A stretch of DNA of 64,000 nucleotides, taken from contig NC_057726.1 of assembly GCF_004010195.1 (NCBI RefSeq), forward strand, positions 69,947,468 through 70,011,467. Reading direction: 5' to 3'. The notes below the pieces were generated by a model that was not told where the DNA came from, ran no database searches, and saw only the letters and a program-made list of their open reading frames with translations. Positions 1 to 64,000 of the stretch are shown piece after piece. Source of the DNA: Chiloscyllium plagiosum. Its lineage: Eukaryota. The position numbers and the translations under genes were made by a program. Numbering within the stretch: the first letter of the stretch is position 1; each line of letters opens with the position of its first letter.

Positions 1-1869
1 TTTACTTTTATTTTGCACGTTATGCATCCCTCACATATCTGTTTGGCTATCATATATATCCCTTTGCATCCATATTTCCTTAAGACATTACTTGCACTCC
101 CCAGTGGCTCCCCTGATGTAAGTTTCCGACTATCCTCTACCAATAGGGCTGTTGCTGCCATTGCCTGCACACACGCTGACCAGTAATGTAGCTTTCCATT
201 CTTTAATTAACAATGAATTAATGCAGTCATGATTTAAATTAACCATGAATCAATATGACAGGTCACTGAGAACGTGTAAAGGATTCCTGCCAATTAATAT
301 TGATTCAGGCGAACACAATCGATTATTATAAATATTATATAATACATATATATTAATTATATACATATATATTATATAAATAAAATACTCATTATCTGTA
401 ATCCAGAGTGGAAACGCAACAAATGACTAAAACATTTTTAAAACTGTAGTTGCACAGTTCTGTTTGTTTACCAGTCACTTGTGACTTCCCATTCTCTTTC
501 TGTAATTGTTTTGATCGAGTACATTCATTTTCAAGAACCTCAACAGGTTTCATAGCACCATTTGCAGTTAATTCAATCCCCAACTTGGTGGCGGTATTCT
601 GTCATGAGCGCAAAACTGATTCTTCATGCCTCTCATCACAAAACTGTTGCCATAATCCAATTAACTCTTTCGTTCCCGCTGCCTTGGGCTTAAAATTTAA
701 GGATAACCTTGCTGCCCCTGTATCGACTCGAAAATATACGCCCTCTTTGTAAGGTCCCAGCTTTAAATTTATGAAGGGTTCCTGGTGGGTTCTGGGGGGG
801 CAGGAACCCCTGACACCGCTATTCTTCATCAAAGCTCATAAGCGGTATCGCCCTCTCTTCCCTTTTGAGATCTGGTCACTTCCGCTTAAAGTGACCTGTC
901 TTTCCAAAATAGTAACATCCCACCTATGGGGATTTCCACCTTGATCCCTGTCCCTGTCCACCAGACCCCTTAACATCTCTCTTCCCTTTATTTCCAACAT
1001 GCTGCCCACCACCATTCCAGTTTCCTGCTCCTTTTAGTTTTGTCCGTTGCTTTATTACCTCTTCAACCGTGGCTATCATTATTTTTGCCTTTTGTTTCTG
1101 CTTCTCATGTTAAGTTGCCAGATGTTTGTTTAAACCTTGAATTTTTTTAAGAAATATTGCAATATTTCTTGTTCCCTGTAGCTTCAAAACGCAATTCATC
1201 AATTTATGCTTGCCTAACTTTAAAGCCTGTTCCTAAATATACATTTTGAAACCTTACTTATAAATATGTATTTATATATTATAAATTCATTTATTCAGTA
1301 CTTAATATTTAAAATGTAAAACGCATACAGTTCCCAACTTTGAAATCCACCCAGATTTAGTCCCTTAATTATAATCCAAATTAGTTTTCATAAGTAGTCC
1401 TGACAAGTCATTGCTCAATTACAGTGCAACAGGTCGTGAAATAACCAGAGCTGCCTTAAAAGGATTTGTGTATTCAAGTTAAAAAAAACTTCTAATGCAT
1501 GAATAATGGCCGAATCCAAGGTCACAGATATTAACCACAGGATTTTTTTAAATTACAATCTAAGGTTGAACTGAAACTTCAGCAGTCCTCCATAAATCGC
1601 TTTTATGTAAGGATAAAAGTGATTAGTTAGAAACGGATAGTAAGGCAGTCATGACCTGTAAAAAGAACAGGAGTAAACATTTTATTTCATAATCACTGTA
1701 AAATCCTTAACCTTAAAAGAAATCACGTTAAATTTCCACAATAGAAATCAGATTCAAAACATTCCTGGATCTCAAGCTCCAGGGAGCAAATCATAAACAT
1801 TCAATCACCAACAAACAAATGTGCATTCAAACCGAATCACAAATGGTTAAACTTTCTATTAGCTGTACA

Positions 1870-1873
<4 letters not shown>

Positions 1874-1913
<40 letters not shown>

Positions 1914-1924
1914 AACACACACAC
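1874..1924. repeat. (CT)n(CA)n compound microsatellite
   Basis: Direct reading of the sequence. Confidence 0.95.
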
Positions 1925-2680
1925 CATATCTCGCAGACACTTGCTGAGTTTCCTGCAATAACTCCTGTAGAGGCTTCTCGCTTCACCCCTCTATCTTTTG
2001 AATATTTTTCTGGATGTCTGGCCTAGGTTTAGTTACAAAGTGTACTCTCAGTAGCCATTCAGCTACTAGCACTTCCGACATGAAACATAATCTGATTCCT
2101 CCTGACTGAAAGGCTGTTTTCTATTGACATATAAATTCAAATATTTACAAACACAGTCTTCGTCCGGCCGTACTTTGGCCAGAAGACGGAGGGACGAAGA
2201 ATGGATTCCTTAGTCCATACAAAGCAACAATATTTAATCATATTTTTTCCTATCTTTTCCCCTTGTATTGTTTTCCCAATTCCACAACATTTCTCCCAAA
2301 AGGACTTTCTGGAGGTATGTTGTCAGGGACCCCGCCTCCATTTTCATTTCCTTTTTTTTCCCCGGAGGGTTTTTCCTTAACCTCAGCACAGCACATATTG
2401 AGTTTCTTCATTAGTCCTTAAACTCAATTCCCAGCCACCAAGGCAGTAGTTAAAAATCATTTTTCCTTTCTTGGTCCATGCACGGAGTTGCCTGGCCCTT
2501 CTCCGCGTTCAGAGCCGGCTTTACTCTCCCCACTGTGTGGTTCAGATGTCTCCTTTCAAGGATTCTTACCAGTCGCCCAAGGGAGCGGACCAACCCAAGA
2601 CATGAGACCGCTCCACAACCTGGAATGGACACGTCTTCTCAGTGTCCAGGGCCAGCCACTCCCAACCAGCGATGGAAGAT

Positions 2681-2698
2681 ATCCTGGACCAATCCCCA
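2681..2698 (-). promoter_or_regulatory. Primer-binding site, tRNA-Pro-like
   Basis: Minus strand TGGGGATTGGTCCAGGAT matches the tRNA-Pro PBS TGGGGGCTCGTCCGGGAT at 14/18 positions and starts 2 nt after the LTR's terminal CA. Confidence 0.65.
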
Positions 2699-2700
2699 AT

Positions 2701-3229
2701 TGTGGGAAATAGAACCCACTTTCTGAAATAATTTCAGTCCGAGACGAGATCTGAAGCAGCAGTATCGTTTATTATGCTCACGCAAGAGGGGTGTCTACTA
2801 AACACGCCAAGTTTAACGAGTATACAACTTTTATACAATTCATTTCTCCTTTCCTCTTCCCATTGCTCCTCCCAAGTTTACATCTCCCACTGCTCTAATC
2901 CTGGCGCCCATTACTCTTGTTTATCTCTTGCCTTATCCGGCCTTGTGCGTGACAAAGTGCAGGTTTTGCTTGGCCGTTTCACCATATCCCTCTGTGGTCT
3001 ATTGTTAGCGTATACCCTCCTTCACTGCCATCTGCTTCCTTGCTTTCTAAAGCAACATTTCTTCCCATTTTTTGTTCACACTTAGCTTTATGACCTCTTG
3101 ATCGTGTTTTTTTTGTTATTTGCAGATGCAGGAAATATATGCTTATAACTGTTTGTACAAGCATATCTAGTTTAACCTACACCCCCACCCCAACTTCATG
3201 ATTCAGCCTTGTGATTTTTCCAGACAACA
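2701..3229 (-). mobile_element. ERV 5' LTR
   Basis: On the minus strand it begins TGTTG and ends CCCACA, with TATAAAA near 2830 and AATAAA near 2770. It is immediately followed by the PBS and then gag-pro. Confidence 0.7.
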
Positions 3230-4269
3230 GCATTTGCAATTGCTCCTCACAACCTCCTAATAGATATCTTCAATTTCTTGAAGTTTCCCACCTCTCTTGC
3301 TTTTTAGACAGTAGGTTGAAGGTTCCCGCTTGTCGTAGCAGAGTTTAATTAGCAAGAATCTGTGAGAACACAAGAAATCAACAATACTCAAAAATCAATT
3401 GAACTGACAATAATCAGCCTTTATTGTAAATACTGCAGCAATTTGCCTGAGACTTGGAAAGATGAGGGATCCAGTTCGCTCCCTGTTTTACTTCCAAGTT
3501 TTGCGCCTTATAAAAGAAAAGGAACACATTATATACTGCAAAATATACTGAGCAATTACAGATTATCATGAACTGTGCATCACCTGAAACACTGAACCTT
3601 AGTCTAGAAACAACATTGATCATTTGCATCCTTCCATCACTCTGTTTCCATGATACAGACCTGTTGTTTAGGTTGAGATCTATAGTTTGACATATACAAG
3701 GAGCTGTGAAAAAGGTTACTGACGTTTTATCAAACTTATAGAATTTTTTTTGCATTCAGCCTGGTTCTGAAAGCTGTTTCTGACCTTTTGTCTTTTAAAG
3801 TGTTGAATTAACACTCGAGAATTTATCACTTTTTCCCATGATGCATGTTAAACGTTGCCCGCAATACCACACACTACTCATTGGGTCAAAACAAATTCCT
3901 CAAACCCCTCTAAACCATCTGTTCCTCACCTTAAAATTGTACCCCTTGTTCTTGATGCCTCTACTAACAGGAAAGGTGTATCCCTATCTACTCTGTCAGT
4001 GCTGCTCATAACTTTATAATCTGCTGCAATTGACATTAATGTGATGATGTTTCAAATATTATTATCAGGAAAATGACAAGACATTGGATATATGCAATTG
4101 ATTAAATTTCAGAGGTTACTGAAGTTTGGGGCTGATGGAATGTTTAAGTCAATGTGTACTTTGATTCCATCCCTGTGATATTAAAGATGTGATAGAAATT
4201 CAAATTGCTATTTGTTGAATTTGGAGTTGCAGTGGCCAGCTGAATTGACTAGAATTTGTTTTTTCCTTT

Positions 4270-4496
4270 ATGGAGAAAGTGAGGTCTGCAGATGCTGGAG
4301 ATCAAAGTTGAAACTTTATTGCTGGAACAGCACAGCAGGTCAGGCAGCATCCAGGGAACAGGAGATTCGACGTTTCGGGCACAGGCCCTTCTTCAGGAAT
4401 CGATTCCTGAAGAAGGGCCTGTGCCCGAAACGTCGAATCTCCTGTTCCCTGGATGCTGCCTGACCTGCTGTGCTGTTCCAGCAATAAAGTTTCAAC
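4270..4496. mobile_element. Penelope-like element terminal repeat (pLTR) pair forming a perfect 190-bp palindrome (4307-4496)
   Basis: Same sequence as the terminus of the GIY-YIG Penelope element at 63390-63480. The arms are exact reverse complements centred on 4401/4402. Confidence 0.85.
4402..4439 (+). ncRNA. Minimal type I hammerhead ribozyme motif (Penelope-associated); mirrored copy on the minus strand at 4364-4401
   Basis: GATTC-CTGAAGA-A-GGGC(ctgt)GCCC-GAAA-CG-TC-GAATC: conserved core, stems I and II, and a palindromic ACGT stem III. Confidence 0.75.
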
Positions 4497-6369
4497 GTTT
4501 TTTCCTTTATTACCAATTCTGAGCCAGATTTTTGCATGCATTGTTTAAGACCAGGGAAATGCTATAGTAACTGAGTTGGAATTATGGAATAGGACATCTT
4601 TGTTGTAATTTTAGTGGTAGAATTTCTTTCAGACTCTTCAAAAAAGCTCAAAATTAAAACTAAATGTCTTCCATGTTTGGTTGAAAGACTCCAACACCTC
4701 TGCAGACAGTCATTAAATGGCTGGAGATTGGATACATGATTCATAAGAACATAAGGAACAGGAGCAGGGATAGTGTTTCTGGTCCATCCAGCCTTCCCCA
4801 TCATTCCATAAAGTCATGGCTGATCAGCCGCAGTAAATAACTTCATTTAATGCCAGTTCCTCACAGCCCTCAACACTTAGTCTCTCATAACAACTCCCCT
4901 CAAGATTTTAATTTCTGGCTGTCAATGTCAACACAATTATTTCAAATAAGCAAGGTAGGTTTATAACTTGTCTGATTCCTCCCATATCTCTGAATTCACA
5001 AAAATCTGGAGGCTTGCCTGTACACTTTGATTAAGTATATCTTTGGATATCATTACATTGACAATTTTTTGTATTTTAGGACAAGTTATTTGATTCTTGA
5101 TTCCTTTTTGAAGTTAACTATGGCTAATCTCCATTGCGACGCTTTAATTCCATTGTAGCCATGATATTTAATAGGTCATTAGGGAACTAAGCTACATGGG
5201 ATTCTGGTGCACATTCATTCCGATTTGCTAATGGTGTCTGACCATTGTCGGTTCTTTCAAGGCTCCACAATCCCTGTTACAATTTTGATTAACAATCTTT
5301 GACAATACACCAGACCAGTTTGCCGCTGATAGCATTTCTGTTATTTCTGAGAAGTCTATAAAAAAAATCCATGTGGCTTATTTCCGATATAAATTGTTTT
5401 GAAAAAATGGGGAACTGATCATTTTAAGTTCCCGTGTTCATTGTTGGTCTCCTTCACAAATCTTCTGAGATCTAAGAGAAGATCATTCAATCCCAGGTTT
5501 ATGCCTTGGGTTTTGTTCCCCATTGTTGTTTGGTGACCCTCTGATGATACTCTCCAGCTTCTTCATTATTGTTCAGTTTTTAGAGCTGAGTTAAGCTTCA
5601 ATGAGTAGCCTTAGTTTTGTGGTCACTTTTGCAATATTTTTAACTGTTGGTGACTAAAATAATAAAACCACCAGCTCCGTGTGTTTTCAAGCTGCTGAAT
5701 ATATAAAGATATGTGTATAATTTTCTGACTGCATTTCACTCTCCTGTGTTCTCCTCAGTTGGCTGCATCCTTTGAAGAACTGAAGATTACTTCCGAAGAT
5801 GATCATTGCATACCTATTATATGAGAGATGATATCGACCTGCAGTTAACATAGTAATTACCGAGCAATGAGATATCAAGGCATACAATGCTTTGCACTAA
5901 ATGTTGGGAAATTTTACGAGAAAATTTCAGTGAATGCTTTGGACTAGTACAGACTCATTGGGCTGAATGGTAATTTTCCTCTGCTGGAGAATTCTAACTT
6001 TTTGACTCTGAATCTGCCCGTCTATTGGCATGGAACGTAGTTTGGTGATATCGGTAAGCCACCTCTGATGCTGTGGGTTGATTCATTTCCACTAAAACCC
6101 GCGAAGGAATTAGTCTAATCTACTGATGCATGTAAGAAAGGATGCCCAAGCAGAGCACGTGCATTATCCTTCCTCTCACGTTTGCTGCATATGCACTCTG
6201 TGAACCAAACTGCCCATCGAAATAAAATCACAGAGTCAAATAAATATGATCGATATGAATGAACTTGAAAAGGTCAGAACCGGAGAGGAGTCATGCCTGA
6301 TACCAAACTATTTGTTGCATGTTATCGGATCTCAAATCTGCTGCTACTCTAGGCTCTGAAAGATGATTG

Positions 6370-7070
6370 AGACCTGTAACAAGGTGAAGGAGAGATTAAA
6401 GTGAATAATTATTGGTAGCCAGCGTGAGGAAGGACAGCTTTGGGGGTGATGTACTTCAGTGGGCAAGTAAAGGGAGGGAGTTTTCGGGAAATAGCTGAGG
6501 GGAAACAATGGATTTGAGGGATTTGAGGGGACAGAGCTTTGAAACTGTTGAGGTGATTGATGATAAGATGTTGGATATAGGCAGGGTGCTTGGGAGAGAG
6601 GGCAGTAGTGTTAATGGGAATCGAGTTACAGTACTGGGGGATGAGAGTGATGATAATAGTAACAGGGGACAGAGGGGGTGGTGTTGGAGATAGAGGGTGA
6701 GGATGACTCGGGGTAGAGGGCTCAGAATGAAGCTGGGTGAAATGAGCTCAGATGGGGTAAGGAACAATGGTAATAAGGCAATAGGGCAGTTTGGAGGTTG
6801 CAATGAAATTGAGAGGCAGACAGAGATGGAGGCGTGAAGCTATTGATCATGGAAAAGCGGGATCAGGATTGAAGAAGAGGAGGATGGTGTTGAGAAGAGG
6901 GAAGTGGTGATGGGAAAGGGGGATTGCTTTAGGAGAGACTGACAGTGAAGGGGAGTGGGAGGCAGTGATAGGGAAAGACAGAGGAGGGAGGTAATAAGAG
7001 ATGGATTGGTGATGAGGAGAGCAGGAAGGAGATGGGGAGATGCTAATGGGGGAGGCAGATGCAGCCAGCA
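6370..7070 (-). mobile_element. Ancient L2/CR1-clade LINE remnant (purine-rich on + strand)
   Basis: Minus-strand Pro/Ser/Leu-rich reading with a CPLKSLKSIVSPQLFPENSLPLLA segment resembling the L2 pre-RT motif. Highly decayed. Confidence 0.4.
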
Positions 7071-8079
7071 TCAATAATGCAAATCTCAGCTTATTTGATA
7101 CATTACCAAAGTGGCAATAACTTTTGATTATATCAGGGGAAAAGGCACATCACAGCAAACAAAGATGAGAAATTGGAGCAACCATCTACCGCAATCACTT
7201 ACCGTCTCTTAGGCGCACCTCAATCCATCTCTGTTTCTCTTCCTCTCCCTTGCCAACTCCTTCCATCCATCCTTCACCTCTGTCATCCTTGTGCTCACTA
7301 TCACACTTCCACACCCCATCACTCTGCCCAATTTGCTTTGTAACTGTCCCCCGAAGTCCCCTCTACCCTTATCCCTGACCCCTTTGTTTTGGAGAGGGTA
7401 TTGAACAGATAGCGATAATTTTGGGATAGTGGGACTGTGTTTAGAAGAGAGCAATATTGATGGGAGAATGGGATGCTATGCAGGGAGTTGGGGAAGGGTG
7501 GCGGATAGTGATGAGGGGACACCGACAGTAATAGGGGTGTGGTGTCATTGATTGGGAGTGTGAGTGGTAGTGATGGGAAAAGGGAGGTGGTGGTGGGTAG
7601 AGGAAGAAGGGGATCAGATCATGACAGCAGTGTTGAGCCAAAGGAGTGGTGATGGGGAGTGTGAGATAGTGATGGGAAGAGAAGGCCAGTGATGGGGAGT
7701 GGTAGGTGTTGCAATCAATTGTGGAGCTACTTCAGTGGTGCAGCTCTCAAACTTATTTCAATACATTATAAATGTGGCAATTACCTCTGAATGCACCCCA
7801 CCCTGTGGACTGGCTGTCCATAGTTGACAGAGAGTTGGTTCACTGAGGTTTTGTCCAATCATTGTCATGAGTCATACAACACAGAGGAGGCCATTTAGCC
7901 ATTAAGGTTGCATTGATATGAGTAGAGTAGGTTTTTCCCTGATTATATGTTTTTGAAATAAATCTCTTGATCAAACTTAAAATATAACCCATAATTATTA
8001 ATTTAACCTGGAGCAGTGTTTTGTAGAGGAATAAGACGGTGCTATTTTCTGGGTCTAGAGATTTTGAAGGAGCAAAAAT

Positions 8080-11000
8080 GGCCTTTTGTAGAGTGATACG
8101 CACTTCTTGTCAGATGTGAAAGTTTAAGGAGCGTTTACGGATTGCTGTGGTTTATATCTGCAATAGATGCTGTTGGTTGCGAATTTTAGGTGATCAACTG
8201 GATCGGTTGGAGAGACTGTGAGAAGCAATGCGGAATTTACAACAGTAACAGTATGTGATGGATGGCATTTAGATACAGATACAGTCACAGAGATGGGTTA
8301 ACTTCAGGAAACAGAGGTAGGCTGTTACTGCAGCTACTGTGGCTCTGTCCATTTCAAAGAAGTATGCATTTTTGGACAATGTAGGGAGTGATTGATTCAC
8401 AGGGAACATAGCGCGAACAGCCAAATTTCTGGTATTGAGACAGGCTCCAATGCAACGAGGGGTACACCAGCTTCCAAAAGATCAATTGTGTTAGGGGATT
8501 CTGTAGTGCGAGGTACAGACAGACGTTTCTGTGGCCAGCAGTGAAAAATCAGAATGGTGTGTTGCTTCCCTGGTGCCAGGATCAAGGATGTCTCAGAGAG
8601 GGTGCAGAATGTTCTCAAGGGGGAGAGGGGCCCGCAAGAAGTCATTGTCCACATTGGAACCAACGACATAGGAAAGGAAAAGGTTGAGATTCTGAAGGGA
8701 GATTGCAGACAGTTTGGCAGGAACTTTAAAAAGGAGGTCCTCGAGAGTAGTAATCTCTGGATTATTAGGAGCTAGTGAGGGTAGGAATAGGAGGATAGAG
8801 CAGATAAATGCATGGCTGAGGAGCTGGTGTATGGGAGAAGGATTCACATTTTTGGATCATTGGAATCTCTTTTGGGGTAGAAGTGACCTGGACAAGAAGT
8901 ACGGATTGACCTAAATTGGAAGGGGACTAACATACAGGCAGGAAGATTTGCTAGAACTGCTTGGGAGGATTTAAACAAGTAAGGTAGGAGGCGGGGGTGG
9001 GGGGTTGACCCAGGGAGTTAGTGAGGAAAGAAATCAATCTGAGACTGATACAGTTCAGAATAGAAGTGAATCAAACAGTCAGGGCAGGCAGGGACAAGGT
9101 CGGATTAATGAATTAAACTTCATTTGTTTCAATGCAAGGCGCCGACAGGGAAGGCAGATGAACTCAGGGCATGGTTAGGAACATGGGACTGGGATATCAT
9201 AGCAATTACAGAAACATGGCTCAGGGATGGGCAGGACTGGCAGCTTAATGTTCCAGGATACAAATGCTACAGCAAGGCTAAAAATTGAGACAAGAGAGGA
9301 GGGGGAGTGGAGTTTTTGATAAGGGATAGCATTACAGCTGTGCTGAGGGAGGATATTCCTGGAAATACAGTCAGGGAAGTTATTTGGTGGAACTGAGAAA
9401 TAAGAAAGTGCTGATCACCTTACTAGGATTGCATTATAGACGCCCGAATTGTCAGAGAGAAATTGAGAAGCAAATTCATAAGGAGTTCTCTGCTATCTGT
9501 AAGAATAATAGGGTGGTTATGGTCAAGGATTTTAACTTTCCAAACATGCACTGGTATTGCTATAGTGTTAAGGGTTTAGCTGGAGAGAAATTTGTTAAGT
9601 GTGTACAAGAAAATTTTCTGATTCAGTATGTGAATGTACCTACTAGAGAAGGTGCAAAATTTGAACTACTCTTGGGAAATAAGGCAGGACAGGTGACTGA
9701 GGTGTCAGTGGGGGACCACTTTGGGGCCAGAGACCATAATTCTATTCGTTTTAAAATAGTGATGGAAAAGGATAAACCAGATCTAAAAGTAGAAGTTCTA
9801 AATTGGAGAAAGGCCAATTTTGACGATATAAGGCAAGAACTTTCAAAAGCTGATTGGGGGCAGATGTTTGCACGTAAAGAGACAGCTGAAAAATGGGAAG
9901 CCTTCAGAAATGAAATAATGAGAATCTAGAGATTCCTGTTAGAGTGAAAAGAAAGGCTGGTCGGTATAGAGAATGCTGGATGACTAAAGAAATTGAAGGT
10001 TTGGTTAAGAAAAAGAAGAAAGCATATGTCGGACATAGACAGGATAGATGGAGTGAATCCTCAGAAGAGTATAAATATAGTAGGAATATATTTAAGAGGG
10101 AAATCAGGAGGGCAAAAGATAGCTTTGGCAAACAGAATTAAGGAGAATCCAAAGGGTGTTTACAAATACATTAAGGACAAAAGGGTAACTAGCAAGAAAA
10201 TAGGGCCTCTCAAAGATCAGCAAGGCAGCCTTTGAGTGGAGCTGCAGAAAATGGGGGAGATACTGAACGAGTATTTTGCATCAGTATTTACTGTGGAAAA
10301 GGATATGGAAGATATAGAATGTAGGGAAATAGATGGTGACATTTTGAAAAATGTCCATTTTACAGAGGAGAACGTGCTGGATGTCTTGAAATGCATAAAG
10401 GTGGGTAAATCCCCAGGAATTGACCAGGTGTATCCGAGAACTCTGTGAGAAGCTAGGGACGTGATTGCTGGGCCACTTGCAGAGATATTTGTATCATTGA
10501 TTGTCACAGGTGAGGTGCCGGAAGATTGGAGGTTGGCTAACGTGGTGTCACTGTTTAAGAAGGGTGGTAATGACAAGCCAGGGAACTATAGACAGTGAGC
10601 CTGAAGTCAGTGGTGGGCAAGTTGTTGGAGAGAATCCTGAGGTTCAGGATGTACAAGTATTTGGAAAGGAAAGGACTAATTCAGGATAGTCAACATGGCT
10701 TTGTGCATGGGACATCATGTCTCACAAACTTGATTGAGTTTTTTGAAGGTGTAACAAAGAGGATTGATGAGGGCAGAGCAGCAGACGTAATCTATATGGA
10801 CTTCAGTAAGGCGTTCGACAAGGTTCCACATGGGACACTGGTTAGCAAGGTTAGATCTCATGGAATACAGGGAGAATTAGCCATTTGGATATACAACTGG
10901 CTCAAAGGTAAAAGACAGAGGGTGGTGGTGGAGGGTTGCATTTCAGACTAGAGGCCTGTGACCAGTGGAGTGCCACAAGGATCGGTGCTGGGTCCACTAC

Positions 11001-11220
11001 TTTTTGTCATTAATATAAATGATTTGGATGTGAGCATAAGAGGTACAGTTAGTAAGTTTGCAGATGACACCAAAATTGGAGGTGTCGTGGACAGTGAAGA
11101 AGGTTACCTCAGATTACAACAGGATCATGTTCAGATGGGTCAATGGTTTCAGAAGTGGCAGATAGAGTTTAATTCAGATAAATGCGATGTGCTTCATTTT
11201 GGGAAAGCAGGACTTACATA
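8080..11220 (+). mobile_element. CR1 LINE (ORF1 SGNH esterase-like, ORF2 APE endonuclease + RT), 3'-truncated
   Basis: ORF1 motifs VLGDSVVRGTD, CCFPGARIKDV and VHIGTND. ORF2 motifs ITETWL, QHGFV..SCLTNLIEFFE, YMDFSKAFDKVPH, GVPQGSVLGPLLF and KFADDTK. Multiple stops. Confidence 0.95.
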
Positions 11221-14200
11221 CTTTTTAAAAAATAGCTATTTTATTGAAAATTTAACTTGTTTTTACAAACTTACAAAATAATACACACAAATATAAACAT
11301 TAATATACAATTAAATATTAAATAAATAGTAACCAAATCCTAACAGACAAAAAGAAGAGATAAAAAAGGAGAAAACAAAACTCAACTAACTACTAATCTA
11401 ACCTATAACCAACCAGAACATATAATAAAATATCTTTAAAAACTCAAGAAAAAAAGGATAACATAGTAATTAAATAGTGAAGTACATGCTCAGAACGAAT
11501 TAAAATCAAGTCATAATAAAACCCGTATTCATGCGGGATTCCTCCCCCAAGGACCCCCCGACCAGCCAGAACCGCTGCCACAACTAGATGAAAACCCCTG
11601 ACAAAATGGCCGAAATATCTGTATCTATATAATTCAGGAAGAGCTGCCACAATTTATAGAATAATTCAATATTTTGGTGCACCGTATTTGTATGGAAGTC
11701 AAGGGGAATACATTCCATGACCAACTTATAACAATTCGAAAGTCCCGGAAGGCCCTCTGCTAACCAGTTTACTCAGATATTTTTCTTTGCACAAAAGGAG
11801 AGAACGGAAAATAATTTCCTCCCGTGCACATCCAGAGAAGGCAAGCTCGAAAAGCCCAGGAGAAAAGATACTGGATCTACTCTAATTTCCGCTCCCAATT
11901 TTTCTGTCAAAGCATTTGCTACTCTGACCCAGTATTTGCAGTTCTTATGACATGTCAATAGGCAATGTGTGAGAGTGCCCACCTCTATTTTAAATTTGGG
12001 ACACATTGGAGATGCTCCTGCCCTACATTTTGCCGATCGTTCCGTTGCTATATGAGTCCTATGGAGTATCTTTAACTGAATGGCTTGGGTTCTATTTCAG
12101 ATGGAGATTTTTCTGGCATTTTCCAAGATGTCGTCCCACATTTCTGTAGATATTTCCAACCCCAATTCCTGATCCCATGTTCTAAGTAAACATTCCATGT
12201 CTGCCGAAACTTCATCATGTTGTAAATGATAGAGAGTGCTGACCGAGGGTAAACCCAATGGCCATAACACTCTTTGTTCTCTATCTGATTTATAAAGGCT
12301 ATCTAATAACGTAGTCTTCTTCTGTATGTAATCTCGAATTTGTAAGTATCGAAAGAGCTCTCCATTAGGTAGTCCAAATTTCTGGTGCAGCTTTTCAAAA
12401 GACATCATGACCTTCTCATCAAACAGATTCTATAAACAGGACATATCCCTGGACCTCCAGGATTCAAACGTGGTATCTGTGAGCCCCAGTTGAAAATCCC
12501 ATGCCCATAGGAGTATAAGGGGAAGCTTTATGAAAATTACCCTCGTTTTGCTGCATTATCTTCCAGGCTTTGATTGTGTTTAATACTGTAGGGTTTTTAC
12601 AATGATCCATAATGATCTTCATCTTATCTAAAAATAAGAGGTTAATAAGAGGATACTTTGCTTGAGAAGCCTCGATATCCAGCCAGATTGATTGCGGTTC
12701 AGACGAGACCCAATCGGCTATGTAGCTTAATAGAGAACTCAGCTGATACTTCCTAAAGTCTGGAAAATACAGCCTCCCCTGCTTGTAGAAGCTGTAGCTT
12801 GTTTAACTTAATGAGGGGCCGTCTATGATTCCAGAGAAAAGAACCAAGCCAACCATATAATTTGTGCAATGCCGGTCTCGGCAACATCACCGGGAGCATT
12901 CTCATAGGGTATAACAAACGGAGCAAGACATTCATTTTAAATAGAGCTATTCTACCTAGTCAAGAAATTGGAAGATCCCTCAATGTTGAACGTCCTGCCT
13001 TACCCTTTCAAGTAGATGCACAAAATTGACCTTGTGCAGCTGACCAAATACTGGGACGATAAAAATACCTAAATATAAAAAACCCTCCAGAGACCACCGA
13101 AAGGGAAAGTGAGATCCGTCCAATCAGTGGGACATACGAGCGAGACCATGGCCTCCGATTTTAAGAAATTAATTTAGTAACCTGAGAATGCACTAAATAA
13201 ATTAATAACTTGGATCAGGCGAGGCACGGACATCAAAAGATTACTAAGAGAAAGGAGAACATCATCTGCATAAAGGGTAATTTTATGTTGAACCATGCTA
13301 ACTCTCAGGGGTTAGAATCAGCCATCAGCCTTTCCATCAGCCCGTGTAGCTTCTGCTAGTGGCTCAATTAGCCACTGAGGACATCCCTGATGGCAGGCCC
13401 TACCCTCACTGACGTTATCCGAGCCTAAACCATTGGTGATTACGGCTGCTTTGGGGTCATTATACAATGTTGTGACCCATTTAGCAAATACGTTTCCAAC
13501 GCCAAACCTTTCCTTTGTATAGAACAGGTATGACCATTCAACCCTGTCAAATGCCTTCTCTGCATCCAACGAGAATACTATTCTTTCCTGATGACAGACT
13601 TGAATCACATTCAAAACCCTTCTAATATTATTAGATGATGTCTGGCACTTGATAAACCCCGTCTGGTCCTCTTTTATGATATATGGCAATACCCTCTCCA
13701 GCCTCAATGCTAATGTTTTCGAAAGGATTTTAAAATCTACATTTAGCAAAGATATTGTTCTACATGATTCGCAATCTTCTGGGTCCTTTCCTTTTTCGAG
13801 AATGAGAGAAATATTCGCTTCTCTCAACGAAGGCAGGATGCAGCCCCGGCCATTAGAGTAGTTGTACATGTCCATATGTAGACCAGCTAATACTCCTGTA
13901 AACTCTTTGTAGAATTCAACCTGAAATCCATCTGGACCAGGTGCCTTACTGCTCTGAAGCTGCCTGATTGTCTCAAGTACTTCCTGGGTTGTTAGTGGAG
14001 CATTCAGGACTGGTACCTGTACCGGGGTTAAGTCCGGAAAGGCCAGGCTTTTGTTACGAATTTACGAATTTACTATCCTTCATTAAGAAAGAATCCATAC
14101 ACCAATGTCGGGGAGGCTGTCTCATTTTTCCTAGTCTTTATTTCTATATACACTGCAGCGTGATCAGAAATCATTATATTACCTATTGTGCAGGATAGAA

Positions 14201-15289
14201 TGGAATTCAAAAAGGTCGAGGGAGCAAAAAACATATCAATTCCAGTGTGACACTTCTGTTTAGAATAAAAAGAAAAATCTCTGCCTTGCAGGTGGAGGCA
14301 CCTGCACACATCTACTAATCCTAGCTCTTTATTCAAATCCGCCAATTTCCTGGATCTGGGGGATATACCCGCNNNNNNNNNNNNNNNNNNNNNNNNNNNN
14401 NNNNNNNNNNNNNNNNNNNNNNNNNNNNNNNNNNNNNNNNNNNNNNNNNNNNNNNNNNNNNNNNNNNNNNNNNNNNNNNNNNNNNNNNNNNNNNNNNNNN
14501 NNNNATTGGCGAATTTCTCCCCTTGACATTCCAGGTACACCACTTAATCGAATGACTAACCATACTCGTCCAGGCAAGTCTGTATCCTCTCCCAACTAGC
14601 GCCCCACTCTCGACCCAGCAAACCCATTATAAAACAACAAAAAATTATACTTTCAAGCTAAAGTTAACAGTGAGTACCCTACCCCACCACACATACCAAC
14701 ATCCAGATACATTTAGTAAAGATAATACCATGTATAAACATATAAAACTAAAGTTACAGTCTCAGCAGGTAATAACTAAGTATAATAACACAAAAGGGGG
14801 GAAAATCCCGCTCTAAAAGAAAGAAATGAGATAGACAAAGCAAACACCCCACTCCCTCACCTGAATCAAAACAACTAAGAACAAATATGCCCCAAACACC
14901 CCCCACCCCCACCCCCCAACCCCCGGGGATGATATTAAACATTAAAAGGAAAAAAAAGGATAGACGGGGGAGGAGGGTGCAGAACAGCATCGTTAACCAC
15001 ACGGATTAATTCTTACTATCTATTTAAGAGAGTCCAAAGATTCCTTGGCCTTCTCCTGCGATCCAAAGTTATAGAAGGATCCTACATGGTTAAAACACAG
15101 CGTCACTGGGTAGCACAAGGAATATTGGATGTTTAAGTCCCTTAGACGCTCCTTCGTTTCATGAAGTGCCCTCCTCTTGCGGACCAAAACTTGGGAAAAG
15201 TCCTGAAACAGCATAATCCTAGATCCCTTATATGTCATGGCCTGGGAATCTTTTCCGAGGGTTCTGGAGACTTCCAAAACCTTTTGCTT
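11221..15289 (-). mobile_element. L1-clade LINE, 5'-truncated and internally deleted
   Basis: ORF1 C-terminal part (IMLFQDFS...YSLCYP) at 15020-15277. ORF2 endonuclease start WNVKG near 14540. RT motifs ISLLNVDFKILSK, DQTGFI and LDAEKAFDRVEW. C-terminal CPKF...HCLLTC knuckle, AATAAA and A-rich tail at about 11222-11245. Flanked by CTTACATA direct repeats. Confidence 0.9.
14373..14504. other. Assembly gap
   Basis: Run of N. Confidence 1.
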
Positions 15290-15297
15290 CTTACATA

Positions 15298-16360
15298 ATT
15301 CGCTCTAGAATTAGACTTGCCTAAATGGATCACCTCACATTTCTCTGGATTGAAATCCATCTGCCACCTTTCTGGCCATTCTCCAGTGTACCTTTCTCCC
15401 CCTGTATTATTTGTCAGTCCCTTATGCTTTCTGCTACTCCACCTGTAATTTAGGATGTCACAAAGATATTTGTCAGGGCCCCAGCTAGTTCCTCTCGCGC
15501 CTCCCTCAGCAACCTGGGATAGATCCCATCTGGTCCTGGGGTTTGTCCACCTTAATAACCTCTAGCCTACCCAATACATCTTCCCTACTTATGTCAACGT
15601 CATCCAGACTAATCAAACTGCTATCTCTAATCTCAAGATTCATCATGTTCCTCTCCTCAGTGAACACTGATGCAAAATAATCATTCAGAATCTCTCCCAT
15701 TCTCTCAGGTTTGACACACAGTCTTCCTTCATTATCCTTTAGTGGACCAATCCTTTCTCTAGTTACCCATTTGCTTCTTATAAAAAAATACTTTGGGCTT
15801 CTCCATAATTCTCCTTGCTGAAGGTATTTCATTACCTGTTTTCGCCCACTTGATTCCTCATTTAAGTCTTGTCCTACTCTTCCAATATTCCTCCAAGACC
15901 CGTTCTGTTCTTAGCTGCCTCGACCTTATGTACGCTTCCCTTTTCCTCGTGGCTAGTCATACAATTTCTCCTGTCATCCACGGTTCACGAATCTTGCCTT
16001 TCCTATATTTTGCCTTCAACAGGACTTGCCTATCCTGCACTATCTTCAACATATCTTTGAAAGTCTTCCACATATCAAATGTGGACTTCCCTTCAAATAG
16101 CTGTGTCCAATCCATATTTCCCAGCTCCTGCCTAATTTTGATATAATTGGCCTTGGCCCAGTTTGGTACTCTTTCTTTCAGACCACCCTCGTCTTTATCT
16201 ATGAGTATTCTAAAACTTACAGAATTGTGGTCACTGTTCTCAAAGCAATACCTCACCGCAACTTCTACCACCTGTCCTGGTTCATTCCCCAGTACCCGGT
16301 CCAATATGGCCCCTTCCCTCGTCGGACTTGAAATACTGCTCTCGAAAACTCTCTTGGACA
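15298..16360 (-). mobile_element. CR1 LINE ORF2 fragments
   Basis: PTREGAILD..LGNEPGQV, NSDHNSV, GEILNDYFASVFT and KWQMDFNPEKCEVIHLG motifs. Confidence 0.9.
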
Positions 16361-16372
16361 CTTCTTATTCAG

Positions 16373-16489
16373 CTGATAAGGAGAGTGTGTTCAGCCAGTC
16401 CCATGTGTATGGGAATATGGGAGGAGCGGTGATGTTCCTGTTGCTGACCGTAATCACTGGGAGCCACTGTTAGCAAAAGAAGCGCAAAG
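16373..16489 (+). pseudogene. Gene A: decayed transmembrane exon
   Basis: Acceptor ttcttattcag. Phase 1-1, 117 nt: ADKESVFSQSHVYGNMGGAVMFLLLTVITGSHC*QKKRKG, a hydrophobic segment plus a basic stop-transfer cluster. In-frame TAG and a non-GT donor (G|gcaaaa). Confidence 0.6.
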
Positions 16490-16988
16490 GCAAAATAAAA
16501 GTCAGGGGTTCAGTTAGTTACAGAGGGGAAGTCCGGTTGTAACGAAGAAGTGGAATAATTGAGCACAAAGTAACACAGATATAGCATAAAGGTCCTTCTG
16601 AACCTTTCCTTCTTTTTGCTTCAGAGCATTATTGTATTGGACTGTATGTTTGATTCGCTAGATTCTGTTTAAACTTTTGCAGTTTGTTCAACGTAATTAT
16701 CAAGAATTCTGGGCCCCAAACCTGAGCTAGTAGTTATTTTCTTCCGAAGGGGCTCGTTGGCCTCAAACTCGTTGTGCTTTGGAAACTATTTGTGAGAGTT
16801 TTAAATGTGTAGTCATACTGGAGAAAGTTAATGCAGCGTTGGACTCTGTGGGTGATGTTTTATATTTTTAGGACTGCAGCATCTGCGATTCTAATCAACA
16901 CAAATACAAACTTTATGTGGACTGCTAGATTTTTAAAAAAGACTTAATTTAACATACGTGGAGGAATAATAATACCGTTCGTTTCTAG

Positions 16989-17032
16989 GAATGTGGAGAA
17001 GTGCCAAAAATTCCGTGGACAGTGAAGAGATT
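16989..17032 (+). pseudogene. Gene A: candidate cytoplasmic micro-exon
   Basis: gtttctag| ... |gtaatt, phase 1-0, 44 nt (GMWRSAKNSVDSEEI). Phase and size match gene B's 41-nt micro-exon. Confidence 0.35.
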
Positions 17033-17577
17033 GTAATTTGGTGTCATTCACTTTGGCATACTGCAAAAGTGGTTTAAAAAAAGTCAACACTGAAATTGCA
17101 GAATTCACTCATTCTGTTTTAACTCCACTTTGATTACATATTTCACTTTTATATGTTAGTCCCTGAATAATCACATCGACCTGTCATCCTTGCGGGCGCA
17201 AGGGAATCGCAAGCATTTTGAAGAAACAATGTGGTTTCGTTTCTATTTTTAAAATGTCTGCCCTGGAGAGATGAGTATACACATGTCAGACTTCAGCGAT
17301 ATCGTTAGACTGTTGCCCGGCTGATCCTGCTATCAGTTTTGTGAATATGAATGAGCTTTGTATTTATGAGTATGCGTACAGCCTCAATGGGCTAGATTTT
17401 CCCGCTCGAAAGTACATTGACTGTGATCTCATATAAGGAATAGCCACTGGTTGATGTATCAATGCAGTCCAAAAGTTACGTCTCATTAATTTTATTGACC
17501 CCTGAATGTCAGTCAACCTGAAAAGCACTGTGCAAGAATACATTATTACTGGAGTCTGTAATAAACTTGCTCATCTC

Positions 17578-17704
17578 NNNNNNNNNNNNNNNNNNNNNNN
17601 NNNNNNNNNNNNNNNNNNNNNNNNNNNNNNNNNNNNNNNNNNNNNNNNNNNNNNNNNNNNNNNNNNNNNNNNNNNNNNNNNNNNNNNNNNNNNNNNNNNN
17701 NNNN
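17578..17704. other. Assembly gap
   Basis: Run of N. Confidence 1.
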
Positions 17705-17743
17705 TCTGACGTTTACTTCAAAATCTCGAGCACTTTTTACAAG

Positions 17744-17842
17744 GGGGTTCGAATGTGTTTAGTGTTATATGGAGTTCTACTAAGACCAGACTTTCATTGC
17801 AGTAAGCAAGTCCGAGTAGAACTTCGTAAGGTCATGTCCGAC
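17744..17842 (+). pseudogene. Gene A: candidate ITIM exon
   Basis: After the acceptor tttttacaag come 33 codons, GVRMCLVLYGVL...; same length and same G1/Y9/L12 register as gene B exon 38507-38605. No intact donor at the equivalent position. Confidence 0.35.
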
Positions 17843-18270
17843 TGAGAGAACGCGGAATGCAGCAACTGAATAAAAACCGAGAGAACCGACAATGCTGTCA
17901 ATCAGAAACAAAACCAGAAGTTGCTGGAAAGGTTCAGCATATCAGGCAGCATCTGCGGAGAGAAATCAGAGTTAACATTTTGGGTCGAGTGACCCTTCCT
18001 CAGAATGCAGCAACTGAAGTTAATTCAATTTTATTCTGGTTAAAAAAAGGAGCAAATATGGCACTGCAGAGCACAGGCAAAGGTACAGCGCACACCAATC
18101 ATTAATTCAATAGTGGAACAGGCTTGAGGGGCAAATGTTCTTGCTTCCTCGTGCTCGTGAATGGCATTTTAATTTAAATATGTTTTTCTTTTTAAAAATA
18201 GCCCTTGATACGATATGGCACACGGAGAAAAGCAATGAACTGACAGTATTCTCAATCCTTAACTTCATAC

Positions 18271-18459
18271 ATGGAACAATCGGACACTGACGATGAATTA
18301 ACGTCCGCCAGTCTCGATTTGAACGGCACCAGCAAAGTAAGAAACCCGAACATAAACGCCAAGGATCCAGAGTGTGCCGAGCTAAAAGTAGCAGCACCAA
18401 CCGGAGCAACTGAGGCCGTCTGCGGAGAAACCAGCATCTCAGAATGTTGCTCATCTTAG
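18271..18459 (+). pseudogene. Gene A: terminal cytoplasmic exon with signalling tyrosines replaced
   Basis: Aligns without gaps to gene B's last exon: LTSASLDL vs MTYAALDF and KDPECAEL vs KDTEYAQV, 11/40 identities by hand. The upstream intron shares aatgaac...tattctcaa with 38786-38806. The acceptor reads catac instead of catag. Confidence 0.7.
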
Positions 18460-21400
18460 AGGCAGCATTTTAGCGATGTGCATCGATTTCATTTCTTTCT
18501 CGAGTGTGATGCGTCCAGGTCTTAAGAACATCGCATCTTCAGTGATGTTCCTTTCCTGTTACTTCACAAAGAACTGCTGACCAATTGTTCATATTCAATC
18601 GCAAGTTAGGATGACTGTCGGTTTGTGAAAGTGTTTATTAATTAATAAACAATGCTCTTGCTCTACTCTGTTTAAGGCTAATTTCCGCTGCGTTTCTGTT
18701 TAAGGGCGATGATAATGAACACTGAATTAATGGGAGAGTTGCATTTTAGTTCATTTTCCTTACCTAAATTAATCGACGTTTTGTTCTTACCCATTACAAT
18801 TTCTTTCTCGAGTGTGATGCGTCCAGATCTTAAGAACCTCGCGTCTTCAGTGATGTCCCACTGTCTCTGAATATTACATGTGAATATCCCCTTGTTCTCG
18901 AATTTCAAATCGACTTATCTCTAATGTGAACACGTTTTTCTTAATGAACTGCGAATGGTTATGCAGTCATGATGATGTGCCAACATTCTGGAGCTGGTGA
19001 ATTTGTTTTAATCATCTCTTGCAAAGAATTACATTGCATTTTGTAAATTGAACAACCCCCTTTTGAGGAATAGTTGTGGGAAAATTGTTAGCAGTCGCAT
19101 AATTGATCAGAAAAAATGCCAGTCGTCCTGCATGTGTGTTAATCGATCTTCATATCCTGCATTATTTCACTGTAGCAATTCACTGGAGTAATTCACTTTG
19201 TTCTGAGCTAAACTAGTTCAGTATAACCACTAGCGCGAGGCACAAGTCGACTAATATCAGTCCGCCGTCCTGTCAAGATCTTTTTTTGGGGGATATTCAG
19301 TTTAAAACAAAAACACGATGGTGTACAAAAAAAAAATAAAAAAGAACTTACAGTAAGGTCTACCAGGTTTGAGAACTGTCTGCGAAAATGTTATTCCCTC
19401 ACTGTGGAATTCTTTGTTCAGGCCTTGAAATGTATGGACTTCAGTATATTCCGAAAATCTGTGTTCGAAATGTGTTTTACTGATTTTCCAGTTTTTATTA
19501 GTCGCATTTAGTTGTTGATGACAAAAGAACCGTGGTATTTCTAACGTCGGGAGTACCCACACAGCTATTGAGTGTGAAAGAACGGCTGGTCAGATTAGGC
19601 ACTTGGCAAATACAAGTGAACATTTTAATTAACTCTGTAGTGCTGGCATGAGGAAAGAAATATCATTTTCAGCAAATTATCCGGTTTTGTCAAATAAAGA
19701 CTGAGTGCCTACTGTGAGCAAACATGCTATTTTCAAAGTTATGGCAATATCTTACGGATCTCTTACGGATAATGAAGGCCCCAATAAATGCTGGAAGTCA
19801 CAATTGCCAATGTCAATTCTCGGGTGACAGGACATGCAATTTCAAACGTTCGCCTGTAACGGACATGTCTGATCTGGATTCCTGCCTCAGAGCAGCTGAG
19901 ACAATTATCAGCTTCGGCAGTTCAGCCAGACGTCTGTAGATTGTGGTTTATAAAATGCTTCATTGTTTGCTATGCTTTTTTTTATCCCCAAATGGAAATA
20001 AAGATTATTTTTAATTTCAAGGTCTAGGATATATTCGCGTCAGTCATTAAATTGCATCCGCTGATGTCCACTTGTCAAATTTAATTGCAACAAATTTAAA
20101 TAAATAACATTTATTTCTCTCTCGTCATTCGAAAATGCATGCCAGTCTTAAAAATATTCTTACATCTTTCTTTCTAAAGTAGGTGTTATTGCAATAGCTT
20201 GCTTTGGTTTCGTTTTTTGCCATTCCGAAGGCAATATTAGGTGAAGCAATTTAAACATTTGCACATAAACCGTAAGATGCTATCAATCTATTCCATAGAT
20301 CAAATGTTTGAGATTGAACAGCGCGGTTGGCTGTTAACATAACTGACCGTGGCTAGCCGAGATAAAGTGGTGGAACATTTTGTGGTTTAACATTGAGTGC
20401 ATCATTGCCTTAAATACATACTGGCTCATTACGATTCAAGTCAGAGTTGTTCCATTTTCTCTATCTAATGTAAGATCAAAACGAATTAAACTTCGCACCT
20501 CCAGTATGTCACAGCAGGAACTCAGCGATCCAACCTGTGCAGTTATTTTTTATCGAAATGTAACGGCACTTGCGAGATGCATGTTCAGATATGAGGTGCA
20601 AACATAAAAAATATAATGCACAGCCCCGTCCTGATGCCCCTGCCACACTGTTTGACTTAAAATTAATATTCTAAAATTGTCCTTGATAGAGCATCATGGA
20701 GTTCCTCTTGGATGGAAATTGTTTTATTACATGAAATAATGGAGTACAGACGGCCATTTTGATAGCGCTGCGCATCGCTGTGTACTTACTGACATACAAG
20801 CTTAGTTGTTCATTTTAGAGATGTATAATCATTCATGAAATCAAAACTGTATATTCTAGTACTTTTCACCATTGGAAGTTAGCCACAAACGCAAGGAAGG
20901 CAAGAGTTTGCACGAAGAACAACTGAACCAGTGGAATATAGACGGAGCAAAATATACTTTGATGTTAATTTCTTTTTGTCCAGTTAACTCCGTCCTTTAT
21001 TTCGGTACTGGTTATCTGAAAGGGCGGTGCTACTAAGTGCTGAATTCTCAATAATTCTATTTGAATTTCCTTTGTAAGCTGGTATAACCATTGCCACAAA
21101 TGATAGATGCCCATGTGGTTGGTCTGGGAGTCAGGCTTATTTTTTTATTGCCTCTTGACTTCTCTAATAGTTTTCTGAAGGTCATAGCTGGATTTTCCCT
21201 ATAGCCCAGAACTGACCGACTTGTACTGTTCGGACCTGGACTTCAGTATGTAGTGGATCTCCTGGTTCATCCATGATTTCCGGTTCGGAGACCCTCCATA
21301 TCACTAATGAAAAACAGAAAAGTAAGTAGGTTATATTTAGTACACATGGTATTAGTGATGTAATATCTGGCATCATGTGTACAATAGTGCTCTTGTTACT

Positions 21401-22378
21401 TAAGGAAAGATGTAAAGGCTTTGAGACCAGGCCAGAGATGTTTACCTGAATAATATTTCGAAGAAAACCATTGATTTATAAGGATTGGTTGGAGAGAATA
21501 AGTTTAAGCTTCGGAAGAATAAGTCAAATTGACTGAAACATGCAGAATCCAAAGTGGGTCTTGGCAAGGTGCATGTTACCAGAATATTTGCAATCGAGGG
21601 AGATTGCAGAATTAATGGCAGTTGTATAAATGCCATAGTCCTCAGTGTAACACATCGTTGAGGAAAACATCTTATTCTCACACCAAAAAATCAATATCTT
21701 TGCATCGCATCACACTTCCTCGAAGGGCGGGGTAGCAGAATATTTGTTCTTTTTAAAAATGCAACCTAGATAGATGTTTGTCAATCGTGGGGTGGGTGTG
21801 TGGGGTGTGGGGTTTCGCGGTTGGAAATTCACTTACGGTCTTAAAATGCATCGTAGCTTGGCTCAGTTAGGAATATTAAATGCGATTATTTGAAAGAACA
21901 CACTGATGTTTGTGCTGCTCATACAGTCCACACATCCCCAACAGAGGGAAAGACTGGCTTGAATGATCAGCTCGAGCCGTACACAGCAAATGGCTAACTG
22001 TTGCACTGAACTTTAGCAAAATGAACAAGAAAGAGTCATGTTCCTGATCAATGAACCGGATGTTACACTGCACTCTGACACTGTCTATCCAATGTCACTT
22101 TCAAGTTCTTGCAAACTATCAGCCAGTTCACGCTCTGTCTCTCCGGCAAATAGATCAACATGTTCCTGAGTATTGCACTTTTCTGTCTCTTTATTCAGAC
22201 AACAATTTTCCCAGGTATTCTCTCTCTTTCTACAGTACATTGCCTTTCCATAAAGTCGACCTGTTATTTAATCTTATTTAATATATTGTGTACAATTCAC
22301 TTTTGGACAGGTTAAGTCAATTAATGAACTCCACTCATTTAATCTTGCTAGTCTGTTTGTAAATGTCTTTTTCTGTAG

Positions 22379-22699
22379 GTTCTGGGGAAACCTTGGATAA
22401 AGTGACCCAGATACCAGGGAACATGACTAAAACAGTGGGTGAAAATGTGTCCTTCCATTGCTCAATTCCTTTATTTCAAGTCGGCCCAGCTGTCAACGTA
22501 ACCTGGTGGAAGCAAGGTGATCCTCATTCTCTCAATGCAGAACAAGATGACCGAAAAGTAATTGGCCTCCAGACTAAATTCAGTGGATTCCTTCAGATAA
22601 TCAATGTCAGTGTACAGGACAGAGGAATGTACTATTGCACAATCGTCCAACAAGGCAAATTATTTGGAAACGGAAAAGGGTCCAATTTAACAGTGTTGG
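22379..22699 (+). CDS. Gene B exon: Ig V-set domain with germline-joined J-like G strand
   Basis: ttctgtag| and |gtatgt splice sites, phase 1-1, 321 nt open. VTQ, FHC (B-strand Cys), VTWW, LQI, DRGMYYC, then FGNGKGSNLTVL. Five N-X-S/T sequons. Confidence 0.93.
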
Positions 22700-23514
22700 G
22701 TATGTATGAAAGCAAAATTTAAGCAATAGAGACAAGTAATATTTCACATTTGAAATAATTCTCGGGTGTGCTTGGGAAAGTTCACATTACAGGATTTATT
22801 AAAATGTATTTGATGTTATATGTCTTCAATGGCAAGTTAACATTTTTGTCCAACCCTAATTATCCTTGAACGGAGTCAATTCTTGATCAATTGGGAGAAT
22901 TGTTGAGAGTCAGCAACGTTGCTGTATGTTTTGAGTGATATAGTGTCCAAGCAGGTCCGAATGGCAGGTGGTGTGCGTGTGCTCCTTGGAGACATCTCCA
23001 TAGTTCCTGATACATGCCCACATTTAAGTTGCATCGCTGACTGCTGTACTTCATGTTCAGTATTTCAATAGTTTAGAATGATGTATCAGCAGTTGTACCT
23101 GAATTATACAGCCGTGGGACATAAACAGGAATCTCATGTACTATTGCAATATGATGAAAAGATACATGCTCTGATCAAGGGTCATCCCAAACGTTAACTT
23201 GCTTTCTCTCCATGGATGCTGCCTGACTGGCTGTGATCGCCAGCATTTGTTGCTTTCAGTACAGATTCCAGTATCTGAAGTAATTTGCTCCGACATTTCA
23301 ATGATATTGGTTAAGAGCAATAGCCCATTGCAAGCGACACAGATTTAATTATTTATTTTTAACATCTTCTTCACTCAAAGTTGACAGTTGAGAAAAAGGT
23401 TCCCTGGTGCATAAGATTTAACCCTGGTTTTTCACTGCCAGACCTGTTGAGTTTCTCCAGCAATTTCTGTTTATTTTTGTTGATGACGTTTCTTGACTGG
23501 CTTATTTTTAAGTG

Positions 23515-23812
23515 AAAGTGAGGATTGGATATGCTGGAGGCTAGAATCCAGAGTGTGGATTCTGGAAAAGCACAGCAGGTCAGGCAGCATCCGAGGAGCA
23601 GGAGAGTGGAAAAGCACAGCAGGCCAGGCAGTATCCGAGGAGCAGGAGACTGGAAAACCACAGCAGGACCGACAGTATCCGAGGGGCAGGAGACTGGAAA
23701 ATCACAGCAGGTCAGGCAACATTCTTGATGAAGGGCTTTTGCCTGAAACGTCGATTTTCGTGCTCCTCGGATGCTGCCTGACCTGCTCTGCTTTTCCATC
23801 ACCACACTCCGG
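23515..23812. repeat. Penelope pLTR-derived insert with about 4 x 44-bp tandem units and an inverted arm
   Basis: Units tggaaaagcacagcaggtcaggcagcatccgagg.gcaggagac followed by a degenerate hammerhead core and a reverse-complement arm. Confidence 0.8.
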
Positions 23813-24356
23813 GCTCATTTTATGCCGGTGTGATTTTAACAGGTAAATATTAAAATGTTGAAAGCTGATATTGCTAAAACCTAAGAACTGCTGGAGCAAC
23901 CGCCCAGGACACTCCATATGTTTTTGCTTTGCAATAAGTAAGTCACTACGTTGACTTGCGTGTCTGTTATGAATCAGTTATTTTTCCCCTCTGTCCCCTC
24001 TACATAACTGTCGTTTTCACCGTTGCTTTGTTGAACCACCGGCGATAGCAAATCATGAATCCAATTCCAGAGCCTATCGATAGTTATTTCCAGCTGAAAA
24101 ACTGAGATCTGTAACAACAGAAGTTCACGTTTTCTTGCCCACGCTTTGTCCGGGGATGAGTTAATATTCCCGCTGATACTGCACTATGTTCGCATCTCGG
24201 CACCAACAGCGCACATTGTCCAACCCTCACCACAGTGAGCACCTCCCCCACAACTGGACAGTAACTGTCCAGCAATGGGCCGAAACAAAAGATTGGGCTG
24301 TAATCCTCGTTTGACGTGAAGGTAACTTTATTTTTTCTTCCTGTTCACTTCCCTAG

Positions 24357-24668
24357 TTCCACCGACTCCACTGAATATTCTCTCTCAGCAGCCTGGAAAT
24401 GATCCATCCGTGACTCTTGCTGTTTTATGCTCCACATCTCCCTTTTACCCGAGGGATATCAGTTTTACTTGGTACAAAGATGGCAGTAAAACTACAACAG
24501 GAATCAGTACAGTCATTCGAGCAACAGACGACAGACTACACGAAGCATACAGCTGGTTGGAAGAAACACAGGCAATCCGAGCCGGAACTGTTTATACCTG
24601 CATGGTATCCCACAGCACCCTCCAAAGTTCAGCTGCGGTCAGTCACATCGTAACGAATGGCAGCCCGG
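24357..24668 (+). CDS. Gene B exon: Ig C1-set domain
   Basis: ttccctag| and |gtaaga, phase 1-1, 312 nt open. VLC.TSPFYPRDISFTWYKDG ... YTCMVSHSTL are C1-set signatures. Confidence 0.93.
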
Positions 24669-25344
24669 GTAAGAATTCTACTGGAACCATATCATTAATA
24701 ACGCACATCAAATCTGTGATACATGGAATTATACCGCACGGAAACAGACCCTTAGGTCCAACCAGTCCATGCCAAACCTCATCCCAAACTAAACTTGTTC
24801 CACCCGCCTGCTCCTGGTCCGTAATCCTGGCAAACCTTTCCCATATATGTACTTACCTAAATGTGTTTTAAACCATGTAATTGTCCCCATATCCATCACT
24901 TCCTCAGGAAGTTCATTCCACATGCAAACCGAACTCTGTGTAAAAACATTGGCCCTCATGCCTTTTTAGAAGGTCTCTCCTCTCACCTTAAACATGTGTC
25001 CCTAGTCTTGAAATTACCCATCCTAGGGAAAAGACAATGACCCTTCACCGTATCTGTACCCCTCATTATTTTATAAACTTGTATTGGGTCACCTCTCAAC
25101 CTCCTAATCTCCAGGGAAACAAGTCCCAACCTTGTATGTTTTACTTGCTAGAACCATGTAGTGTGCTCTTTATAATCATAAATGTGTTCTATTCAAGAAA
25201 ATATTCAATATTTTTGTTGACATTTTCCAGGCAAATTCTTTGAATTTGCACAGAAAATTAGAATTCACCTGGAGAAGATTACGTTTATTTTCTCTTTCTT
25301 GAAAATATCATAAATATATACTTTTTTGCAACAATAGCTAGGAC

Positions 25345-27705
25345 ACAGAACATAGAACAGTATAGGGCAGCATTCAGGCCCTTTGGCACACGATGTTGTA
25401 CTGAACATTTATCTTAATCTAAGATCAACCTAACCTACACACCCCTCAATTTACTGCCATCCATCTGCTTGTCCAGCAGTCGCTTAAATGTCCCTAATGT
25501 CTCTGACTCTACTAGCATCGCTGACAGTGCATTCCATCATCCACCACTCTCTGCAGAAAGAACCTACCTCTGATATCTCCCCTGTACATTCTTCCAATCA
25601 CCTTAAAATGAAGACCCTTCATGACAGCCATTTCTGCACTGGGGAAATGTCTCTGGCTATCTCCTCTGTCTATGCCTCTCAATGCCTTGTACATCTCAAT
25701 CAAGTCACTTTTCTTCCTTCTCTCCAGTGTGAAAAGCTCAAGCTCACTCAATCTCTCTTCATAAGTTATGCCCTCCAATCCAGGCAGCACCCTGGTAAAT
25801 CTCCTCTGCACCCTCTCTGAAGCATCTACATGCTTCCTTTAATGATGCGACCAGAACTGGACACAATATTCCAAGTGTGGTCTAAACATGGTTTTTTCGA
25901 GCTGCTGAAAAATCTCGAGGCTCTTAAACCCAATCCTTTGTGCCTTTCTAAAAAACCCTATCAACGTTGGTGGCAACTTTGAGGGATCTATGTACATGGA
26001 CACCAAAATCCTGCTGTTCCTCCACTCTGCCAACTATCCTGTCTTTAACCCTGTATTTAGCATTCAAATTCGACCTTCCAAAATGAATCACTTCACATTT
26101 ATCCAGGTTAAAATACATCTGCTACTTCTCAGCCCAGGTCTGCATCCTGTCAATGTTTTGTTGTCGCCTGCAAAAGCCCTCAACACTATCTACAACACCA
26201 CCGACCTTTGTGTCATTGGCAAACCTACTAGCCCACCCTTCCACTCCATCCAAGTCCGATATAAAAACTACAAAGAGCAGATGCCCAAGACCAGATCTCT
26301 GCAGGACACCACTGGTCACCAACCTCCAGGCAGAATGCTTTCCATCCACTACCATTTGCCTTTTCTTTCGGCCAGCCAATTCTGTATCCAGACAGCCACA
26401 TTTCCCTGTATCCCATACCTCTTAATATTCTGAATGAGCCTACAATGGTGAACCTTATCAAATGTCTTACTGAAATCCATATACACCACATCCACTGCTC
26501 GCTCTTCAGCAACCTGCATCGTCACATCCTCAAAGAACTCAATAAGGCTTGTGAGGCATGACCTGTCCCTACCCTCTCTCTGATCATTCTCTTATTCCTC
26601 ATGTTAAGTGAAGAATGCATTTGGATTTTCATTAATCATTCCTGCTAAGGCTTTTTCGTGCCCTCTCCTAGCTCTCCTCAGTCCATTTCTGTGATCCTCT
26701 AAAGCTGTGACAGAACCTTACTTCCTCAACCTTAAGTATGTTTCCTTCTTCCTCTTGGTAAGAAGCTCCTCTTCTCTTGTCATCCAATGCTCCTTCACTT
26801 TACCATTCGTTGCCTGTCTCAATAAGGCAAAGTTATCCAACACTCGCAACAAGTGGTCCTTAAACAGCCTCCATATTTCCGTTGTGCATTTCCTGTAGAA
26901 CAATTGTTCCCTATTTATCCTCCACAGCTCCTGTATAATAGTGCTATAATTTTCCTCTCCCCCAATTAAATACCTTTCCATACTGTCCGTTCATGTCCCG
27001 GTCATGACTGTGGTGAAGGTGAGGCAGTTGAGGTCACTGTCACCGAAACGCTCTCCCACCGAGAGATCGGACACCTGTCCTGGCTCGTTGCCTAGCACCA
27101 AATCCAATGTAGCTTCCCCCAGTCAGCCTGCCTACGAATCAAGTAGGCGAACGTGAGGGCTGCAGATGCTGGAGATCAGAGTCAAGATTAGAGTAGTGCT
27201 GGAAATGCACAGCAGGTCAGGCAGCATCCGAGGAGCAGGAAAATTGACGTTTCGGGCAGGAGCCCTTCATTAGGAATGGTGAAGGGATTCTGCCCGTAAC
27301 AACGATTTTCCTGCTTCTCGGACACTGCCTGACATGTTGTGCTTTTCCAGCACCAATCTAATCTTACCGAAGTATTGAGAAAGGAATCCTTTCTGGACAC
27401 ACCTGACAAAATCAGCTCCATCCAGACCATCTGCACTAAAGAGGTTTCAATCAATATTGGGAAGTTGAAGTCATGCATAACAACAATTCTGTCACACCTT
27501 CACCTTTCTGAGAGCTGCTTTCCAATCTGTTCTTCCATCTCTCTACTGCTATTGGGGAGTCAATAGAAAACACCGAATAAAGTGACTGTTCCTTCCCTGT
27601 TACTGACTCCCACCCATACTGACTCAGTAGACAACCCCTCCACAACAATCTCCTTTTCTGCAGCTGTGATGGACTCTCTAATTAGCAATGCCACTCTCCC
27701 TCCTC
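25345..27705 (-). mobile_element. CR1 LINE (3' end near 25345), interrupted by a Penelope pLTR fragment (about 27150-27360)
   Basis: RPHLEYCVQFWS, RRFTRVLPGL, RFANDTKVGG and DFNFP motifs on the minus strand. Confidence 0.9.
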
Positions 27706-27874
27706 TTGAATTGGATTGAATTTATTGTCACATCTACTGAGGCACAGTGAAAAGCTTTGTCTTGCGAGCAGTAAAGTCAGATCACATAGCTAAGTAGTAT
27801 AGATAGTAAATAATAGGTAAGCAGCAGCAAAAATAAAAACACAGGTACAGGCGAATGTTAAGAGTTTGTGGCAT

Positions 27875-27982
27875 GAGAGAATGTGCAAACTCCACACAGA
27901 CAGTCACTCGAGGCTGGAATCAAACCCGAACGCCTGGCGCTGTGAGGCCTTAATGCTAACCACTGAGAAACCATGCTGCCCT
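27875..27982 (-). mobile_element. HE1/V-SINE 5' fragment
   Basis: Matches the tRNA-derived head of the SINE at 59055-59360. Confidence 0.75.
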
Positions 27983-28634
27983 TAAACAGATGAGTAACTT
28001 AAACTATTTTCCAGTCCTCTGCAACCTGCCTTGAGTCCAATGATTCCTGAGAGATCACCACAAATGCCTTTACGATCTCCTTCGCTATCTCCCTCAGAGC
28101 TCAGAGGTGTACGTCTGGTATGGATGATTTATCTACCTTCATATCATTCAGCTTCCCCAGCACTTTTTGCTTGTAACAGCCACTGCACTCACCTTTGCCT
28201 CTTGAATCTCTTGAAATTCAGGTATGCTGCTGGTGTCTCCACTGTGATAACTGATGCAAGTACATGTCCATGGACTTGACATGATGCTAAACATTAATTT
28301 TTATAATGTTTGGGACTAATACTGCAACAAAGTTTGAATGAGAGACATGCAATGGTTTTCTTTAACTCTGGATTTAATAGAGTCAAAGAGGCACAGAGAT
28401 GTACAGCACGGAAACAGACACTTTGGTCCAACTTGTCCTTGTCTGGCTTTGTTTCTAATTTCCAGCATCCATAGTTCTCAGACATTTTTTTAAACTTATC
28501 GATCTGCATGATGTGACAACAATCATCAACTACTAAATGTATTGGAAAGTGTATTCTAAAAGGAAATGATAAAAAAGCAATTATGAGGCAGTTACTTTGG
28601 CATTACCTATAATGGCAAAACGTTCGTCCAAAAT

Positions 28635-29280
28635 AGAGTCATAGAGATGTACAGCATGGAAACTGACCCTTCGGTCCAATCCGTCCATGCCGACTAGATA
28701 TCCCAACCCATTCTAGTCCCATCTGCTAGCAACTGCCCCACATCTCTCCAAATCCTTTCTATTCATATACCCATCATGATGCCTTTTAAATGTTGCAAAT
28801 TTACTGCCCTCCACCACTTTCTCTGGCAGCTCATCCCATACGCGGACCACCACATTTGAAAAAGTTGCCCCTGCAGTCTCTTTTATATCTTTCCCCTCTC
28901 ACCTAAACCTATGCCCTCCAGTTCTGGACTCCACCACCTCCTCATGATTTTATGAACCTCCATTAGGTCACCCCTCAACCTCCGACGCTCCAGGGAAAAC
29001 AGCCCCAGCCTATTCAACCTCTCCCTATAGCTCAAATCCACCAACTTTGGCAACATCCTTGTAAATCTTTCCTGAACCCTTTCAAGTTTCACAACATCTT
29101 TCCGATAGGAAGGAGACCAGAATTGCACTCAATATTACAAAAGTGGCCGAACCCATGTCCAGCTGCAAAATGGTCTGTACTCAGTACTCTGATCAATAAA
29201 GGAAAGGATGTCAAACCCCTTTTTCACTATCCTATCTACCTGCGACTCTACTTTCAAGGAGCTATGCATCTGCACTCCAT
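28635..29280 (-). mobile_element. CR1 LINE 3' fragment
   Basis: VQFWSPSYRKDVVKLERVQERFTRMLP...LERRRLRGDL. Confidence 0.9.
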
Positions 29281-30249
29281 GTTCAGTGTAATTGTCTGCA
29301 GAGTGATACACTGTATCTTATCTGAAAAATATAACATCACTGGAACTGAACCATTGACTCTGCTTTTTCTCCACAGATGACGCCAGACCTTCTGAGTTTT
29401 TCTAACAATTTCTGTTATTGTTCCTGATTTCCAGCATCTAAAGTTCTTTGAGGATTTTGTTAAACCTTAGATTCTTACAATGGCGCCTTCAAAGATAGCT
29501 GAATATGCACCTTGACGTTCTACCATATCTGCCTCAGAATAAAACTATTTAGAATATCCTGCCTCTCCTAGCTGTTTTGACAAAATGTACAATCAATTTA
29601 TAATTACAAATATAAGTTTCTGCCAATTTGAAATGCTTACCTGTATGGTTTAACATCAGCTCCTGTGTTCAGCACTGCATACTAGCTGATCATCAGAAAA
29701 CATTCTGTCATCCATGAATCACACAATTTCACTCCAGCTATTCAAGACACAGTAATTTGCAAAGTCATTAAGTGAAGATTTGTCATCAATGTGATTCCAG
29801 GAGGACCTGATTTAAAGTTGACATTTATAAACACATTGCTAAATTAGGGTCAGTTAGAGCAGAGGTACTGGTTCCAGTTTTGGCCACAATGGATGCACTG
29901 AGATAGTAGGTTTTTCATAAAACATCTAAAAAGATTCTTGCATATTGTTTAGGGAACAGTCCACATTGGAAACATGGACATTGAGGTTATGATGAATCAT
30001 AAATTGCGGTGATTAAACTTATCTTCCATGCAGTCATTCTTAGTTCTACAAATGCAATTGAAGACAATTGCAGTTCTGATGGCACTCTTAAAATGAATGG
30101 AATTGGCATTCATCATTCAAACATTTGATCCCATGTAAGGGTCCCATACAGGGAGAGGCTAAATAGACTGGGCCTGTCGGTCCTAGAGCTTCAGAAGTTG
30201 AGGGGTGACGTAAAAGATGGTTATAAGAAAATGATCAACTAGCATTTTA

Positions 30250-30690
30250 GAGTCATAGATTCATAGAGATGTACAACACGGAAACTGACCATTTGGTCCA
30301 ACTCAGCCATGCTGAGCAGATATCCTCAATTAATCTAATCCCATTTGCCAGCATTTGTCCCATATCCCTCTCAACCATTTCTATTCATATGCCCATTTAA
30401 ATGTTGTAATTGTACCAACCTCAAACACTTCCTCTGGCAGTTCACTCCATGCAGGCACCACCCATTGCGAGAAAACGTTTCCCCTTAGGTCCCTTTTAAA
30501 GCTTTTCCCTCTCACATTAAACTCATGCCCTCTAGTTTTGGACTCTTCTATCACAGGAAAATGACCTTGTCTATTTACCTTATCCATGCCCCTCCTGATT
30601 TTATCACCCTCTTTAAGGTCACCCCTCAACCTATGATGCTCCAAGGAAGACAGCGCCAGCCTATTCAGCCTCTCCCTGTAGTGCAAACCC
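30250..30690 (-). mobile_element. CR1 LINE 3' end, enclosed in an inverted duplication (30065-30766)
   Basis: YRERLNRLAL..LRGDL...RGNVFSQWVV..W motif and 3' tail. Confidence 0.85.
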
Positions 30691-33314
30691 TTTCATGGGA
30701 GATGAAATTTTTGAATTATGAATGCCAATTGCATTCATTTTAAGAGTGCCATCAGAACTGCAATTGGGATAAACAACATTGCTCAGCTCATAAATTATAT
30801 AGAGATCAAACCTGTTTGGTTATATCCTGGTGTTGTGTCCTTTGGCTTTGCCCACTCCAGTCCAACACCAGCACCTCTACATTATAATGTAATTGTTTTA
30901 ATCAGCATCAGAACTCATAGCTCCCTCCAAACTGAATGAATGGATGTAGTTGCTGTGGGGATGTTCACCGGCCTGGGAAATTGGTTTGCTGCTTGGTGAA
31001 CATGTCCACAGCAACTGCAACCATCATCCAAGCTACAAACCTTTACATAAACCTCGAATGCATGGATGCTGACAAAAACAGCAAGTTCACCCATAGAATC
31101 CAAGAGTCCTGAAGCATATTTGGTCCATCACATCAGTATGGTAATTTGAGTGGGGTGCCAGATTTACTCCCATACCACTGTGTGCCATTTGCACCTCAAC
31201 AAATTAGTCCACCGAAAACACAGATTCCACTGCTCTGCTCCGTATTTCTGTGTAAATCACTCTCAAAAACTTTTATTGTGAGAGTTTTCTGAATCTTCCT
31301 GACCTCCTTCAGAAAATAGCTATCCTCACTTAATTTGTGCATCTTTGTGACTAGTTGAATGTTATAATTGCAGGTTGTTTATTCATTCCCTCATGAAAGT
31401 TATTCCACTTTACTCAGTCGATCAAACTTCATGATTCCATATCCTTTTGCCAATCTCAACAAACTTCTTTGGTCGCATGAGAAACTTTTCTGTTCTCAAA
31501 TTCCTTAAATGATCTCAAACCACTCATCATTTTGAACCATCCACTCTACACTACAAGTAGAACCTTGAGTCCTGAATTGTACATAATTTTGCATCAGAGA
31601 ACTAACCTGTAATTTGCAAATGTTTAGCATGACTTCCATAATTTTGTACTCAATGTTACTCTCACGCAAGTTAAAGAATTCCATGAGCATCTGACAGCAT
31701 CTTATTACACCAGATGCGCTGAATCTTATGAAACTGCATCCTCAGTTTCAATTGACACTGCATGCATCTCGAAATGATATGATTAAGATCACACTGTCTC
31801 TCTGATTTACTTAGTACAACTGCACATTACACAGCTATGTGCATTAAATTGCCCTGTCTGAAGATATCAGTCTTTATATGTCATTCTGTTGTTCTCTACT
31901 GTCTCCCGGTTTGTATACAATGTCACAATCACCAATGATCCTATCAATCATGACCTTCAAATGTTGTTCTGCTGCTACTCCTGCTCAGTCCTTTGACACA
32001 CTAATGCCGAGGGAATCCCACTGCATTCTAAAGCTGTGTTTGAAGTATGAACTTTTGTTCAGCTTCACTTTCTGTCAAAACATTTCTCCACTGGTTGCTT
32101 GCAGAAGCTACTTTCTCTGATAGAGGTCATCCCTGTGAAAAGATGACTTTTGCTTTGTTGCCCAAGCCTATGCTAAGCACCTTTTGCTGTGTCTCAGGAT
32201 GCTTTCTCTGGTGTGGAGGTCTCTGCTGTAAATGAATTCCATGGGCTAAAATAATGCAGGGTTCATTCAGCAAGTTTGATTGCTTTTTTTTCCTTTAATC
32301 TGCATTAGTTGTTTCATTTTCCTTTCTGTCAAACATAAGTTAAGTTGATCATCATTTTCTACTTCATGGTCTCATGACCACAACGCTAATAACCATTTCA
32401 TATGCTGCGGAGTCAAAAGATTTTATGAGAATTTTGAAAAATGTTGTATCATCATAAGGATCAAGTAGCTTGTTACTGTTGATGTTTATAATGAAGCCGG
32501 AGATGTGCCTCTCAGAGCTCGGTCCATTCTTCCTCAGTTAGCACCTTGTGGCTACTGTTAATACGGTAGGTTTACAGGATTTCAGAAATGTCCTTTTTTG
32601 AATGGTTGATATTTGCCTGAGTTAGCCATTGATTTTTGTTGAGGAGGAAGAAATTTTACCGACAGGATGTCCAATGCTTTTTCTCACATCAATACATTAT
32701 TGTTGTTCTGACCACGATGTACCACAAACAGTAGTCTTGACTTTTGAGAGTAATATATCCATCACATAAAGAGAAATTATGCACTATCTGGAGTGACAGT
32801 GCACCAATGTTTGGCAAGCGAGGGCCAGTGAATCATTGGAGGGGGTTTTGAATTAGTTTTCCAAGTGAACACCCATCAGGATCTGAATGAGATATGTTAG
32901 AGATTTGGTCTTAACTCTGGTGTTTGGCAGGGAATGTCTCACTAACAGATGGTTCTCACAGGCATTTGTCCTGGCATTGGGTTCCTCAACACAGTCCAGT
33001 AGCCTTTCCACAGTAAAACCATGTTCCACTCCACTCTAATGAGCTCCAGGAGACTGAGAAAACACTCACCATGATTTATATTATCTGCAAGTTCACTTCA
33101 GAAAATGGAGGTTTCAGACAAATAATGTAAAGATTGTTATCTCAGTCTGAAAATCCAAAGGGAAGTGGAAAACTTAAGTTCAGTTCTGTAGTTGAATATG
33201 CATTCCATTAAGACATGACTAAAATGATTTAATGTACCCTAACTTTCCACTCAAGTGTTAACTGATATGAACAGTAAGCAATGTTAATTGATGTTTGTGA
33301 TTTATTTGTTTTAG

Positions 33315-33425
33315 ACTGTGTGTCCACAAAGTATTTGATGATTTCTGCAACTGTATCAGCTGGATTGATATTATTGGTGCTCAGCCTCATCATGGTGAAG
33401 CGATACACAGCAAACAAAAATATGG
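33315..33425 (+). CDS. Gene B exon: connecting peptide + uncharged transmembrane helix
   Basis: ttgttttag| and |gtagga, phase 1-1, 111 nt: DCVSTKYLMISATVSAGLILLVLSLIMVKRYTANKNM. In frame with the C1 exon. Confidence 0.85.
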
Positions 33426-34704
33426 GTAGGAAGTTATTTAATCTTTTCAAATAAACAATGTCCAAATAGAATGTCAATTTTAACTTTGCACTATATCTTA
33501 AGATTTTCTCTGTGCAACTGAATAGGTTACACAATACTTAGCTTATCTGACATGGCCAGGGCAATGGGGTACAATATTCAAATTTTATCCAACCTCCCAG
33601 AGATATGAGCATGCCAAAGGTGCTTTATTGCAAAATGAAGATTATTTCATTGTCTGGGATTACTGCTTTTGGGGAATCAATCTTCAGGTTTCCCAGCATG
33701 CATTCATTGTTGAACTTTCCATTTCTGAATATCAAAATATGTATCGTAATCAAATATAGGGCCGCATTTTTCTGACGAATGGCAATCTTACACAGATTGG
33801 CATCCTGACCCTTCAATGACAGCGATAAAGAGCTCCATATTTCTGAAAGTAGCTTCTGATCAAGCATCCATCAGAAACACAGAGTTCTGCTTCCATTCTA
33901 ATAATTCTCTTGTAACACAGAGCAGTCAGGGAAAAGCAAACTAAGTCTCCTTTTCACAGCAGTCACTTGCCCCTAGCTGAAGTTTAGCTGTCCAGAACAG
34001 ACAGCCACTTTCACACCAGCTGTCAAGTGGTAGGTACCAAATGCAAGTATGAGGTTAGGGTGCTGCGGAGAGATGCTGCCATCTGGATGAGGGTCAGATA
34101 AATAGGATGCCAAGTGAGATGAAGTGGCAAGCTGATATGAATTAGGATGGCAGTTGGGAATTATGCCAAATGTTCAGGAGGCCAATTGGGTGGTGGGTAT
34201 CCTGCTATGGGTTAGCGTGCCAGGTGGGTAGAATGCCAAATGGGAAGGGAATACGTTGACAGGAAGTAGGGTTCTAGGTGAAAAGAACAGTGGGATGGCA
34301 CATGGATAACTATAATAAAAGAGTGCCAAGATAGCTCCTCAGCCAGTTAAGTGATACAGTGCATAAAGTGCATCAGAATAGTTGAAAACTTGTGTCTGGC
34401 AGACCGCAAGAGGGAGTGATTATCTTGTCCTAAGGGAGTCAGGTCTCCCGTGGGAAGGGCATGGATTGATTATAGGAGGGGCAGAGACAGACCATACTGG
34501 AAATTCGGCAAGAGGGATATCATGTCCCAGGAAAGGAAGGGCAACATGTCCCAGGAAGGAGGAGTCAGGCTGGGTTTGAAGTGAGGAAAGGAAAGAGCTT
34601 CTTCAGGGCAGGTAATGGTGTTGCCACCAAGACTTAGTGAGGAAAGTAGACTGCTGTTTCTTTTGCTGGGGAAGATGATCCTGAACCAAATGGGTCACAG
34701 GCAG

Positions 34705-35092
34705 ATTTTATTTCTGGAGCTTACGAGGTTGAGGAGTGACCTTATCAAGGTTTATAAAATCATGAGATGTGCAGCTGAGGTGAACAGAAAAAGTCCTTTC
34801 CCTGGGGTGGGGAAGCTCAAGCTGGGAGGAGAAAGATTTAACAGGGACCTGAGGGACATCTTTTTCACACAGAGGGTGGTTTGTGCGTGGAATGATCTGC
34901 TGGATGAAGTTATAGATGCAAGTACAGTTACATCATTTAAAAGATATTTGGATAGACAAATGGATAGGAAAGTTTCACAGGGATTTGGGCCAAATGCAGG
35001 CTGTGGGATTAGTTTAGTTTGGGAAACTTGTTTCACATGGACTGGTTGGGCTGAAGGGTCCGTTTCAATGCTGTGTGACTCAATGACTCTGT
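34705..35092 (+). mobile_element. CR1 LINE 3' end
   Basis: RLRSDLIKVYKIMR...FFTQRVVCAWNDL...FKRYLD plus 3' UTR tail. Confidence 0.85.
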
Positions 35093-35819
35093 CCAGAGAG
35101 GGAGAAGTGGAGCTGTGTCTGCAGTAGGGAAAAAATGGGTGATGAATCTAGCTTTGGGGGAGAGGAATGCATGAGATTTAAACTGGGGTAAAGGGGAAGC
35201 TCTGTTTTATGGCTGTGGGGGCAGATCAGCTTCAGAGATGGTAAGAACGGGCAACATCGTGCGGGAGAGTCCCATCAGGCCCATTGTGGGGAAAGGGCAT
35301 TTGCTGGAACCAAGAAATGCAAGGCAGTGAAGGACGAGCTGGTCCAGAAAACATCAGGGTTTTGTCATTTCCACAGGCCAGCATGGTGTAAGGTACCAGG
35401 CAGAGGAAGGTGATTTCTGGTCAGGATTTCTGAGCAAATGTTGCCTGTCAGACGTATTGTTATTCAGGAGTTGAACGACATCTTCAATAGTATAAGGTTT
35501 GATTTGAGTGTCTGCATTTAATTTAATCAGAGACCTCCAAATTCTATTTACGTGGATGCTTTCAGAGGGTTCTAAGTGTAGAGAAATTGCCCAATTTCTG
35601 GCAATTATTTTGGAGTCTACTATATTGAGCAGTCGACTATTGTCTTCCTGTTCAGCTCCCATCCATGATGAAATGTCAATTATCTGGCACTGGAAAATGT
35701 GGGCCAATACCTTTTTTAAAATTGTGGTATGGGGATTGTGTTATGATTTGCATTAAGCTTTGCAGAAACGCATTTCCCGGATTGTTATTCATTTTAAACT
35801 TTATTTCTTACCCGATTAG

Positions 35820-35860
35820 TGAAAACCAATGATGACAAATCGAGTAATGATGAACACAAG
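35820..35860 (+). CDS. Gene B exon: cytoplasmic micro-exon with GC donor
   Basis: Pyrimidine-rich acceptor ending gattag|. 41 nt, phase 1-0, VKTNDDKSSNDEHK. Donor AAG|gcaagt is the GC-AG consensus. Supplies exactly the phase change needed between the TM and ITIM exons. Confidence 0.7.
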
Positions 35861-36351
35861 GCAAGTTTTTTTTACACAAAATATAACTGTATATAACTAA
35901 TTCGCATTTAGTGCAATAGCTATGTTTTATTTTGCTGCTTTAATTATTTATGCAAAATAACACAGGTTGTACTCAGTGACATAGGATTAAAACAAAAACA
36001 TCAGTAGGTCAGATGGTGTCTACTGTAGCTGTAATATTGTGATTGTGAACATACTAATTAAGAGTTTGTATAGAACAGAATGTTTGCTTTGGCTCTTAGG
36101 AAAAGAAATCACTGTGATATGCTTAGTTTGTATGTAGCATTGTCCAAAACACAGACATTGACTTTTATCCTCCACCTGACACTTACTTACAAGCCCAACT
36201 TTACCAGTCAAGCAGGAATTGACAATGATAGTTACCATTATCAGTGATGTCTCCAGATGCAGAATTAATAGAACGTTTTTCTGAATGTTGCATTTTGACG
36301 ATGGCAGTTTTGTTATTTTTTGATGCACCCTTGTTTTAAAAAATTCTCAAG

Positions 36352-37217
36352 GTCAGGTTCGTAGGAGAGTAGTCTGACACAGAACAAACGACCAAGAGGC
36401 GAGTCTGCTAGAATATGAGCATTTTATTCCCCGCAGCGTCGCCACAACCAGGTCTCATCTCAAACGGGTCTGGCTTATACTCACTCTACATGTTACCGGA
36501 ACTGGGAGCCGTCAGTTCTCGTAGAGCGGTTGCCAACAACCCACGCTCGGCGGTTAACCGTAACCCCGGAGCAGACTCCCGGGTCTGGCTTATACTCACT
36601 CTACATGTTACCGGAACTGGGAGCCGTCAGTTCTCGTAGAGCGGTTGCCAACAACCCACGCTCGGCGGTTAACCGTAACCCCGGAGCAGACTCCCGGGTC
36701 TGGCTTATACTCACTCTACATGTTACCGGAACTGGGAGCCGTCAGTTCTCGTAGAGCGGTTGCCAACAACCCACGCTCGGCGGTTAACCGTAACCCCGGA
36801 GCAGACTCCCGGGTCTGGCTTATACTCACTCTACATGTTACCGGAACTGGGAGCCGTCAGTTCTCGTAGAGCGGTTGCCAACAACCCACGCTCGGCGGTT
36901 AAACGTAACCCCGGTGCAGACTCACCGAACTGGAGACTTTTCCAGGTGATATACTCTTTTCCAGATATAAACATTCATGTGAACAGCAGAGCAAGGCTAA
37001 AAAACACATTCCATTCTGGTTACATACAGATAAGAAGATTCACACGGGGAGGTGTGTAATAAGATTCACACGGGACTAAGCAACACCTCCATTCCGGTTA
37101 GATTCACACATGTATTGGGACATAATTTTTAACCGTTTCACCACATTCCACTGCTTGGCCCAATACATGTGTTACATTATGATTCACACATGTATTGGGA
37201 CATAATTTTACACCACA
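36352..37217 (-). mobile_element. Solo LTR-like element
   Basis: The minus strand begins TGTGGTG, has repeated gattcacac motifs in a U3-like part, a TATA-like sequence near 36950-36970 and AATAAA at 36423-36428. The left terminus and TSD are not clean. Confidence 0.5.
36466..36923. repeat. 4 x 115-bp near-identical tandem repeat
   Basis: Units start at 36466, 36581, 36696 and 36811. Confidence 0.97.
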
Positions 37218-38506
37218 ACCCTGTGCCAGACTAAAAAAAAAATGGTTCATGATGTCAAGAACAGCAGGAGACATCTGATAGAAGATTGTTCTTGCTTTCA
37301 TTTCTTTTCAGTTCAGATCATGTGAGACATTTCGGAATTTAGAAAAAATGGAAAATTTCAGCCTCCAACTCCTATGGATTGAATTCACTGATTCCTTCCT
37401 TTAACTACGATGTTAAGAAGGTATGAAGAAGCTTCCTCTAAAGTTGAGGCTTATTTTTCCATCATTTCCCATCTCATGAAATCAACTCATAGAAATTTGT
37501 TGGCATGAAGTCGCAGTTTTCCAATACATCAGTTTATGATTCCCACAGTGCCATAGACAGACTAAGCACATTACAGCAGTTTCCTTTCATAAACAGCAAT
37601 AGCAAACATCCTGTTCTGAACAAACTCTTTATTAGTATGTTCACGACCAAAAGGAGAACATTTCCAGCTCAAATAATGTTCTTGTCATCACAGCTCAGTT
37701 ACAGGAAGTTCTCATGTATTTTCAGCAATCAATCACAGGGGAGAATAGAATATTACCTTGCACATAACGGGTCTTGTAAAAAAATCATCAAAGACAGCTT
37801 CGCACAACTAACAATTCTGTATGGCATTGATAAGACCATGTTTTTGGTAAAATTGAGGTTTTACTGCCCTGCCTAACTGAGGACATGCTTAACACTGGTA
37901 GAATGCAACTCATGTAAACTAGTCTGGTTCCTGGAAGAAATGGATAGTTTTATAATGGAAGATTGCGCAGAGTGGGCCAACATTTCTTAGCGATTTGATG
38001 AATAAAACGTAATTGAGTTGAAAAGCATTTGGTTTGCAAGGAATTAGACAGACTTGATGAAAGGAGTTTTTTTTTCCCTTGGATGGGTTTGATTCATGGA
38101 TTTCTATTGAGAAGAAGAGACATTTCTTTGTTCAAAATTTAATAATGATACAGATTTTGTGCCACATAGAACTTTGAATGTTCACTCATTAACTTGACTC
38201 AAGAAATGTATCTAAGGTTTAGAGCATTTAAGTAAATAAACCTATCATTTGGAAAATCACTGAGGATTAATCAAGACCAGAACTGACTGCAAGGGCCAAA
38301 TAGCACACTACTGTTTTGTTTAATACTGACATTTAGTAAACATGCTTCCAGGCGATTTTGTAGATTTTGTATCTGTTTTATTGGTATCCATAATTAGAAT
38401 TCCTCGTCCTGGTTACCCAATCAATTTTAAACTTAAAGTGGTAGAAAGAGAGACAGACATGGATGTAGGTATAAACTTACATTGTTTTTTTTTTCAACTC
38501 ATACCG

Positions 38507-38605
38507 GGAACAACTGATGCGATGACACCTTATGATGCACTAAATCTGAACAATTTGCAGAAGGCACCAAGACCAAGGCATCAAGAAATGGTAGCATATG
38601 CCCAG
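38507..38605 (+). CDS. Gene B exon: first tyrosine-motif cytoplasmic exon (acceptor non-canonical)
   Basis: 99 nt, phase 0-0: GTTDAMTPYDALNLNNLQKAPRPRHQEMVAYAQ. Donor CAG|gtaggg. A strong T-tract lies upstream, but the acceptor reads ccg instead of cag. Confidence 0.65.
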
Positions 38606-38820
38606 GTAGGGGAAAGACTCAGAACACAATGACACCATATAGCAGTAATTAAGAATCTATTAGAGCTCAGTGTATGAAATGCCTACAATTCTACTTTTTA
38701 AAAATCTGTTGCACTTGCACTAATTCATTGCGACACTGTCTATTTTTATTGTTTAACCTAACACCTGAATCCAAGTGACTAAAAAATGAACCAATGATAT
38801 TCTCAAAATTGTTTTCACAG

Positions 38821-38964
38821 ACCAGGACAAGACCTCAGGATCATAAAATGACCTATGCTGCTTTAGACTTCTCAGCCCCCAGGAAAACAGAGAAAACAAA
38901 TTATAAGGAAAAGGATACAGAGTATGCTCAGGTTCACTTGGAAAAACAAAGACAAGCTTTGTGA
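38821..38964 (+). CDS. Gene B exon: terminal cytoplasmic exon with ITIM-like MTYAAL and ITSM TEYAQV
   Basis: gttttcacag|, phase 0: TRTRPQDHKMTYAALDFSAPRKTEKTNYKEKDTEYAQVHLEKQRQAL*. Confidence 0.85.
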   Translation, partial: TRTRPQDHKMTYAALDFSAPRKTEKTNYKEKDTEYAQVHLEKQRQAL

Positions 38965-39039
38965 TAAATGCAATGAAAAGTCTGTTAATGCCAAGGCATT
39001 TTTGATTGTTGTATGTCTTGAACAAAATGTCCATTAGAA

Positions 39040-40500
39040 AAAAGAACACAGAACATGGAATACAGAACACGGCTCACAGAACATGGAACATAGAACAGTA
39101 CAACACAGTACAAGTCCTTCAGCCCCCGATGATGTGCTGGCCTTTTATCCAACTCAAAGATCAGACGAAACTGAATGCTCTTCATTATATTACCTTCCAT
39201 GTGCCTTTCCAAGAGTCACTTAAATGTCCCTAATGTATCTGACTCTACTACCACTGCTGACAGTGCATTCCACGCACCCACCCATCTCTCTGTGTTAGAA
39301 CCTACCTCTGACATCTCCTCTAAACTTCCCTCCAATTACCTTAACATTATGCCTCATCATGATAGACACTTCTGCCATGGGAAGAGGTCTCTGACTATCC
39401 TTTCTACCTATGCCTGTCAACATCTTGAGCACCTCTATCCAGTCACATCTCTTCCTTCTTAACTTTTCCAGGTTGAACTCCATCTGCCATTTAGCAGCCG
39501 AGTTCTGCATCCTGTCAATGTCTTGTTGCAACCTACGACAGCCCTCCACACCATCCTCAACTCCACAAACCTTTGTGTCATCGACAAACTTACTAATCCA
39601 CCCTTTCACTTCCTCATCCAAGTAATTTATAAAAATCGCAAAGCACAGAGGTTCCACAGGTCCCTGTGGATCACCAGTGGTCACCAAGCTCCAGGCTGAA
39701 AAGTTTCCATCTCCCACCACTCTTCGTCTTCTATGGGCCAGCCAATTCTGTATCCAGGCAGCCAGATTTCCCTGTATCCCATGTCTCCTTATTGCTGAAT
39801 GAGCCTGCCATGGGGATCGTTATCAAATTCCTTGCTCAAGTCTATGTATACCACATCCACTACTCGATCTTCAACAATGTGTTTTGTCACATCTTCAAAG
39901 AATTCATTTATTTCGGAGGCATAACCTGCCCCTCACACAGCTATGCTGATTATTTCAAATCAAACTATGGTTTTCCAAGTAATCTTAAATCCTGTGTCAC
40001 GGAATCCTCTCCAATATTTTGCCCACCAAAGACATAAGACTGACTGGTCTGTAATTCATTGGATAATCCGTATTCCCTTTCTTCAACAAGGGAATAACAT
40101 TTGCCACCCTCAATCATATGGCACTACTTCAGTGGACAGTGAGGAAGCAAAGATCATCACGAAGTATGCAGCAATCTCTTCCCTCACCTCCTGTAGTAAC
40201 CAAGGTTATATCCAGTAAGGCCAAGGGGCTTTATCTATCATTATGTTTTTTCAAAATTTACAGCACATTCTCCTTCCTAATATCAACCTGTTCTCGCGTA
40301 TCAGTCCGTTTCACGCTGTCCTCAGAAATATCAAGATCCCTCTCAGAAGTGAATACTGATGCAAAGTATTAATCAAGGACCTCCCCTACCTCCTCTGATG
40401 CCTATGCAAGCTTCCTCTACTATCCATGATTGGCTCTACCCTCTGGTCAACCTCTTGTTCCTCACACAAGCATACATTGCCTTATGGTTTTCCTTAGTCC
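39040..40500 (-). mobile_element. CR1 LINE 3' portion inserted about 75 nt after the gene B stop codon
   Basis: KFVDDTKV and KWQMEFN motifs, with a gaacatag-type repeat tail at about 39040-39100. Confidence 0.9.
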
Positions 40501-43500
40501 TACACACAAGATGGCTCCAACAAAAATAATTGAAGCAGATCATAATGACACCATAGGGTTCCAAATACTACAGGTAAAGGTCTGGCCAGATAGTTTTCTG
40601 TGAATTCAGGAAACCTGAGAATTAATGCCTACTTTAAATGAGGGAAGATGTTGACCTTCCATAACCCACAGTATTCTATCAAGATGGCAACATCAATTAC
40701 AAAGCCAAGCTTTTGAGTGGTCATGGAAACTTGAAGCTGATGACTTACTGAGGTAAGAGGGATGCAGGGGATGGATGTAAAATAAGCTTCTTTGGAGACA
40801 AAGCAGTATGCTAGGACCAGAAGCACACAGAATGTAGGAATAGACCTTTGGTGTTTGAGACTGATCCACTCTTTGAGAAGATCATACTGGTTTGGTTATA
40901 GTCTCAACTTCACTTTCCCATCTGCCCTCCCATAATACACTGAAACAACATGTTCACACATGATCTCCACGTCTGTTAATTAGTTTCGCTCCACCACATC
41001 CTTTGATAAATCCCTTGAATACAGTCACCCACTAATAGCTTGGGAATGTAATTCATTTAAAATCACAATGTAGTGTACTTTACAGACCTGTAGAATGTAA
41101 GGTAAATTCAGGAAATAGTCTCAGATTGCAATTAAGTTTTTCTTCATTGCTTTGAATATGTCTTCTCCCTTTACCTCCAGGATTCAATATCAGATTATAC
41201 CTTCATTGTAACTGCCATTGTTATTATTTCTTTTGAAAATTGAATGTGGAATTTAAAAGTGAATCAAGTAAGCATTATCATAGGCCAAAATACAACTAAG
41301 TGAGCAATAAATACTTCCCTTGAATTATCCATATTTAGATTTCTTGTTTACTGATTGGCTGGAATATTACTTCCGGAGGGGCTATGAACTCAAAACTGTC
41401 ATGTGCATTGGAAATGGTTCAACCAATCATAGAGAGAAGTTAAAGAATAAAGGAGATGCAACTTAAGCTAGCTAATTTTTATTTTGCTGAACACGATTTT
41501 GCTTTAGGTTCTTGTTATCTACTTATCAACAATCAACATTATAGTTCTGGGCTGTCTTTCAATTATTATTGTCCAGACAAGTTATAATATGATTGAGTAA
41601 ATGAATAACCCATTTTTAATCATTAAAATGTTTGCATTATTCTTAAATCAAACTATAGTATTTTATTTTTAAATAAATAAAAATTAGGTTACTCCAGCTA
41701 GTTGTTCACATTATGAATATTGTATGTTGAGATTTATACATTTTAGAAGTAAAAATGTATACAAAATGCATTTATATCCAGTTGGTTGTATAAACAGAAA
41801 ATCAACTTGAGATCAGATAACTAATAGATAAAACATATATATTGTCAAAGAAAATAATCGGGTTCATTTCGTCTTCAGAAGAACAAGAGAAAAACTTGTG
41901 TTTAGACAGGACAGCAATCCCTCTTCCAATGCAGACTGCAGATCCTGACCTGATGTCTTTATTGTGAAATCATGAGACAAATTTATCTCCTATCCGACCA
42001 TAAATTTTAAAATATATCAATTGAGATGCAGAACACTGCAAATGTTTAAAAATTTAAACAAGAGCAGAAAATGATAAAGTGATTGTCAGAGGGGGAACTC
42101 TCAGAGGTTACGTAACACCTTTGTAAAGAAAAACAGTGTAATTGTTTCATGCATCTGTCCTATCATCAAAAAAGTAAAATATATGGGGAGATAATGGTTA
42201 TGTCGCTTTTAATCAAGAAAACCAAATTCAATTGAGTGAGCATGGATTCATATCCTATCATCGGCAACTTATGGAACTTAATTTTAATTGGTAAGATCTA
42301 CAACTGAAAGTTAATCTCAGTAAGGATGGTCATAAAAGCATAATTTATTCTTGTAATAATTGTTCTGTGTCAAATGTTCCAACCTAGTCTGCTACATGTG
42401 GCTCCAGATGGGTTGGGCTTAAACAAAAACAACTAAGTGATTGAATTAGTGAAAGACAAAAAACGTCAGGTTTTGCCAGAAACACCTGCATCATTGTGAA
42501 TAAAACAAAATGTAGGTTTTGAGCTAGGAGTGTATGGAATAAATACAAATTAAAGTCTTTCTTATGTTAAGAACAGGGCATATTGGATTCTGATTATGGA
42601 ATCATTTCAGTTGGTCTGTAGAAAGATATTACTTTGTAGGAATATAATTTGCTTGTAGTTTCCAGTGGATTTTAAATGTAATTTGCAGTTTAGATTTTGC
42701 TTTCCCAGCCCTAAATAATGCTCAGGAACAAGGAAAGTGGGGAAGTGTTGCTCCTGTTCTTTTGCATTTAATGACAAATTTTCAGCCTTCAGGAATTGAG
42801 TCTCATTCTGCTGAAGGAAACCGAGCTAATTATTTGTTGAAAGCAAAAAAAAACACAGAAATTGCTCAGAGAAATGCAGCAGATCTGGCAGCATCTGTGG
42901 ACAGAAATTATTTGGTGAGCAGCTGTGAAGGAATTTCAAAATTTCATCATAGTATTAGTGACTTAAGAAGAAGAAGTGTAAGAAAATAAGCAAATGTAAT
43001 TTCATAAAACACATTTCATTTATTAAGAAACATAACAATGTCAGAACATAATGTAGCAAATCCTACTCATGGAAACCTCTTCTCCATGTTCACTCTATCC
43101 AGTCCTCATAGTGTACTGTCAATTTCAATTAGATCCTCACTCATTATTTTAAACTCCATTGAATACAGACCCAGAGTCCTCAACTGCTCCTCATATAGCA
43201 AGCATCATTCTTGCAATCCTCTTCTGGACGCCTTCCAATACCAGCACATCCTACCTTAGATATGCAGCCCAAAACTGCTCATATTATTGCCTATGCACTC
43301 TGACCAAAGCCTTAAGCAGCCTTAACAGCACATCTCTGCTCTTGCATTCTAGCTTTTTTGCATTTACCTTCCAGCTGCCTGAACCTACAAGGTTAAGAGA
43401 ACCTTGAATGGGAACTTCCAAGGTTAACATTGCATTTATCTTCCAACTGCCTGAACCTACAAGGTTAAGAGAACTTCCAAGTCCCTTTATGCTTCAGATT

Positions 43501-44274
43501 TCCAAAATCTTTACCCGTTTGTAAAGTAACCTAAGCCTCTATTCTTCTTGCCAAAGTGCACAACCTCACACTTTCCCACATTGTATTCCATCTGCTATTG
43601 CATTGCTCACTGTCCTAGCCTGTCCTTGTCCTTCTACAGTGTCCCCACTTCTTCAACATGACCTACCCCTTTTACAACAATCTTCAACCAGAAGTGACTG
43701 GATGATACATCTCAGCCACCTCCAGAGGTCCCCATTACAGGTACAGTTCTTCAGCCAATTCCTTCACGACACATGTTATGAACAAACTTAAAAAAGGAAC
43801 CAAGACAGAGTGAATTCAGCCATAGTGTGTGTGTGTGTATAATTTACAGATCCCAGTAGAGGGGGATGATGCTGTGATTGGCTGAGTGTGGATGAATGAT
43901 ATTTACAGAGTCCAGCATAGGAAGATTGCTGTTGGTGGTGTGTGTGCAGTAACTGAAACCACCCTGAGTTTAAACGTCTTTAACACAATTTCTATCAAGC
44001 AGCTACTTACAGTCATAGAGTCACAGAGAGTTACAGCACAAAACAGACCCTTCGGTCCAACCCGTCCATGCCAACCAGATATCGCAACCCAATCTAGTCC
44101 CACCTACCAGCACCTGGCCCAGAGTACATCCAGCATAAAGACTATTCTCTTTCATCTGAAGGAAATGAATGAACAATCAATGATGAGGCAATATGGCTTT
44201 GGAGATTCAGCAGGTTTTCTATCAACATGACCAAAAGGCTTCTGTTGTAATCTGGCACCTGAAATACAATTTTG

Positions 44275-44583
44275 TAGAATCATAACATTCCGGAAACAGG
44301 ATATTCGGCCCAACAGTTCCACACCGACCTTCGGAAGAGTTACCACGCAGACCCATTTCCCCTACCCAGTTAATCTACATTTCCCTTGACTAATACACCT
44401 AACCTACACATCCCTGAACACCATGGGCAATTTTAGCATGGTCAATTCTGTGGAATGAAACATGGAGGCAGACATGGAGAGAATGTGCAAACTCCACACA
44501 GACAGTATCCCGAGGCTGGAATTAAACCCAGGTCCCTGGTACAGTGAGGCAGCAGTGTTAATCAGAAAGTCACCGTGCTGCCC
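44275..44583 (-). mobile_element. HE1/V-SINE, degenerate
   Basis: Similar to the 59055-59360 copy. Confidence 0.75.
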
Positions 44584-45099
44584 TCAAAGGCCATATTGAG
44601 CTAATAGCAGAGGATGGCTCCATGGACCATAGGCGACAGAGCCTCATAAAAAGTAGAACCAAATCCTAATAATTGGGTGCGACATTCTCTTAACAATGTG
44701 CCAAATCAAAGACATACAACACGTGACAATGGACTCAATAAATTCCACAATTTCGTAGTCTGCACGAGATTGAGATTGATCCATGTGAAAAACTCAAAGG
44801 ACATAAAAGCATATATATGCCTGTACCTAGCAAAATATGGTATTTCACCAGAAGTATTGAGGTATAGTGAACTTTAGGCAACACATTAGCCTCATGTGCT
44901 TAATTTGGAAATAATACATATGGCGAATCTAGCAGATGGGTATGACATCTAACAGGCAGCTCGCGGAATGTAAATCTCGATATGTGGACCTCCATTGAAA
45001 ATGTAGCGATCGAAATTTTACAATGATCCCAGTTTTAGGGAGACGGCGCATGGTTCTGCTCTATAAAAAAATGTTAAATAGACAAGAAAGTTTAAAGAA

Positions 45100-46560
45100 A
45101 CTGGAATAACTTAAGGACTGCAAACCGGCAATTGTAACTTAGGCACAAGAAAAAAATAAGTTATCAGCATTAACCCAGAGTTCCAAAGAATATTCAGGAA
45201 GAACAATACCTGTAAATGAAATAGGCGATAATGGATTAGAACCTCCAAGAGTGATGACTATCGCTCGAGGTATTCAAGGATGTTCTTCCCTTCGTACTAG
45301 CAAGTGAGATTATTTACTGGCGACTTTGTCCCCATTGGAAAATTATTCCTTCATATTTTCTACAAAATATGAATTGAGATATACTAGATATTGACCGTGA
45401 CTGCTTATATAATTTGTCCTTCAGATAGTTTGATGGAACAAAATAGAATAAGAATTTTCTGGGGAGGCAAGAACCTGCTCTCTTTAAATTAAAACCTAGA
45501 AGCTAGACTGGATCAACAGTTGTCATGTGCAAGATTGCTCTTAGTTTTGAATTGAACGTTGTCGCTAATGAACTTGTTCGTGTGGATGTGGTAATGTCTG
45601 AAAGGAATTTGAGAGAGGAAGGTTAAAAAAAAAGTTTAATCTTAAAACGGACAGGGCCCCCTAGTTTGCTTCCAGAGTGTGTGAAACTAGGCACCAGGCT
45701 CAAAAGGAGAGACGGGAAGAAATTGGTTCACTCAAGGGAAAGATATTTCAGGTACTCGATAAAATAACACTTTTTTTGTAGAATTTGACGAAGGTTAAAG
45801 ACTTTAGATTAACAAGACTGAATTATTCAGAGATGATTCCTTGTTGAAACTGAACTGAAATGTCTTTCACAGAGAGGAAGGTTTAAAATTTAAAAGCTCT
45901 GCCTGCAAATTAAACTACCATTTTGCTAATGGAGACCTCCCAGGAGCCAATGGATGATAAGTAGATTGTGATCAAATTAATTGTTCCTGGATTTACATAT
46001 TTGAGATGGCACATGAGATTCTGATGGTGAGGCATTTCGGTTTAAGAATGTGCCAGAGTCAGATAATGAAGCACCTTCACTGGCAGAAACAATAGAAATT
46101 GCTGGAAAAGCTCAGCAGATCTGTTGGCATCTGTGGAAAGAAAGCAGAGTTACTATTTTGGCTTAAAGTTCTGAGGAAGGATCACTAGACCCGAAACATT
46201 AACTCTTATTTCTTTTCACAGATGCCGCCAGAGCTGCTGAGCTTTTCCAGCAATTCCTATCTTTGTTTCTAATTTATAACCTCTGCTGTTCTTTCGGTCA
46301 CCTTCAATGGCAGGATTGAATTGACATTTACTTAATTTTTGAAAAAGATATCATGCTTGTCAATTGTTTGTGAAGACTCAGGTGTTAGTCTAACAAGCAC
46401 CATTCATCCATTACCAACTTTGCCTCAACCAATTCGTAAAAAATTAGTACAATATGTGAGGTCTCTAGCCAAACCCCAAACTGGGTGTCAATACTTTCCA
46501 ACATTCATGGATATGCTCGCTGACTTCCAAACACAATCCCCTTCGATACGATTAATGCTC
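45100..46560 (+). mobile_element. Highly decayed Gypsy-like pol remnant
   Basis: About 45970-46085 reads QLIVP..MAHE...HFG...IMKHLHW, resembling an integrase HHCC zinc-finger region. Boundaries uncertain. Confidence 0.4.
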
Positions 46561-47589
46561 ACATTGTAATAACGGGGGCAACACTAAATACATGGAATCG
46601 GTCTGGCAGCATCTATGCAAAGACGAATAAAGGAAATCCTTCAAGGCAAATGTGACTTTTCCTTCCTTAGAACAGTCATATCAAGTGTAAAATATTGGCT
46701 CTCCTTCTTGTCTCACAAATGCTACTGAACCTATTGTGTTCTTACAGAAATTCTATTTTCTTTTAAGTCAGATTTTGAGCATCCACAGTATATTGATTTC
46801 ATTTTGTATTTTTACTTCTTTGCACAGTGATTAACACTGCCACTTCTTTCCTTTGTTGCCCACCTTGAAATAGTTGTGATCCACCATATAACAGAAGTTC
46901 AGTTGGAATTCTTCAATCTATTCAAATTCATTACTTTCTGTTACCCTCCCAGTGTTTGATGTTTGATTTGCCAAAAGTCACTTTCAGAGGGACTTCTTCC
47001 TCACTGATAATCTAGTTTTCTTCAACTGAATTTCTATTCTTCATGTTTCTAATCCACAGGTAACTCCAAAGTATACAGCGCTCCACAGACTCCTGCTTCC
47101 CATCGTCATTTAAGATCCACACCCTGGGCTGTTTGTTGCCAAATGCACGCTCTCAACCTCTCTCTTCATTATTACACTTCATGTTATCTCAAAGTTGTAT
47201 TGGTCCCAAATTCCATTTTTGATTTGTCTCATTTAAATCTTTAACAAGAAACCGTTTCTCTCTGTTGAGGACTACAAGTTCCAGAAACCTTGAATTCTTC
47301 TTCCATTTCCCTCTCACTCCAAGAATCTTGGAATATAACCTTTGTCCACTCCACTCTCTGATCTTTCCATTTTTGATACCGAATGATCTGTTCTCAGCAA
47401 AGACGCATCTTTGTTAATTAGCTCCTCAATTTCAGTGAATTGTGAGCAAAAATGAAGTTGTTTTTATCATGAGAAAAGTGATATTGAACTTCAAATTCCG
47501 TTTCACTCTTCATGTTTACTGCTGAACATGTGTATTTCTCCAGCAAATTCTGTACGAATGTCAAATATCCAATTGACATGATAAGTTGC

Positions 47590-49655
47590 TTGTGACAACC
47601 CTCATTTGAATTGTTTGCAGAGATGACTAAAGTGGTCAACAGGGGAATATCTATGGGTGTTGTTTCTTTGGGCTTACAAAGGGCATTTTATAAAATCCCA
47701 CAAACCAGACTGGTGATTACAGTAGAACCCCACAGAACTGGGAGAAAGTTACTTCTAAAGCTGGGAAATTGGTTAAGTGGTAGGCGACAGAAAGTTGGGA
47801 TAATGGACAGGTACTTATTATGGCAGGATGCGACCTGTGGCGTCCCACAACGTCTTCAGTTTTTCACATTACTTATGAACAATTGGATAAGGGTATAAAA
47901 AGTCATGTGCTGATGATACAAAGTTAGACAGCATTGTAGATGGTAGGGTATATGCACAAAGAGACACTGAGAGACTAAGTGAATGAGAGATAAACAAAAC
48001 TCTGACAGATGGAGTTCAATGTTAGCATGTGTGATGTTTGACAGCATGAAACAGGCTGATATGCTTGAACAGGTTGATGTTAAAAAAGAGGATGTGCTGA
48101 AAACTTTGAAAAACGTAAGGATAGATAAGTTCCCTAGGCCAGACGCACTGCACCCAAGGTTACTACGGGAAGCAAAGGAAGAGATTGCTGCACCTTTGGC
48201 AATGATCTTTGTGTCCTTACTACCCACTGGAGTAGTGCCAGATTATTGGAGGGTAGCAAATGTTATTTCCTTGTTCAAGAAAGGGAATAATGATAATCCT
48301 GGGAATTACAGACCAGTCAGTTTTACATGAGTGGTGGGCAAATTATTGGAGAGTATTCTGAGTGATAGGATTGATGATTACTTGGAAAACCATCGTTTGA
48401 TTAGAGATAGTCCATATGGTTCTATGAGGGACAGGTCATGCCTCACAAGCCTTATTGAATTATTTGAGGATGTGACAAAACACATTGATGAATGTGGAGT
48501 AGTGTACATGAATTTTAGCAAGGCGTTTGATAAGGTTCTCCATGGTAAGCTCATTCAGAAAATAAGGAGACATGGGATACAGTAAATTTGACCGTCTAGG
48601 TACAGAATTGGCTGGCCCATAGAAGGTAGGGCTAGATGTAAAGTATTCAGCCTGGCACTTGGTTACCAGTGATGTTCTGTAGGGATCTGGTCTGGGACCT
48701 CTGCTCTTTGCGATTTTAAGAAATGGCTTGGATGAGGAAGTGAAAGTTTGGGTGAGTGTGTTTGTTGATGTCACAAAGATTGGCAGAATGGTGGATAGTG
48801 CGAAGGGCTGGTGCAACAATACAGGATTCAAAACTGGGCTGAGAAGTAACAGATGGAGTTCAACCTGGAAAAGCACGAAGTGATTCATTTTGGAACATCA
48901 AATTTGAATGCAGAATACAGGATTAAAGACAGGTTTCTTGGCAGTGTGGAGGAACCGAGAGATCTTGGGCTTCATGTCCATAGATCCCTCAAAGTTGCCA
49001 TCCATGTTGATAGCATTGTTAAGAAGGCATATGGTGTGTTGAAAGCCAACAATGGTGTGTTGGCTATCATTAGCAGAGGGATTGAGCTGAAGAGCCAAAA
49101 GGTTATGCTGCAGCTCTGTAGAGCCCTGATAGAACACACTTGAAATATTGTGTTCAGTTCTGATTGCCTCATAATAGGAAGGGTTTGGTTGCTTTAGAGA
49201 ATACGCAGAGGAGATTTACCAGGATGCTGCCTGGACTGGGGGGCATGTCTGATGAATATAGTTTGAGGCTATTCGCATTAGAGCTAAGAAGGATGAGAGG
49301 CAACTTGATAGATGTGTACAAGATGGTGAGAGGCATAGATAGAGTGAATAGTCAGAGACTTTTTCCCAGGGCAGAAATGGCTATCACAAGAGGGTATAAT
49401 TTTAAGGTAATTTCTGGAAGTTTTAGGGGAGATGTCAGAGGTCAGTTCTTTGCACAGAGATTGGTGAATTCATGGAATGTACTGAAGAGGTGATAGTAGA
49501 GTCAGATACATAGGGGCATTTAAGCAACTCTAGAATAGGCACATGGTTGATAGTAAAATGAAGGGTATGTAAGTTTGTTTTATCTTAGAATAGGATAAAA
49601 CCTCGGCACAATATCAAGAGCCAAAGGGCCTGTACTGCGCTGTACTGTTCCATCT
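47590..49655 (+). mobile_element. CR1 LINE ORF2 3' half
   Basis: WRVANVISLFKKG..PGNYRPVS, SCLTSLIELFE, FSKAFDKV and RRFTRMLPGL motifs. Confidence 0.93.
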
Positions 49656-50787
49656 TATCCATTTAGGATCAAAAAAGGGATAAATCAGGGTAATTTTTCA
49701 CTGGTATTAATTTAAATACAGTGGATGTCCAAAGAGACTTGGTGGTCCAGCTGCAAAGGTCTTTAAAATGTCATGAACAGGTACAGAAAGTAATGAAAAA
49801 AGCTATAGAAATGCTGGCCTTCGTACCAAGATGACTGGAGTGCAAATGTTCCAAACTCCCTTCCACCTATGGCAATGAATTCTAGATCAGTTATTAAATT
49901 GAAATCTGAGAGAGATTTTATTTTATGATACAAAAGTGTAAAGGGATATGGACCAAATTCAAATTTATGGAGTTTGGCCACGGATCAGCCGGGATCTCAT
50001 TGAACAACTGAACACTCTGGAGGGGCTGAATGACCTCATCCTGTTCTTCTGTTCTACATTGATACCACATCTTTGCCACAGCATGACTGCTGACAAGTTC
50101 ATTCACCAGTTAGCTATATGTTTCTCACTTAACCTCCATTTGTACATAATCTTGGCTCCAGTTTGTCTACAACTTCCCCAAGTTCAGATTGAAGCATTGG
50201 TAGTGTGAATGGTATCTACATTAAGTATCAAATTACCTATTTTAAAGTAAATCATCCAGTATTACTTCAGCAATTCTTTGTTTTTGAGACAGCTCTGTGT
50301 TGCCATTTCAATCCACAATCAAAAATACAGGAGAATAAGACGATACACTCTTTACACTAATTCGAAGTTTTAAATAAAGGGAAGTTATTGGCAAGTATCT
50401 GGCAAATGGATATAAGTGAGTAAATTGTAAATTTTACCAAGAATATTCCCAAAAAAAGTTGTCAATTTGGTGAGACATTTCAGAGTTCTGAAAAAAAGAA
50501 CTCACATTTCTTGGTGTGCAGGTATCCGATGTTTGTCTCTATGTAAAACAAATATTAATTAAAATCACTGGAACGTGATCGGGTACTGCGAAGAAAAAAT
50601 GTTGATTAATTTATTGTTGTCACATGTACTGAGATACAGTGAAAAGTGTTGAATTGTGTGCTTTACAGGCAGATTGTACCGTACAAAGTACATCAGAGTA
50701 ACAAAAGAGTGCAGCTGAGAGATCAAAATTAGCATCTGAGAAGTCTGTCCTAAAGTCTGATAACATAAGGGTAAAAGTTGTTCTTGA

Positions 50788-51510
50788 GCTGAAAATGTGT
50801 TGCTGGAAATGCGCAGCAGGTCAGGCAGCATCCAGGGAACAGGAGAATCGACATTTTGGGCATTAGCCCTTCTTCAGGAATGAGGAAAGTGTGTCCAGCA
50901 GGCTAAGATAAAAGGTAGGGAGGAGGGACTTGGGGGAGGTGCGTTGGAAATGCGATAGGTGGTTTGGAGTAAGTTGAGGGTGATAGGCCGGAGTGGGGTG
51001 GGGGCGGAGAGGTCAGGAAGAAGATTGCAGGTTAGGAAGGNNNNNNNNNNNNNNNNNNNNNNNNNNNNNNNNNNNNNNNNNNNNNNNNNNNNNNNNNNNN
51101 NNNNNNNNNNNNNNNNNNNNNNNNNNNNNNNNNNNNNNNNNNNNNNNNNNNNNNNNNNNNNNNNNNNNNNNNNNNNNNNNNNNNNNNNNNNNNNNNNNNN
51201 NNNNNNNNNNNNNNNNNNNNNNNNNNNNNNNNNNNNNNNNNNNNNNNNNNNNNNNNNNNNNNNNNNNNNNNNNNNNNNNNNNNNNNNNNNNNNNNNNNNN
51301 NNNNNNNNNNNNNNNNNNNNNNNNNNNNNNNNNNNNNNNNNNNNNNGATAGGGGAGGGGAGGGAAATATATCCTTGGTGGTGGGGTCAGTTTGGAGGTGG
51401 CGGAAATGATGGCGGATGATACGCTGTACATGGAGGTTGGTGGGGTGGTAGGTGAGGACCAGTGGGGTTCTGTCCTGGTGGCGGTTGGAGGGGCGGGGCT
51501 CAAGGGCGGT
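50788..51510 (-). mobile_element. Penelope-like element fragment (contains an N gap at 51041-51346)
   Basis: DRTPLVLTYHPTNL...HFRHLQTDPTT motif and a pLTR like 63390-63640. Confidence 0.85.
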
Positions 51511-51611
51511 AGGTGAATTGCAAAAGATCAAGGCAATTTGGTGGACTGGAGTTGATGTGATCCATGACTAACCTTTCAAGGTACTTCATAATTTTGGAGG
51601 CCAGAGACACT

Positions 51612-51832
51612 GGTCTGCGTGGGTTTCCTCCGGGTGCTCCGGTTTCCTCCCACAGTCCAAAGATGTGCAGGTTAGGTGAATTGACCATGCTAAATTGCCC
51701 GTAGTGTTAGGTAAGGGGTAAATGTAGGGATATGGGTGGGTTGCGCTTCGGCGGGTCGGTGTGGACTTGTTGGGCCGAAGGGCCTGTTTCCACACTGTAA
51801 TGTAATCTAATGTAATCTAATCTAATCTAATA
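51612..51832 (+). mobile_element. HE1/V-SINE 3' part with (TCTAA)n-type tail
   Basis: V-domain sequence gggtttcctccgggtgctccggtttcctcccacagtccaaagatgtgcagg. Confidence 0.9.
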
Positions 51833-53651
51833 GTCGGTGACACACATAGCATGATCTTTCTTTGTTACCGAGATGATGGTGGTCTTCTTGAAGCAGGTGG
51901 GAACTTCAGATCTCAGTAAGTAGAGGTTAAACATTTCTGTGTATACTCCTGCCTGCTAGTCTGCACTGGATCTGAATGCATGGTCAGGGATTCCGACAGG
52001 AGGTGGAGAAGTCAACTTTTCCAGTACAATCCTCTCTCAGGAATGGAGGTAGTGGTAGGGAGAGCTGCGGATAAACCAGATGGGGAAAGGGTTCTGGGTG
52101 GAGAGAGGGGCGGAATGATGAGTTAGTGATAGGTGAATACAGGTGGTGGATATGACCTGTTTGGTCAATGGGAGGAGTGGACCGATCGAACATCTGCTGC
52201 AGTGACTGTGGGAGCAGGTGCATCTGCGGCGGTTGCGATAGGTGACATGGTTTCAGTAACCTTCTGTTCAAAGTGACCACAGAATGCATTGAGATCATTG
52301 AGAAGGAATGTGGTGTTGCCTGCAATTCTATTTGCCTTTCCTTTGGAAGCTGGTGCAAGCCTTGACATAAACAATGGATGTCTGTGTGGTTGGTCGGGGT
52401 GTCAAGCTTAGTTTTTTATTGCCTCTTGACATCTCTGATGGCCTTCTGAAGGTCATAGTTGGATTTTCCCGATAGTCCAGAGCTGTCGGACTTGTATTGC
52501 TCTGACCTGAAACTCAATATGGAGTGTTTCTCCCGGATCATCCATGATTTCCGGTTGGGAGACCCTCCAGATCACTCATGAAAAACAGCAAAGTAAGGAG
52601 GTTATATTTAGTACACATGGCATTACTGAGTTAATATCTGGCATCATGTGTACAATAGTGCTCTTGTTAATTAAGGAAAGATGTAAAGGCTTTGACAGCC
52701 AGGACAGAGATGGTTTACCAGAATAATATTTCGAAGAGACCCATTGATTTATAAGGATTGGTTGGAAAGTCTAGGCTAAGCCTTTAGAAGAATAAGTCAA
52801 ATTGACTGAAACATATAGAATCCAAAGTGGGTCTTAGCAAGGTTCATGTTATCAGAATGTTTACAATTGGGGGAGGTTGGAGAATTAATGGCAGTTTCAT
52901 AAATGTGAAGACTCCTTCATGTAACACATCGTTGAGGAGAACATCTTATTCTCACACCAAAAGACTAATATCTTTCCATCAAATGTCCTTCAAAGGCGGG
53001 GAAGCAGAGTATTTGATTTTTTTTTCAAGTGCAAACTCGACAAAGATTTGTTCAGATTGGGGTGCTTGGGAGTTGGGGGCGGGGGGTGGAATTTTTCTGA
53101 CGGTCCTTAAATTCATCGTTGCTTCGCTCAGTTAGGAATATTAAATGTGATTCTTTGAAATAGCACACTGGTATTTGTTCTTCTCATACAGTCCACATAT
53201 CCCCTACAGAGGGAAAGACTGGCTTGAATGATCAGCTCGAGCCGTACACAGCGAATGACAAACTATTGCACTGAACTTCAGCAAAAGGAACAAAGAATCA
53301 GGTTCCAGATCAATGAACCGCATGTTACGTTGCACTATGACAGTGTCTGTCCAAGTCTTTCAAGTTCTTGCAAACTATCAGCCAGTTCATGCTCTGTCTC
53401 TCCGGCAAATACATCAACATGTTCCTGAGTATTGCACTTTTCTGTCTCTTTATTCTGACACCAATTTTTCCAGGTATTCTCTCTCTTTCTACAGTATATT
53501 GCCTTTCTGTAAAGTCGACCTGTTATTTAATATTTATTTAATATATCGTGCACTGTTCTCATTTGGACATATTAAGTCAATTACTGAACTCCACTCTTTT
53601 AACTCTTTTATATAATCTTGCTAATTTGTTTGTGAATGTCTCTTTCTGTAG

Positions 53652-53964
53652 GTTCTGGGGTAATCTTGGTCAACGTGACCCAATTTCCCGGGAGCGTGAC
53701 TGAAACTGTGGATGCAAATGTGTCCTTCCATTGCTTGATTCCTTTATTTCTAGTCGGCCACGCTGTTAAGGTGGAAGCAAGGTGATCCTCATTATCTACA
53801 CGCGGAACAAGATGACCAAAAAGTAACTGGCCACAAAAATAAATACAGTGGCTTCCTTCAGATAATCAATGTCAGTGTACAGGACAGAGGAATGCACTAT
53901 TGTACAATCGTCCAACAAGGCAAATTGATTGGAAACAGAGCAGGATCCAATTTAACAGTGTGGG
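53652..53964 (+). pseudogene. Gene C: VJ exon with 8-nt deletion (frameshift)
   Basis: Paralogue of 22379-22699, 313 vs 321 nt. Loss of cgtaacct just before the C-strand Trp gives an early TGA. YYC changed to HYC. Splice sites retained. Confidence 0.9.
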
Positions 53965-54810
53965 GTATGCATGAAAGCAAAAGGTAAGCGATTCTCGGGT
54001 GTGCTTGGAAAGGTTCACATTACAGGATTTATTAAAAATGTATTTGATATTGTATGTTCTTCAATGAGAAGTTAACATTTTTGTCCAACCGCAATTATCC
54101 TTGAACTGAGTGGTTTCCTTGGTCAGTTGGGAGAGTTGTTGAGAGTCAGCAACGTTGCTGTATGTGTTGAGTTGCATAGTGTCCAAGCAGGTCCGAATGG
54201 TAGGCAGTGTGCGTGCGCTCCTTGGAGACATCTCCACAGTTCCCGATACATGCCCACATTTAAGTTGCATTGCTGACTGCTGTACTTTATGTTCAGTGTT
54301 TCAATACGTTAGAATGATGTATCAGCAGTTGTACCTGAATTATGCAGCCGTGAGACATAAACAGGAATCTCAAGTACTATTGCAATATGAAGAAAAGATA
54401 CATGGCCTGATCAAGGGTCATCCAAATGTTTCCTTGCTTTCTCTCCGTGGGTGCTGCCTGACCCGCTGTGATCGCCAGCATTTGTTGCTTTCAGTACAGA
54501 TTCCAGTATCTGGAGTAATTTGCTCCGAAATTGCAATGATATTGGTTCAGAGCAATAGCCCGTCGCGGGCGAAACAGATTTGATCATATTTGATGATTTA
54601 TTTTTTACATCCCCTTTACTTAAAGTTTGTAGTTGAGAACAAGTTTCCCTGGTGCCCAAGTTTTAACCTTTTTCACAGTTGCTGCCAGACCTGTTGAGTT
54701 TCTCCTGCAATTTCTGTTTATTTTTGTTGATGACGTTTCTTGACGGGCTTAACTTTTTAGGCGAAAGTGAGGATTGCAGATGCTAGAGGCTAGAATCAAG
54801 AGTGTGGTGC

Positions 54811-55280
54811 TGGAAAAGCACAGCAGGTCAGGCAGCATCCGAGAGGCAGGAGACTGGAAATGTACCGCAGGTCAGGCAGTATCCGAGGAGCAGGAATCTG
54901 GAAAAGCACAGCAGGTCAGGCAGCATCCGAGGGGCAGGAGATTGGAAAAGCACAGCAGTTCAGGCAGCATCCGAGGAGCAGGAGACTAGAAAAGCACAGC
55001 ACGTCAGGCAGCATCCGAGGGGCAGGAGACTGGAAAAGCACAGCAGGTCAGGCAGTATCCGAGGAGCAGGAATCTGGAAAAGCACAGCAGGTCAGGCAGC
55101 ATCCGAAGGGCAGGAGATTGGAAAAGCACAGCACGTTAGGCATCATCCGAGGGGCAGGAGACTGGAAAAGCACAGCAAGTCAGGCAGTATCCGAGGGGCA
55201 AGAGACTGCAAAAGCACAGCAGGTCAGGCAGTATCCGAGGGGCAGGAGACTGGAAAAGCACAGCAGGTCAGGCAGAATTC
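54811..55280. repeat. About 11 x 44-bp Penelope pLTR-derived minisatellite
   Basis: Expanded orthologue of the roughly 4-unit array at about 23563-23720. Confidence 0.9.
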
Positions 55281-55907
55281 CTGATGAAGGACTTTTACCC
55301 GAAACGTCGAAGATCCGGCACCTCGATTTCTGCCTGACCTGCTCTGCTTTTCCAGGACCACACTCCGAAATCATTATTTTTTTCGGTGTGATTTTAATAG
55401 GTAAATATTAAAATTTTGAAAGCTGAAATTTCTAAAATCTAAAAACTGCTGGAGCCACCATCCTGTACATTCCACATGCTTTTGCCTTGCAATAAGTAAG
55501 TGACTACGTTGGCTTCCGTGTCAGTTATGGATCAGTTAATTTCTTCCTCTGTTGTTATATCACTTTGTGTTGAAAATATGCCGTTATCACTGCTGCCTTA
55601 TTGCACCACCGGCGATAATAAATTATGAATCCAATTCAGGAGCCTCTCGACAGAGAAAAACTGAGATCTGTAACAACAGCGGTCCACGTTTCCTTGCCAG
55701 CGCTTTGTCCGGGGATGAGTTAGTATTCCCATTGATACTGTACTATGTTCGCACCAACAGGGCGCATTGTCCAACCATCACCACCATGAGCACTTTCCCC
55801 CAGAACTGGATAGTAACTGTCCAGTAATGGGCTGAAACAAAGGTTTGGGCTGTAATCGTCTTCTGATGTTGAGGTCACTTTCTTTTTCTTCCTGTTCACT
55901 TCCCGAG

Positions 55908-56219
55908 TTCCACCGACTCCACTGAATATTCTCTCTCAGCAGCCCGGAAAAGATCCATCCGTAAGTCTTGCTGTTTTATGCTCCACATCTCCCTTTTACC
56001 CGAGGGATATCAGTTTTACTTGGAACAAAGATGGCAGTAAAACTACAATAGGAATCATTACAGTCATTCGAACAACAGACGACAGATTGTACGAAGCATC
56101 GAGCTGGTTGGAAGAAACGCAGGTAATCCGAGCCGGAAATGTTTACAGCTGCATGGTATCCCACAGCACCCTCCAAAGTTCAGCTGCGGTCAGTCACATC
56201 GTAATGAAGGACAACCCGG
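55908..56219 (+). pseudogene. Gene C: C1-set exon (open frame, weak GAG acceptor)
   Basis: 312 nt, 22 substitutions relative to gene B's C1 exon (hand count). Donor G|gtaaga. Confidence 0.88.
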
Positions 56220-57394
56220 GTAAGAATTCTACTGGAACCATATCATTAATAATGCACATCAAATCTGTGATACATATAATCATACTGCACGGAAACAGAC
56301 CCTTAATCTAACCGGTCCATGCCGAAAATAATCCCAAACTAAACTATTCCCATCCGCCAGCTCTTGTCCGTAATCCGGCCAAACTTTTCCCATTTATGTA
56401 CTAATCCAAATGTGTTTTAAACGTTGTAATAGTCCCCACATCCATAACTTCCTCAGGAAGTTCATTCCACATGCGAAGCAACTTCGTTGTAAAAATATTG
56501 CCCCCATGCCTTTTTTAAAATCTCTCTCTTCTCACCTTAAAAATGTGCGCCCCTAGTTTTGAAATCGCCCATTCTAGGGAAAATATAACGACCCTTCACC
56601 GTATCTGTACCCCTCAGTATTTTATGAACTTCTATCAGGTCACCTCTCAACCTCCTCATCTCCAGGGAAAGAAGTCCCAACCTTGTCCGCTTTAGAATCC
56701 TACTGGAACCATGTCAATAATAATGCACACTGAGACCGGGATCCAAGAACCGTTTCATTGCTGGTGCTGGGTGGTTTGGACCCTTACCGCAATTTGTTAT
56801 TAATAATTCAAGAAAATATTCAATGTCTGTTGTCCACATATTCTATGCAAACTCTTCATTTTTTCTAGAATCCGTGTGTAGAGTTTTATGGGTTTTCTCT
56901 CCTTTTTGCCCTGAGAATATTGTAAACATACGCTTTTAGACGACATATGCGGTCTTTAGATGAAGAGTTCCAGTTTGATTTTCGAGTACACTAACCTACC
57001 TCCGCTATCATATTAAAACCCGAACTTCTGCAATCTCCCTAAATCCTGAAGGCGTGCATTCATGGAAATGTTCTCTGTATCTTGCTCACGGTCTTGAGAC
57101 ATGATTGGCAAACCCTATTGGCCAGAATTAAGTTTAATACTGCAATCGTGATATTCAATCGTTTCATGTAAATCTGCTTTTATTGTTCAATATAATTGCC
57201 ACCGAGTACATCACAATAGCACCCTATCATCTTGCTGTTTTAATACTCGGCATCTCCTTTTTACCCAAGGAATATAATTTTGACTTGGTACAAAGAAAGC
57301 AGAAAAACTACACCAGAACTAAACAGTTATTCAAACAATGGACGATAGACTATACAATGCAGAGACAGCTGAATATGCATCTTGACGTTTGTTT

Positions 57395-57648
57395 GATTAG
57401 ATTAGACTACATTCTCTCCAGTGTGGAAACAGGCCCTTCGGCTCAACAAGTCCACACCGACCCTCCGAAGAGTAACCGCCCAGACCCATTTCCCTCAGAC
57501 TAATGCACCTAACACTATGGGCAATCTAGCATGGCCATTAACCTAACTTGTGCATCTTTGGACTGTGGGAGGAAACCGCAGCACCCGGAGGAAACCCACG
57601 GAGACACGGGGAGAATGTGCAAACTCCAGTCAGACAGTTGCCCGAGGT
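57395..57648 (-). mobile_element. HE1/V-SINE, 5'-truncated
   Basis: V-domain match. Confidence 0.85.
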
Positions 57649-58309
57649 TCTACCTTATTGCCTCAGAATAATGCATTTAGAATTTATTGCCTCTCCCAGT
57701 TGTTTCGCCAAAATGTGCAGTCCATCCGCAATTTGCAATCAACAGCACGTGGGTTTTATAATTTTAAGTGTCCACCTGTGTGTGGCTTTAACATCAGCTC
57801 CAGCACTCCGCACAATCGACCACTACACGGTCATCACTATATATTTTTTCATCCATGAACCTCGAAATTGACTCGCAATATTCAAGTTAAAGTCGTTTAC
57901 AAAGTAATTCAGTGAAGATTTTATCATCAGAGTCCTGAAGGACCCAATAAGAAATTACCATTTGTAAATATATTGCTCAATTTTGAGTTAAGAGTATAGT
58001 CTGTGGGTGCGCTGACTAGACAGGCTTTTCATAACACACCCAAAGAGATTGTTACGTACTTTTTAAAGCACTTTGGAACCGCGGGCACTGAAGTTGTGAT
58101 AAATTAAAAACTAGGGTGACTAAACTTATCTGTCATGCAGTCATTCTTAGATCCACAAACTCCACAGAAGACAAAATGTCAGCTACCTGAAAATGATAGA
58201 CTAACATGCTTGGTTGACATTCGTTGGTCACAAATTCGAGGCTGTGTAAAAAACAATTTCATTTATGTTCTATGTTCCTAAAATACTTTTAGATTAGAAT
58301 CAATCTAAA

Positions 58310-58690
58310 CATCATGGCATAGACAGAGACCACAGGGGGCGAACACCTTCAACATATTGTCTAGCTATCACCATTGTTAACAGCTAACCCGAGAATGCAA
58401 CTTTTTTAAAAAGGTTTCGTGATTTACACGTTAAAGAAGTGAAACTATCACTGTATTCTAACAGATGAAAGGCTTAACAGACAATCAATTTTTCAATGTA
58501 TAATTTCAGTTACATCACACTGTAAATTTTTGCTATAAATCCTGTGTGTTAGGATTGAGCCCTCCACTACCCCCGATGAAGGAGCGACGTTCCGAAAGCT
58601 AGTGTGCTTCCAATTAAACCTGTGGACGATAACCTGGTGTTGTGAGATATTTAACTTTGTACATCTCCGTCCAACACCGGCATCTCCAAA
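58310..58690 (+). mobile_element. Second Penelope-like pLTR family fragment
   Basis: gatgaaggagcgacgttccgaaagctagtg hammerhead-like core. Related copies at 58915-59440 and 60970-61710. Confidence 0.6.
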
Positions 58691-59054
58691 CAATTTTGTT
58701 TCTGTTTGCATGCCTGACAAAAACATTGAGCACCTTGAAAATACAATTAATCCAAGGAGCATTGGCGTTTGATTATTATCCCTGAATCCAAAACGATGCC
58801 CACCGTAGCATTATTAAAAATACTCATTTCTACCACCAATATCATTTCGCCAGTCCAGCCTGATCATTCACCTTTATTTCATTGACCATACGGCGTACTG
58901 CTTTATGGTGGCTTTTATGATGTGGAGGTGTCGGTGATGGACCAAGTGGACAAGTCAGAAGGTCAGAAGTCACATGACACCAGGTTACTGTCCGTCAAGT
59001 TTAATTGAAATTACAAGCTTTGGCGACCCTGCTCCTTCACAGTTTACCTGCGAA

Positions 59055-59360
59055 TTAGATTACTTACAGTGTGGAAGCAGGCCCTTCGGCCCAACAAGTC
59101 CACACCGCCCCGCCGAAGCGCAACCCACCCATACCCCTACATTTACCCCTTACCTAACACTACGGGCAATTTAGCATGGCCAATTCACCTAACCTGCACA
59201 TCTTTGGACTGTGGGAGGAAACCGGAGCACCCGGAGGAAACCCACGCAGACACGGGGAGAACGTGCAAACTCCACACAGTCAGTCGCCTGAGGCGGGAAT
59301 TGAACCCAGGTCTCTGGCGCTGTGAGGCAGCAGTGCTAACCACTGTGCCACCGTGCCGCC
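59055..59360 (-). mobile_element. Full-length HE1/V-SINE
   Basis: tRNA head with A box (TGGCACAGTGG) and B box (GGTTCAATTCC), V-domain and LINE-like tail. Inserted into a pLTR fragment. Confidence 0.92.
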
Positions 59361-60382
59361 CGCGAAGTGGCGGTGCTTCAAAAGCTTGTGATTTCAAATA
59401 AACCTGTTGGACTGTAACCTGGTGTCGTGTGACTTCAGACCTGATGGTATTTAGTTGACACAATTGTCACTTTTATCCCGATGTTCTTTTGAAAATCAAT
59501 TCTCAGCCTAACCTCCACTCTAAAGAAAGGAATATGTTTCAAATGTTCAACCAAATCGATACAGAGAAAATAAATAATAATTTTAAAAACCCTCGATAAA
59601 CAATACTTTTTAGTGGATGTATTAATTGTGCAAGGAATATACAATTACAGAATTCTTACATTCTATTTAGAACCTGCTTGTAAGCATTTTCTTATTTTTC
59701 CCATGTAAAATAAATTATTCTGGAGCAGGCATATTGGTCAAATTCATGAGGAGATATATCGAAAACAAGCAAGCAGGTATTTCATAAAAGCCAAAAGAAC
59801 TGCAGTCACTGCTTAGCAGGTCTTGCAACATCAGTCGAGAGAAATCAGAACCAAGGAAGGGTCACTGAACCCAAAACGTAAATTCTGAGGTTTCTCCACC
59901 GATGCTGCCAGACCTGCTTAGCATTTCCAGCAATTTCTGTTTTTGAAGCAAAAATTACACTTTGTGAAATCAAAACTTCCAATAATTACACGAGAAAATT
60001 GATGTTGTATGATGGCGCGATTACATTAAAGAGCCATTGTATTTTACGCTTGAGTTATATTTTACTTCGATTGATAGAAAATGGAGCAATTTCTGTGAGC
60101 AATTTGCTGAATTCATGTGGAATAGTTGTGGTGTATTCTTAAATTTCATAGTGCAATTTATTCTACTTTAATATGAGGAATACAAGCCAGAGAACACAGA
60201 TAAATGTTTAACTCTGTGAATTCCAGGTTTATATTTTCGATGTTTATGGTTTTGCAGTTAGTGACTTAAGGAACAATTTATTTCAATCTTAATATTTAAT
60301 AGTGAATTAAATGGTTTCATAGAATTTGTTCGAGCATTTTATCGATAATAGTTTAATGACTCTTCTAAATGTTCCATTTTAG

Positions 60383-60483
60383 TCCACAGGTTCATAATTC
60401 CTTCGATTCGGTGTCTTATATTATGATGCTTCATGATTCTTGTTCTGACAATTATCATTATTGACTATTTCAAAAGCCTTTAA
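60383..60483 (+). pseudogene. Gene C: Arg-containing transmembrane/terminal exon with a nonsense codon
   Basis: gttccattttag|, phase 1 (matches the C1 exon): VHRFIIPSIRCLIL*CFMILVLTIIIIDYFKSL*. Confidence 0.6.
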
Positions 60484-62469
60484 AGACAATAATTCCAGAC
60501 CACGAACTTTTATTGAAACTCACGAGTGAAAAGTTGGTATAATATGAAAATTGGATTGCCAGAAACATTGAGAATGGAGGGAGAATATCTTGGAAAATGA
60601 AAATTAAAACTTATCTTTAGCAAATTCCAGCTTGTTCAACCCTCTGCGAGGATGTAATATAGTCATTGCAGTAAATGTGTTTTTTGTTTCATTCGTTTCC
60701 TTCCAGAACCCGTTTTCGAAAGTACTTCTGACTTTCCAGATTTTTTCTCTCTCAGGTGCTCATAGATTTTCTTTCTTATAAGTTTACACAATGACATTAA
60801 TATTTGACCACTTCAAAATTTACTTGTATGCAAAAAGCCTTAAAGATTGTTTATTTTAAAACAGGTCCTTTAATTTGCAATTTTACTCAAGTTATCAAAA
60901 ATTCATAGGTTTTAAAATAGAGCTTATATTAAATTTTAACAAACAGAAAAAATGTTTGATCTTGAGGAACGATGATGTGGAGATGCTGGTGTTGGACTGG
61001 GATGAATGAAGTTTAAAATCCCACAACACCAGGTTATAGTCCAACAGGTTTATTTGGAAGTACAACCTTTCGGAACGCTGCTCCTTCTTCAGGTAGCTAA
61101 TGTGGCAAGATCTTAGGACATAGAATTTATTGTTAAAGATCAAAATGTCACACAACTGATGTGATGTATTGAGCAAACTTATATTGCTGGTAAGTCCTTA
61201 TTCACATAGAATGGGGATGCAGGTTTTGATTGATTAATATGTAAATCCCAAAACTTCTTTCATGTCACAGATCAGAGATAACTTGAGGTACATTCTAATT
61301 TGTTCGATATACACATAATCTGTAGGCAGACTGTCCATGTGATATTTTATAAATTCCTAGTATGGAAATAGAACCAGTCTGACTCAAGTTTGGGATGCAG
61401 ACAGACTCTAACCTCACATCTTTAATGGATTGTCTGACCTGAGATGTCACTTTTCATTTATAAAATCTTAAGCTATCTTAGGACTGTGACTTGAAAGAAG
61501 TTCTGGGATTTATATTTTATTCAATCGAAACCTACACCCCCATACTAAGCGATTACATCAGTTGTATGTCACTTCGATCTTTTACAATAAAATCTGTGTC
61601 CAATGATCTTGTCCAACTAGTTGCCCGACTAAGGAGCAACGCTTCGAAAGTGTGTACTTCCAAATACATTATCTTGTATGATAATGTGGTGTTGTGTGAT
61701 CTTTAAATTTGAGGAGCAATATTAATGGGCAGTATGAAAAATGAATGTAGCTGTGTATGAAATCCTGCAAATATTTTTGCATTTAACATTGTTGAGATTT
61801 TGCAATAGTCATAAAGTCATATCGTCATGAGAGCTACAGCACAGAAAAGGGGGGGCTGATAAGTGGGGGAGATGGCCTGAAGAAGGGCTCATGCCCCAAA
61901 CGTCGATTCTCCTGCTCCTTGGATGCTGCCTGACCTGCTGCGCTTTTCCAGTAAAACATTTTCAGCTCCGATCTCCAGCATCTGCAGTCCTCAGTTCTCC
62001 ATGTGGTATTATCACTTGACTTTTAAGCCAGAAACGCAGAATAATATTCTGGGCACCTCGGATCGAATCCCACCACAGCAGATGGTGGAATTTGAATTCA
62101 ATAAGAAAAGTGCCTGGAATTAAGAGTCGACTGATGACTGTGAAACCATTGTCAGGAAAAAAAAACATTTGATTCACTAATGTTCTTTAGGGAAGGAAAT
62201 GTGCCATCAACAACTGGTCTGGCCTGTATGTGGCTTTGACCTTTTACAGCAAATTCTTTGTACTATGAAACACCAGCACCTCCATATCATTGCTCCTCAA
62301 GATCAAGTATTCAAACATTTTTTTTCTGTTCATTGCTGCACTGTCTTTAATGTTAACATTTAATTTAAATTCTATTTTTAAAAACCTACGAATTTGTGAT
62401 AACTTTAATAAAATTGCAAATTTAATGACCTGTATTAAAATAAATAATCATTAAGGCTTATTGCAAAGT

Positions 62470-63388
62470 CCTCCTTACCAATATCTGGTACCCCGTGCTG
62501 AAATTTGGAGAGCTGTCTCACTGACTAGTCAACCAAGAGTCTGACATAGTCATACTCATGGAATCATACCCTACAGATAACACCCCAGATACCACCATTA
62601 TCATCGCTAACTATGTCCTGTCCTACAGACCCAGCAGAGGTGTTGGAATACTATTCGTAGGGAGTTTTCCTGGGAATCCTTGACTCAAGACCCCATTCAG
62701 TTTCATGGCTTCAGGTTAAACATGGGCGGGGAAACCTCTTACTGGTTACCACGTATGGTCCTCCTTTGGCTGACGAATCAGTACTCCTCCATATTGAACA
62801 ACACTTGGGGGAAGCACTGAGGGTGGCAAGGGCGCAAAATGTACTCTGGGTGGGGGAAGTCAATGTCCACCACAAAGAGTGGTATGGCAGCAGCATTACT
62901 GATCAAGCTGGTCGGGCTCTAAAGGATATAATGCCGAGACTGGTTCTGCAACATTGGTGAAGGTACCAACAAGAGGAAAAAAACACACTTGTCCTCATCC
63001 TTACTGACCTGCCAGCTGCAGAATGATCTGTCCATGACAGTATAGGTAAAATTGACCAACGTACTGTCCTTGTGAAGATGAAGTCCCACCTTCACATTGA
63101 GAATAACCTCCATCATGTTACGTGACACTATCACCATGCTAAATGTGACACACTCTGAACCAATCTAGCAGCTCAAGACTGGGCATCCATGAGGCACTGT
63201 GGGCCATCAACAGCAGTGGAACTGTACTCCAGCACAATCTGCAATCTCATGGCCAGGTATATGCCTCACTCAACCATTACCATCAAGCCAGGGGATCATC
63301 CCTGGTTCAATGGATTGTACAGTAGGGCATTCCAGGAGAAGCATCATGCATACCTGAAAATGAGGTGTCAACCTGGTGAAGTTACTAA
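62470..63388 (+). mobile_element. Decayed CR1/L2-type LINE ORF2 (APE endonuclease region)
   Basis: DIVILMESY, TTYGPP, WVGEVNVHHKEW and KPGDHPWFN motifs. Confidence 0.75.
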
Positions 63389-64000
63389 ACTGAAACTTTA
63401 TTGCTGGAACAGCACAGCAGGTCAGGCAGCATCTAGGGAACAGAAGATTCGACGTTTCGGGCACATGCCCTTCTTCAGGAATGAGCAGAGAGTGTTCAGC
63501 AGGAGAAGATAAAAGGTAGGGAGGAGGGACTTGGAGGAGGGGCGTTGGAAATGTGATAGGTGGAAAGAGGTAAAGGTGAAGGTGATAGGTCGGAGTAGGG
63601 TGGAGGCGGAGAGGGCAAGAAGAAGACTGCAGGCCAGGAAGGCGGTGCCGGGCTGGAGGGATCCGGCTGAGACAAGGTGGGGGGAGGGGGGATGAAGAAA
63701 CTGGTGAAGTCCAAGTTCATCCCCTGCGGTTGGAGGGTCCCCAGTCGGAAGATAAGACGCTCCTCCTCCGACCATCGGGTTGTTGTGGTTTGGCGGTGGA
63801 TGAGTCCAATGACCTGCATATCCTCGGTGGAGTGGGAGGGGGAGTTGAAATGCTGTGCTACAGGGTGGTTGGGTTGGTTCGTCCGAGTGGCCCAGAGGTG
63901 CTCTCTGAATCGCTCCGCAAGTAGGCGGCCTGTCCCCCCAATATAGAGGAGGCCACACCGGCTGCAGCGGATGCAGTAGATGATGTGGGTGGAGGTGCAG
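63389..64000 (-). mobile_element. Penelope-like element 3' part (GIY-YIG endonuclease + pLTR with hammerhead motif at 63446-63482)
   Basis: Minus frame IIYCIRCSRCGLLYIGETGR...RFREH...PVAQHFN...EEERLIFRLGTLQPQGMN. Confidence 0.92.

What the first reader, a model, noticed from the sequence alone, without database searches (positions are those of the whole stretch)
16373..60483. Tandem cluster of paired inhibitory/activating non-rearranging VJ-C1 receptors undergoing birth and death
Seen: three same-strand gene units. A is a decayed TM + ITIM-type tail. B is VJ-C1, neutral TM and ITIM/ITSM tail. C is a close paralogue of B's VJ-C1 followed by an Arg-TM with a tail of a few residues. Established: similar ectodomains coupled to either ITIM tails or charged TMs define paired immune receptors (SIRP-alpha/beta, KIR, LILR, fish NITR). 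Inference: this is a shark paired-receptor family built on an antigen-receptor-like VJ-C1 ectodomain, possibly uncharacterised. Most TM and tail exons are invisible to ORF-based annotation.
Basis: partly seen in the sequence, partly recalled or inferred. Interest (0 to 1): 0.92.

Follow-up and report, generated by a model that had tools for sequence, protein, structure and literature searches.

The report
Shark SIRP-like receptor genes, mostly decayed
This stretch of bamboo-shark DNA holds one already-annotated SIRP-like immune receptor gene flanked by two broken relatives, one of them a dead "activating" partner, so it is a real but largely ordinary piece of a shark-wide receptor family.

Summary
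The three same-strand units are real, but two are broken.

- **Gene B** is the public Chiloscyllium plagiosum protein named [quoted passage not shown], that is, SIRP-alpha-like. Its leader, V(J), C1, TM and a fifth exon map 100% to the window.
- **B's tail.** The two four-tyrosine tail exons are open and collinear with mammalian SIRP-alpha tails. The first has CG where the splice acceptor AG should be. The public model stops before them, and the RNA runs laid showed no reads on these exons.
- **Unit C** copies B's leader-V-C1 (84-93% nt). Its V exon has an 8-bp deletion that shifts the frame. That exon is still homologous to intact Arg-TM, short-tail exons of other sharks, so C is a dead activating-type gene.
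- **Unit A** is a 3' relic: a stop in the TM exon and both tail tyrosines replaced.
- **The family** gave 51 of 51 hits in cartilaginous fish, under inconsistent automatic names, with both inhibitory and Arg-TM members. I found no paper on it.
- **Verdict:** new members of a known kind, of moderate interest. First-stage notes of this scan flag similar units in other windows of this genome.

The parts
16387..16509 (+). Unit A: relic of a neutral transmembrane exon with an in-frame TAG at 16471-16473, followed by a basic stop-transfer stretch
   Evidence: tblastn to P0051 (16387-16485, 42% id, E 6e-4), P0170 (E 0.003) and P0162 C-terminus (16423-16509, E 0.033). The stop is seen.
18271..18459 (+). 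Unit A: relic of the last (tyrosine-pair) tail exon. The frame is open, both tyrosines are replaced (Tyr to Ser, Tyr to Cys), and TG stands where gene B's corresponding tail exon has its acceptor AG.
   Evidence: tblastn to P0051 (40% over 57 aa, E 2.8e-8), P0172 (E 7e-5) and P0169 (E 0.003). Sequence.
22160..22214 (+). Gene B exon 1: signal peptide, phase-1 donor GT
   Evidence: 100% match to the start of P0166. DNA.
22379..22699 (+). Gene B exon 2: V-set domain with a J-like G-x-G motif in the same exon, directly followed by a splice donor, so it is non-rearranging
   Evidence: Pfam V-set 7e-10. PDB best matches are Ig lambda V-J. 100% match to P0166. DNA.
24357..24668 (+). Gene B exon 3: C1-set domain
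   Evidence: Pfam C1-set 1e-11. PDB hits: UrIg2 2e-16, SIRP-alpha 1e-11, SIRP-gamma 3e-9. 100% match to P0166.
33315..33425 (+). Gene B exon 4: stalk plus uncharged transmembrane helix plus basic anchor
   Evidence: 100% match to P0166. 50% identity to Heterodontus P0152 TM, E 1e-4. Acceptor AG and donor GT seen.
35820..35860 (+). Gene B exon 5: 41-nt juxtamembrane exon whose donor is GCAAGT. The public model reads on into the intron to a stop at about 35896.
   Evidence: 100% match to P0166. DNA.
38507..38605 (+). Gene B exon 6: first tyrosine pair (TPYDAL ... VAYAQV). The ORF is intact, but the acceptor dinucleotide is CG (38505-38506).
   Evidence: tblastn to P0152 52% id, E 3.5e-9. Hit by 9 of 43 family queries. 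DNA. Not part of P0166.
38821..38964 (+). Gene B exon 7: second tyrosine pair (MTYAAL ... TEYAQV) and the stop codon. Acceptor AG is intact, phase 0.
   Evidence: tblastn to P0152 47% id, E 4e-8. Hit by 13 of 43 queries. Local alignment to the bovine-type SIRP-alpha tail scores 48, reached by 0 of 2000 shuffles.
53419..53473 (+). Unit C exon 1: signal-peptide exon, open, 52 of 55 nt identical to B's
   Evidence: Hit by 2 of 43 queries.
53652..53964 (+). Unit C pseudo-V exon: an 8-bp deletion across the conserved Trp region causes a frameshift and premature stops. The J-like motif is degraded (Phe to Ile, Gly to Arg).
   Evidence: B/C DNA alignment. Translation. tblastn splits over two frames.
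55908..56219 (+). Unit C C1 exon: open, 290 of 312 nt identical to B's
   Evidence: Pfam C1-set 5e-11.
57230..57371 (+). Unit C: truncated, frameshifted fragment of a second C1 exon
   Evidence: blastn 78% to B 24415-24555. tblastn in two frames. Hit by 12 of 43 queries.
60383..60483 (+). Unit C: relic of an activating-type TM exon. It has a phase-1 acceptor AG, an intramembrane Arg and a short tail, and is interrupted by an in-frame TGA at 60424-60426.
   Evidence: Best window-wide ungapped match of the Carcharodon P0033 TM exon (score 50, 0 of 300 shuffles) and of Heterodontus P0040 (score 40, 6 of 300). tblastn E 0.009 and 0.033. The stop is seen.

Best explanation
The window is part of a tandem cluster of SIRP-like receptor genes in the whitespotted bamboo shark. 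Each gene encodes a signal peptide, one V domain with a built-in J-like strand (so no rearrangement is needed), one C1 domain, and a transmembrane exon.

- **Gene B** is the one gene here that is not visibly broken, and it is already in RefSeq. Its genome also holds two tail exons with four tyrosines arranged as in SIRP-alpha. If they are spliced in and phosphorylated, they would recruit SHP-type phosphatases and inhibit the cell. The first tail exon has lost its acceptor AG. B may therefore make a tail-less protein, as the public model says, or skip to the last exon in frame and keep one tyrosine pair.
- **Unit C** arose when B's 5' half (promoter region to about 490 bp past C1) was duplicated next to an activating-type 3' end. 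That end has an Arg in the membrane helix and a short tail, the design that pairs with DAP12-like adaptors. C is now dead: an 8-bp deletion in V and a stop inside the TM exon.
- **Unit A** is the 3' remnant of another inhibitory member: a stop in the TM exon and both tail tyrosines lost.

Shown: exon anatomy, identity with the public protein, the lesions, and the homologies. Inferred: ligand binding, SHP recruitment, adaptor pairing, and the order of events.
For: - **Gene B.** P0166 (C. plagiosum, named SIRP-alpha-like) maps at 100% to five exons.
- **Tails.** Tail exons are homologous to other sharks' tails. They are collinear with the mammalian SIRP-alpha tail over all four tyrosines: P0152, P0015 and P0072 score 78-81, each reached by 0 of 1000 shuffles, and B exon 7 is reached by 0 of 2000.
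- **PDB.** The family profile against PDB puts SIRP-alpha (1.7e-32, V+C1 contiguous) and SIRP-gamma (5e-28) among the best, beside UrIg2 and Ig chains.
- **B/C duplication.** 84.5% nt overall, with ends at 25159 and 56714.
- **Lesions in C.**
- **C's TM exon.** It matches intact Arg-TM exons of P0033 and P0040 above shuffles, and P0320 carries the same exon.
- **Paired design.** Heterodontus P0040 (Arg-TM, short tail) and Heptranchias P0172 (neutral TM, tyrosine tail) share 180 of 228 ectodomain residues, and the similarity ends at the end of C1.
- **Unit A.** Homologous to P0051.
Against: - **No RNA evidence.** In one search, none of three RNA or possibly-RNA runs gave reads on any B exon in 33300-39299. 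Only about 2% and 6% of the two raw-read runs were read, and the tissue is unknown.
- **Lesions unchecked.** The lesions in C and the CG acceptor of B rest on one assembly. I could not check them against DNA reads.
- **Weak points in the TM-exon homology.** It is short and hydrophobic. One of three queries (P0102) found nothing there (137 of 300 shuffles did as well). The small HMM gave only i-E 0.097.
- **The V domain is not SIRP-like on its own.** Its best solved matches are Ig lambda, not SIRP.
- **Orthology untested.** Synteny with tetrapod SIRP could not be tested.
- **C's end is uncertain.** C's true TM and tail could lie beyond the window end. B's TM lies 8.6 kb after its C1, which for C would be past 64000.
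Confidence: 0.8

Rival explanations
1. One reading: B is a working ITIM/ITSM inhibitory receptor and C is a working activating partner with an Arg-TM. The apparent lesions are assembly errors or one individual's null alleles.
For: C's leader and C1 exons are open, and all C splice sites that I inspected are intact. The C TM exon has a good phase-1 acceptor. B's tail ORFs are intact.
Against: Three independent defects would all have to be errors: an 8-bp deletion in complex sequence, a TGA in the TM exon and a CG acceptor. C's J-like motif is also degraded. B-versus-C dN/dS is 0.47 (V) and 0.63 (C1), and the V exon is no more conserved than the introns (86.3% against 87-89%). The public model of B lacks the tail.
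Confidence: 0.06
2. The exon at 60383-60483 is not a receptor exon at all. It is a chance hydrophobic reading of AT-rich DNA, and unit C is simply a 5' gene fragment with no 3' end in the window.
For: The tblastn E-values are only 0.009 and 0.033 within a 64-kb search, and several queries were tried. P0102 does not match. The reading has a stop in it.
Against: Two separate queries from different shark orders, and a small HMM built from them plus P0102, each give their best window-wide hit at this one spot. That spot is on the right strand, downstream of C's C1, and starts exactly at a phase-1 acceptor. 0 of 300 and 6 of 300 shuffles reach the scores. The Arg aligns with the Arg.
Confidence: 0.1
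3. The family is not SIRP kin. It is a cartilaginous-fish lineage of antigen-receptor-like V(J)-C1 genes, nearer to UrIg, Ig light chains or TCR, and its tyrosine tail converged on the SIRP-alpha pattern.
For: The V exon's best solved matches are Ig lambda chains (4e-8). The C1 exon's best match is UrIg2. Automatic names include 'immunoglobulin lambda-1 light chain-like' and 'TCR beta chain-like'. Short tyrosine motifs can converge.
Against: The tail matches the SIRP-alpha tail collinearly over four motifs with similar spacing. SIRP-alpha gives one contiguous V+C1 match to the family profile. UrIg2 has a VJ domain plus nine or more C domains and other expression (PMC12227049, section 7). Sturgeon and yak SIRP-beta-like proteins are among the two non-cartilaginous proteins I identified among the V-exon hits I named.
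Confidence: 0.15

Closest known systems
Mammalian SIRP family (SIRP-alpha / SHPS-1 / PTPNS1, and SIRP-beta)
   Same: N-terminal V domain with a J-like strand in one exon, C1-set domain, and a single TM. The tail has four tyrosines in two pairs, collinear with bovine-type SIRP-alpha. Sister members have a basic residue in the TM and a very short tail. RefSeq already names gene B SIRP-alpha-like.
   Different: One C1 domain instead of two. The activating form uses Arg near the outer third of the helix, with no sequence likeness to the Lys-containing SIRP-beta TM that I noticed (visual comparison). The family is large and clustered in cartilaginous fish. Ligand, adaptor and orthology are untested.
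UrIg / UrIg2 (non-rearranging shark VJ-C genes; PMC12227049)
   Same: Germline-joined VJ exon with a split leader, and C1-type domains. It is the best solved match of B's C1 exon (9dmx).
   Different: Nurse-shark UrIg2 has nine C domains and no SIRP-type tyrosine tail is described for it (section 7 read; 'ITIM' and 'SIRP' occur 0 times in the text). The genes here have one C1 and a TM.
Other paired receptor families (KIR, LILR, teleost NITR)
   Same: Near-identical ectodomains are coupled either to ITIM-type tails or to a charged TM with a short tail. Evolution is by tandem birth and death (recalled knowledge for those families; shown here).
   Different: Those families use C2/I-type or V-only ectodomains rather than V(J)-C1 (recalled, not tested here).
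Ig lambda light chains / TCR chains
   Same: V-J-C1 order. They are the best solved sequence matches of B's V exon.
   Different: No recombination signal gap: V and J-like parts are one exon ending in a splice donor. The protein is membrane-anchored with its own signalling tail.

Membership tests
SIRP family | N-terminal V-set domain with a J-like G-x-G strand encoded in the same exon | tested here: met
   Pfam V-set. The J-like motif aligns to the Ig lambda J region with a 2-residue insertion. It is a single exon ending in a donor. The glycines are invariant or nearly invariant in 31 family members.
SIRP family | Membrane-proximal C1-set domains (two in mammalian SIRP-alpha) | tested here: inconclusive
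   One C1-set domain is present and matches SIRP-alpha d2/d3 and SIRP-gamma. Only one C1 per gene is found in B and in 31 of 31 aligned members. A skate model (P0002) has a tandem repeat of it.
SIRP family | Cytoplasmic tail with four tyrosines in two pairs that bind SHP-1/SHP-2 | tested here: inconclusive
   At sequence level this is met: there is a collinear match to the SIRP-alpha tail. In gene B, splicing of the tail exons is not shown: the acceptor is CG, the exons are absent from P0166, and there is no RNA coverage. Phosphatase binding is not testable here.
SIRP family | Orthology / conserved synteny with the tetrapod SIRP locus; CD47 as ligand | not testable with these tools
Paired activating/inhibitory receptors | Closely similar ectodomains joined to either an ITIM-type tail or a TM with a basic residue and a short tail | tested here: met
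   At family level, P0040 and P0172 share 79% of the ectodomain with opposite 3' modules, and intact Arg-TM members exist (P0033, P0320, P0040, P0102). In the window, B and C share 84-93% nt in the ectodomain exons but have different TM exons. The activating copy is dead.
Paired activating/inhibitory receptors | The activating member associates with an ITAM adaptor through the TM charge | not testable with these tools
   Inference from the Arg in the helix only.
Rearranging antigen receptors (Ig/TCR) | Separate V and J segments flanked by recombination signal sequences | tested here: not met
   The V and J-like parts are contiguous in one germline exon (22379-22699), which is followed by GT and is identical in the public protein.
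UrIg / UrIg2 | VJ domain followed by several C domains (nine in nurse-shark UrIg2) | tested here: not met
   B has a single C1 exon between V and TM. The paper's description is in section 7.

The most novel reading that the evidence does not exclude
These genes belong to a family found across cartilaginous fish, in holocephalans, sharks and rays. It would be an undescribed, single-C1 ancestral form of the SIRP family that already worked as inhibitory/activating pairs. Its germline-joined V(J)-C1 ectodomain would be one more surviving relative of the antigen-receptor precursor, beside UrIg and NKp30. Here the birth of an activating/inhibitory pair by duplication of a 5' half onto a different 3' end can be seen directly.
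Probability: 0.4. Interest if true: 0.6.

Novelty: new member of a known kind. Interest (0 to 1): 0.4.

Why it matters
V(J)-C1 genes that do not rearrange are discussed as remnants of the precursor of antibodies and T-cell receptors (PMC10751288, passages read). A large, clustered SIRP-like V(J)-C1 family with both inhibitory and Arg-TM members in the oldest jawed vertebrates would have two consequences:

- It would push the paired-receptor design of SIRP back to the base of the gnathostomes.
- It would add candidates to that discussion of antigen-receptor precursors.

This particular window adds little function. It holds one gene that is already annotated and two pseudogenes. It does give a clean example of how such pairs are made and lost.

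Tried and rejected
- **Hydropathy scans** of the + strand found B's TM but many false hydrophobic ORFs, so I used homology instead.
- **Pfam on B's TM exon:** no family.
- **UrIg/UrIg2 membership:** rejected on domain number.
- **P0102 as a third witness** for C's TM exon: no match (137 of 300 shuffles as good).
- **Search with the TM part of P0033 alone**: only 2 candidates, itself and Cetorhinus P0320, because of the word index. It says nothing about other species.
- **Orthology of Hemiscyllium P0164 to B or to C:** mixed signal (C1 91% against 83%; V C-terminal half 81% against 84%), so undecided.
- **dN/dS of B against C** (0.47 and 0.63): compatible with decay or with diversifying selection, so not decisive.
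- **Reads**: no listed holder is on record as RNA. On 33300-39299 only repeats at about 34700-35100, 36300-37300 and 39100-39299 were covered in the RNA or possibly-RNA runs, so there is no test of splicing. The DNA-like run X2 listed no difference at the CG acceptor, but its coverage of that base is not shown.
- **ESM Atlas**: generic V-C1 look-alikes (Ig kappa-like, SIRP-alpha fragment, TAPBPL), which adds nothing firm.
- **Literature.** Searches found no paper describing this shark family. PMC4451681 and PMC8236899 (passages read) mention SIRP only in other contexts. Subscription papers, for example the J Immunol papers cited in PMC10751288, and supplementary files were not seen and may bear on novelty.
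- **Domain trees** with SIRP, UrIg, Ig, TCR and NKp30 were not built, because I held no Ig, TCR, UrIg or NKp30 sequences as records.

Full report
**Layout and gaps.** The window has three N runs: 14373-14504, 17578-17704 and 51041-51346. A tblastn of 43 family proteins against the whole window finds family exons only on the + strand. They fall in three groups: 16387-18441 (unit A), 22160-38973 (gene B) and 53419-57361 (unit C). Three further one-query hits (11042, 26086, 39463) come from the reverse-transcriptase-like N-terminus of one gene model; one search shows this for 11042 (P0040), and I infer it for the other two. No family exon touches a gap. The first gap lies between A's two relic exons. 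The second lies 2.07 kb before C's leader. ORFs that run across the gaps are X-translations only. Continuity across the gaps cannot be judged, and I did not try to fill them.

**Gene B is a known gene.** The V exon alone, scored against 1.84 billion representatives, gave 395 proteins at E up to 1e-3. The best single-domain hits are V-C1-TM proteins of cartilaginous fish. A search with the Heterodontus relative P0152 returned 51 proteins at E up to 1e-5, and all 51 are from sharks, rays or the elephant fish. The tool only sees relatives that share exact words, so this says nothing about bony vertebrates. One hit, P0166, is the Chiloscyllium plagiosum RefSeq protein 'tyrosine-protein phosphatase non-receptor type substrate 1-like'. 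Its peptides map at 100% to five exons:

| Exon | Coordinates | Content |
|---|---|---|
| 1 | 22160-22214 | leader |
| 2 | 22379-22699 | V(J) |
| 3 | 24357-24668 | C1 |
| 4 | 33315-33425 | TM |
| 5 | 35820-35860 | juxtamembrane |

All Ig exons are phase 1-1 with AG/GT sites. V and the J-like strand are one exon followed by a donor, so the gene does not rearrange.

**B's tail.** P0166 does not splice after exon 5. It reads into the intron and stops. The exon 5 donor is GCAAGT.
- 38507-38605 carries TPYDAL and VAYAQV.
- 38821-38964 carries MTYAAL and TEYAQV, then the stop.
- They match the Heterodontus tail (52% and 47% identity, E 3.5e-9 and 4e-8).
- The Hemiscyllium relative P0164 joins exon 5 to exon 6.

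In the window, CG stands where the exon 6 acceptor AG should be, and no AG lies between the pyrimidine tract and the exon. Exon 5 ends in phase 0 and exon 7 starts in phase 0, so skipping exon 6 would stay in frame and keep one tyrosine pair. Heterodontus P0160 and others have exactly that form.

I laid 33300-39299 on one possible RNA assembly, two single-cell RNA runs and one DNA-like run. No RNA read fell on any exon. Only repeats were covered, and only about 2% and 6% of the raw runs were read. Expression and splicing therefore remain untested.

**Unit C.** B 21053-25159 and C 52324-56714 are a segmental duplication of about 84.5% identity. By part:

| Part | Identity B vs C |
|---|---|
| Leader exon | 52/55 |
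| Intron 1 | 89.0% |
| V exon | 270/313 |
| Intron 2 | 87.3% |
| C1 exon | 290/312 |

- C's V exon lacks 8 bp across the conserved Trp region, which shifts the frame and brings stops. Its J-like motif has lost the Phe and one Gly.
- C1 is open.
- A truncated, frameshifted second C1 fragment lies at 57230-57371.
- Homology with B ends about 490 bp after C1.

The exon is nevertheless not noise:
- The TM exon of the great white shark protein P0033 aligns to 60382-60474 without gaps, Arg on Arg. This is its best place in all six frames: score 50, shuffles mean 28.8, and 0 of 300 reach it.
- Heterodontus P0040 also peaks there (6 of 300).
- S. canicula P0102 does not (137 of 300).
- The basking shark P0320 has the same exon.

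I read C as a dead activating-type gene. Its own inhibitory-type exons, if any, could lie beyond the window end.

**Unit A.** 16387-16509 matches neutral TM exons (P0051, 42%, E 6e-4) but has a TAG at 16471-16473. 18271-18441 matches the single-pair tail of P0051 (40% over 57 residues, E 2.8e-8), with both tyrosines replaced. TG stands where gene B's corresponding tail exon has its acceptor AG. No V or C1 exon lies upstream in the window. A is a 3' relic of another subfamily.

**What the family is.** B's V exon is V-set and its C1 exon is C1-set. Among solved structures:
- The V exon is nearest to Ig lambda (4e-8).
- The C1 exon is nearest to UrIg2 (2e-16 over three domains), then SIRP-alpha (1e-11) and SIRP-gamma.
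- A profile of 31 members puts IgA1 heavy chain, UrIg2, SIRP-alpha (1.7e-32, one contiguous V+C1 match) and SIRP-gamma at the top.

The tails align collinearly with a bovine-type SIRP-alpha tail over all four tyrosine motifs: scores 78-81 against shuffle means of about 30, with 0 of 1000 reaching them. B's exon 7 alone scores 48, with 0 of 2000. Exon 6 alone is weak (52 of 2000). Of the V-exon hits whose names I looked up, the two non-cartilaginous ones are sturgeon and yak SIRP-beta-like proteins. The family is therefore SIRP-like in architecture and tail, with one C1 instead of two. Orthology is untested.

Automatic names are inconsistent: SIRP-alpha-like, SIRP-beta-like, Ig lambda-like, tapasin-related, NCR3LG1-like, CD276, MHC II beta-like and TCR beta-like. 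This shows that nobody has curated the family.

**Paired design.** I sorted 59 family proteins by TM and tail.
- Most have a neutral TM and a long tail with TYAxL/EYAxL-type motifs.
- A minority have an Arg in the helix and a short tail. Among the latter, P0033, P0040 and P0102 share a conserved exon type.
- Heterodontus P0040 (Arg-TM) and Heptranchias P0172 (tyrosine tail) share 180 of 228 ectodomain residues, and the likeness stops at the end of C1.

That is the signature of paired receptors. Caveat: these are gene models, and P0040's N-terminus is transposon-derived.

**Novelty.** Eight full-text searches found no description of this family. The shark non-rearranging VJ genes discussed in the papers I read are UrIg, UrIg2 and NKp30. 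Subscription journals and supplements were not visible. Because RefSeq already labels gene B and its relatives as SIRP-like, I rate this as new members of a known kind. First-stage notes of this scan report further units before and after the window, and a cluster 593 kb upstream. I did not test those.

**Limits.** Whole-protein comparisons used public proteins returned by the tools.

Noticed in passing
window 36300-37300 (intron 5 of gene B): A very high-copy repeat. Summed contig depth reaches about 774,000 in the DNA-like run X2 and thousands in X1. Single-cell RNA reads carry long T runs at 36406-36411, so copies of this element somewhere in the genome are transcribed and polyadenylated.
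   Followed up: no
window 23487-23846 and 54802-55411; also about 4272-4486, 27144-27365, 50796-50882, 61876-62000, 63399-63483: A dispersed repeat whose core is a tandem array. In one search the same B segment matches C at about 54893, 54943, 54986, 55030 and 55119. It sits in intron 2 of both B and C and is expanded in C (393 gap columns in the intron alignment). It gives long spurious ORFs.
   Followed up: partly
window 57425-57870 and 59069-59401; also 28377-28720, 30247-30312, 43949-44074: A SINE-like element whose translation (ORF 57550-57858) resembles the C-terminus of the catshark isoform P0001. This suggests that in another shark a copy has been exonised as an alternative, TM-less end of a family member.
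   Followed up: no
window 35861-35866: The exon 5 donor of gene B is GCAAGT, not GT. Together with the CG at the next acceptor, intron 5 has two non-canonical ends in this assembly.
   Followed up: partly
window 38435-38586: One contig of the DNA-like run X2 (depth 15, 11 differences in 328 nt) jumps from 38435 to 38586. This skips 150 nt that include the start of exon 6. It is either a diverged paralogue or a haplotype with that part deleted or replaced (table 5).
   Followed up: no
window 38606-38632: The reading frame runs on past the exon 6 donor for nine codons to a stop. The Hemiscyllium protein P0164 ends with the corresponding read-through peptide. This suggests a conserved alternative end with only the first tyrosine pair.
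   Followed up: no
window 9384-10951, 13318-13875, 15957-16361, 25512-26512, 47983-49493: Fragments of LINE-type endonuclease and reverse-transcriptase ORFs on both strands fill much of the space between the receptor units. One of them matches the N-terminus of the Heterodontus gene model P0040, which therefore looks mis-joined at its 5' end.
   Followed up: partly

What the first reader, a model, noticed from the sequence alone, without database searches (positions are those of the whole stretch)
22379..38964. Gene B: single-VJ/single-C1 receptor resembling a pre-rearranged antigen-receptor chain with an inhibitory tail
Seen: the V exon includes the J-like strand (YYC-9 aa-GNGKGSNLTVL) with no RSS or separate J segment. 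It is followed by a C1-set exon, and all six exons splice in frame (phases 1-1, 1-1, 1-1, 1-0, 0-0, 0-stop). Established: C1-set domains are largely restricted to Ig/TCR/MHC/tapasin/SIRP-type molecules; mammalian SIRPs are V-C1-C1 and NKp30 is a lone VJ. Inference: V-C1-TM with a SIRP-like tail is the architecture proposed for the pre-RAG ancestor of antigen receptors.
Basis: partly seen in the sequence, partly recalled or inferred. Interest (0 to 1): 0.85.

Follow-up and report, generated by a model that had tools for sequence, protein, structure and literature searches.

The report
Shark VJ-C1 receptor, already auto-annotated
This is a real shark gene for a cell-surface receptor built like one non-rearranging antigen-receptor chain, but it is one ordinary member of a large cartilaginous-fish family that genome pipelines already label "SIRP-alpha-like", and whether its inhibitory tail is used is unproven.

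Summary
Pfam and fold searches agree on the domain types. A family-HMM scan finds no second Ig exon in the 8.6-kb intron.

Each of these exons is an exact substring of an NCBI RefSeq model from Chiloscyllium plagiosum. That model is automatically named [quoted passage not shown] (SIRP-alpha-like).

Gene B belongs to a family found in sharks, rays and chimaera. Of 81 fetched relatives, 77 have exactly one V and one C1.

The family scores about equally against Ig lambda, SIRP-alpha and UrIg2. One member scores about equally against B7-H6. So SIRP membership is not shown.

The inhibitory tail is uncertain. The exon-4 donor is GC. Exon 5 has CG where an AG acceptor is needed. The RefSeq model reads through exon 4 and carries no ITIM. 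Only the last exon (ITIM-like plus ITSM) remains usable.

No RNA reads lay on the tail. The runs were shallow and their tissue is unknown, so expression is unproven.

Other first-stage notes report many such genes on other DNA of this genome.

Verdict: a new member of a known kind, of moderate interest. The "pre-RAG ancestor" reading is unsupported.

The parts
22160..22214 (+). Leader exon. It starts at ATG and encodes 18 hydrophobic residues plus one base, with donor gt at 22215.
   Evidence: Its translation is the first 18 residues of RefSeq model P0168. The junction codon reads Gly.
22379..22699 (+). V exon with a fused J-like G strand (YYC, 9 aa, GNGKGSNLTVL). Phase 1-1.
   Evidence: Pfam V-set 40.1 bits, full profile length. 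Exact substring of P0168. AF2 pLDDT 90.8, with the G strand broken at G-K-G. G98, G100 and V105 are at least 90% conserved in 63 sequences.
24357..24668 (+). Single C1-set exon. Phase 1-1.
   Evidence: Pfam C1-set 46.5 bits. Exact substring of P0168. AF2 pLDDT 89.5. All listed Foldseek matches (ranks to 50) are MHC class II entries.
24669..33314 (+). Intron of 8.6 kb with no further Ig exon. It holds repeat copies and ORFs that I read as retroelement remnants.
   Evidence: Family C1 and V HMMs against six-frame ORFs found nothing here on the + strand above noise. tblastn found nothing.
33315..33425 (+). Stalk plus transmembrane exon. It has a stalk Cys and an uncharged TM, followed by KRYTANKNM. 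Phase 1-1.
   Evidence: Exact substring of P0168. The junction codon reads Asp.
35820..35860 (+). Cytoplasmic exon 4 (KTNDDKSSNDEHK). Its acceptor is AG and its donor reads GC (aag|gcaagt).
   Evidence: It is present in P0168.
35861..35896 (+). Read-through of the exon-4 donor, as used by the RefSeq model. It adds 11 residues and then a stop, with no tyrosine motif of ITIM type.
38507..38605 (+). Exon 5 with two tyrosine motifs (TPYDAL, VAYAQV). Its frame is open, but the acceptor position 38505-06 reads CG. It is probably not spliced in.
   Evidence: Its counterpart is used in Hemiscyllium protein P0166.
38821..38964 (+). Last coding exon, with an AG acceptor. It carries an ITIM-like MTYAAL, an ITSM-type TEYAQV, and then a stop.
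   Evidence: It matches the family tail consensus KLTYAAL...TEYA. It is not part of RefSeq model P0168.

Best explanation
Gene B is a protein-coding gene of the whitespotted bamboo shark, going by the source name of the matching RefSeq model. It encodes a type I membrane receptor made of a split leader, one germline-joined V(J) domain, one C1-set domain, a stalk with one Cys, an uncharged transmembrane helix and a cytoplasmic tail.

It is one member of a large, tandemly duplicating family present in sharks, rays and chimaera. The standard architecture of that family is V-C1-TM. Its tails are either ITIM/ITSM-bearing or short.

Shown here: the domain types, the exon structure up to exon 4, the absence of a second Ig exon, and family membership.

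Inferred:
- The V domain binds an unknown ligand.
- If the GC donor of exon 4 is spliced to the last exon, skipping exon 5 whose acceptor is lost, the tail carries an ITIM-like and an ITSM motif about 25 residues apart. Once tyrosine-phosphorylated, this pair would recruit SHP-1/SHP-2-type phosphatases and dampen the cell, as in SIRP-alpha, PD-1 or Siglecs (recalled knowledge).
- Eight of the 24 relatives aligned have exactly such a two-tyrosine tail with no exon-5 equivalent.
For: - Leader, V, C1, TM and exon 4 are each exact substrings of P0168. NCBI names it 'tyrosine-protein phosphatase non-receptor type substrate 1-like [Chiloscyllium plagiosum]'. The junction codons fit.
- Pfam V-set and C1-set matches.
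- AF2 models with pLDDT 90.8 and 89.5.
- The C1 model matches MHC class II chains in every listed Foldseek row.
- The V model matches IgNAR V at Z 14.4, tied within 1 Z with NCAM Ig1, basigin, TCR V and Ig light-chain V. SIRP-alpha d1 appears in the Foldseek list.
- No Ig-like ORF lies in the long intron.
- Family breadth: all 51 hits and all 70 hits carry names of cartilaginous-fish species.
- 77 of 81 relatives have one V and one C1.
- The last exon fits the family tail consensus. P0162, P0081, P0139, P0173, P0174, P0178, P0179 and P0060 lack the exon-5 segment.
Against: - No RNA read lay on exons 4, 5, 6 or downstream. X6 had about 2% of the run read, X7 laid nothing, and X1 laid only on repeats.
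- The only public model of the gene reads through exon 4 and has no ITIM.
- The exon-4 donor is non-canonical (GC) and the exon-5 acceptor is lost.
- The first tail motif has Met at the -2 position, where the family consensus has Leu.
- The neighbouring copy, gene C, is broken, so decay is under way in this cluster.
- Ligand, cell type and phosphatase binding are all untested.
Confidence: 0.7

Rival explanations
1. Tail-less receptor. The RefSeq model is right, and transcripts run through the exon-4 donor and stop 11 codons later. The product is then a V-C1-TM protein with a short tail. It has no ITIM and no charged TM residue, so it would act as a non-signalling adhesion or decoy partner. It would work like SIRP-gamma (recalled).
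For: - P0168 ends with the exon-4 read-through.
- The donor is GC, not GT.
- An ATTAAA lies about 125 bases downstream, by my reading.
- The TM has no charged residue.
Against: - The donor context aag|gcaagt is otherwise consensus. GC-AG introns are a known minor class (recalled).
- The last exon keeps an open frame, an AG acceptor and both tyrosines.
- No RNA reads support the short form either: depth is 0 over 35700-36299 in X6.
- Pipeline models often extend to the next stop when evidence is lacking (my inference).
Confidence: 0.3
2. Decaying gene. Gene B is on its way to becoming a pseudogene. It is silent or nearly so, like its neighbours.
For: - Two splice-site changes in the tail.
- No RNA seen.
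- Gene C has an 8-base deletion in its V exon, a relic second C1, and a stop inside its TM-like exon.
- Gene A's tail has lost its tyrosines.
- Against gene C, pN/pS is 0.52 for V and 0.65 for C1.
Against: - All seven candidate exons have open frames.
- Every invariant family residue is kept: C27, W42, Y84, C86 in V, and P2, C24, W38, C81, H85 in C1.
- The C1 exon is more conserved between B and C (92.9%) than the flanking DNA (85-89.5%).
- The RNA sampling was too thin to count as evidence of silence.
Confidence: 0.15
3. True SIRP orthologue. The cartilaginous-fish family is the direct counterpart of tetrapod SIRPs. It either lost one C1 domain or predates the duplication of that domain.
For: - 27 of 70 family proteins get SIRP-type names from NCBI or UniRef.
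- SIRP-alpha d1-d2 scores 60.8 bits and d3 44.7 bits against the family profile.
- The four-tyrosine tails of full-length members (alignment) recall the SIRP-alpha tail. That tail is recalled, not tested.
- Paired inhibitory and short-tailed forms occur in the family.
Against: - Ig lambda (68.1 bits) and UrIg2 (58.0 bits) score about the same as SIRP-alpha.
- For member P0198, B7-H6 (41.8) and lambda chains (43.6) score above SIRP-alpha (37.9).
- 43 of the 70 names point elsewhere or nowhere.
- A search with the tail alone reached only 4 Callorhinchus proteins.
- The defining V-C1-C1 layout is absent.
- Synteny could not be tested.
Confidence: 0.3
4. Gene B preserves the architecture of the pre-RAG ancestor of Ig and TCR chains, and is specifically close to it.
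For: - It has VJ in one exon, one C1, a split leader and a short leader intron.
- The literature proposes a VJ-C1 precursor (PMC10751288 passages; PMC2785349 passages).
- Full-length V-exon matches in the PDB include lambda light chains with the J strand.
Against: - It is equidistant from several V-C1 families.
- UrIg and UrIg2 have the linkage evidence that this family lacks (PMC12227049).
- First-stage notes place MHC-type genes on other pieces of the assembly. This is a lead only.
- An ITIM tail is no part of the published precursor proposals that I read.
Confidence: 0.1

Closest known systems
Mammalian SIRP family (SIRP-alpha, beta, gamma; structure 2wng)
   Same: - An N-terminal V domain with a J-like strand, followed by a C1-set domain, a TM, and inhibitory tyrosine tails or short tails.
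- Automatic names point here for 27 of 70 relatives.
- 60.8 bits for d1-d2 against the family profile.
   Different: - One C1 instead of two.
- Sequence no closer to SIRP than to Ig lambda or UrIg2.
- CD47 binding is unknown.
- This gene's four-tyrosine tail cannot be assembled, because exon 5 lacks an acceptor.
UrIg and UrIg2 of elasmobranchs (PMC12227049; structure 9dmx)
   Same: - Non-rearranging, with VJ in a single exon and a split leader, followed by C1 domains.
- UrIg2 is the best whole-chain PDB hit of the C1 exon, at 63.2 bits summed over three domains.
   Different: - The nurse-shark UrIg2 transcript has nine C domains and the epaulette-shark model has 11 (section 7 of PMC12227049). 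Gene B has one.
- No ITIM is mentioned for them: a term search found 0 occurrences.
- Per single domain, UrIg2 scores 23-25 bits, below SIRP-alpha d3 at 26.9.
Ig lambda light chains and TCR chains
   Same: - A V-J-C1 order of domains, a GxG bulge in the G strand, and a C1 constant domain.
- Highest score for a V-C unit against the family profile, at 68.1 bits.
   Different: - No RSS and no separate J segment.
- A TM and a cytoplasmic tail with tyrosine motifs.
- A short V domain. I read it as lacking C'' from the strand list. Its best structural matches are IgNAR V domains.
B7-H6 (NCR3LG1) and B7 relatives
   Same: - V plus C1-type domain plus TM.
- 14 of 70 relatives are automatically named NCR3LG1-like.
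- B7-H6 scores 40.5-41.8 bits against member P0198.
   Different: - The family keeps a J-like GxG strand.
- PMC11599192 does not list B7s among joined-VJ genes (passage).
- Scores are no better than for lambda chains.
PRARP genes (Fu et al. 2019, J Immunol; named in PMC10751288 and PMC11599192)
   Same: [quoted passage not shown] Anything about their domain layout is recalled only.
   Different: Not testable here. The paper is not held and no PRARP sequence was available.

Membership tests
Cartilaginous-fish V(J)-C1-TM family (unnamed; automatic names 'PTPNS1-like', 'Ig lambda-1-like', 'NCR3LG1-like' and others) | Strong full-length similarity to family members | tested here: met
   - The exons are exact substrings of P0168.
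- P0168 scores 354 bits against the family profile.
- The V exon is 71% and the C1 exon 91% identical to Hemiscyllium P0166.
Cartilaginous-fish V(J)-C1-TM family (unnamed; automatic names 'PTPNS1-like', 'Ig lambda-1-like', 'NCR3LG1-like' and others) | One V with GNGxGS..L.V, followed by VPPTPL and one C1 with the YxCxVxH motif | tested here: met
   Consensus of 24 members. Invariant residues are kept. 77 of 81 relatives have one V and one C1.
Cartilaginous-fish V(J)-C1-TM family (unnamed; automatic names 'PTPNS1-like', 'Ig lambda-1-like', 'NCR3LG1-like' and others) | Tail with LTYAAL...TEYAx motifs | tested here: inconclusive
   The motifs are encoded in exon 6. Splicing to it is unproven, and the RefSeq model lacks them.
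SIRP family | V domain followed by two C1-set domains | tested here: not met
   There is one C1 exon and no Ig-like ORF in 24669-33314. The RefSeq model has one C1.
SIRP family | Sequence closer to SIRPs than to other V-C1 proteins | tested here: not met
   - Family profile against PDB: Ig lambda 68.1, SIRP-alpha 60.8, UrIg2 58.0 bits.
- No SIRP chain is among the best 60 of 385 PDB hits of the V exon.
- For the C1 exon, the best single-domain score is SIRP-alpha d3 at 26.9 bits. This is within 4 bits of the UrIg2 domains.
SIRP family | Cytoplasmic tail with four tyrosines in ITIM pairs (alpha type), or a basic TM residue (beta type) | tested here: inconclusive
   Four YxxL/V motifs are encoded in exons 5 and 6. 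Exon 5 lacks an AG acceptor, and the TM is uncharged.
SIRP family | CD47 binding | not testable with these tools
   This needs a binding assay.
SIRP family | Conserved synteny with the SIRP locus | not tested
Rearranging antigen receptors (IgL, TCR) | V and J segments separated by recombination signal sequences | tested here: not met
   V and J-like strand lie in one exon. No heptamer lies in the exon. The one intronic heptamer has no nonamer.
UrIg / UrIg2 | VJ exon followed by several C1 exons (nine or 11 in the two shark UrIg2 genes described) | tested here: not met
   Gene B has a single C1. The UrIg2 layout is from section 7 of PMC12227049.
C1-set Ig domain (Pfam PF07654) | Score above the curated cut-off, and a C1-type fold | tested here: met
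   46.5 bits against a cut-off of 21. All listed Foldseek matches are MHC class II entries, TM 0.69-0.81.
PRARP | Similarity to published PRARP sequences | not testable with these tools
   The paper is not held, and no sequence was on hand.

The most novel reading that the evidence does not exclude
The family to which gene B belongs is neither a SIRP nor a B7 offshoot. It would be an independent surviving lineage of the germline VJ-C1 receptor from which both rearranging antigen receptors and SIRPs descend. It would be kept as a large paired (inhibitory, short-tailed, activating) multigene family only in cartilaginous fish. It would then show what the precursor did before RAG: tyrosine-phosphatase-coupled self or pathogen sensing.
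Probability: 0.1. Interest if true: 0.85.

Novelty: new member of a known kind. Interest (0 to 1): 0.4.

Why it matters
Comparative immunologists look for non-rearranging VJ-C1 genes as witnesses of how Ig and TCR arose (PMC12227049, PMC10751288, PMC2785349). This work shows three things:

- Cartilaginous fish carry a whole family of V(J)-single C1-TM receptors with ITIM/ITSM or short tails.
- Pipelines label this family under at least eight unrelated kinds of name.
- None of my eight full-text searches found a paper describing it.

A proper description of the family could be useful. It would need phylogeny, map position, expression and ligand.

Gene B itself adds little beyond that. It is already a RefSeq model, its tail may be decaying, and its expression is unshown.

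Tried and rejected
- **RNA evidence.** One read-laying run on 35700-41699 with X1, X6, X7 and X2 gave no read on any tail exon. Coverage fell only on a high-copy repeat (36300-37300) and on 39100-40300. I had considered laying 22101-28100 instead. I chose the tail once the RefSeq model covered the 5' exons. As a result the V-C1 and C1-TM joints were never tested with reads.
- **Run X1.** It held 0.11 of the words of 22150-24700. In the tail stretch it lay on repeats only, so it does not count as expression evidence.
- **Tail homology to SIRP-alpha.** A tail-only search with P0041 residues 259-368 reached 4 proteins among 26 candidates, all from Callorhinchus. No tetrapod SIRP-alpha tail sequence could be obtained from a tool, so the resemblance stays recalled.
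- **Profile search of the big collection.** It found only cartilaginous-fish proteins. That search depends on shared 5-residue words, so it does not show absence elsewhere.
- **Domain phylogeny with outgroups.** Abandoned. The bony-vertebrate hits I named and read were C1-repeat proteins or tandem light-chain constant regions, not usable SIRP references.
- **Positive selection on V.** Not seen. pN/pS is 0.52 against gene C, and gene C is itself broken.
- **Pfam on intron ORFs.** Only one sub-threshold RVT_1 match, 21.4 bits against a cut-off of 29.6.
- **Papers not held.** Fu 2019 and Ohta 2019.
- **Supplements.** Not opened, as they are closed. Table S1 and the supplementary figures of PMC12227049 may list VJ genes that bear on novelty.
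- **Literature searches that found no description of this family.**

Full report
**What is there**

On the + strand I read seven candidate exons.
- A leader exon at 22160-22214. It starts at ATG and encodes 18 hydrophobic residues plus one base, with donor gt.
- A V exon at 22379-22699.
- A C1 exon at 24357-24668.
- A stalk/TM exon at 33315-33425.
- A 41-base exon at 35820-35860.
- Two tyrosine-motif exons at 38507-38605 and 38821-38964.

Two of its boundaries are off by one base, and it did not list the leader.

**Domain types, tested exon by exon**

Every search, fold and alignment used single exons or natural database proteins.

- *V exon, sequence.* It scores 40.1 bits on Pfam V-set (cut-off 26) over profile positions 3-109 of 109.
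- *C1 exon, sequence.* It scores 46.5 bits on C1-set (cut-off 21, E 4.6e-12). It has no C2-set or I-set match at E up to 1.
- *AlphaFold2 models.* With 63-row alignments, the models reach pLDDT 90.8 for V and 89.5 for C1.
- *C1 model, fold.* Every listed Foldseek match (ranks to 50) is an MHC class II entry, with TM 0.69-0.81.
- *V model, fold.* It is a short V domain. I read it as lacking a C'' strand from the strand list. Its best VIA-align matches are shark IgNAR V domains (Z 14.4, rmsd 2.0-2.1 over 98 residues). NCAM Ig1, basigin, TCR V and Ig light-chain V are tied within 1 Z. SIRP-alpha d1 is in the Foldseek list at TM 0.65-0.70.
- *J-like strand.* The model breaks the G strand exactly at G98-K99-G100. 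G98, G100 and V105 are at least 90% conserved in the family. So the J-like GxG bulge is a real family feature.
- *No RSS.* No RSS heptamer lies in the V exon. One CACAGTG sits in the V-C1 intron at 24231, where I estimate about 0.3 by chance. It has no nonamer at either spacing.

**No hidden second C1**

I built HMMs from 104 family C1 domains and 69 family V domains. I ran them without filters against all six-frame ORFs of the window. Only these matches appeared:
- gene B's V, at 137.7 bits;
- gene B's C1, at 126.5 bits;
- gene C's V, split over two frames;
- gene C's C1, at 122.1 bits;
- a relic C1 at 57250-57333, at 23.6 bits.

Nothing in 24669-33314 on the + strand rose above noise. tblastn agreed. 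The intron holds repeat copies and ORFs that look like retroelement remnants. Pfam gave only a sub-threshold RVT_1 match, and that was on an ORF beyond the gene.

**The gene is already modelled**

A HMMER search with the C1 exon against 1.84 billion representatives gave 507 hits at E up to 0.001. Many are proteins of 230-380 residues with one C1 stretch at about 122-220.

One related protein is P0168, which NCBI calls [quoted passage not shown] (291 aa). It contains the leader, V, C1, TM and exon-4 translations as exact substrings. The junction residues are G, V, D and V, as the split codons predict. So the window is bamboo-shark DNA or something identical to it, and gene B is a RefSeq model. 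That model supports V-C1-TM with nothing in between. I cannot tell what evidence NCBI had for it.

**The family**

- All 51 hits of a full-length search carry names of sharks, rays or the chimaera Callorhinchus. So do all 70 hits of a profile search.
- Of the 190 proteins fetched by then, 81 have a V like gene B's at more than 40 bits. Of those, 77 have exactly one V and one C1. The four exceptions are P0002, P0170, P0172 and the chimeric P0003. The 81 include isoforms, near-duplicates and P0168 itself.
- The automatic names of the 70 are inconsistent (my count):

| Name type | Count |
|---|---|
| SIRP-type | 27 |
| NCR3LG1-like | 14 |
| Ig lambda-like | 8 |
| MHC class II-like | 6 |
| tapasin-related | 4 |
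| PD-L1-like | 2 |
| CD276 | 1 |
| TCR beta-like | 1 |
| uncharacterised | 7 |

- First-stage notes of this scan report many more such genes over about 9 Mb of the same piece and on another piece. These are leads only.

**Which known family?**

- The family profile against PDB sequences gives, per V-C unit, Ig lambda 68.1 bits, SIRP-alpha d1-d2 60.8 bits (plus d3 at 44.7) and UrIg2 58.0 bits.
- For a member named NCR3LG1-like (P0198), the scores are B7-H6 40.5-41.8, lambda chains up to 43.6, CD276 40.9 and SIRP-alpha 37.9.
- The C1 exon alone ranks UrIg2 first only because three domains are summed. Its best single domain is SIRP-alpha d3 at 26.9 bits.
- The family is therefore about equidistant from several V-C1 families. 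The defining V-C1-C1 layout of SIRPs is not met. I do not file it as a SIRP, though it probably works like one.

**The tail**

Full-length relatives carry up to four tyrosine motifs, in the pattern YxxL ... TVYAQ ... LTYAAL ... TEYAx. Eight of the 24 aligned lack the first pair.

In gene B:
- Exon 4 ends aag|gcaagt, a GC donor.
- The position where exon 5 needs AG reads CG.
- The only upstream AG I found, at 38467-68 (my reading), is out of frame and runs into a stop.
- The last exon has a good AG acceptor. It encodes MTYAAL and TEYAQV about 25 residues apart.
- The RefSeq model ignores all this. It reads through exon 4 to a stop at 35894-96 and has no ITIM.
- The Hemiscyllium counterpart P0166 does splice exon 4 to exon 5.

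So three products are possible.
- A two-tyrosine inhibitory tail from exon 4 spliced to exon 6. I favour this, at about 0.5.
- A tail-less receptor.
- No product.

**Expression**

No RNA holder of 22150-24700 is on record. I laid four runs on 35700-41699.
- X6, single-cell polyA RNA with about 2% of the run read, covered only a high-copy repeat at 36300-37300.
- X7 laid nothing.
- X1 covered only repeats.
- X2, probably DNA, matched 38612-38848 without differences. It did not cover the exon-4 donor and gave no row at 38505.

This is no test of silence, but transcription remains unshown.

**Context**

Gene B 21053-25159 is colinear with gene C 52324-56714 at about 84% identity.

Gene C is broken.
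- It has an 8-base deletion in its V exon.
- It has a relic second C1.
- In the only frame that reads as a TM, a stop sits inside its last exon.

Between B and C, the C1 exon is 92.9% identical and the V exon 86.1%. The flanks are 85-89.5% identical. pN/pS is 0.65 for C1 and 0.52 for V. This shows mild constraint and no sign of positive selection.

**Literature**

| Paper | What I read |
|---|---|
| PMC12227049 | abstract, section 7, passages |
| PMC10751288 | passages |
| PMC2785349 | passages |
| PMC11599192 | passages |

They support the general idea that a VJ-C1 gene preceded Ig and TCR. They name UrIg, UrIg2, NKp30, PRARP and SIRP as joined-VJ genes. None of the parts I read describes this family. 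Eight full-text searches found no paper on it. Fu 2019 and Ohta 2019 are not held, and supplements were closed, so prior description cannot be excluded.

**Verdict**

- Gene B is a new, auto-annotated member of a known kind of receptor.
- The interesting object is the family, not this gene.

Noticed in passing
window 53654-53963: Gene C's V exon lacks 8 bases relative to gene B, at the NVTWW stretch. The exon therefore reads in two frames and is likely a pseudogene.
   Followed up: partly
window 57250-57333: There is a relic second C1 exon about 1 kb downstream of gene C's C1. It is 78% identical in DNA to gene B's C1, and tblastn shows a stop and a frame change. Gene B has no counterpart.
   Followed up: partly
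window 60383-60483: This is the exon noted by the first stage as gene C's activating TM. In the only frame that reads as a hydrophobic stretch with Arg, an in-frame stop sits in the middle.
   Followed up: partly
window 18289-18390: This stretch is a weak match to gene B's last exon (E 0.028). Both tyrosine positions are replaced, by Ser and by Cys. It agrees with the first-stage note on a relic tail of gene A.
   Followed up: partly
window 36300-37300: A high-copy repeat holds a 115-base unit repeated 4.0 times at 36465-36923 (99% matches). It has very deep coverage in both the DNA and RNA runs. Loose ends at 36406-36411 are poly-T, so it looks like a SINE-type element in antisense orientation inside the gene's intron.
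   Followed up: partly
window 23562-23722: A 44-base tandem repeat (3.7 copies) lies in the V-C1 intron. Related copies occur at several other places in the window.
   Followed up: no
window 33317-33319: A Cys codon sits in the stalk just before the TM. It is not present in the Hemiscyllium or Heterodontus relatives. It could allow a disulfide-linked dimer.
   Followed up: no
window 38535 and 38555: DNA run X2 shows other letters at about half depth inside exon 5: A>C at 14.2 of 24.9, and T>A at 10.7 of 24.9. This points to a second allele or a paralogue.
   Followed up: no
P0191 (Callorhinchus milii, 266 aa): This protein, automatically named NCR3-like, has V-type Pfam domains and no C1-set. 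It shares the family's tyrosine tail, at 73 bits on the tail alone.
   Followed up: no
window 24231-24237: A lone CACAGTG heptamer lies in the V-C1 intron, 120 bases before the C1 exon. It has no nonamer at 12 or 23 bases, so I take it as chance.
   Followed up: yes

Follow-up and report, generated by a model that had tools for sequence, protein, structure and literature searches.

Signal-regulatory proteins (SIRPs) have two C1 domains, and the charged residue in the transmembrane (TM) segment of SIRP-beta is a lysine. SIRP-beta uses DAP12 (PMC12975943), the origins of the SIRPs are called unknown in one review (PMC9652883), and a survey places their emergence in tetrapods (PMC13262535). The NxxR-type TM segment of tetrapods binds FcR-gamma and combines an outer Arg with an acidic C-terminal end, TM and short tail being encoded by the same exon; the passages cited here report it from amphibians, birds and mammals only (PMC6557307, PMC2413239, PMC4536121). 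Among paired receptors, activating KIR and Ly49 members are reported to arise repeatedly from inhibitory homologues (PMC2213150), and sharks possess UrIg and UrIg2, non-rearranging VJ-C1 genes in which an unsplit VJ exon is followed by C1 (PMC12227049). No description of the V-C1 receptor family and TM class of cartilaginous fish analysed here was found in titles and abstracts of a mostly non-subscription literature. Published inventories of the immune genes of the elephant shark, or of VJC1 genes, may already include these loci.

The window, the whole stretch of 64,000 nucleotides of Chiloscyllium plagiosum DNA that was analysed (all positions refer to it, and the gene features described are on its + strand), contains a cluster of V-C1 receptor genes; no flanking non-family genes were identified in it. 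Gene B, used for comparison, has a leader exon (22160-22214), a V exon (22379-22699) and a C1 exon (24357-24668) that match RefSeq XP_043563380.1 of Chiloscyllium plagiosum, as does every gene B exon found by tblastn. These are followed by an uncharged-type TM exon (33315-33425), detected by tblastn and by an uncharged-TM profile, and by tail exons at 35820-35860 (GC donor at 35861-35862), 38507-38605 and 38821-38964. The RefSeq model ends after the first tail exon, and the genome contains two further exons with Tyr motifs: exon 38507-38605, whose acceptor reads CG and not AG, and exon 38821-38964, with two Tyr motifs and the stop. The absence of any Tyr-motif exon from the RefSeq model is attributed to the CG acceptor at 38505 together with the GC donor of the first tail exon. 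If 38507-38605 were skipped and the transcript spliced directly to 38821, the reading frame would be preserved and two Tyr motifs retained, and the Heterodontus homologues P0007 and P0014 lack the segment encoded by the skipped exon. Since the RefSeq model is without the Tyr exons and one acceptor is not AG, the inhibitory status of gene B is a prediction. An AlphaFold model of gene B intended for a fold search was dropped, its mean pLDDT of 56 being too low. The intron between the tail exons also holds a 115-nt tandem repeat (36465-36923) of about four copies with 98-99% identity.

Of gene A only decayed remnants are left (16373-18390): a TM exon of the uncharged type that starts at 16373 and contains an in-frame TAG, and a tail exon (18274-18390) that has lost both motif tyrosines. 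Upstream of 16373 the window contains LINE-like pieces and an assembly gap, and no V or C1 exon of gene A was found there. Assembly gaps occur at 14373-14504, 17578-17704 and 51041-51346, the last about 1 kb upstream of the start of homology between genes B and C, and at 4304-4499 two SINE-like copies form a head-to-head 98-nt inverted repeat, 99% complementary and with no spacer.

Gene C has an open leader exon (53419-53473; 52/55 nt identical to that of gene B), a V exon with a J-like end (53652-53964) and an open C1 exon (55908-56219) that is 92.9% identical to that of gene B. Pfam recognises V-set and C1-set domains, the C1 being single. The V exon carries the 8-nt frameshifting deletion (near 53769/53770) described in the sequence-only reading, which comparison with gene B bears out. 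Further changes affect the tyrosine before the second Cys motif of V, which is His in gene C and Tyr or Phe in 59/59 family matches, the Gly of the J-like motif, which is Arg in gene C and Gly in 34/34 family matches, and the C1 acceptor, GAG where the gene B counterpart has TAG. Together with two lesions of the TM exon described below, a TGA and a Cys at a conserved Arg position, this makes about six. The earlier proposal that gene C had been inactivated twice, by the V frameshift and the TM nonsense codon, is therefore right in that the gene is dead in the assembly, but too low in its count, and the additional lesions identify gene C as a pseudogene in this assembly. Its C1 exon differs from that of gene B by 15 nonsynonymous and 5 synonymous codon differences, near the expectation for neutral drift. 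The gene C V domain shares nine residues with Hemiscyllium P0002 against gene B (two of them derived by outgroup) and 14 with gene B against P0002, and, to judge from these residues, it may be a mosaic. In the V-C1 intron of gene C (54810-55275) a 44-nt SINE-like unit is expanded to 10.6 tandem copies, with fewer at the matching place in gene B.

An activating-type TM exon, with an intramembrane Arg and a short tail, had been proposed to close gene C 4.2 kb after its C1 exon. The exon (60383-60483) lies 4,163 nt past the C1 end at 56219, and its phase-1 translation agrees letter for letter. It encodes the TM segment and a five-residue tail in one exon, follows an AG acceptor (60381-60382) with a pyrimidine tract of 12/17 upstream, and reaches a best 19-residue hydropathy of 2.92. 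Codon 10 is CGG (Arg, 60409-60411), codon 11 TGT (Cys, 60412-60414), codon 15 TGA (60424-60426) and codon 28 GAC (Asp, 60463-60465), with the terminal TAA (60481-60483) five codons past the Asp. The only donor-like GT(A/G) in 60383-60520 is at 60411, inside the coding part, and ATTAAA occurs at 60603-60608 and again at 60928, each only a candidate polyadenylation signal. Among 392 acceptor-like sites on the + strand, two precede a hydrophobic exon interrupted by no more than one stop, and these are the TM exon of gene B and exon 60383-60483; the same scan of 372 acceptor-like sites on the - strand yielded one marginal case. Since the scan missed the decayed TM exon of gene A, its sensitivity is incomplete.

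As had been stated from the sequence alone, the exon has no similarity to the gene B TM (DNA score 20 versus a shuffle mean of 24.5), and a DNA alignment of its region with the TM region of gene A was no better than shuffles. Nor do Tyr-motif exons follow it, as also claimed: tblastn with 40 homologues recovers the tail exons of gene B and none in 56220-64000, where the raw frames contain seven loose Tyr-motif matches devoid of tblastn support, the window ending 3.5 kb past the TM exon. The exon itself was touched only once by these 40 homologues (E 0.92), Pfam and PDB searches with the exon alone gave no match, and a direct but weak search for an intact close orthologue (the exon plus 11 upstream codons, with TGA as X) returned one candidate and none at E≤10.

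The family in which the exon was placed was assembled from homologue searches that returned 9 and then 35 proteins and from a profile search that listed 150, long multi-domain proteins being dropped by a length cut. Removal of 14 isoforms or outliers, of proteins of more than 500 residues and of those without a TM left 68 TM-bearing family proteins. Nine V-C1 receptors share a TM class in which an Arg lies 17 residues before an Asp-His pair at the inner TM end and a short tail follows. They span five genera of cartilaginous fish (Callorhinchus, Heptranchias with three, Heterodontus, Scyliorhinus with two, and Chiloscyllium with C. punctatum and C. plagiosum) and include the intact members XP_067905015.1 and LOC122558644. 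The Arg is kept in 8/9 members, from chimaera to sharks, and is Gln in the other; the Asp is present in 9/9, but the members were selected on it; and the predicted tail holds a Tyr motif in 4/9. The spacing between the Arg and the acidic residue is also about 17 residues in mammalian NxxR-type receptors. The median score of one class TM against another is 55.5 and against other family TMs 25, and the best TM match of every class member is another class member, where class labels come from regular expressions applied to automatic gene models, some of them mislabelled, such as the gene B model without its Tyr exons.

Because the class was defined after its resemblance to exon 60383-60483 had been noticed, the unbiased test is an unselected ranking. 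When the post-C1 segments of all 68 proteins were scored against the exon, the top eight were all class members, the median being 41 for the class and 24 for the rest (Mann-Whitney p 8e-7, on rows that are not independent). An ungapped nine-member profile from the exon start to the Asp gave the exon 32.1 and the runner-up of 97,628 window 31-mers 17.8; none of 20,000 residue shuffles reached 32.1, and six other registers scored ≤-3.9. True class members scored 38.1-66.8 when left out of the profile, which makes the exon a degraded member of the class. Two HMMs, built from four and from nine class members, likewise put it at the top of the 6,384 six-frame pieces (14.8 bits; E 0.007 and 0.006). 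An early HMM of nine Arg-bearing TMs also placed it first, at only E 0.55, an HMM of five other Arg-bearing TMs did not pick it, and a profile of 13 uncharged TMs matched genes B and A (31.9 and 8.2 bits, respectively) but missed the exon. The sequence-only reading had left open a chance hydrophobic stretch should homologous exons be absent; with a homologous class in nine receptors of the family, the exon is real.

Two details of the original description change in the light of the class. The Arg-bearing, short-tailed TM is homologous to a conserved class, but the Arg that had been singled out (codon 10) stands one residue before the class Arg position, 17 before the Asp, which is now Cys. Class members have Pro, Ser, Val, Tyr, Leu, Phe or Thr at the codon 10 position, and TGT at codon 11 is one CpG-type transition from CGT, so that the Cys, judged from this alignment, is likely a further lesion. 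A one-codon insertion restoring the Arg register was considered less likely, as His2, Arg3, Phe4 and Ile9 upstream match P0036, P0049 and P0039 without gaps, although an Arg-Cys pair in other family members (P0022 and P0026) lends such an insertion some plausibility. The internal TGA had been described as one base from GGA or CGA. The facing position in class members is Gly in 5/9, Ser in 2/9 and Ala in 2/9, so a GGA ancestor fits, as does TCA, but CGA does not.

The relationship of genes B and C is layered. A young stratum (52324-56714) matches gene B 21053-25159 at 85-95% identity over exons and introns; it starts 1.1 kb upstream of the ATG and ends about 500 nt downstream of C1. Near 56.8 kb the binned identity drops from 84-96% to 68-77% (one mixed bin at 85%), and an older stratum (56806-58249) follows, in which two intron blocks align collinearly with gene B 25191-25325 and 29514-30138 at 72-73% identity. 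Collinearity extends to 58.2 kb; past 58249 the two genes cannot be aligned, TM included. With DNA identities of 86% in V and 93% in C1 and unalignable TMs, one cluster contains similar ectodomains with opposite types of TM and tail. Within the C1-TM intron of gene C lie the frameshifted middle part of a former C1 exon (57230-57371; 113/144 columns identical to the gene B C1) and, less clearly, what is left of a C1 acceptor with the first part of its exon (58115-58197; 53/83, score 46 versus a shuffle maximum of 33). The gene B counterpart of these old fragments (30020-30070) does not rise above shuffles. The fragments may be relics of a V-C1-C1 ancestor; two C1 domains that are nearly identical occur in one model from a skate, P0003.

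Mixing of ectodomain and TM type extends through the family. In a C1 tree (88 rows, 104 columns, no tetrapod sequences) the nine class members are scattered and need nine changes, at least seven of which are forced by well-supported branches. For 8/9 class members the nearest C1 belongs to a non-class receptor (54-94% identity), to which TM identity is 23-37%, and P0161, an intact gene model, combines a C1 that is 82% identical to that of an ITIM receptor with a TM of the Arg...Asp-His class. As the nearest C1 is non-class while the TMs differ, such mixing is usual in the family, and gene C conforms to the pattern. Exon 60383-60483 is a broken member of an old Arg...Asp-His class, and we consider it likely that it was the last exon of gene C, that gene C was a presumably activating twin of gene B, itself predicted to be inhibitory, and that the ectodomain of gene C was overwritten before the gene died. 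The gene C locus would then retain an old activating 3' end, its leader-V-C1 half having been replaced by B-lineage sequence on at least two occasions, which correspond to the strata of about 72% and 85-95%. Gene conversion or unequal crossing over could have done this, and would have kept the ligand face of gene C like that of gene B. Death would have followed through the V frameshift, the TM nonsense codon, loss of the class Arg and other drift.

The C1 remnant at 57230-57371, between the C1 and TM exons of gene C, speaks against this explanation, for it could mark a separate older gene. The exon would then be the orphaned 3' end of that activating gene, and gene C a partial duplicate of gene B that landed upstream and never was a working activating receptor. 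The second remnant at 58115-58197 and the near-neutral pattern of C1 changes in gene C favour such a history, but the intron blocks flanking the remnant are collinear with the C1-TM intron of gene B at 72-73%, as expected of one gene with layered conversion tracts, and intact models elsewhere, such as P0161, show the same combination of C1 and TM. We therefore regard an orphaned 3' end as unlikely, though it is the most serious competitor to membership of the exon in gene C.

The predicted signalling role of the class rests on its charge pattern. Only 1/19 family proteins with an outer-TM Arg have at least two tail Tyr motifs, compared with 29/49 of those without one (Fisher p 3e-5, for rows that are related and not independent, in a table of 68 automatic gene models whose Arg pattern missed one class member). 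Such near-exclusion is, at the level of predicted proteins, a paired-receptor signature of activating versus inhibitory forms. In intact class members the Arg in the outer leaflet would pair with an Asp-bearing ITAM adaptor of the FcR-gamma or CD3-zeta type, and the receptors would signal through it without a tail of their own. Expression of cd247 is recorded in bamboo-shark T cells, one SIRP-alpha-like gene marks kidney tubular cells of that shark, and neither LOC122558644 nor shark FcR-gamma is among the marker-gene rows covered here from the supplement of the same single-cell study (PMC11372145). A second route to a charged TM was also observed in rays and sharks, an Arg in otherwise inhibitory-type TMs, mostly with short tails (P0009, P0022, P0026, P0035, P0038, P0081, P0082, P0090, P0113 and P0162).

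If the exon belonged to gene C and the class were not adaptor-coupled, the Arg and Asp could serve topology or dimerisation and the receptors could be decoys or adhesion molecules. The NxxR Asn is found in only 1/9 members and Gln replaces the Arg in 1/9, as such a role would allow, but we think it improbable when the Arg is kept in 8/9 from chimaera to sharks and outer Arg and Tyr-motif tails nearly exclude each other. Slightly more improbable still is that gene C is alive in some individuals, or its lesions are assembly errors, and that it acts as an activating receptor through the shifted Arg. An Arg does remain one residue from the class position, and null alleles commonly segregate among paired activating receptors, but at least six separate lesions in three exons would have to be explained away. 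Finally, a chance hydrophobic stretch of AT-rich intergenic DNA, to which the local GC content of 35%, the lack of DNA similarity to the gene B TM and the empty Pfam and PDB searches might point, is hardly credible for a segment that leads 97,628 31-mers by a wide, register-specific margin unmatched in 20,000 shuffles and that sits on the right strand and in the right phase, behind an acceptor and downstream of a C1 exon.

A decayed exon of an activating class at the end of a dead paralogue, as preferred here, is an ordinary product of birth and death in such clusters. Its interest is that the pseudogene exposes a large family of paired V-C1 receptors in sharks, rays and chimaera, whose members bear misleading database names (SIRP-like, Ig light chain-like, tapasin-like and MHC class II-like). 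Should FcR-gamma or CD3-zeta prove to be the partner of the activating exon, a TM design for adaptor coupling known from tetrapods would reach back to the root of the jawed vertebrates, and the family would supply candidates for myeloid or NK checkpoint receptors of sharks and for the question of SIRP origins. We can go further only tentatively, to a reading we think more doubtful than probable: that the Arg...Asp-His exon is the NxxR-type, FcR-gamma-coupling TM of cartilaginous fish, inherited from the jawed-vertebrate ancestor as a portable activating end repeatedly given inhibitory VJ-C1 ectodomains, that gene C is the fossil of one such cycle of graft and death, and that this cluster perhaps corresponds, in sharks, to the SIRPs.

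The shark class resembles the NxxR-type TM of LILRA, NKp46, GPVI, Fc-alpha-R, OSCAR and Xenopus XFL TM1 in its outer Arg, acidic C-terminal end and reuse on different ectodomains (PMC6557307, PMC2413239, PMC4536121), and exon 60383-60483 itself has an outer Arg, displaced by one residue, an Asp at codon 28, and TM and tail in the same exon. However, Asn occurs three residues before the Arg in only 1/9 shark members (P0039) and is Ser in the exon, the N-terminal DYT consensus is absent from the exon and from the nine aligned class segments, and the shark class lies under a V-C1 ectodomain whereas NxxR segments lie under LRC/FcR C2 domains. Given the single Asn and the missing DYT, we propose that the shark class works like an NxxR TM and do not claim that it is one.

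With the SIRPs the genes share a V domain with a J-like end followed by C1 and a tandem arrangement of Tyr-motif-tailed and short-tailed charged-TM forms, and the genomic tail exons of gene B and its homologues carry cytoplasmic Tyr motifs, as predicted for an inhibitory member. RefSeq names many homologues SIRP-alpha-like, and when PDB was searched with the family profile three entries (an IgA1 chain, UrIg2 and a Fab chain) outscored SIRP-alpha, which came fourth. They differ in that the shark genes have one C1 and that the nine class members have an outer Arg and no TM Lys. UrIg and UrIg2 share the unsplit VJ exon followed by C1, and UrIg2 is among the top PDB matches for both the family profile and the gene C C1, but UrIg has three C1 domains and UrIg2 many, whereas the genes here combine one intact C1 with paired signalling tails. 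The overall organization is that of the KIR, LILR/PIR, CD300/MAIR, NITR and CEACAM paired receptors, with near-identical ectodomains, opposite signalling ends and decayed copies in one cluster. Compared with KIR and Ly49, the shark family shows the route from inhibitory forms (P0022 and P0026) and, in addition, an old dedicated exon of activating type.
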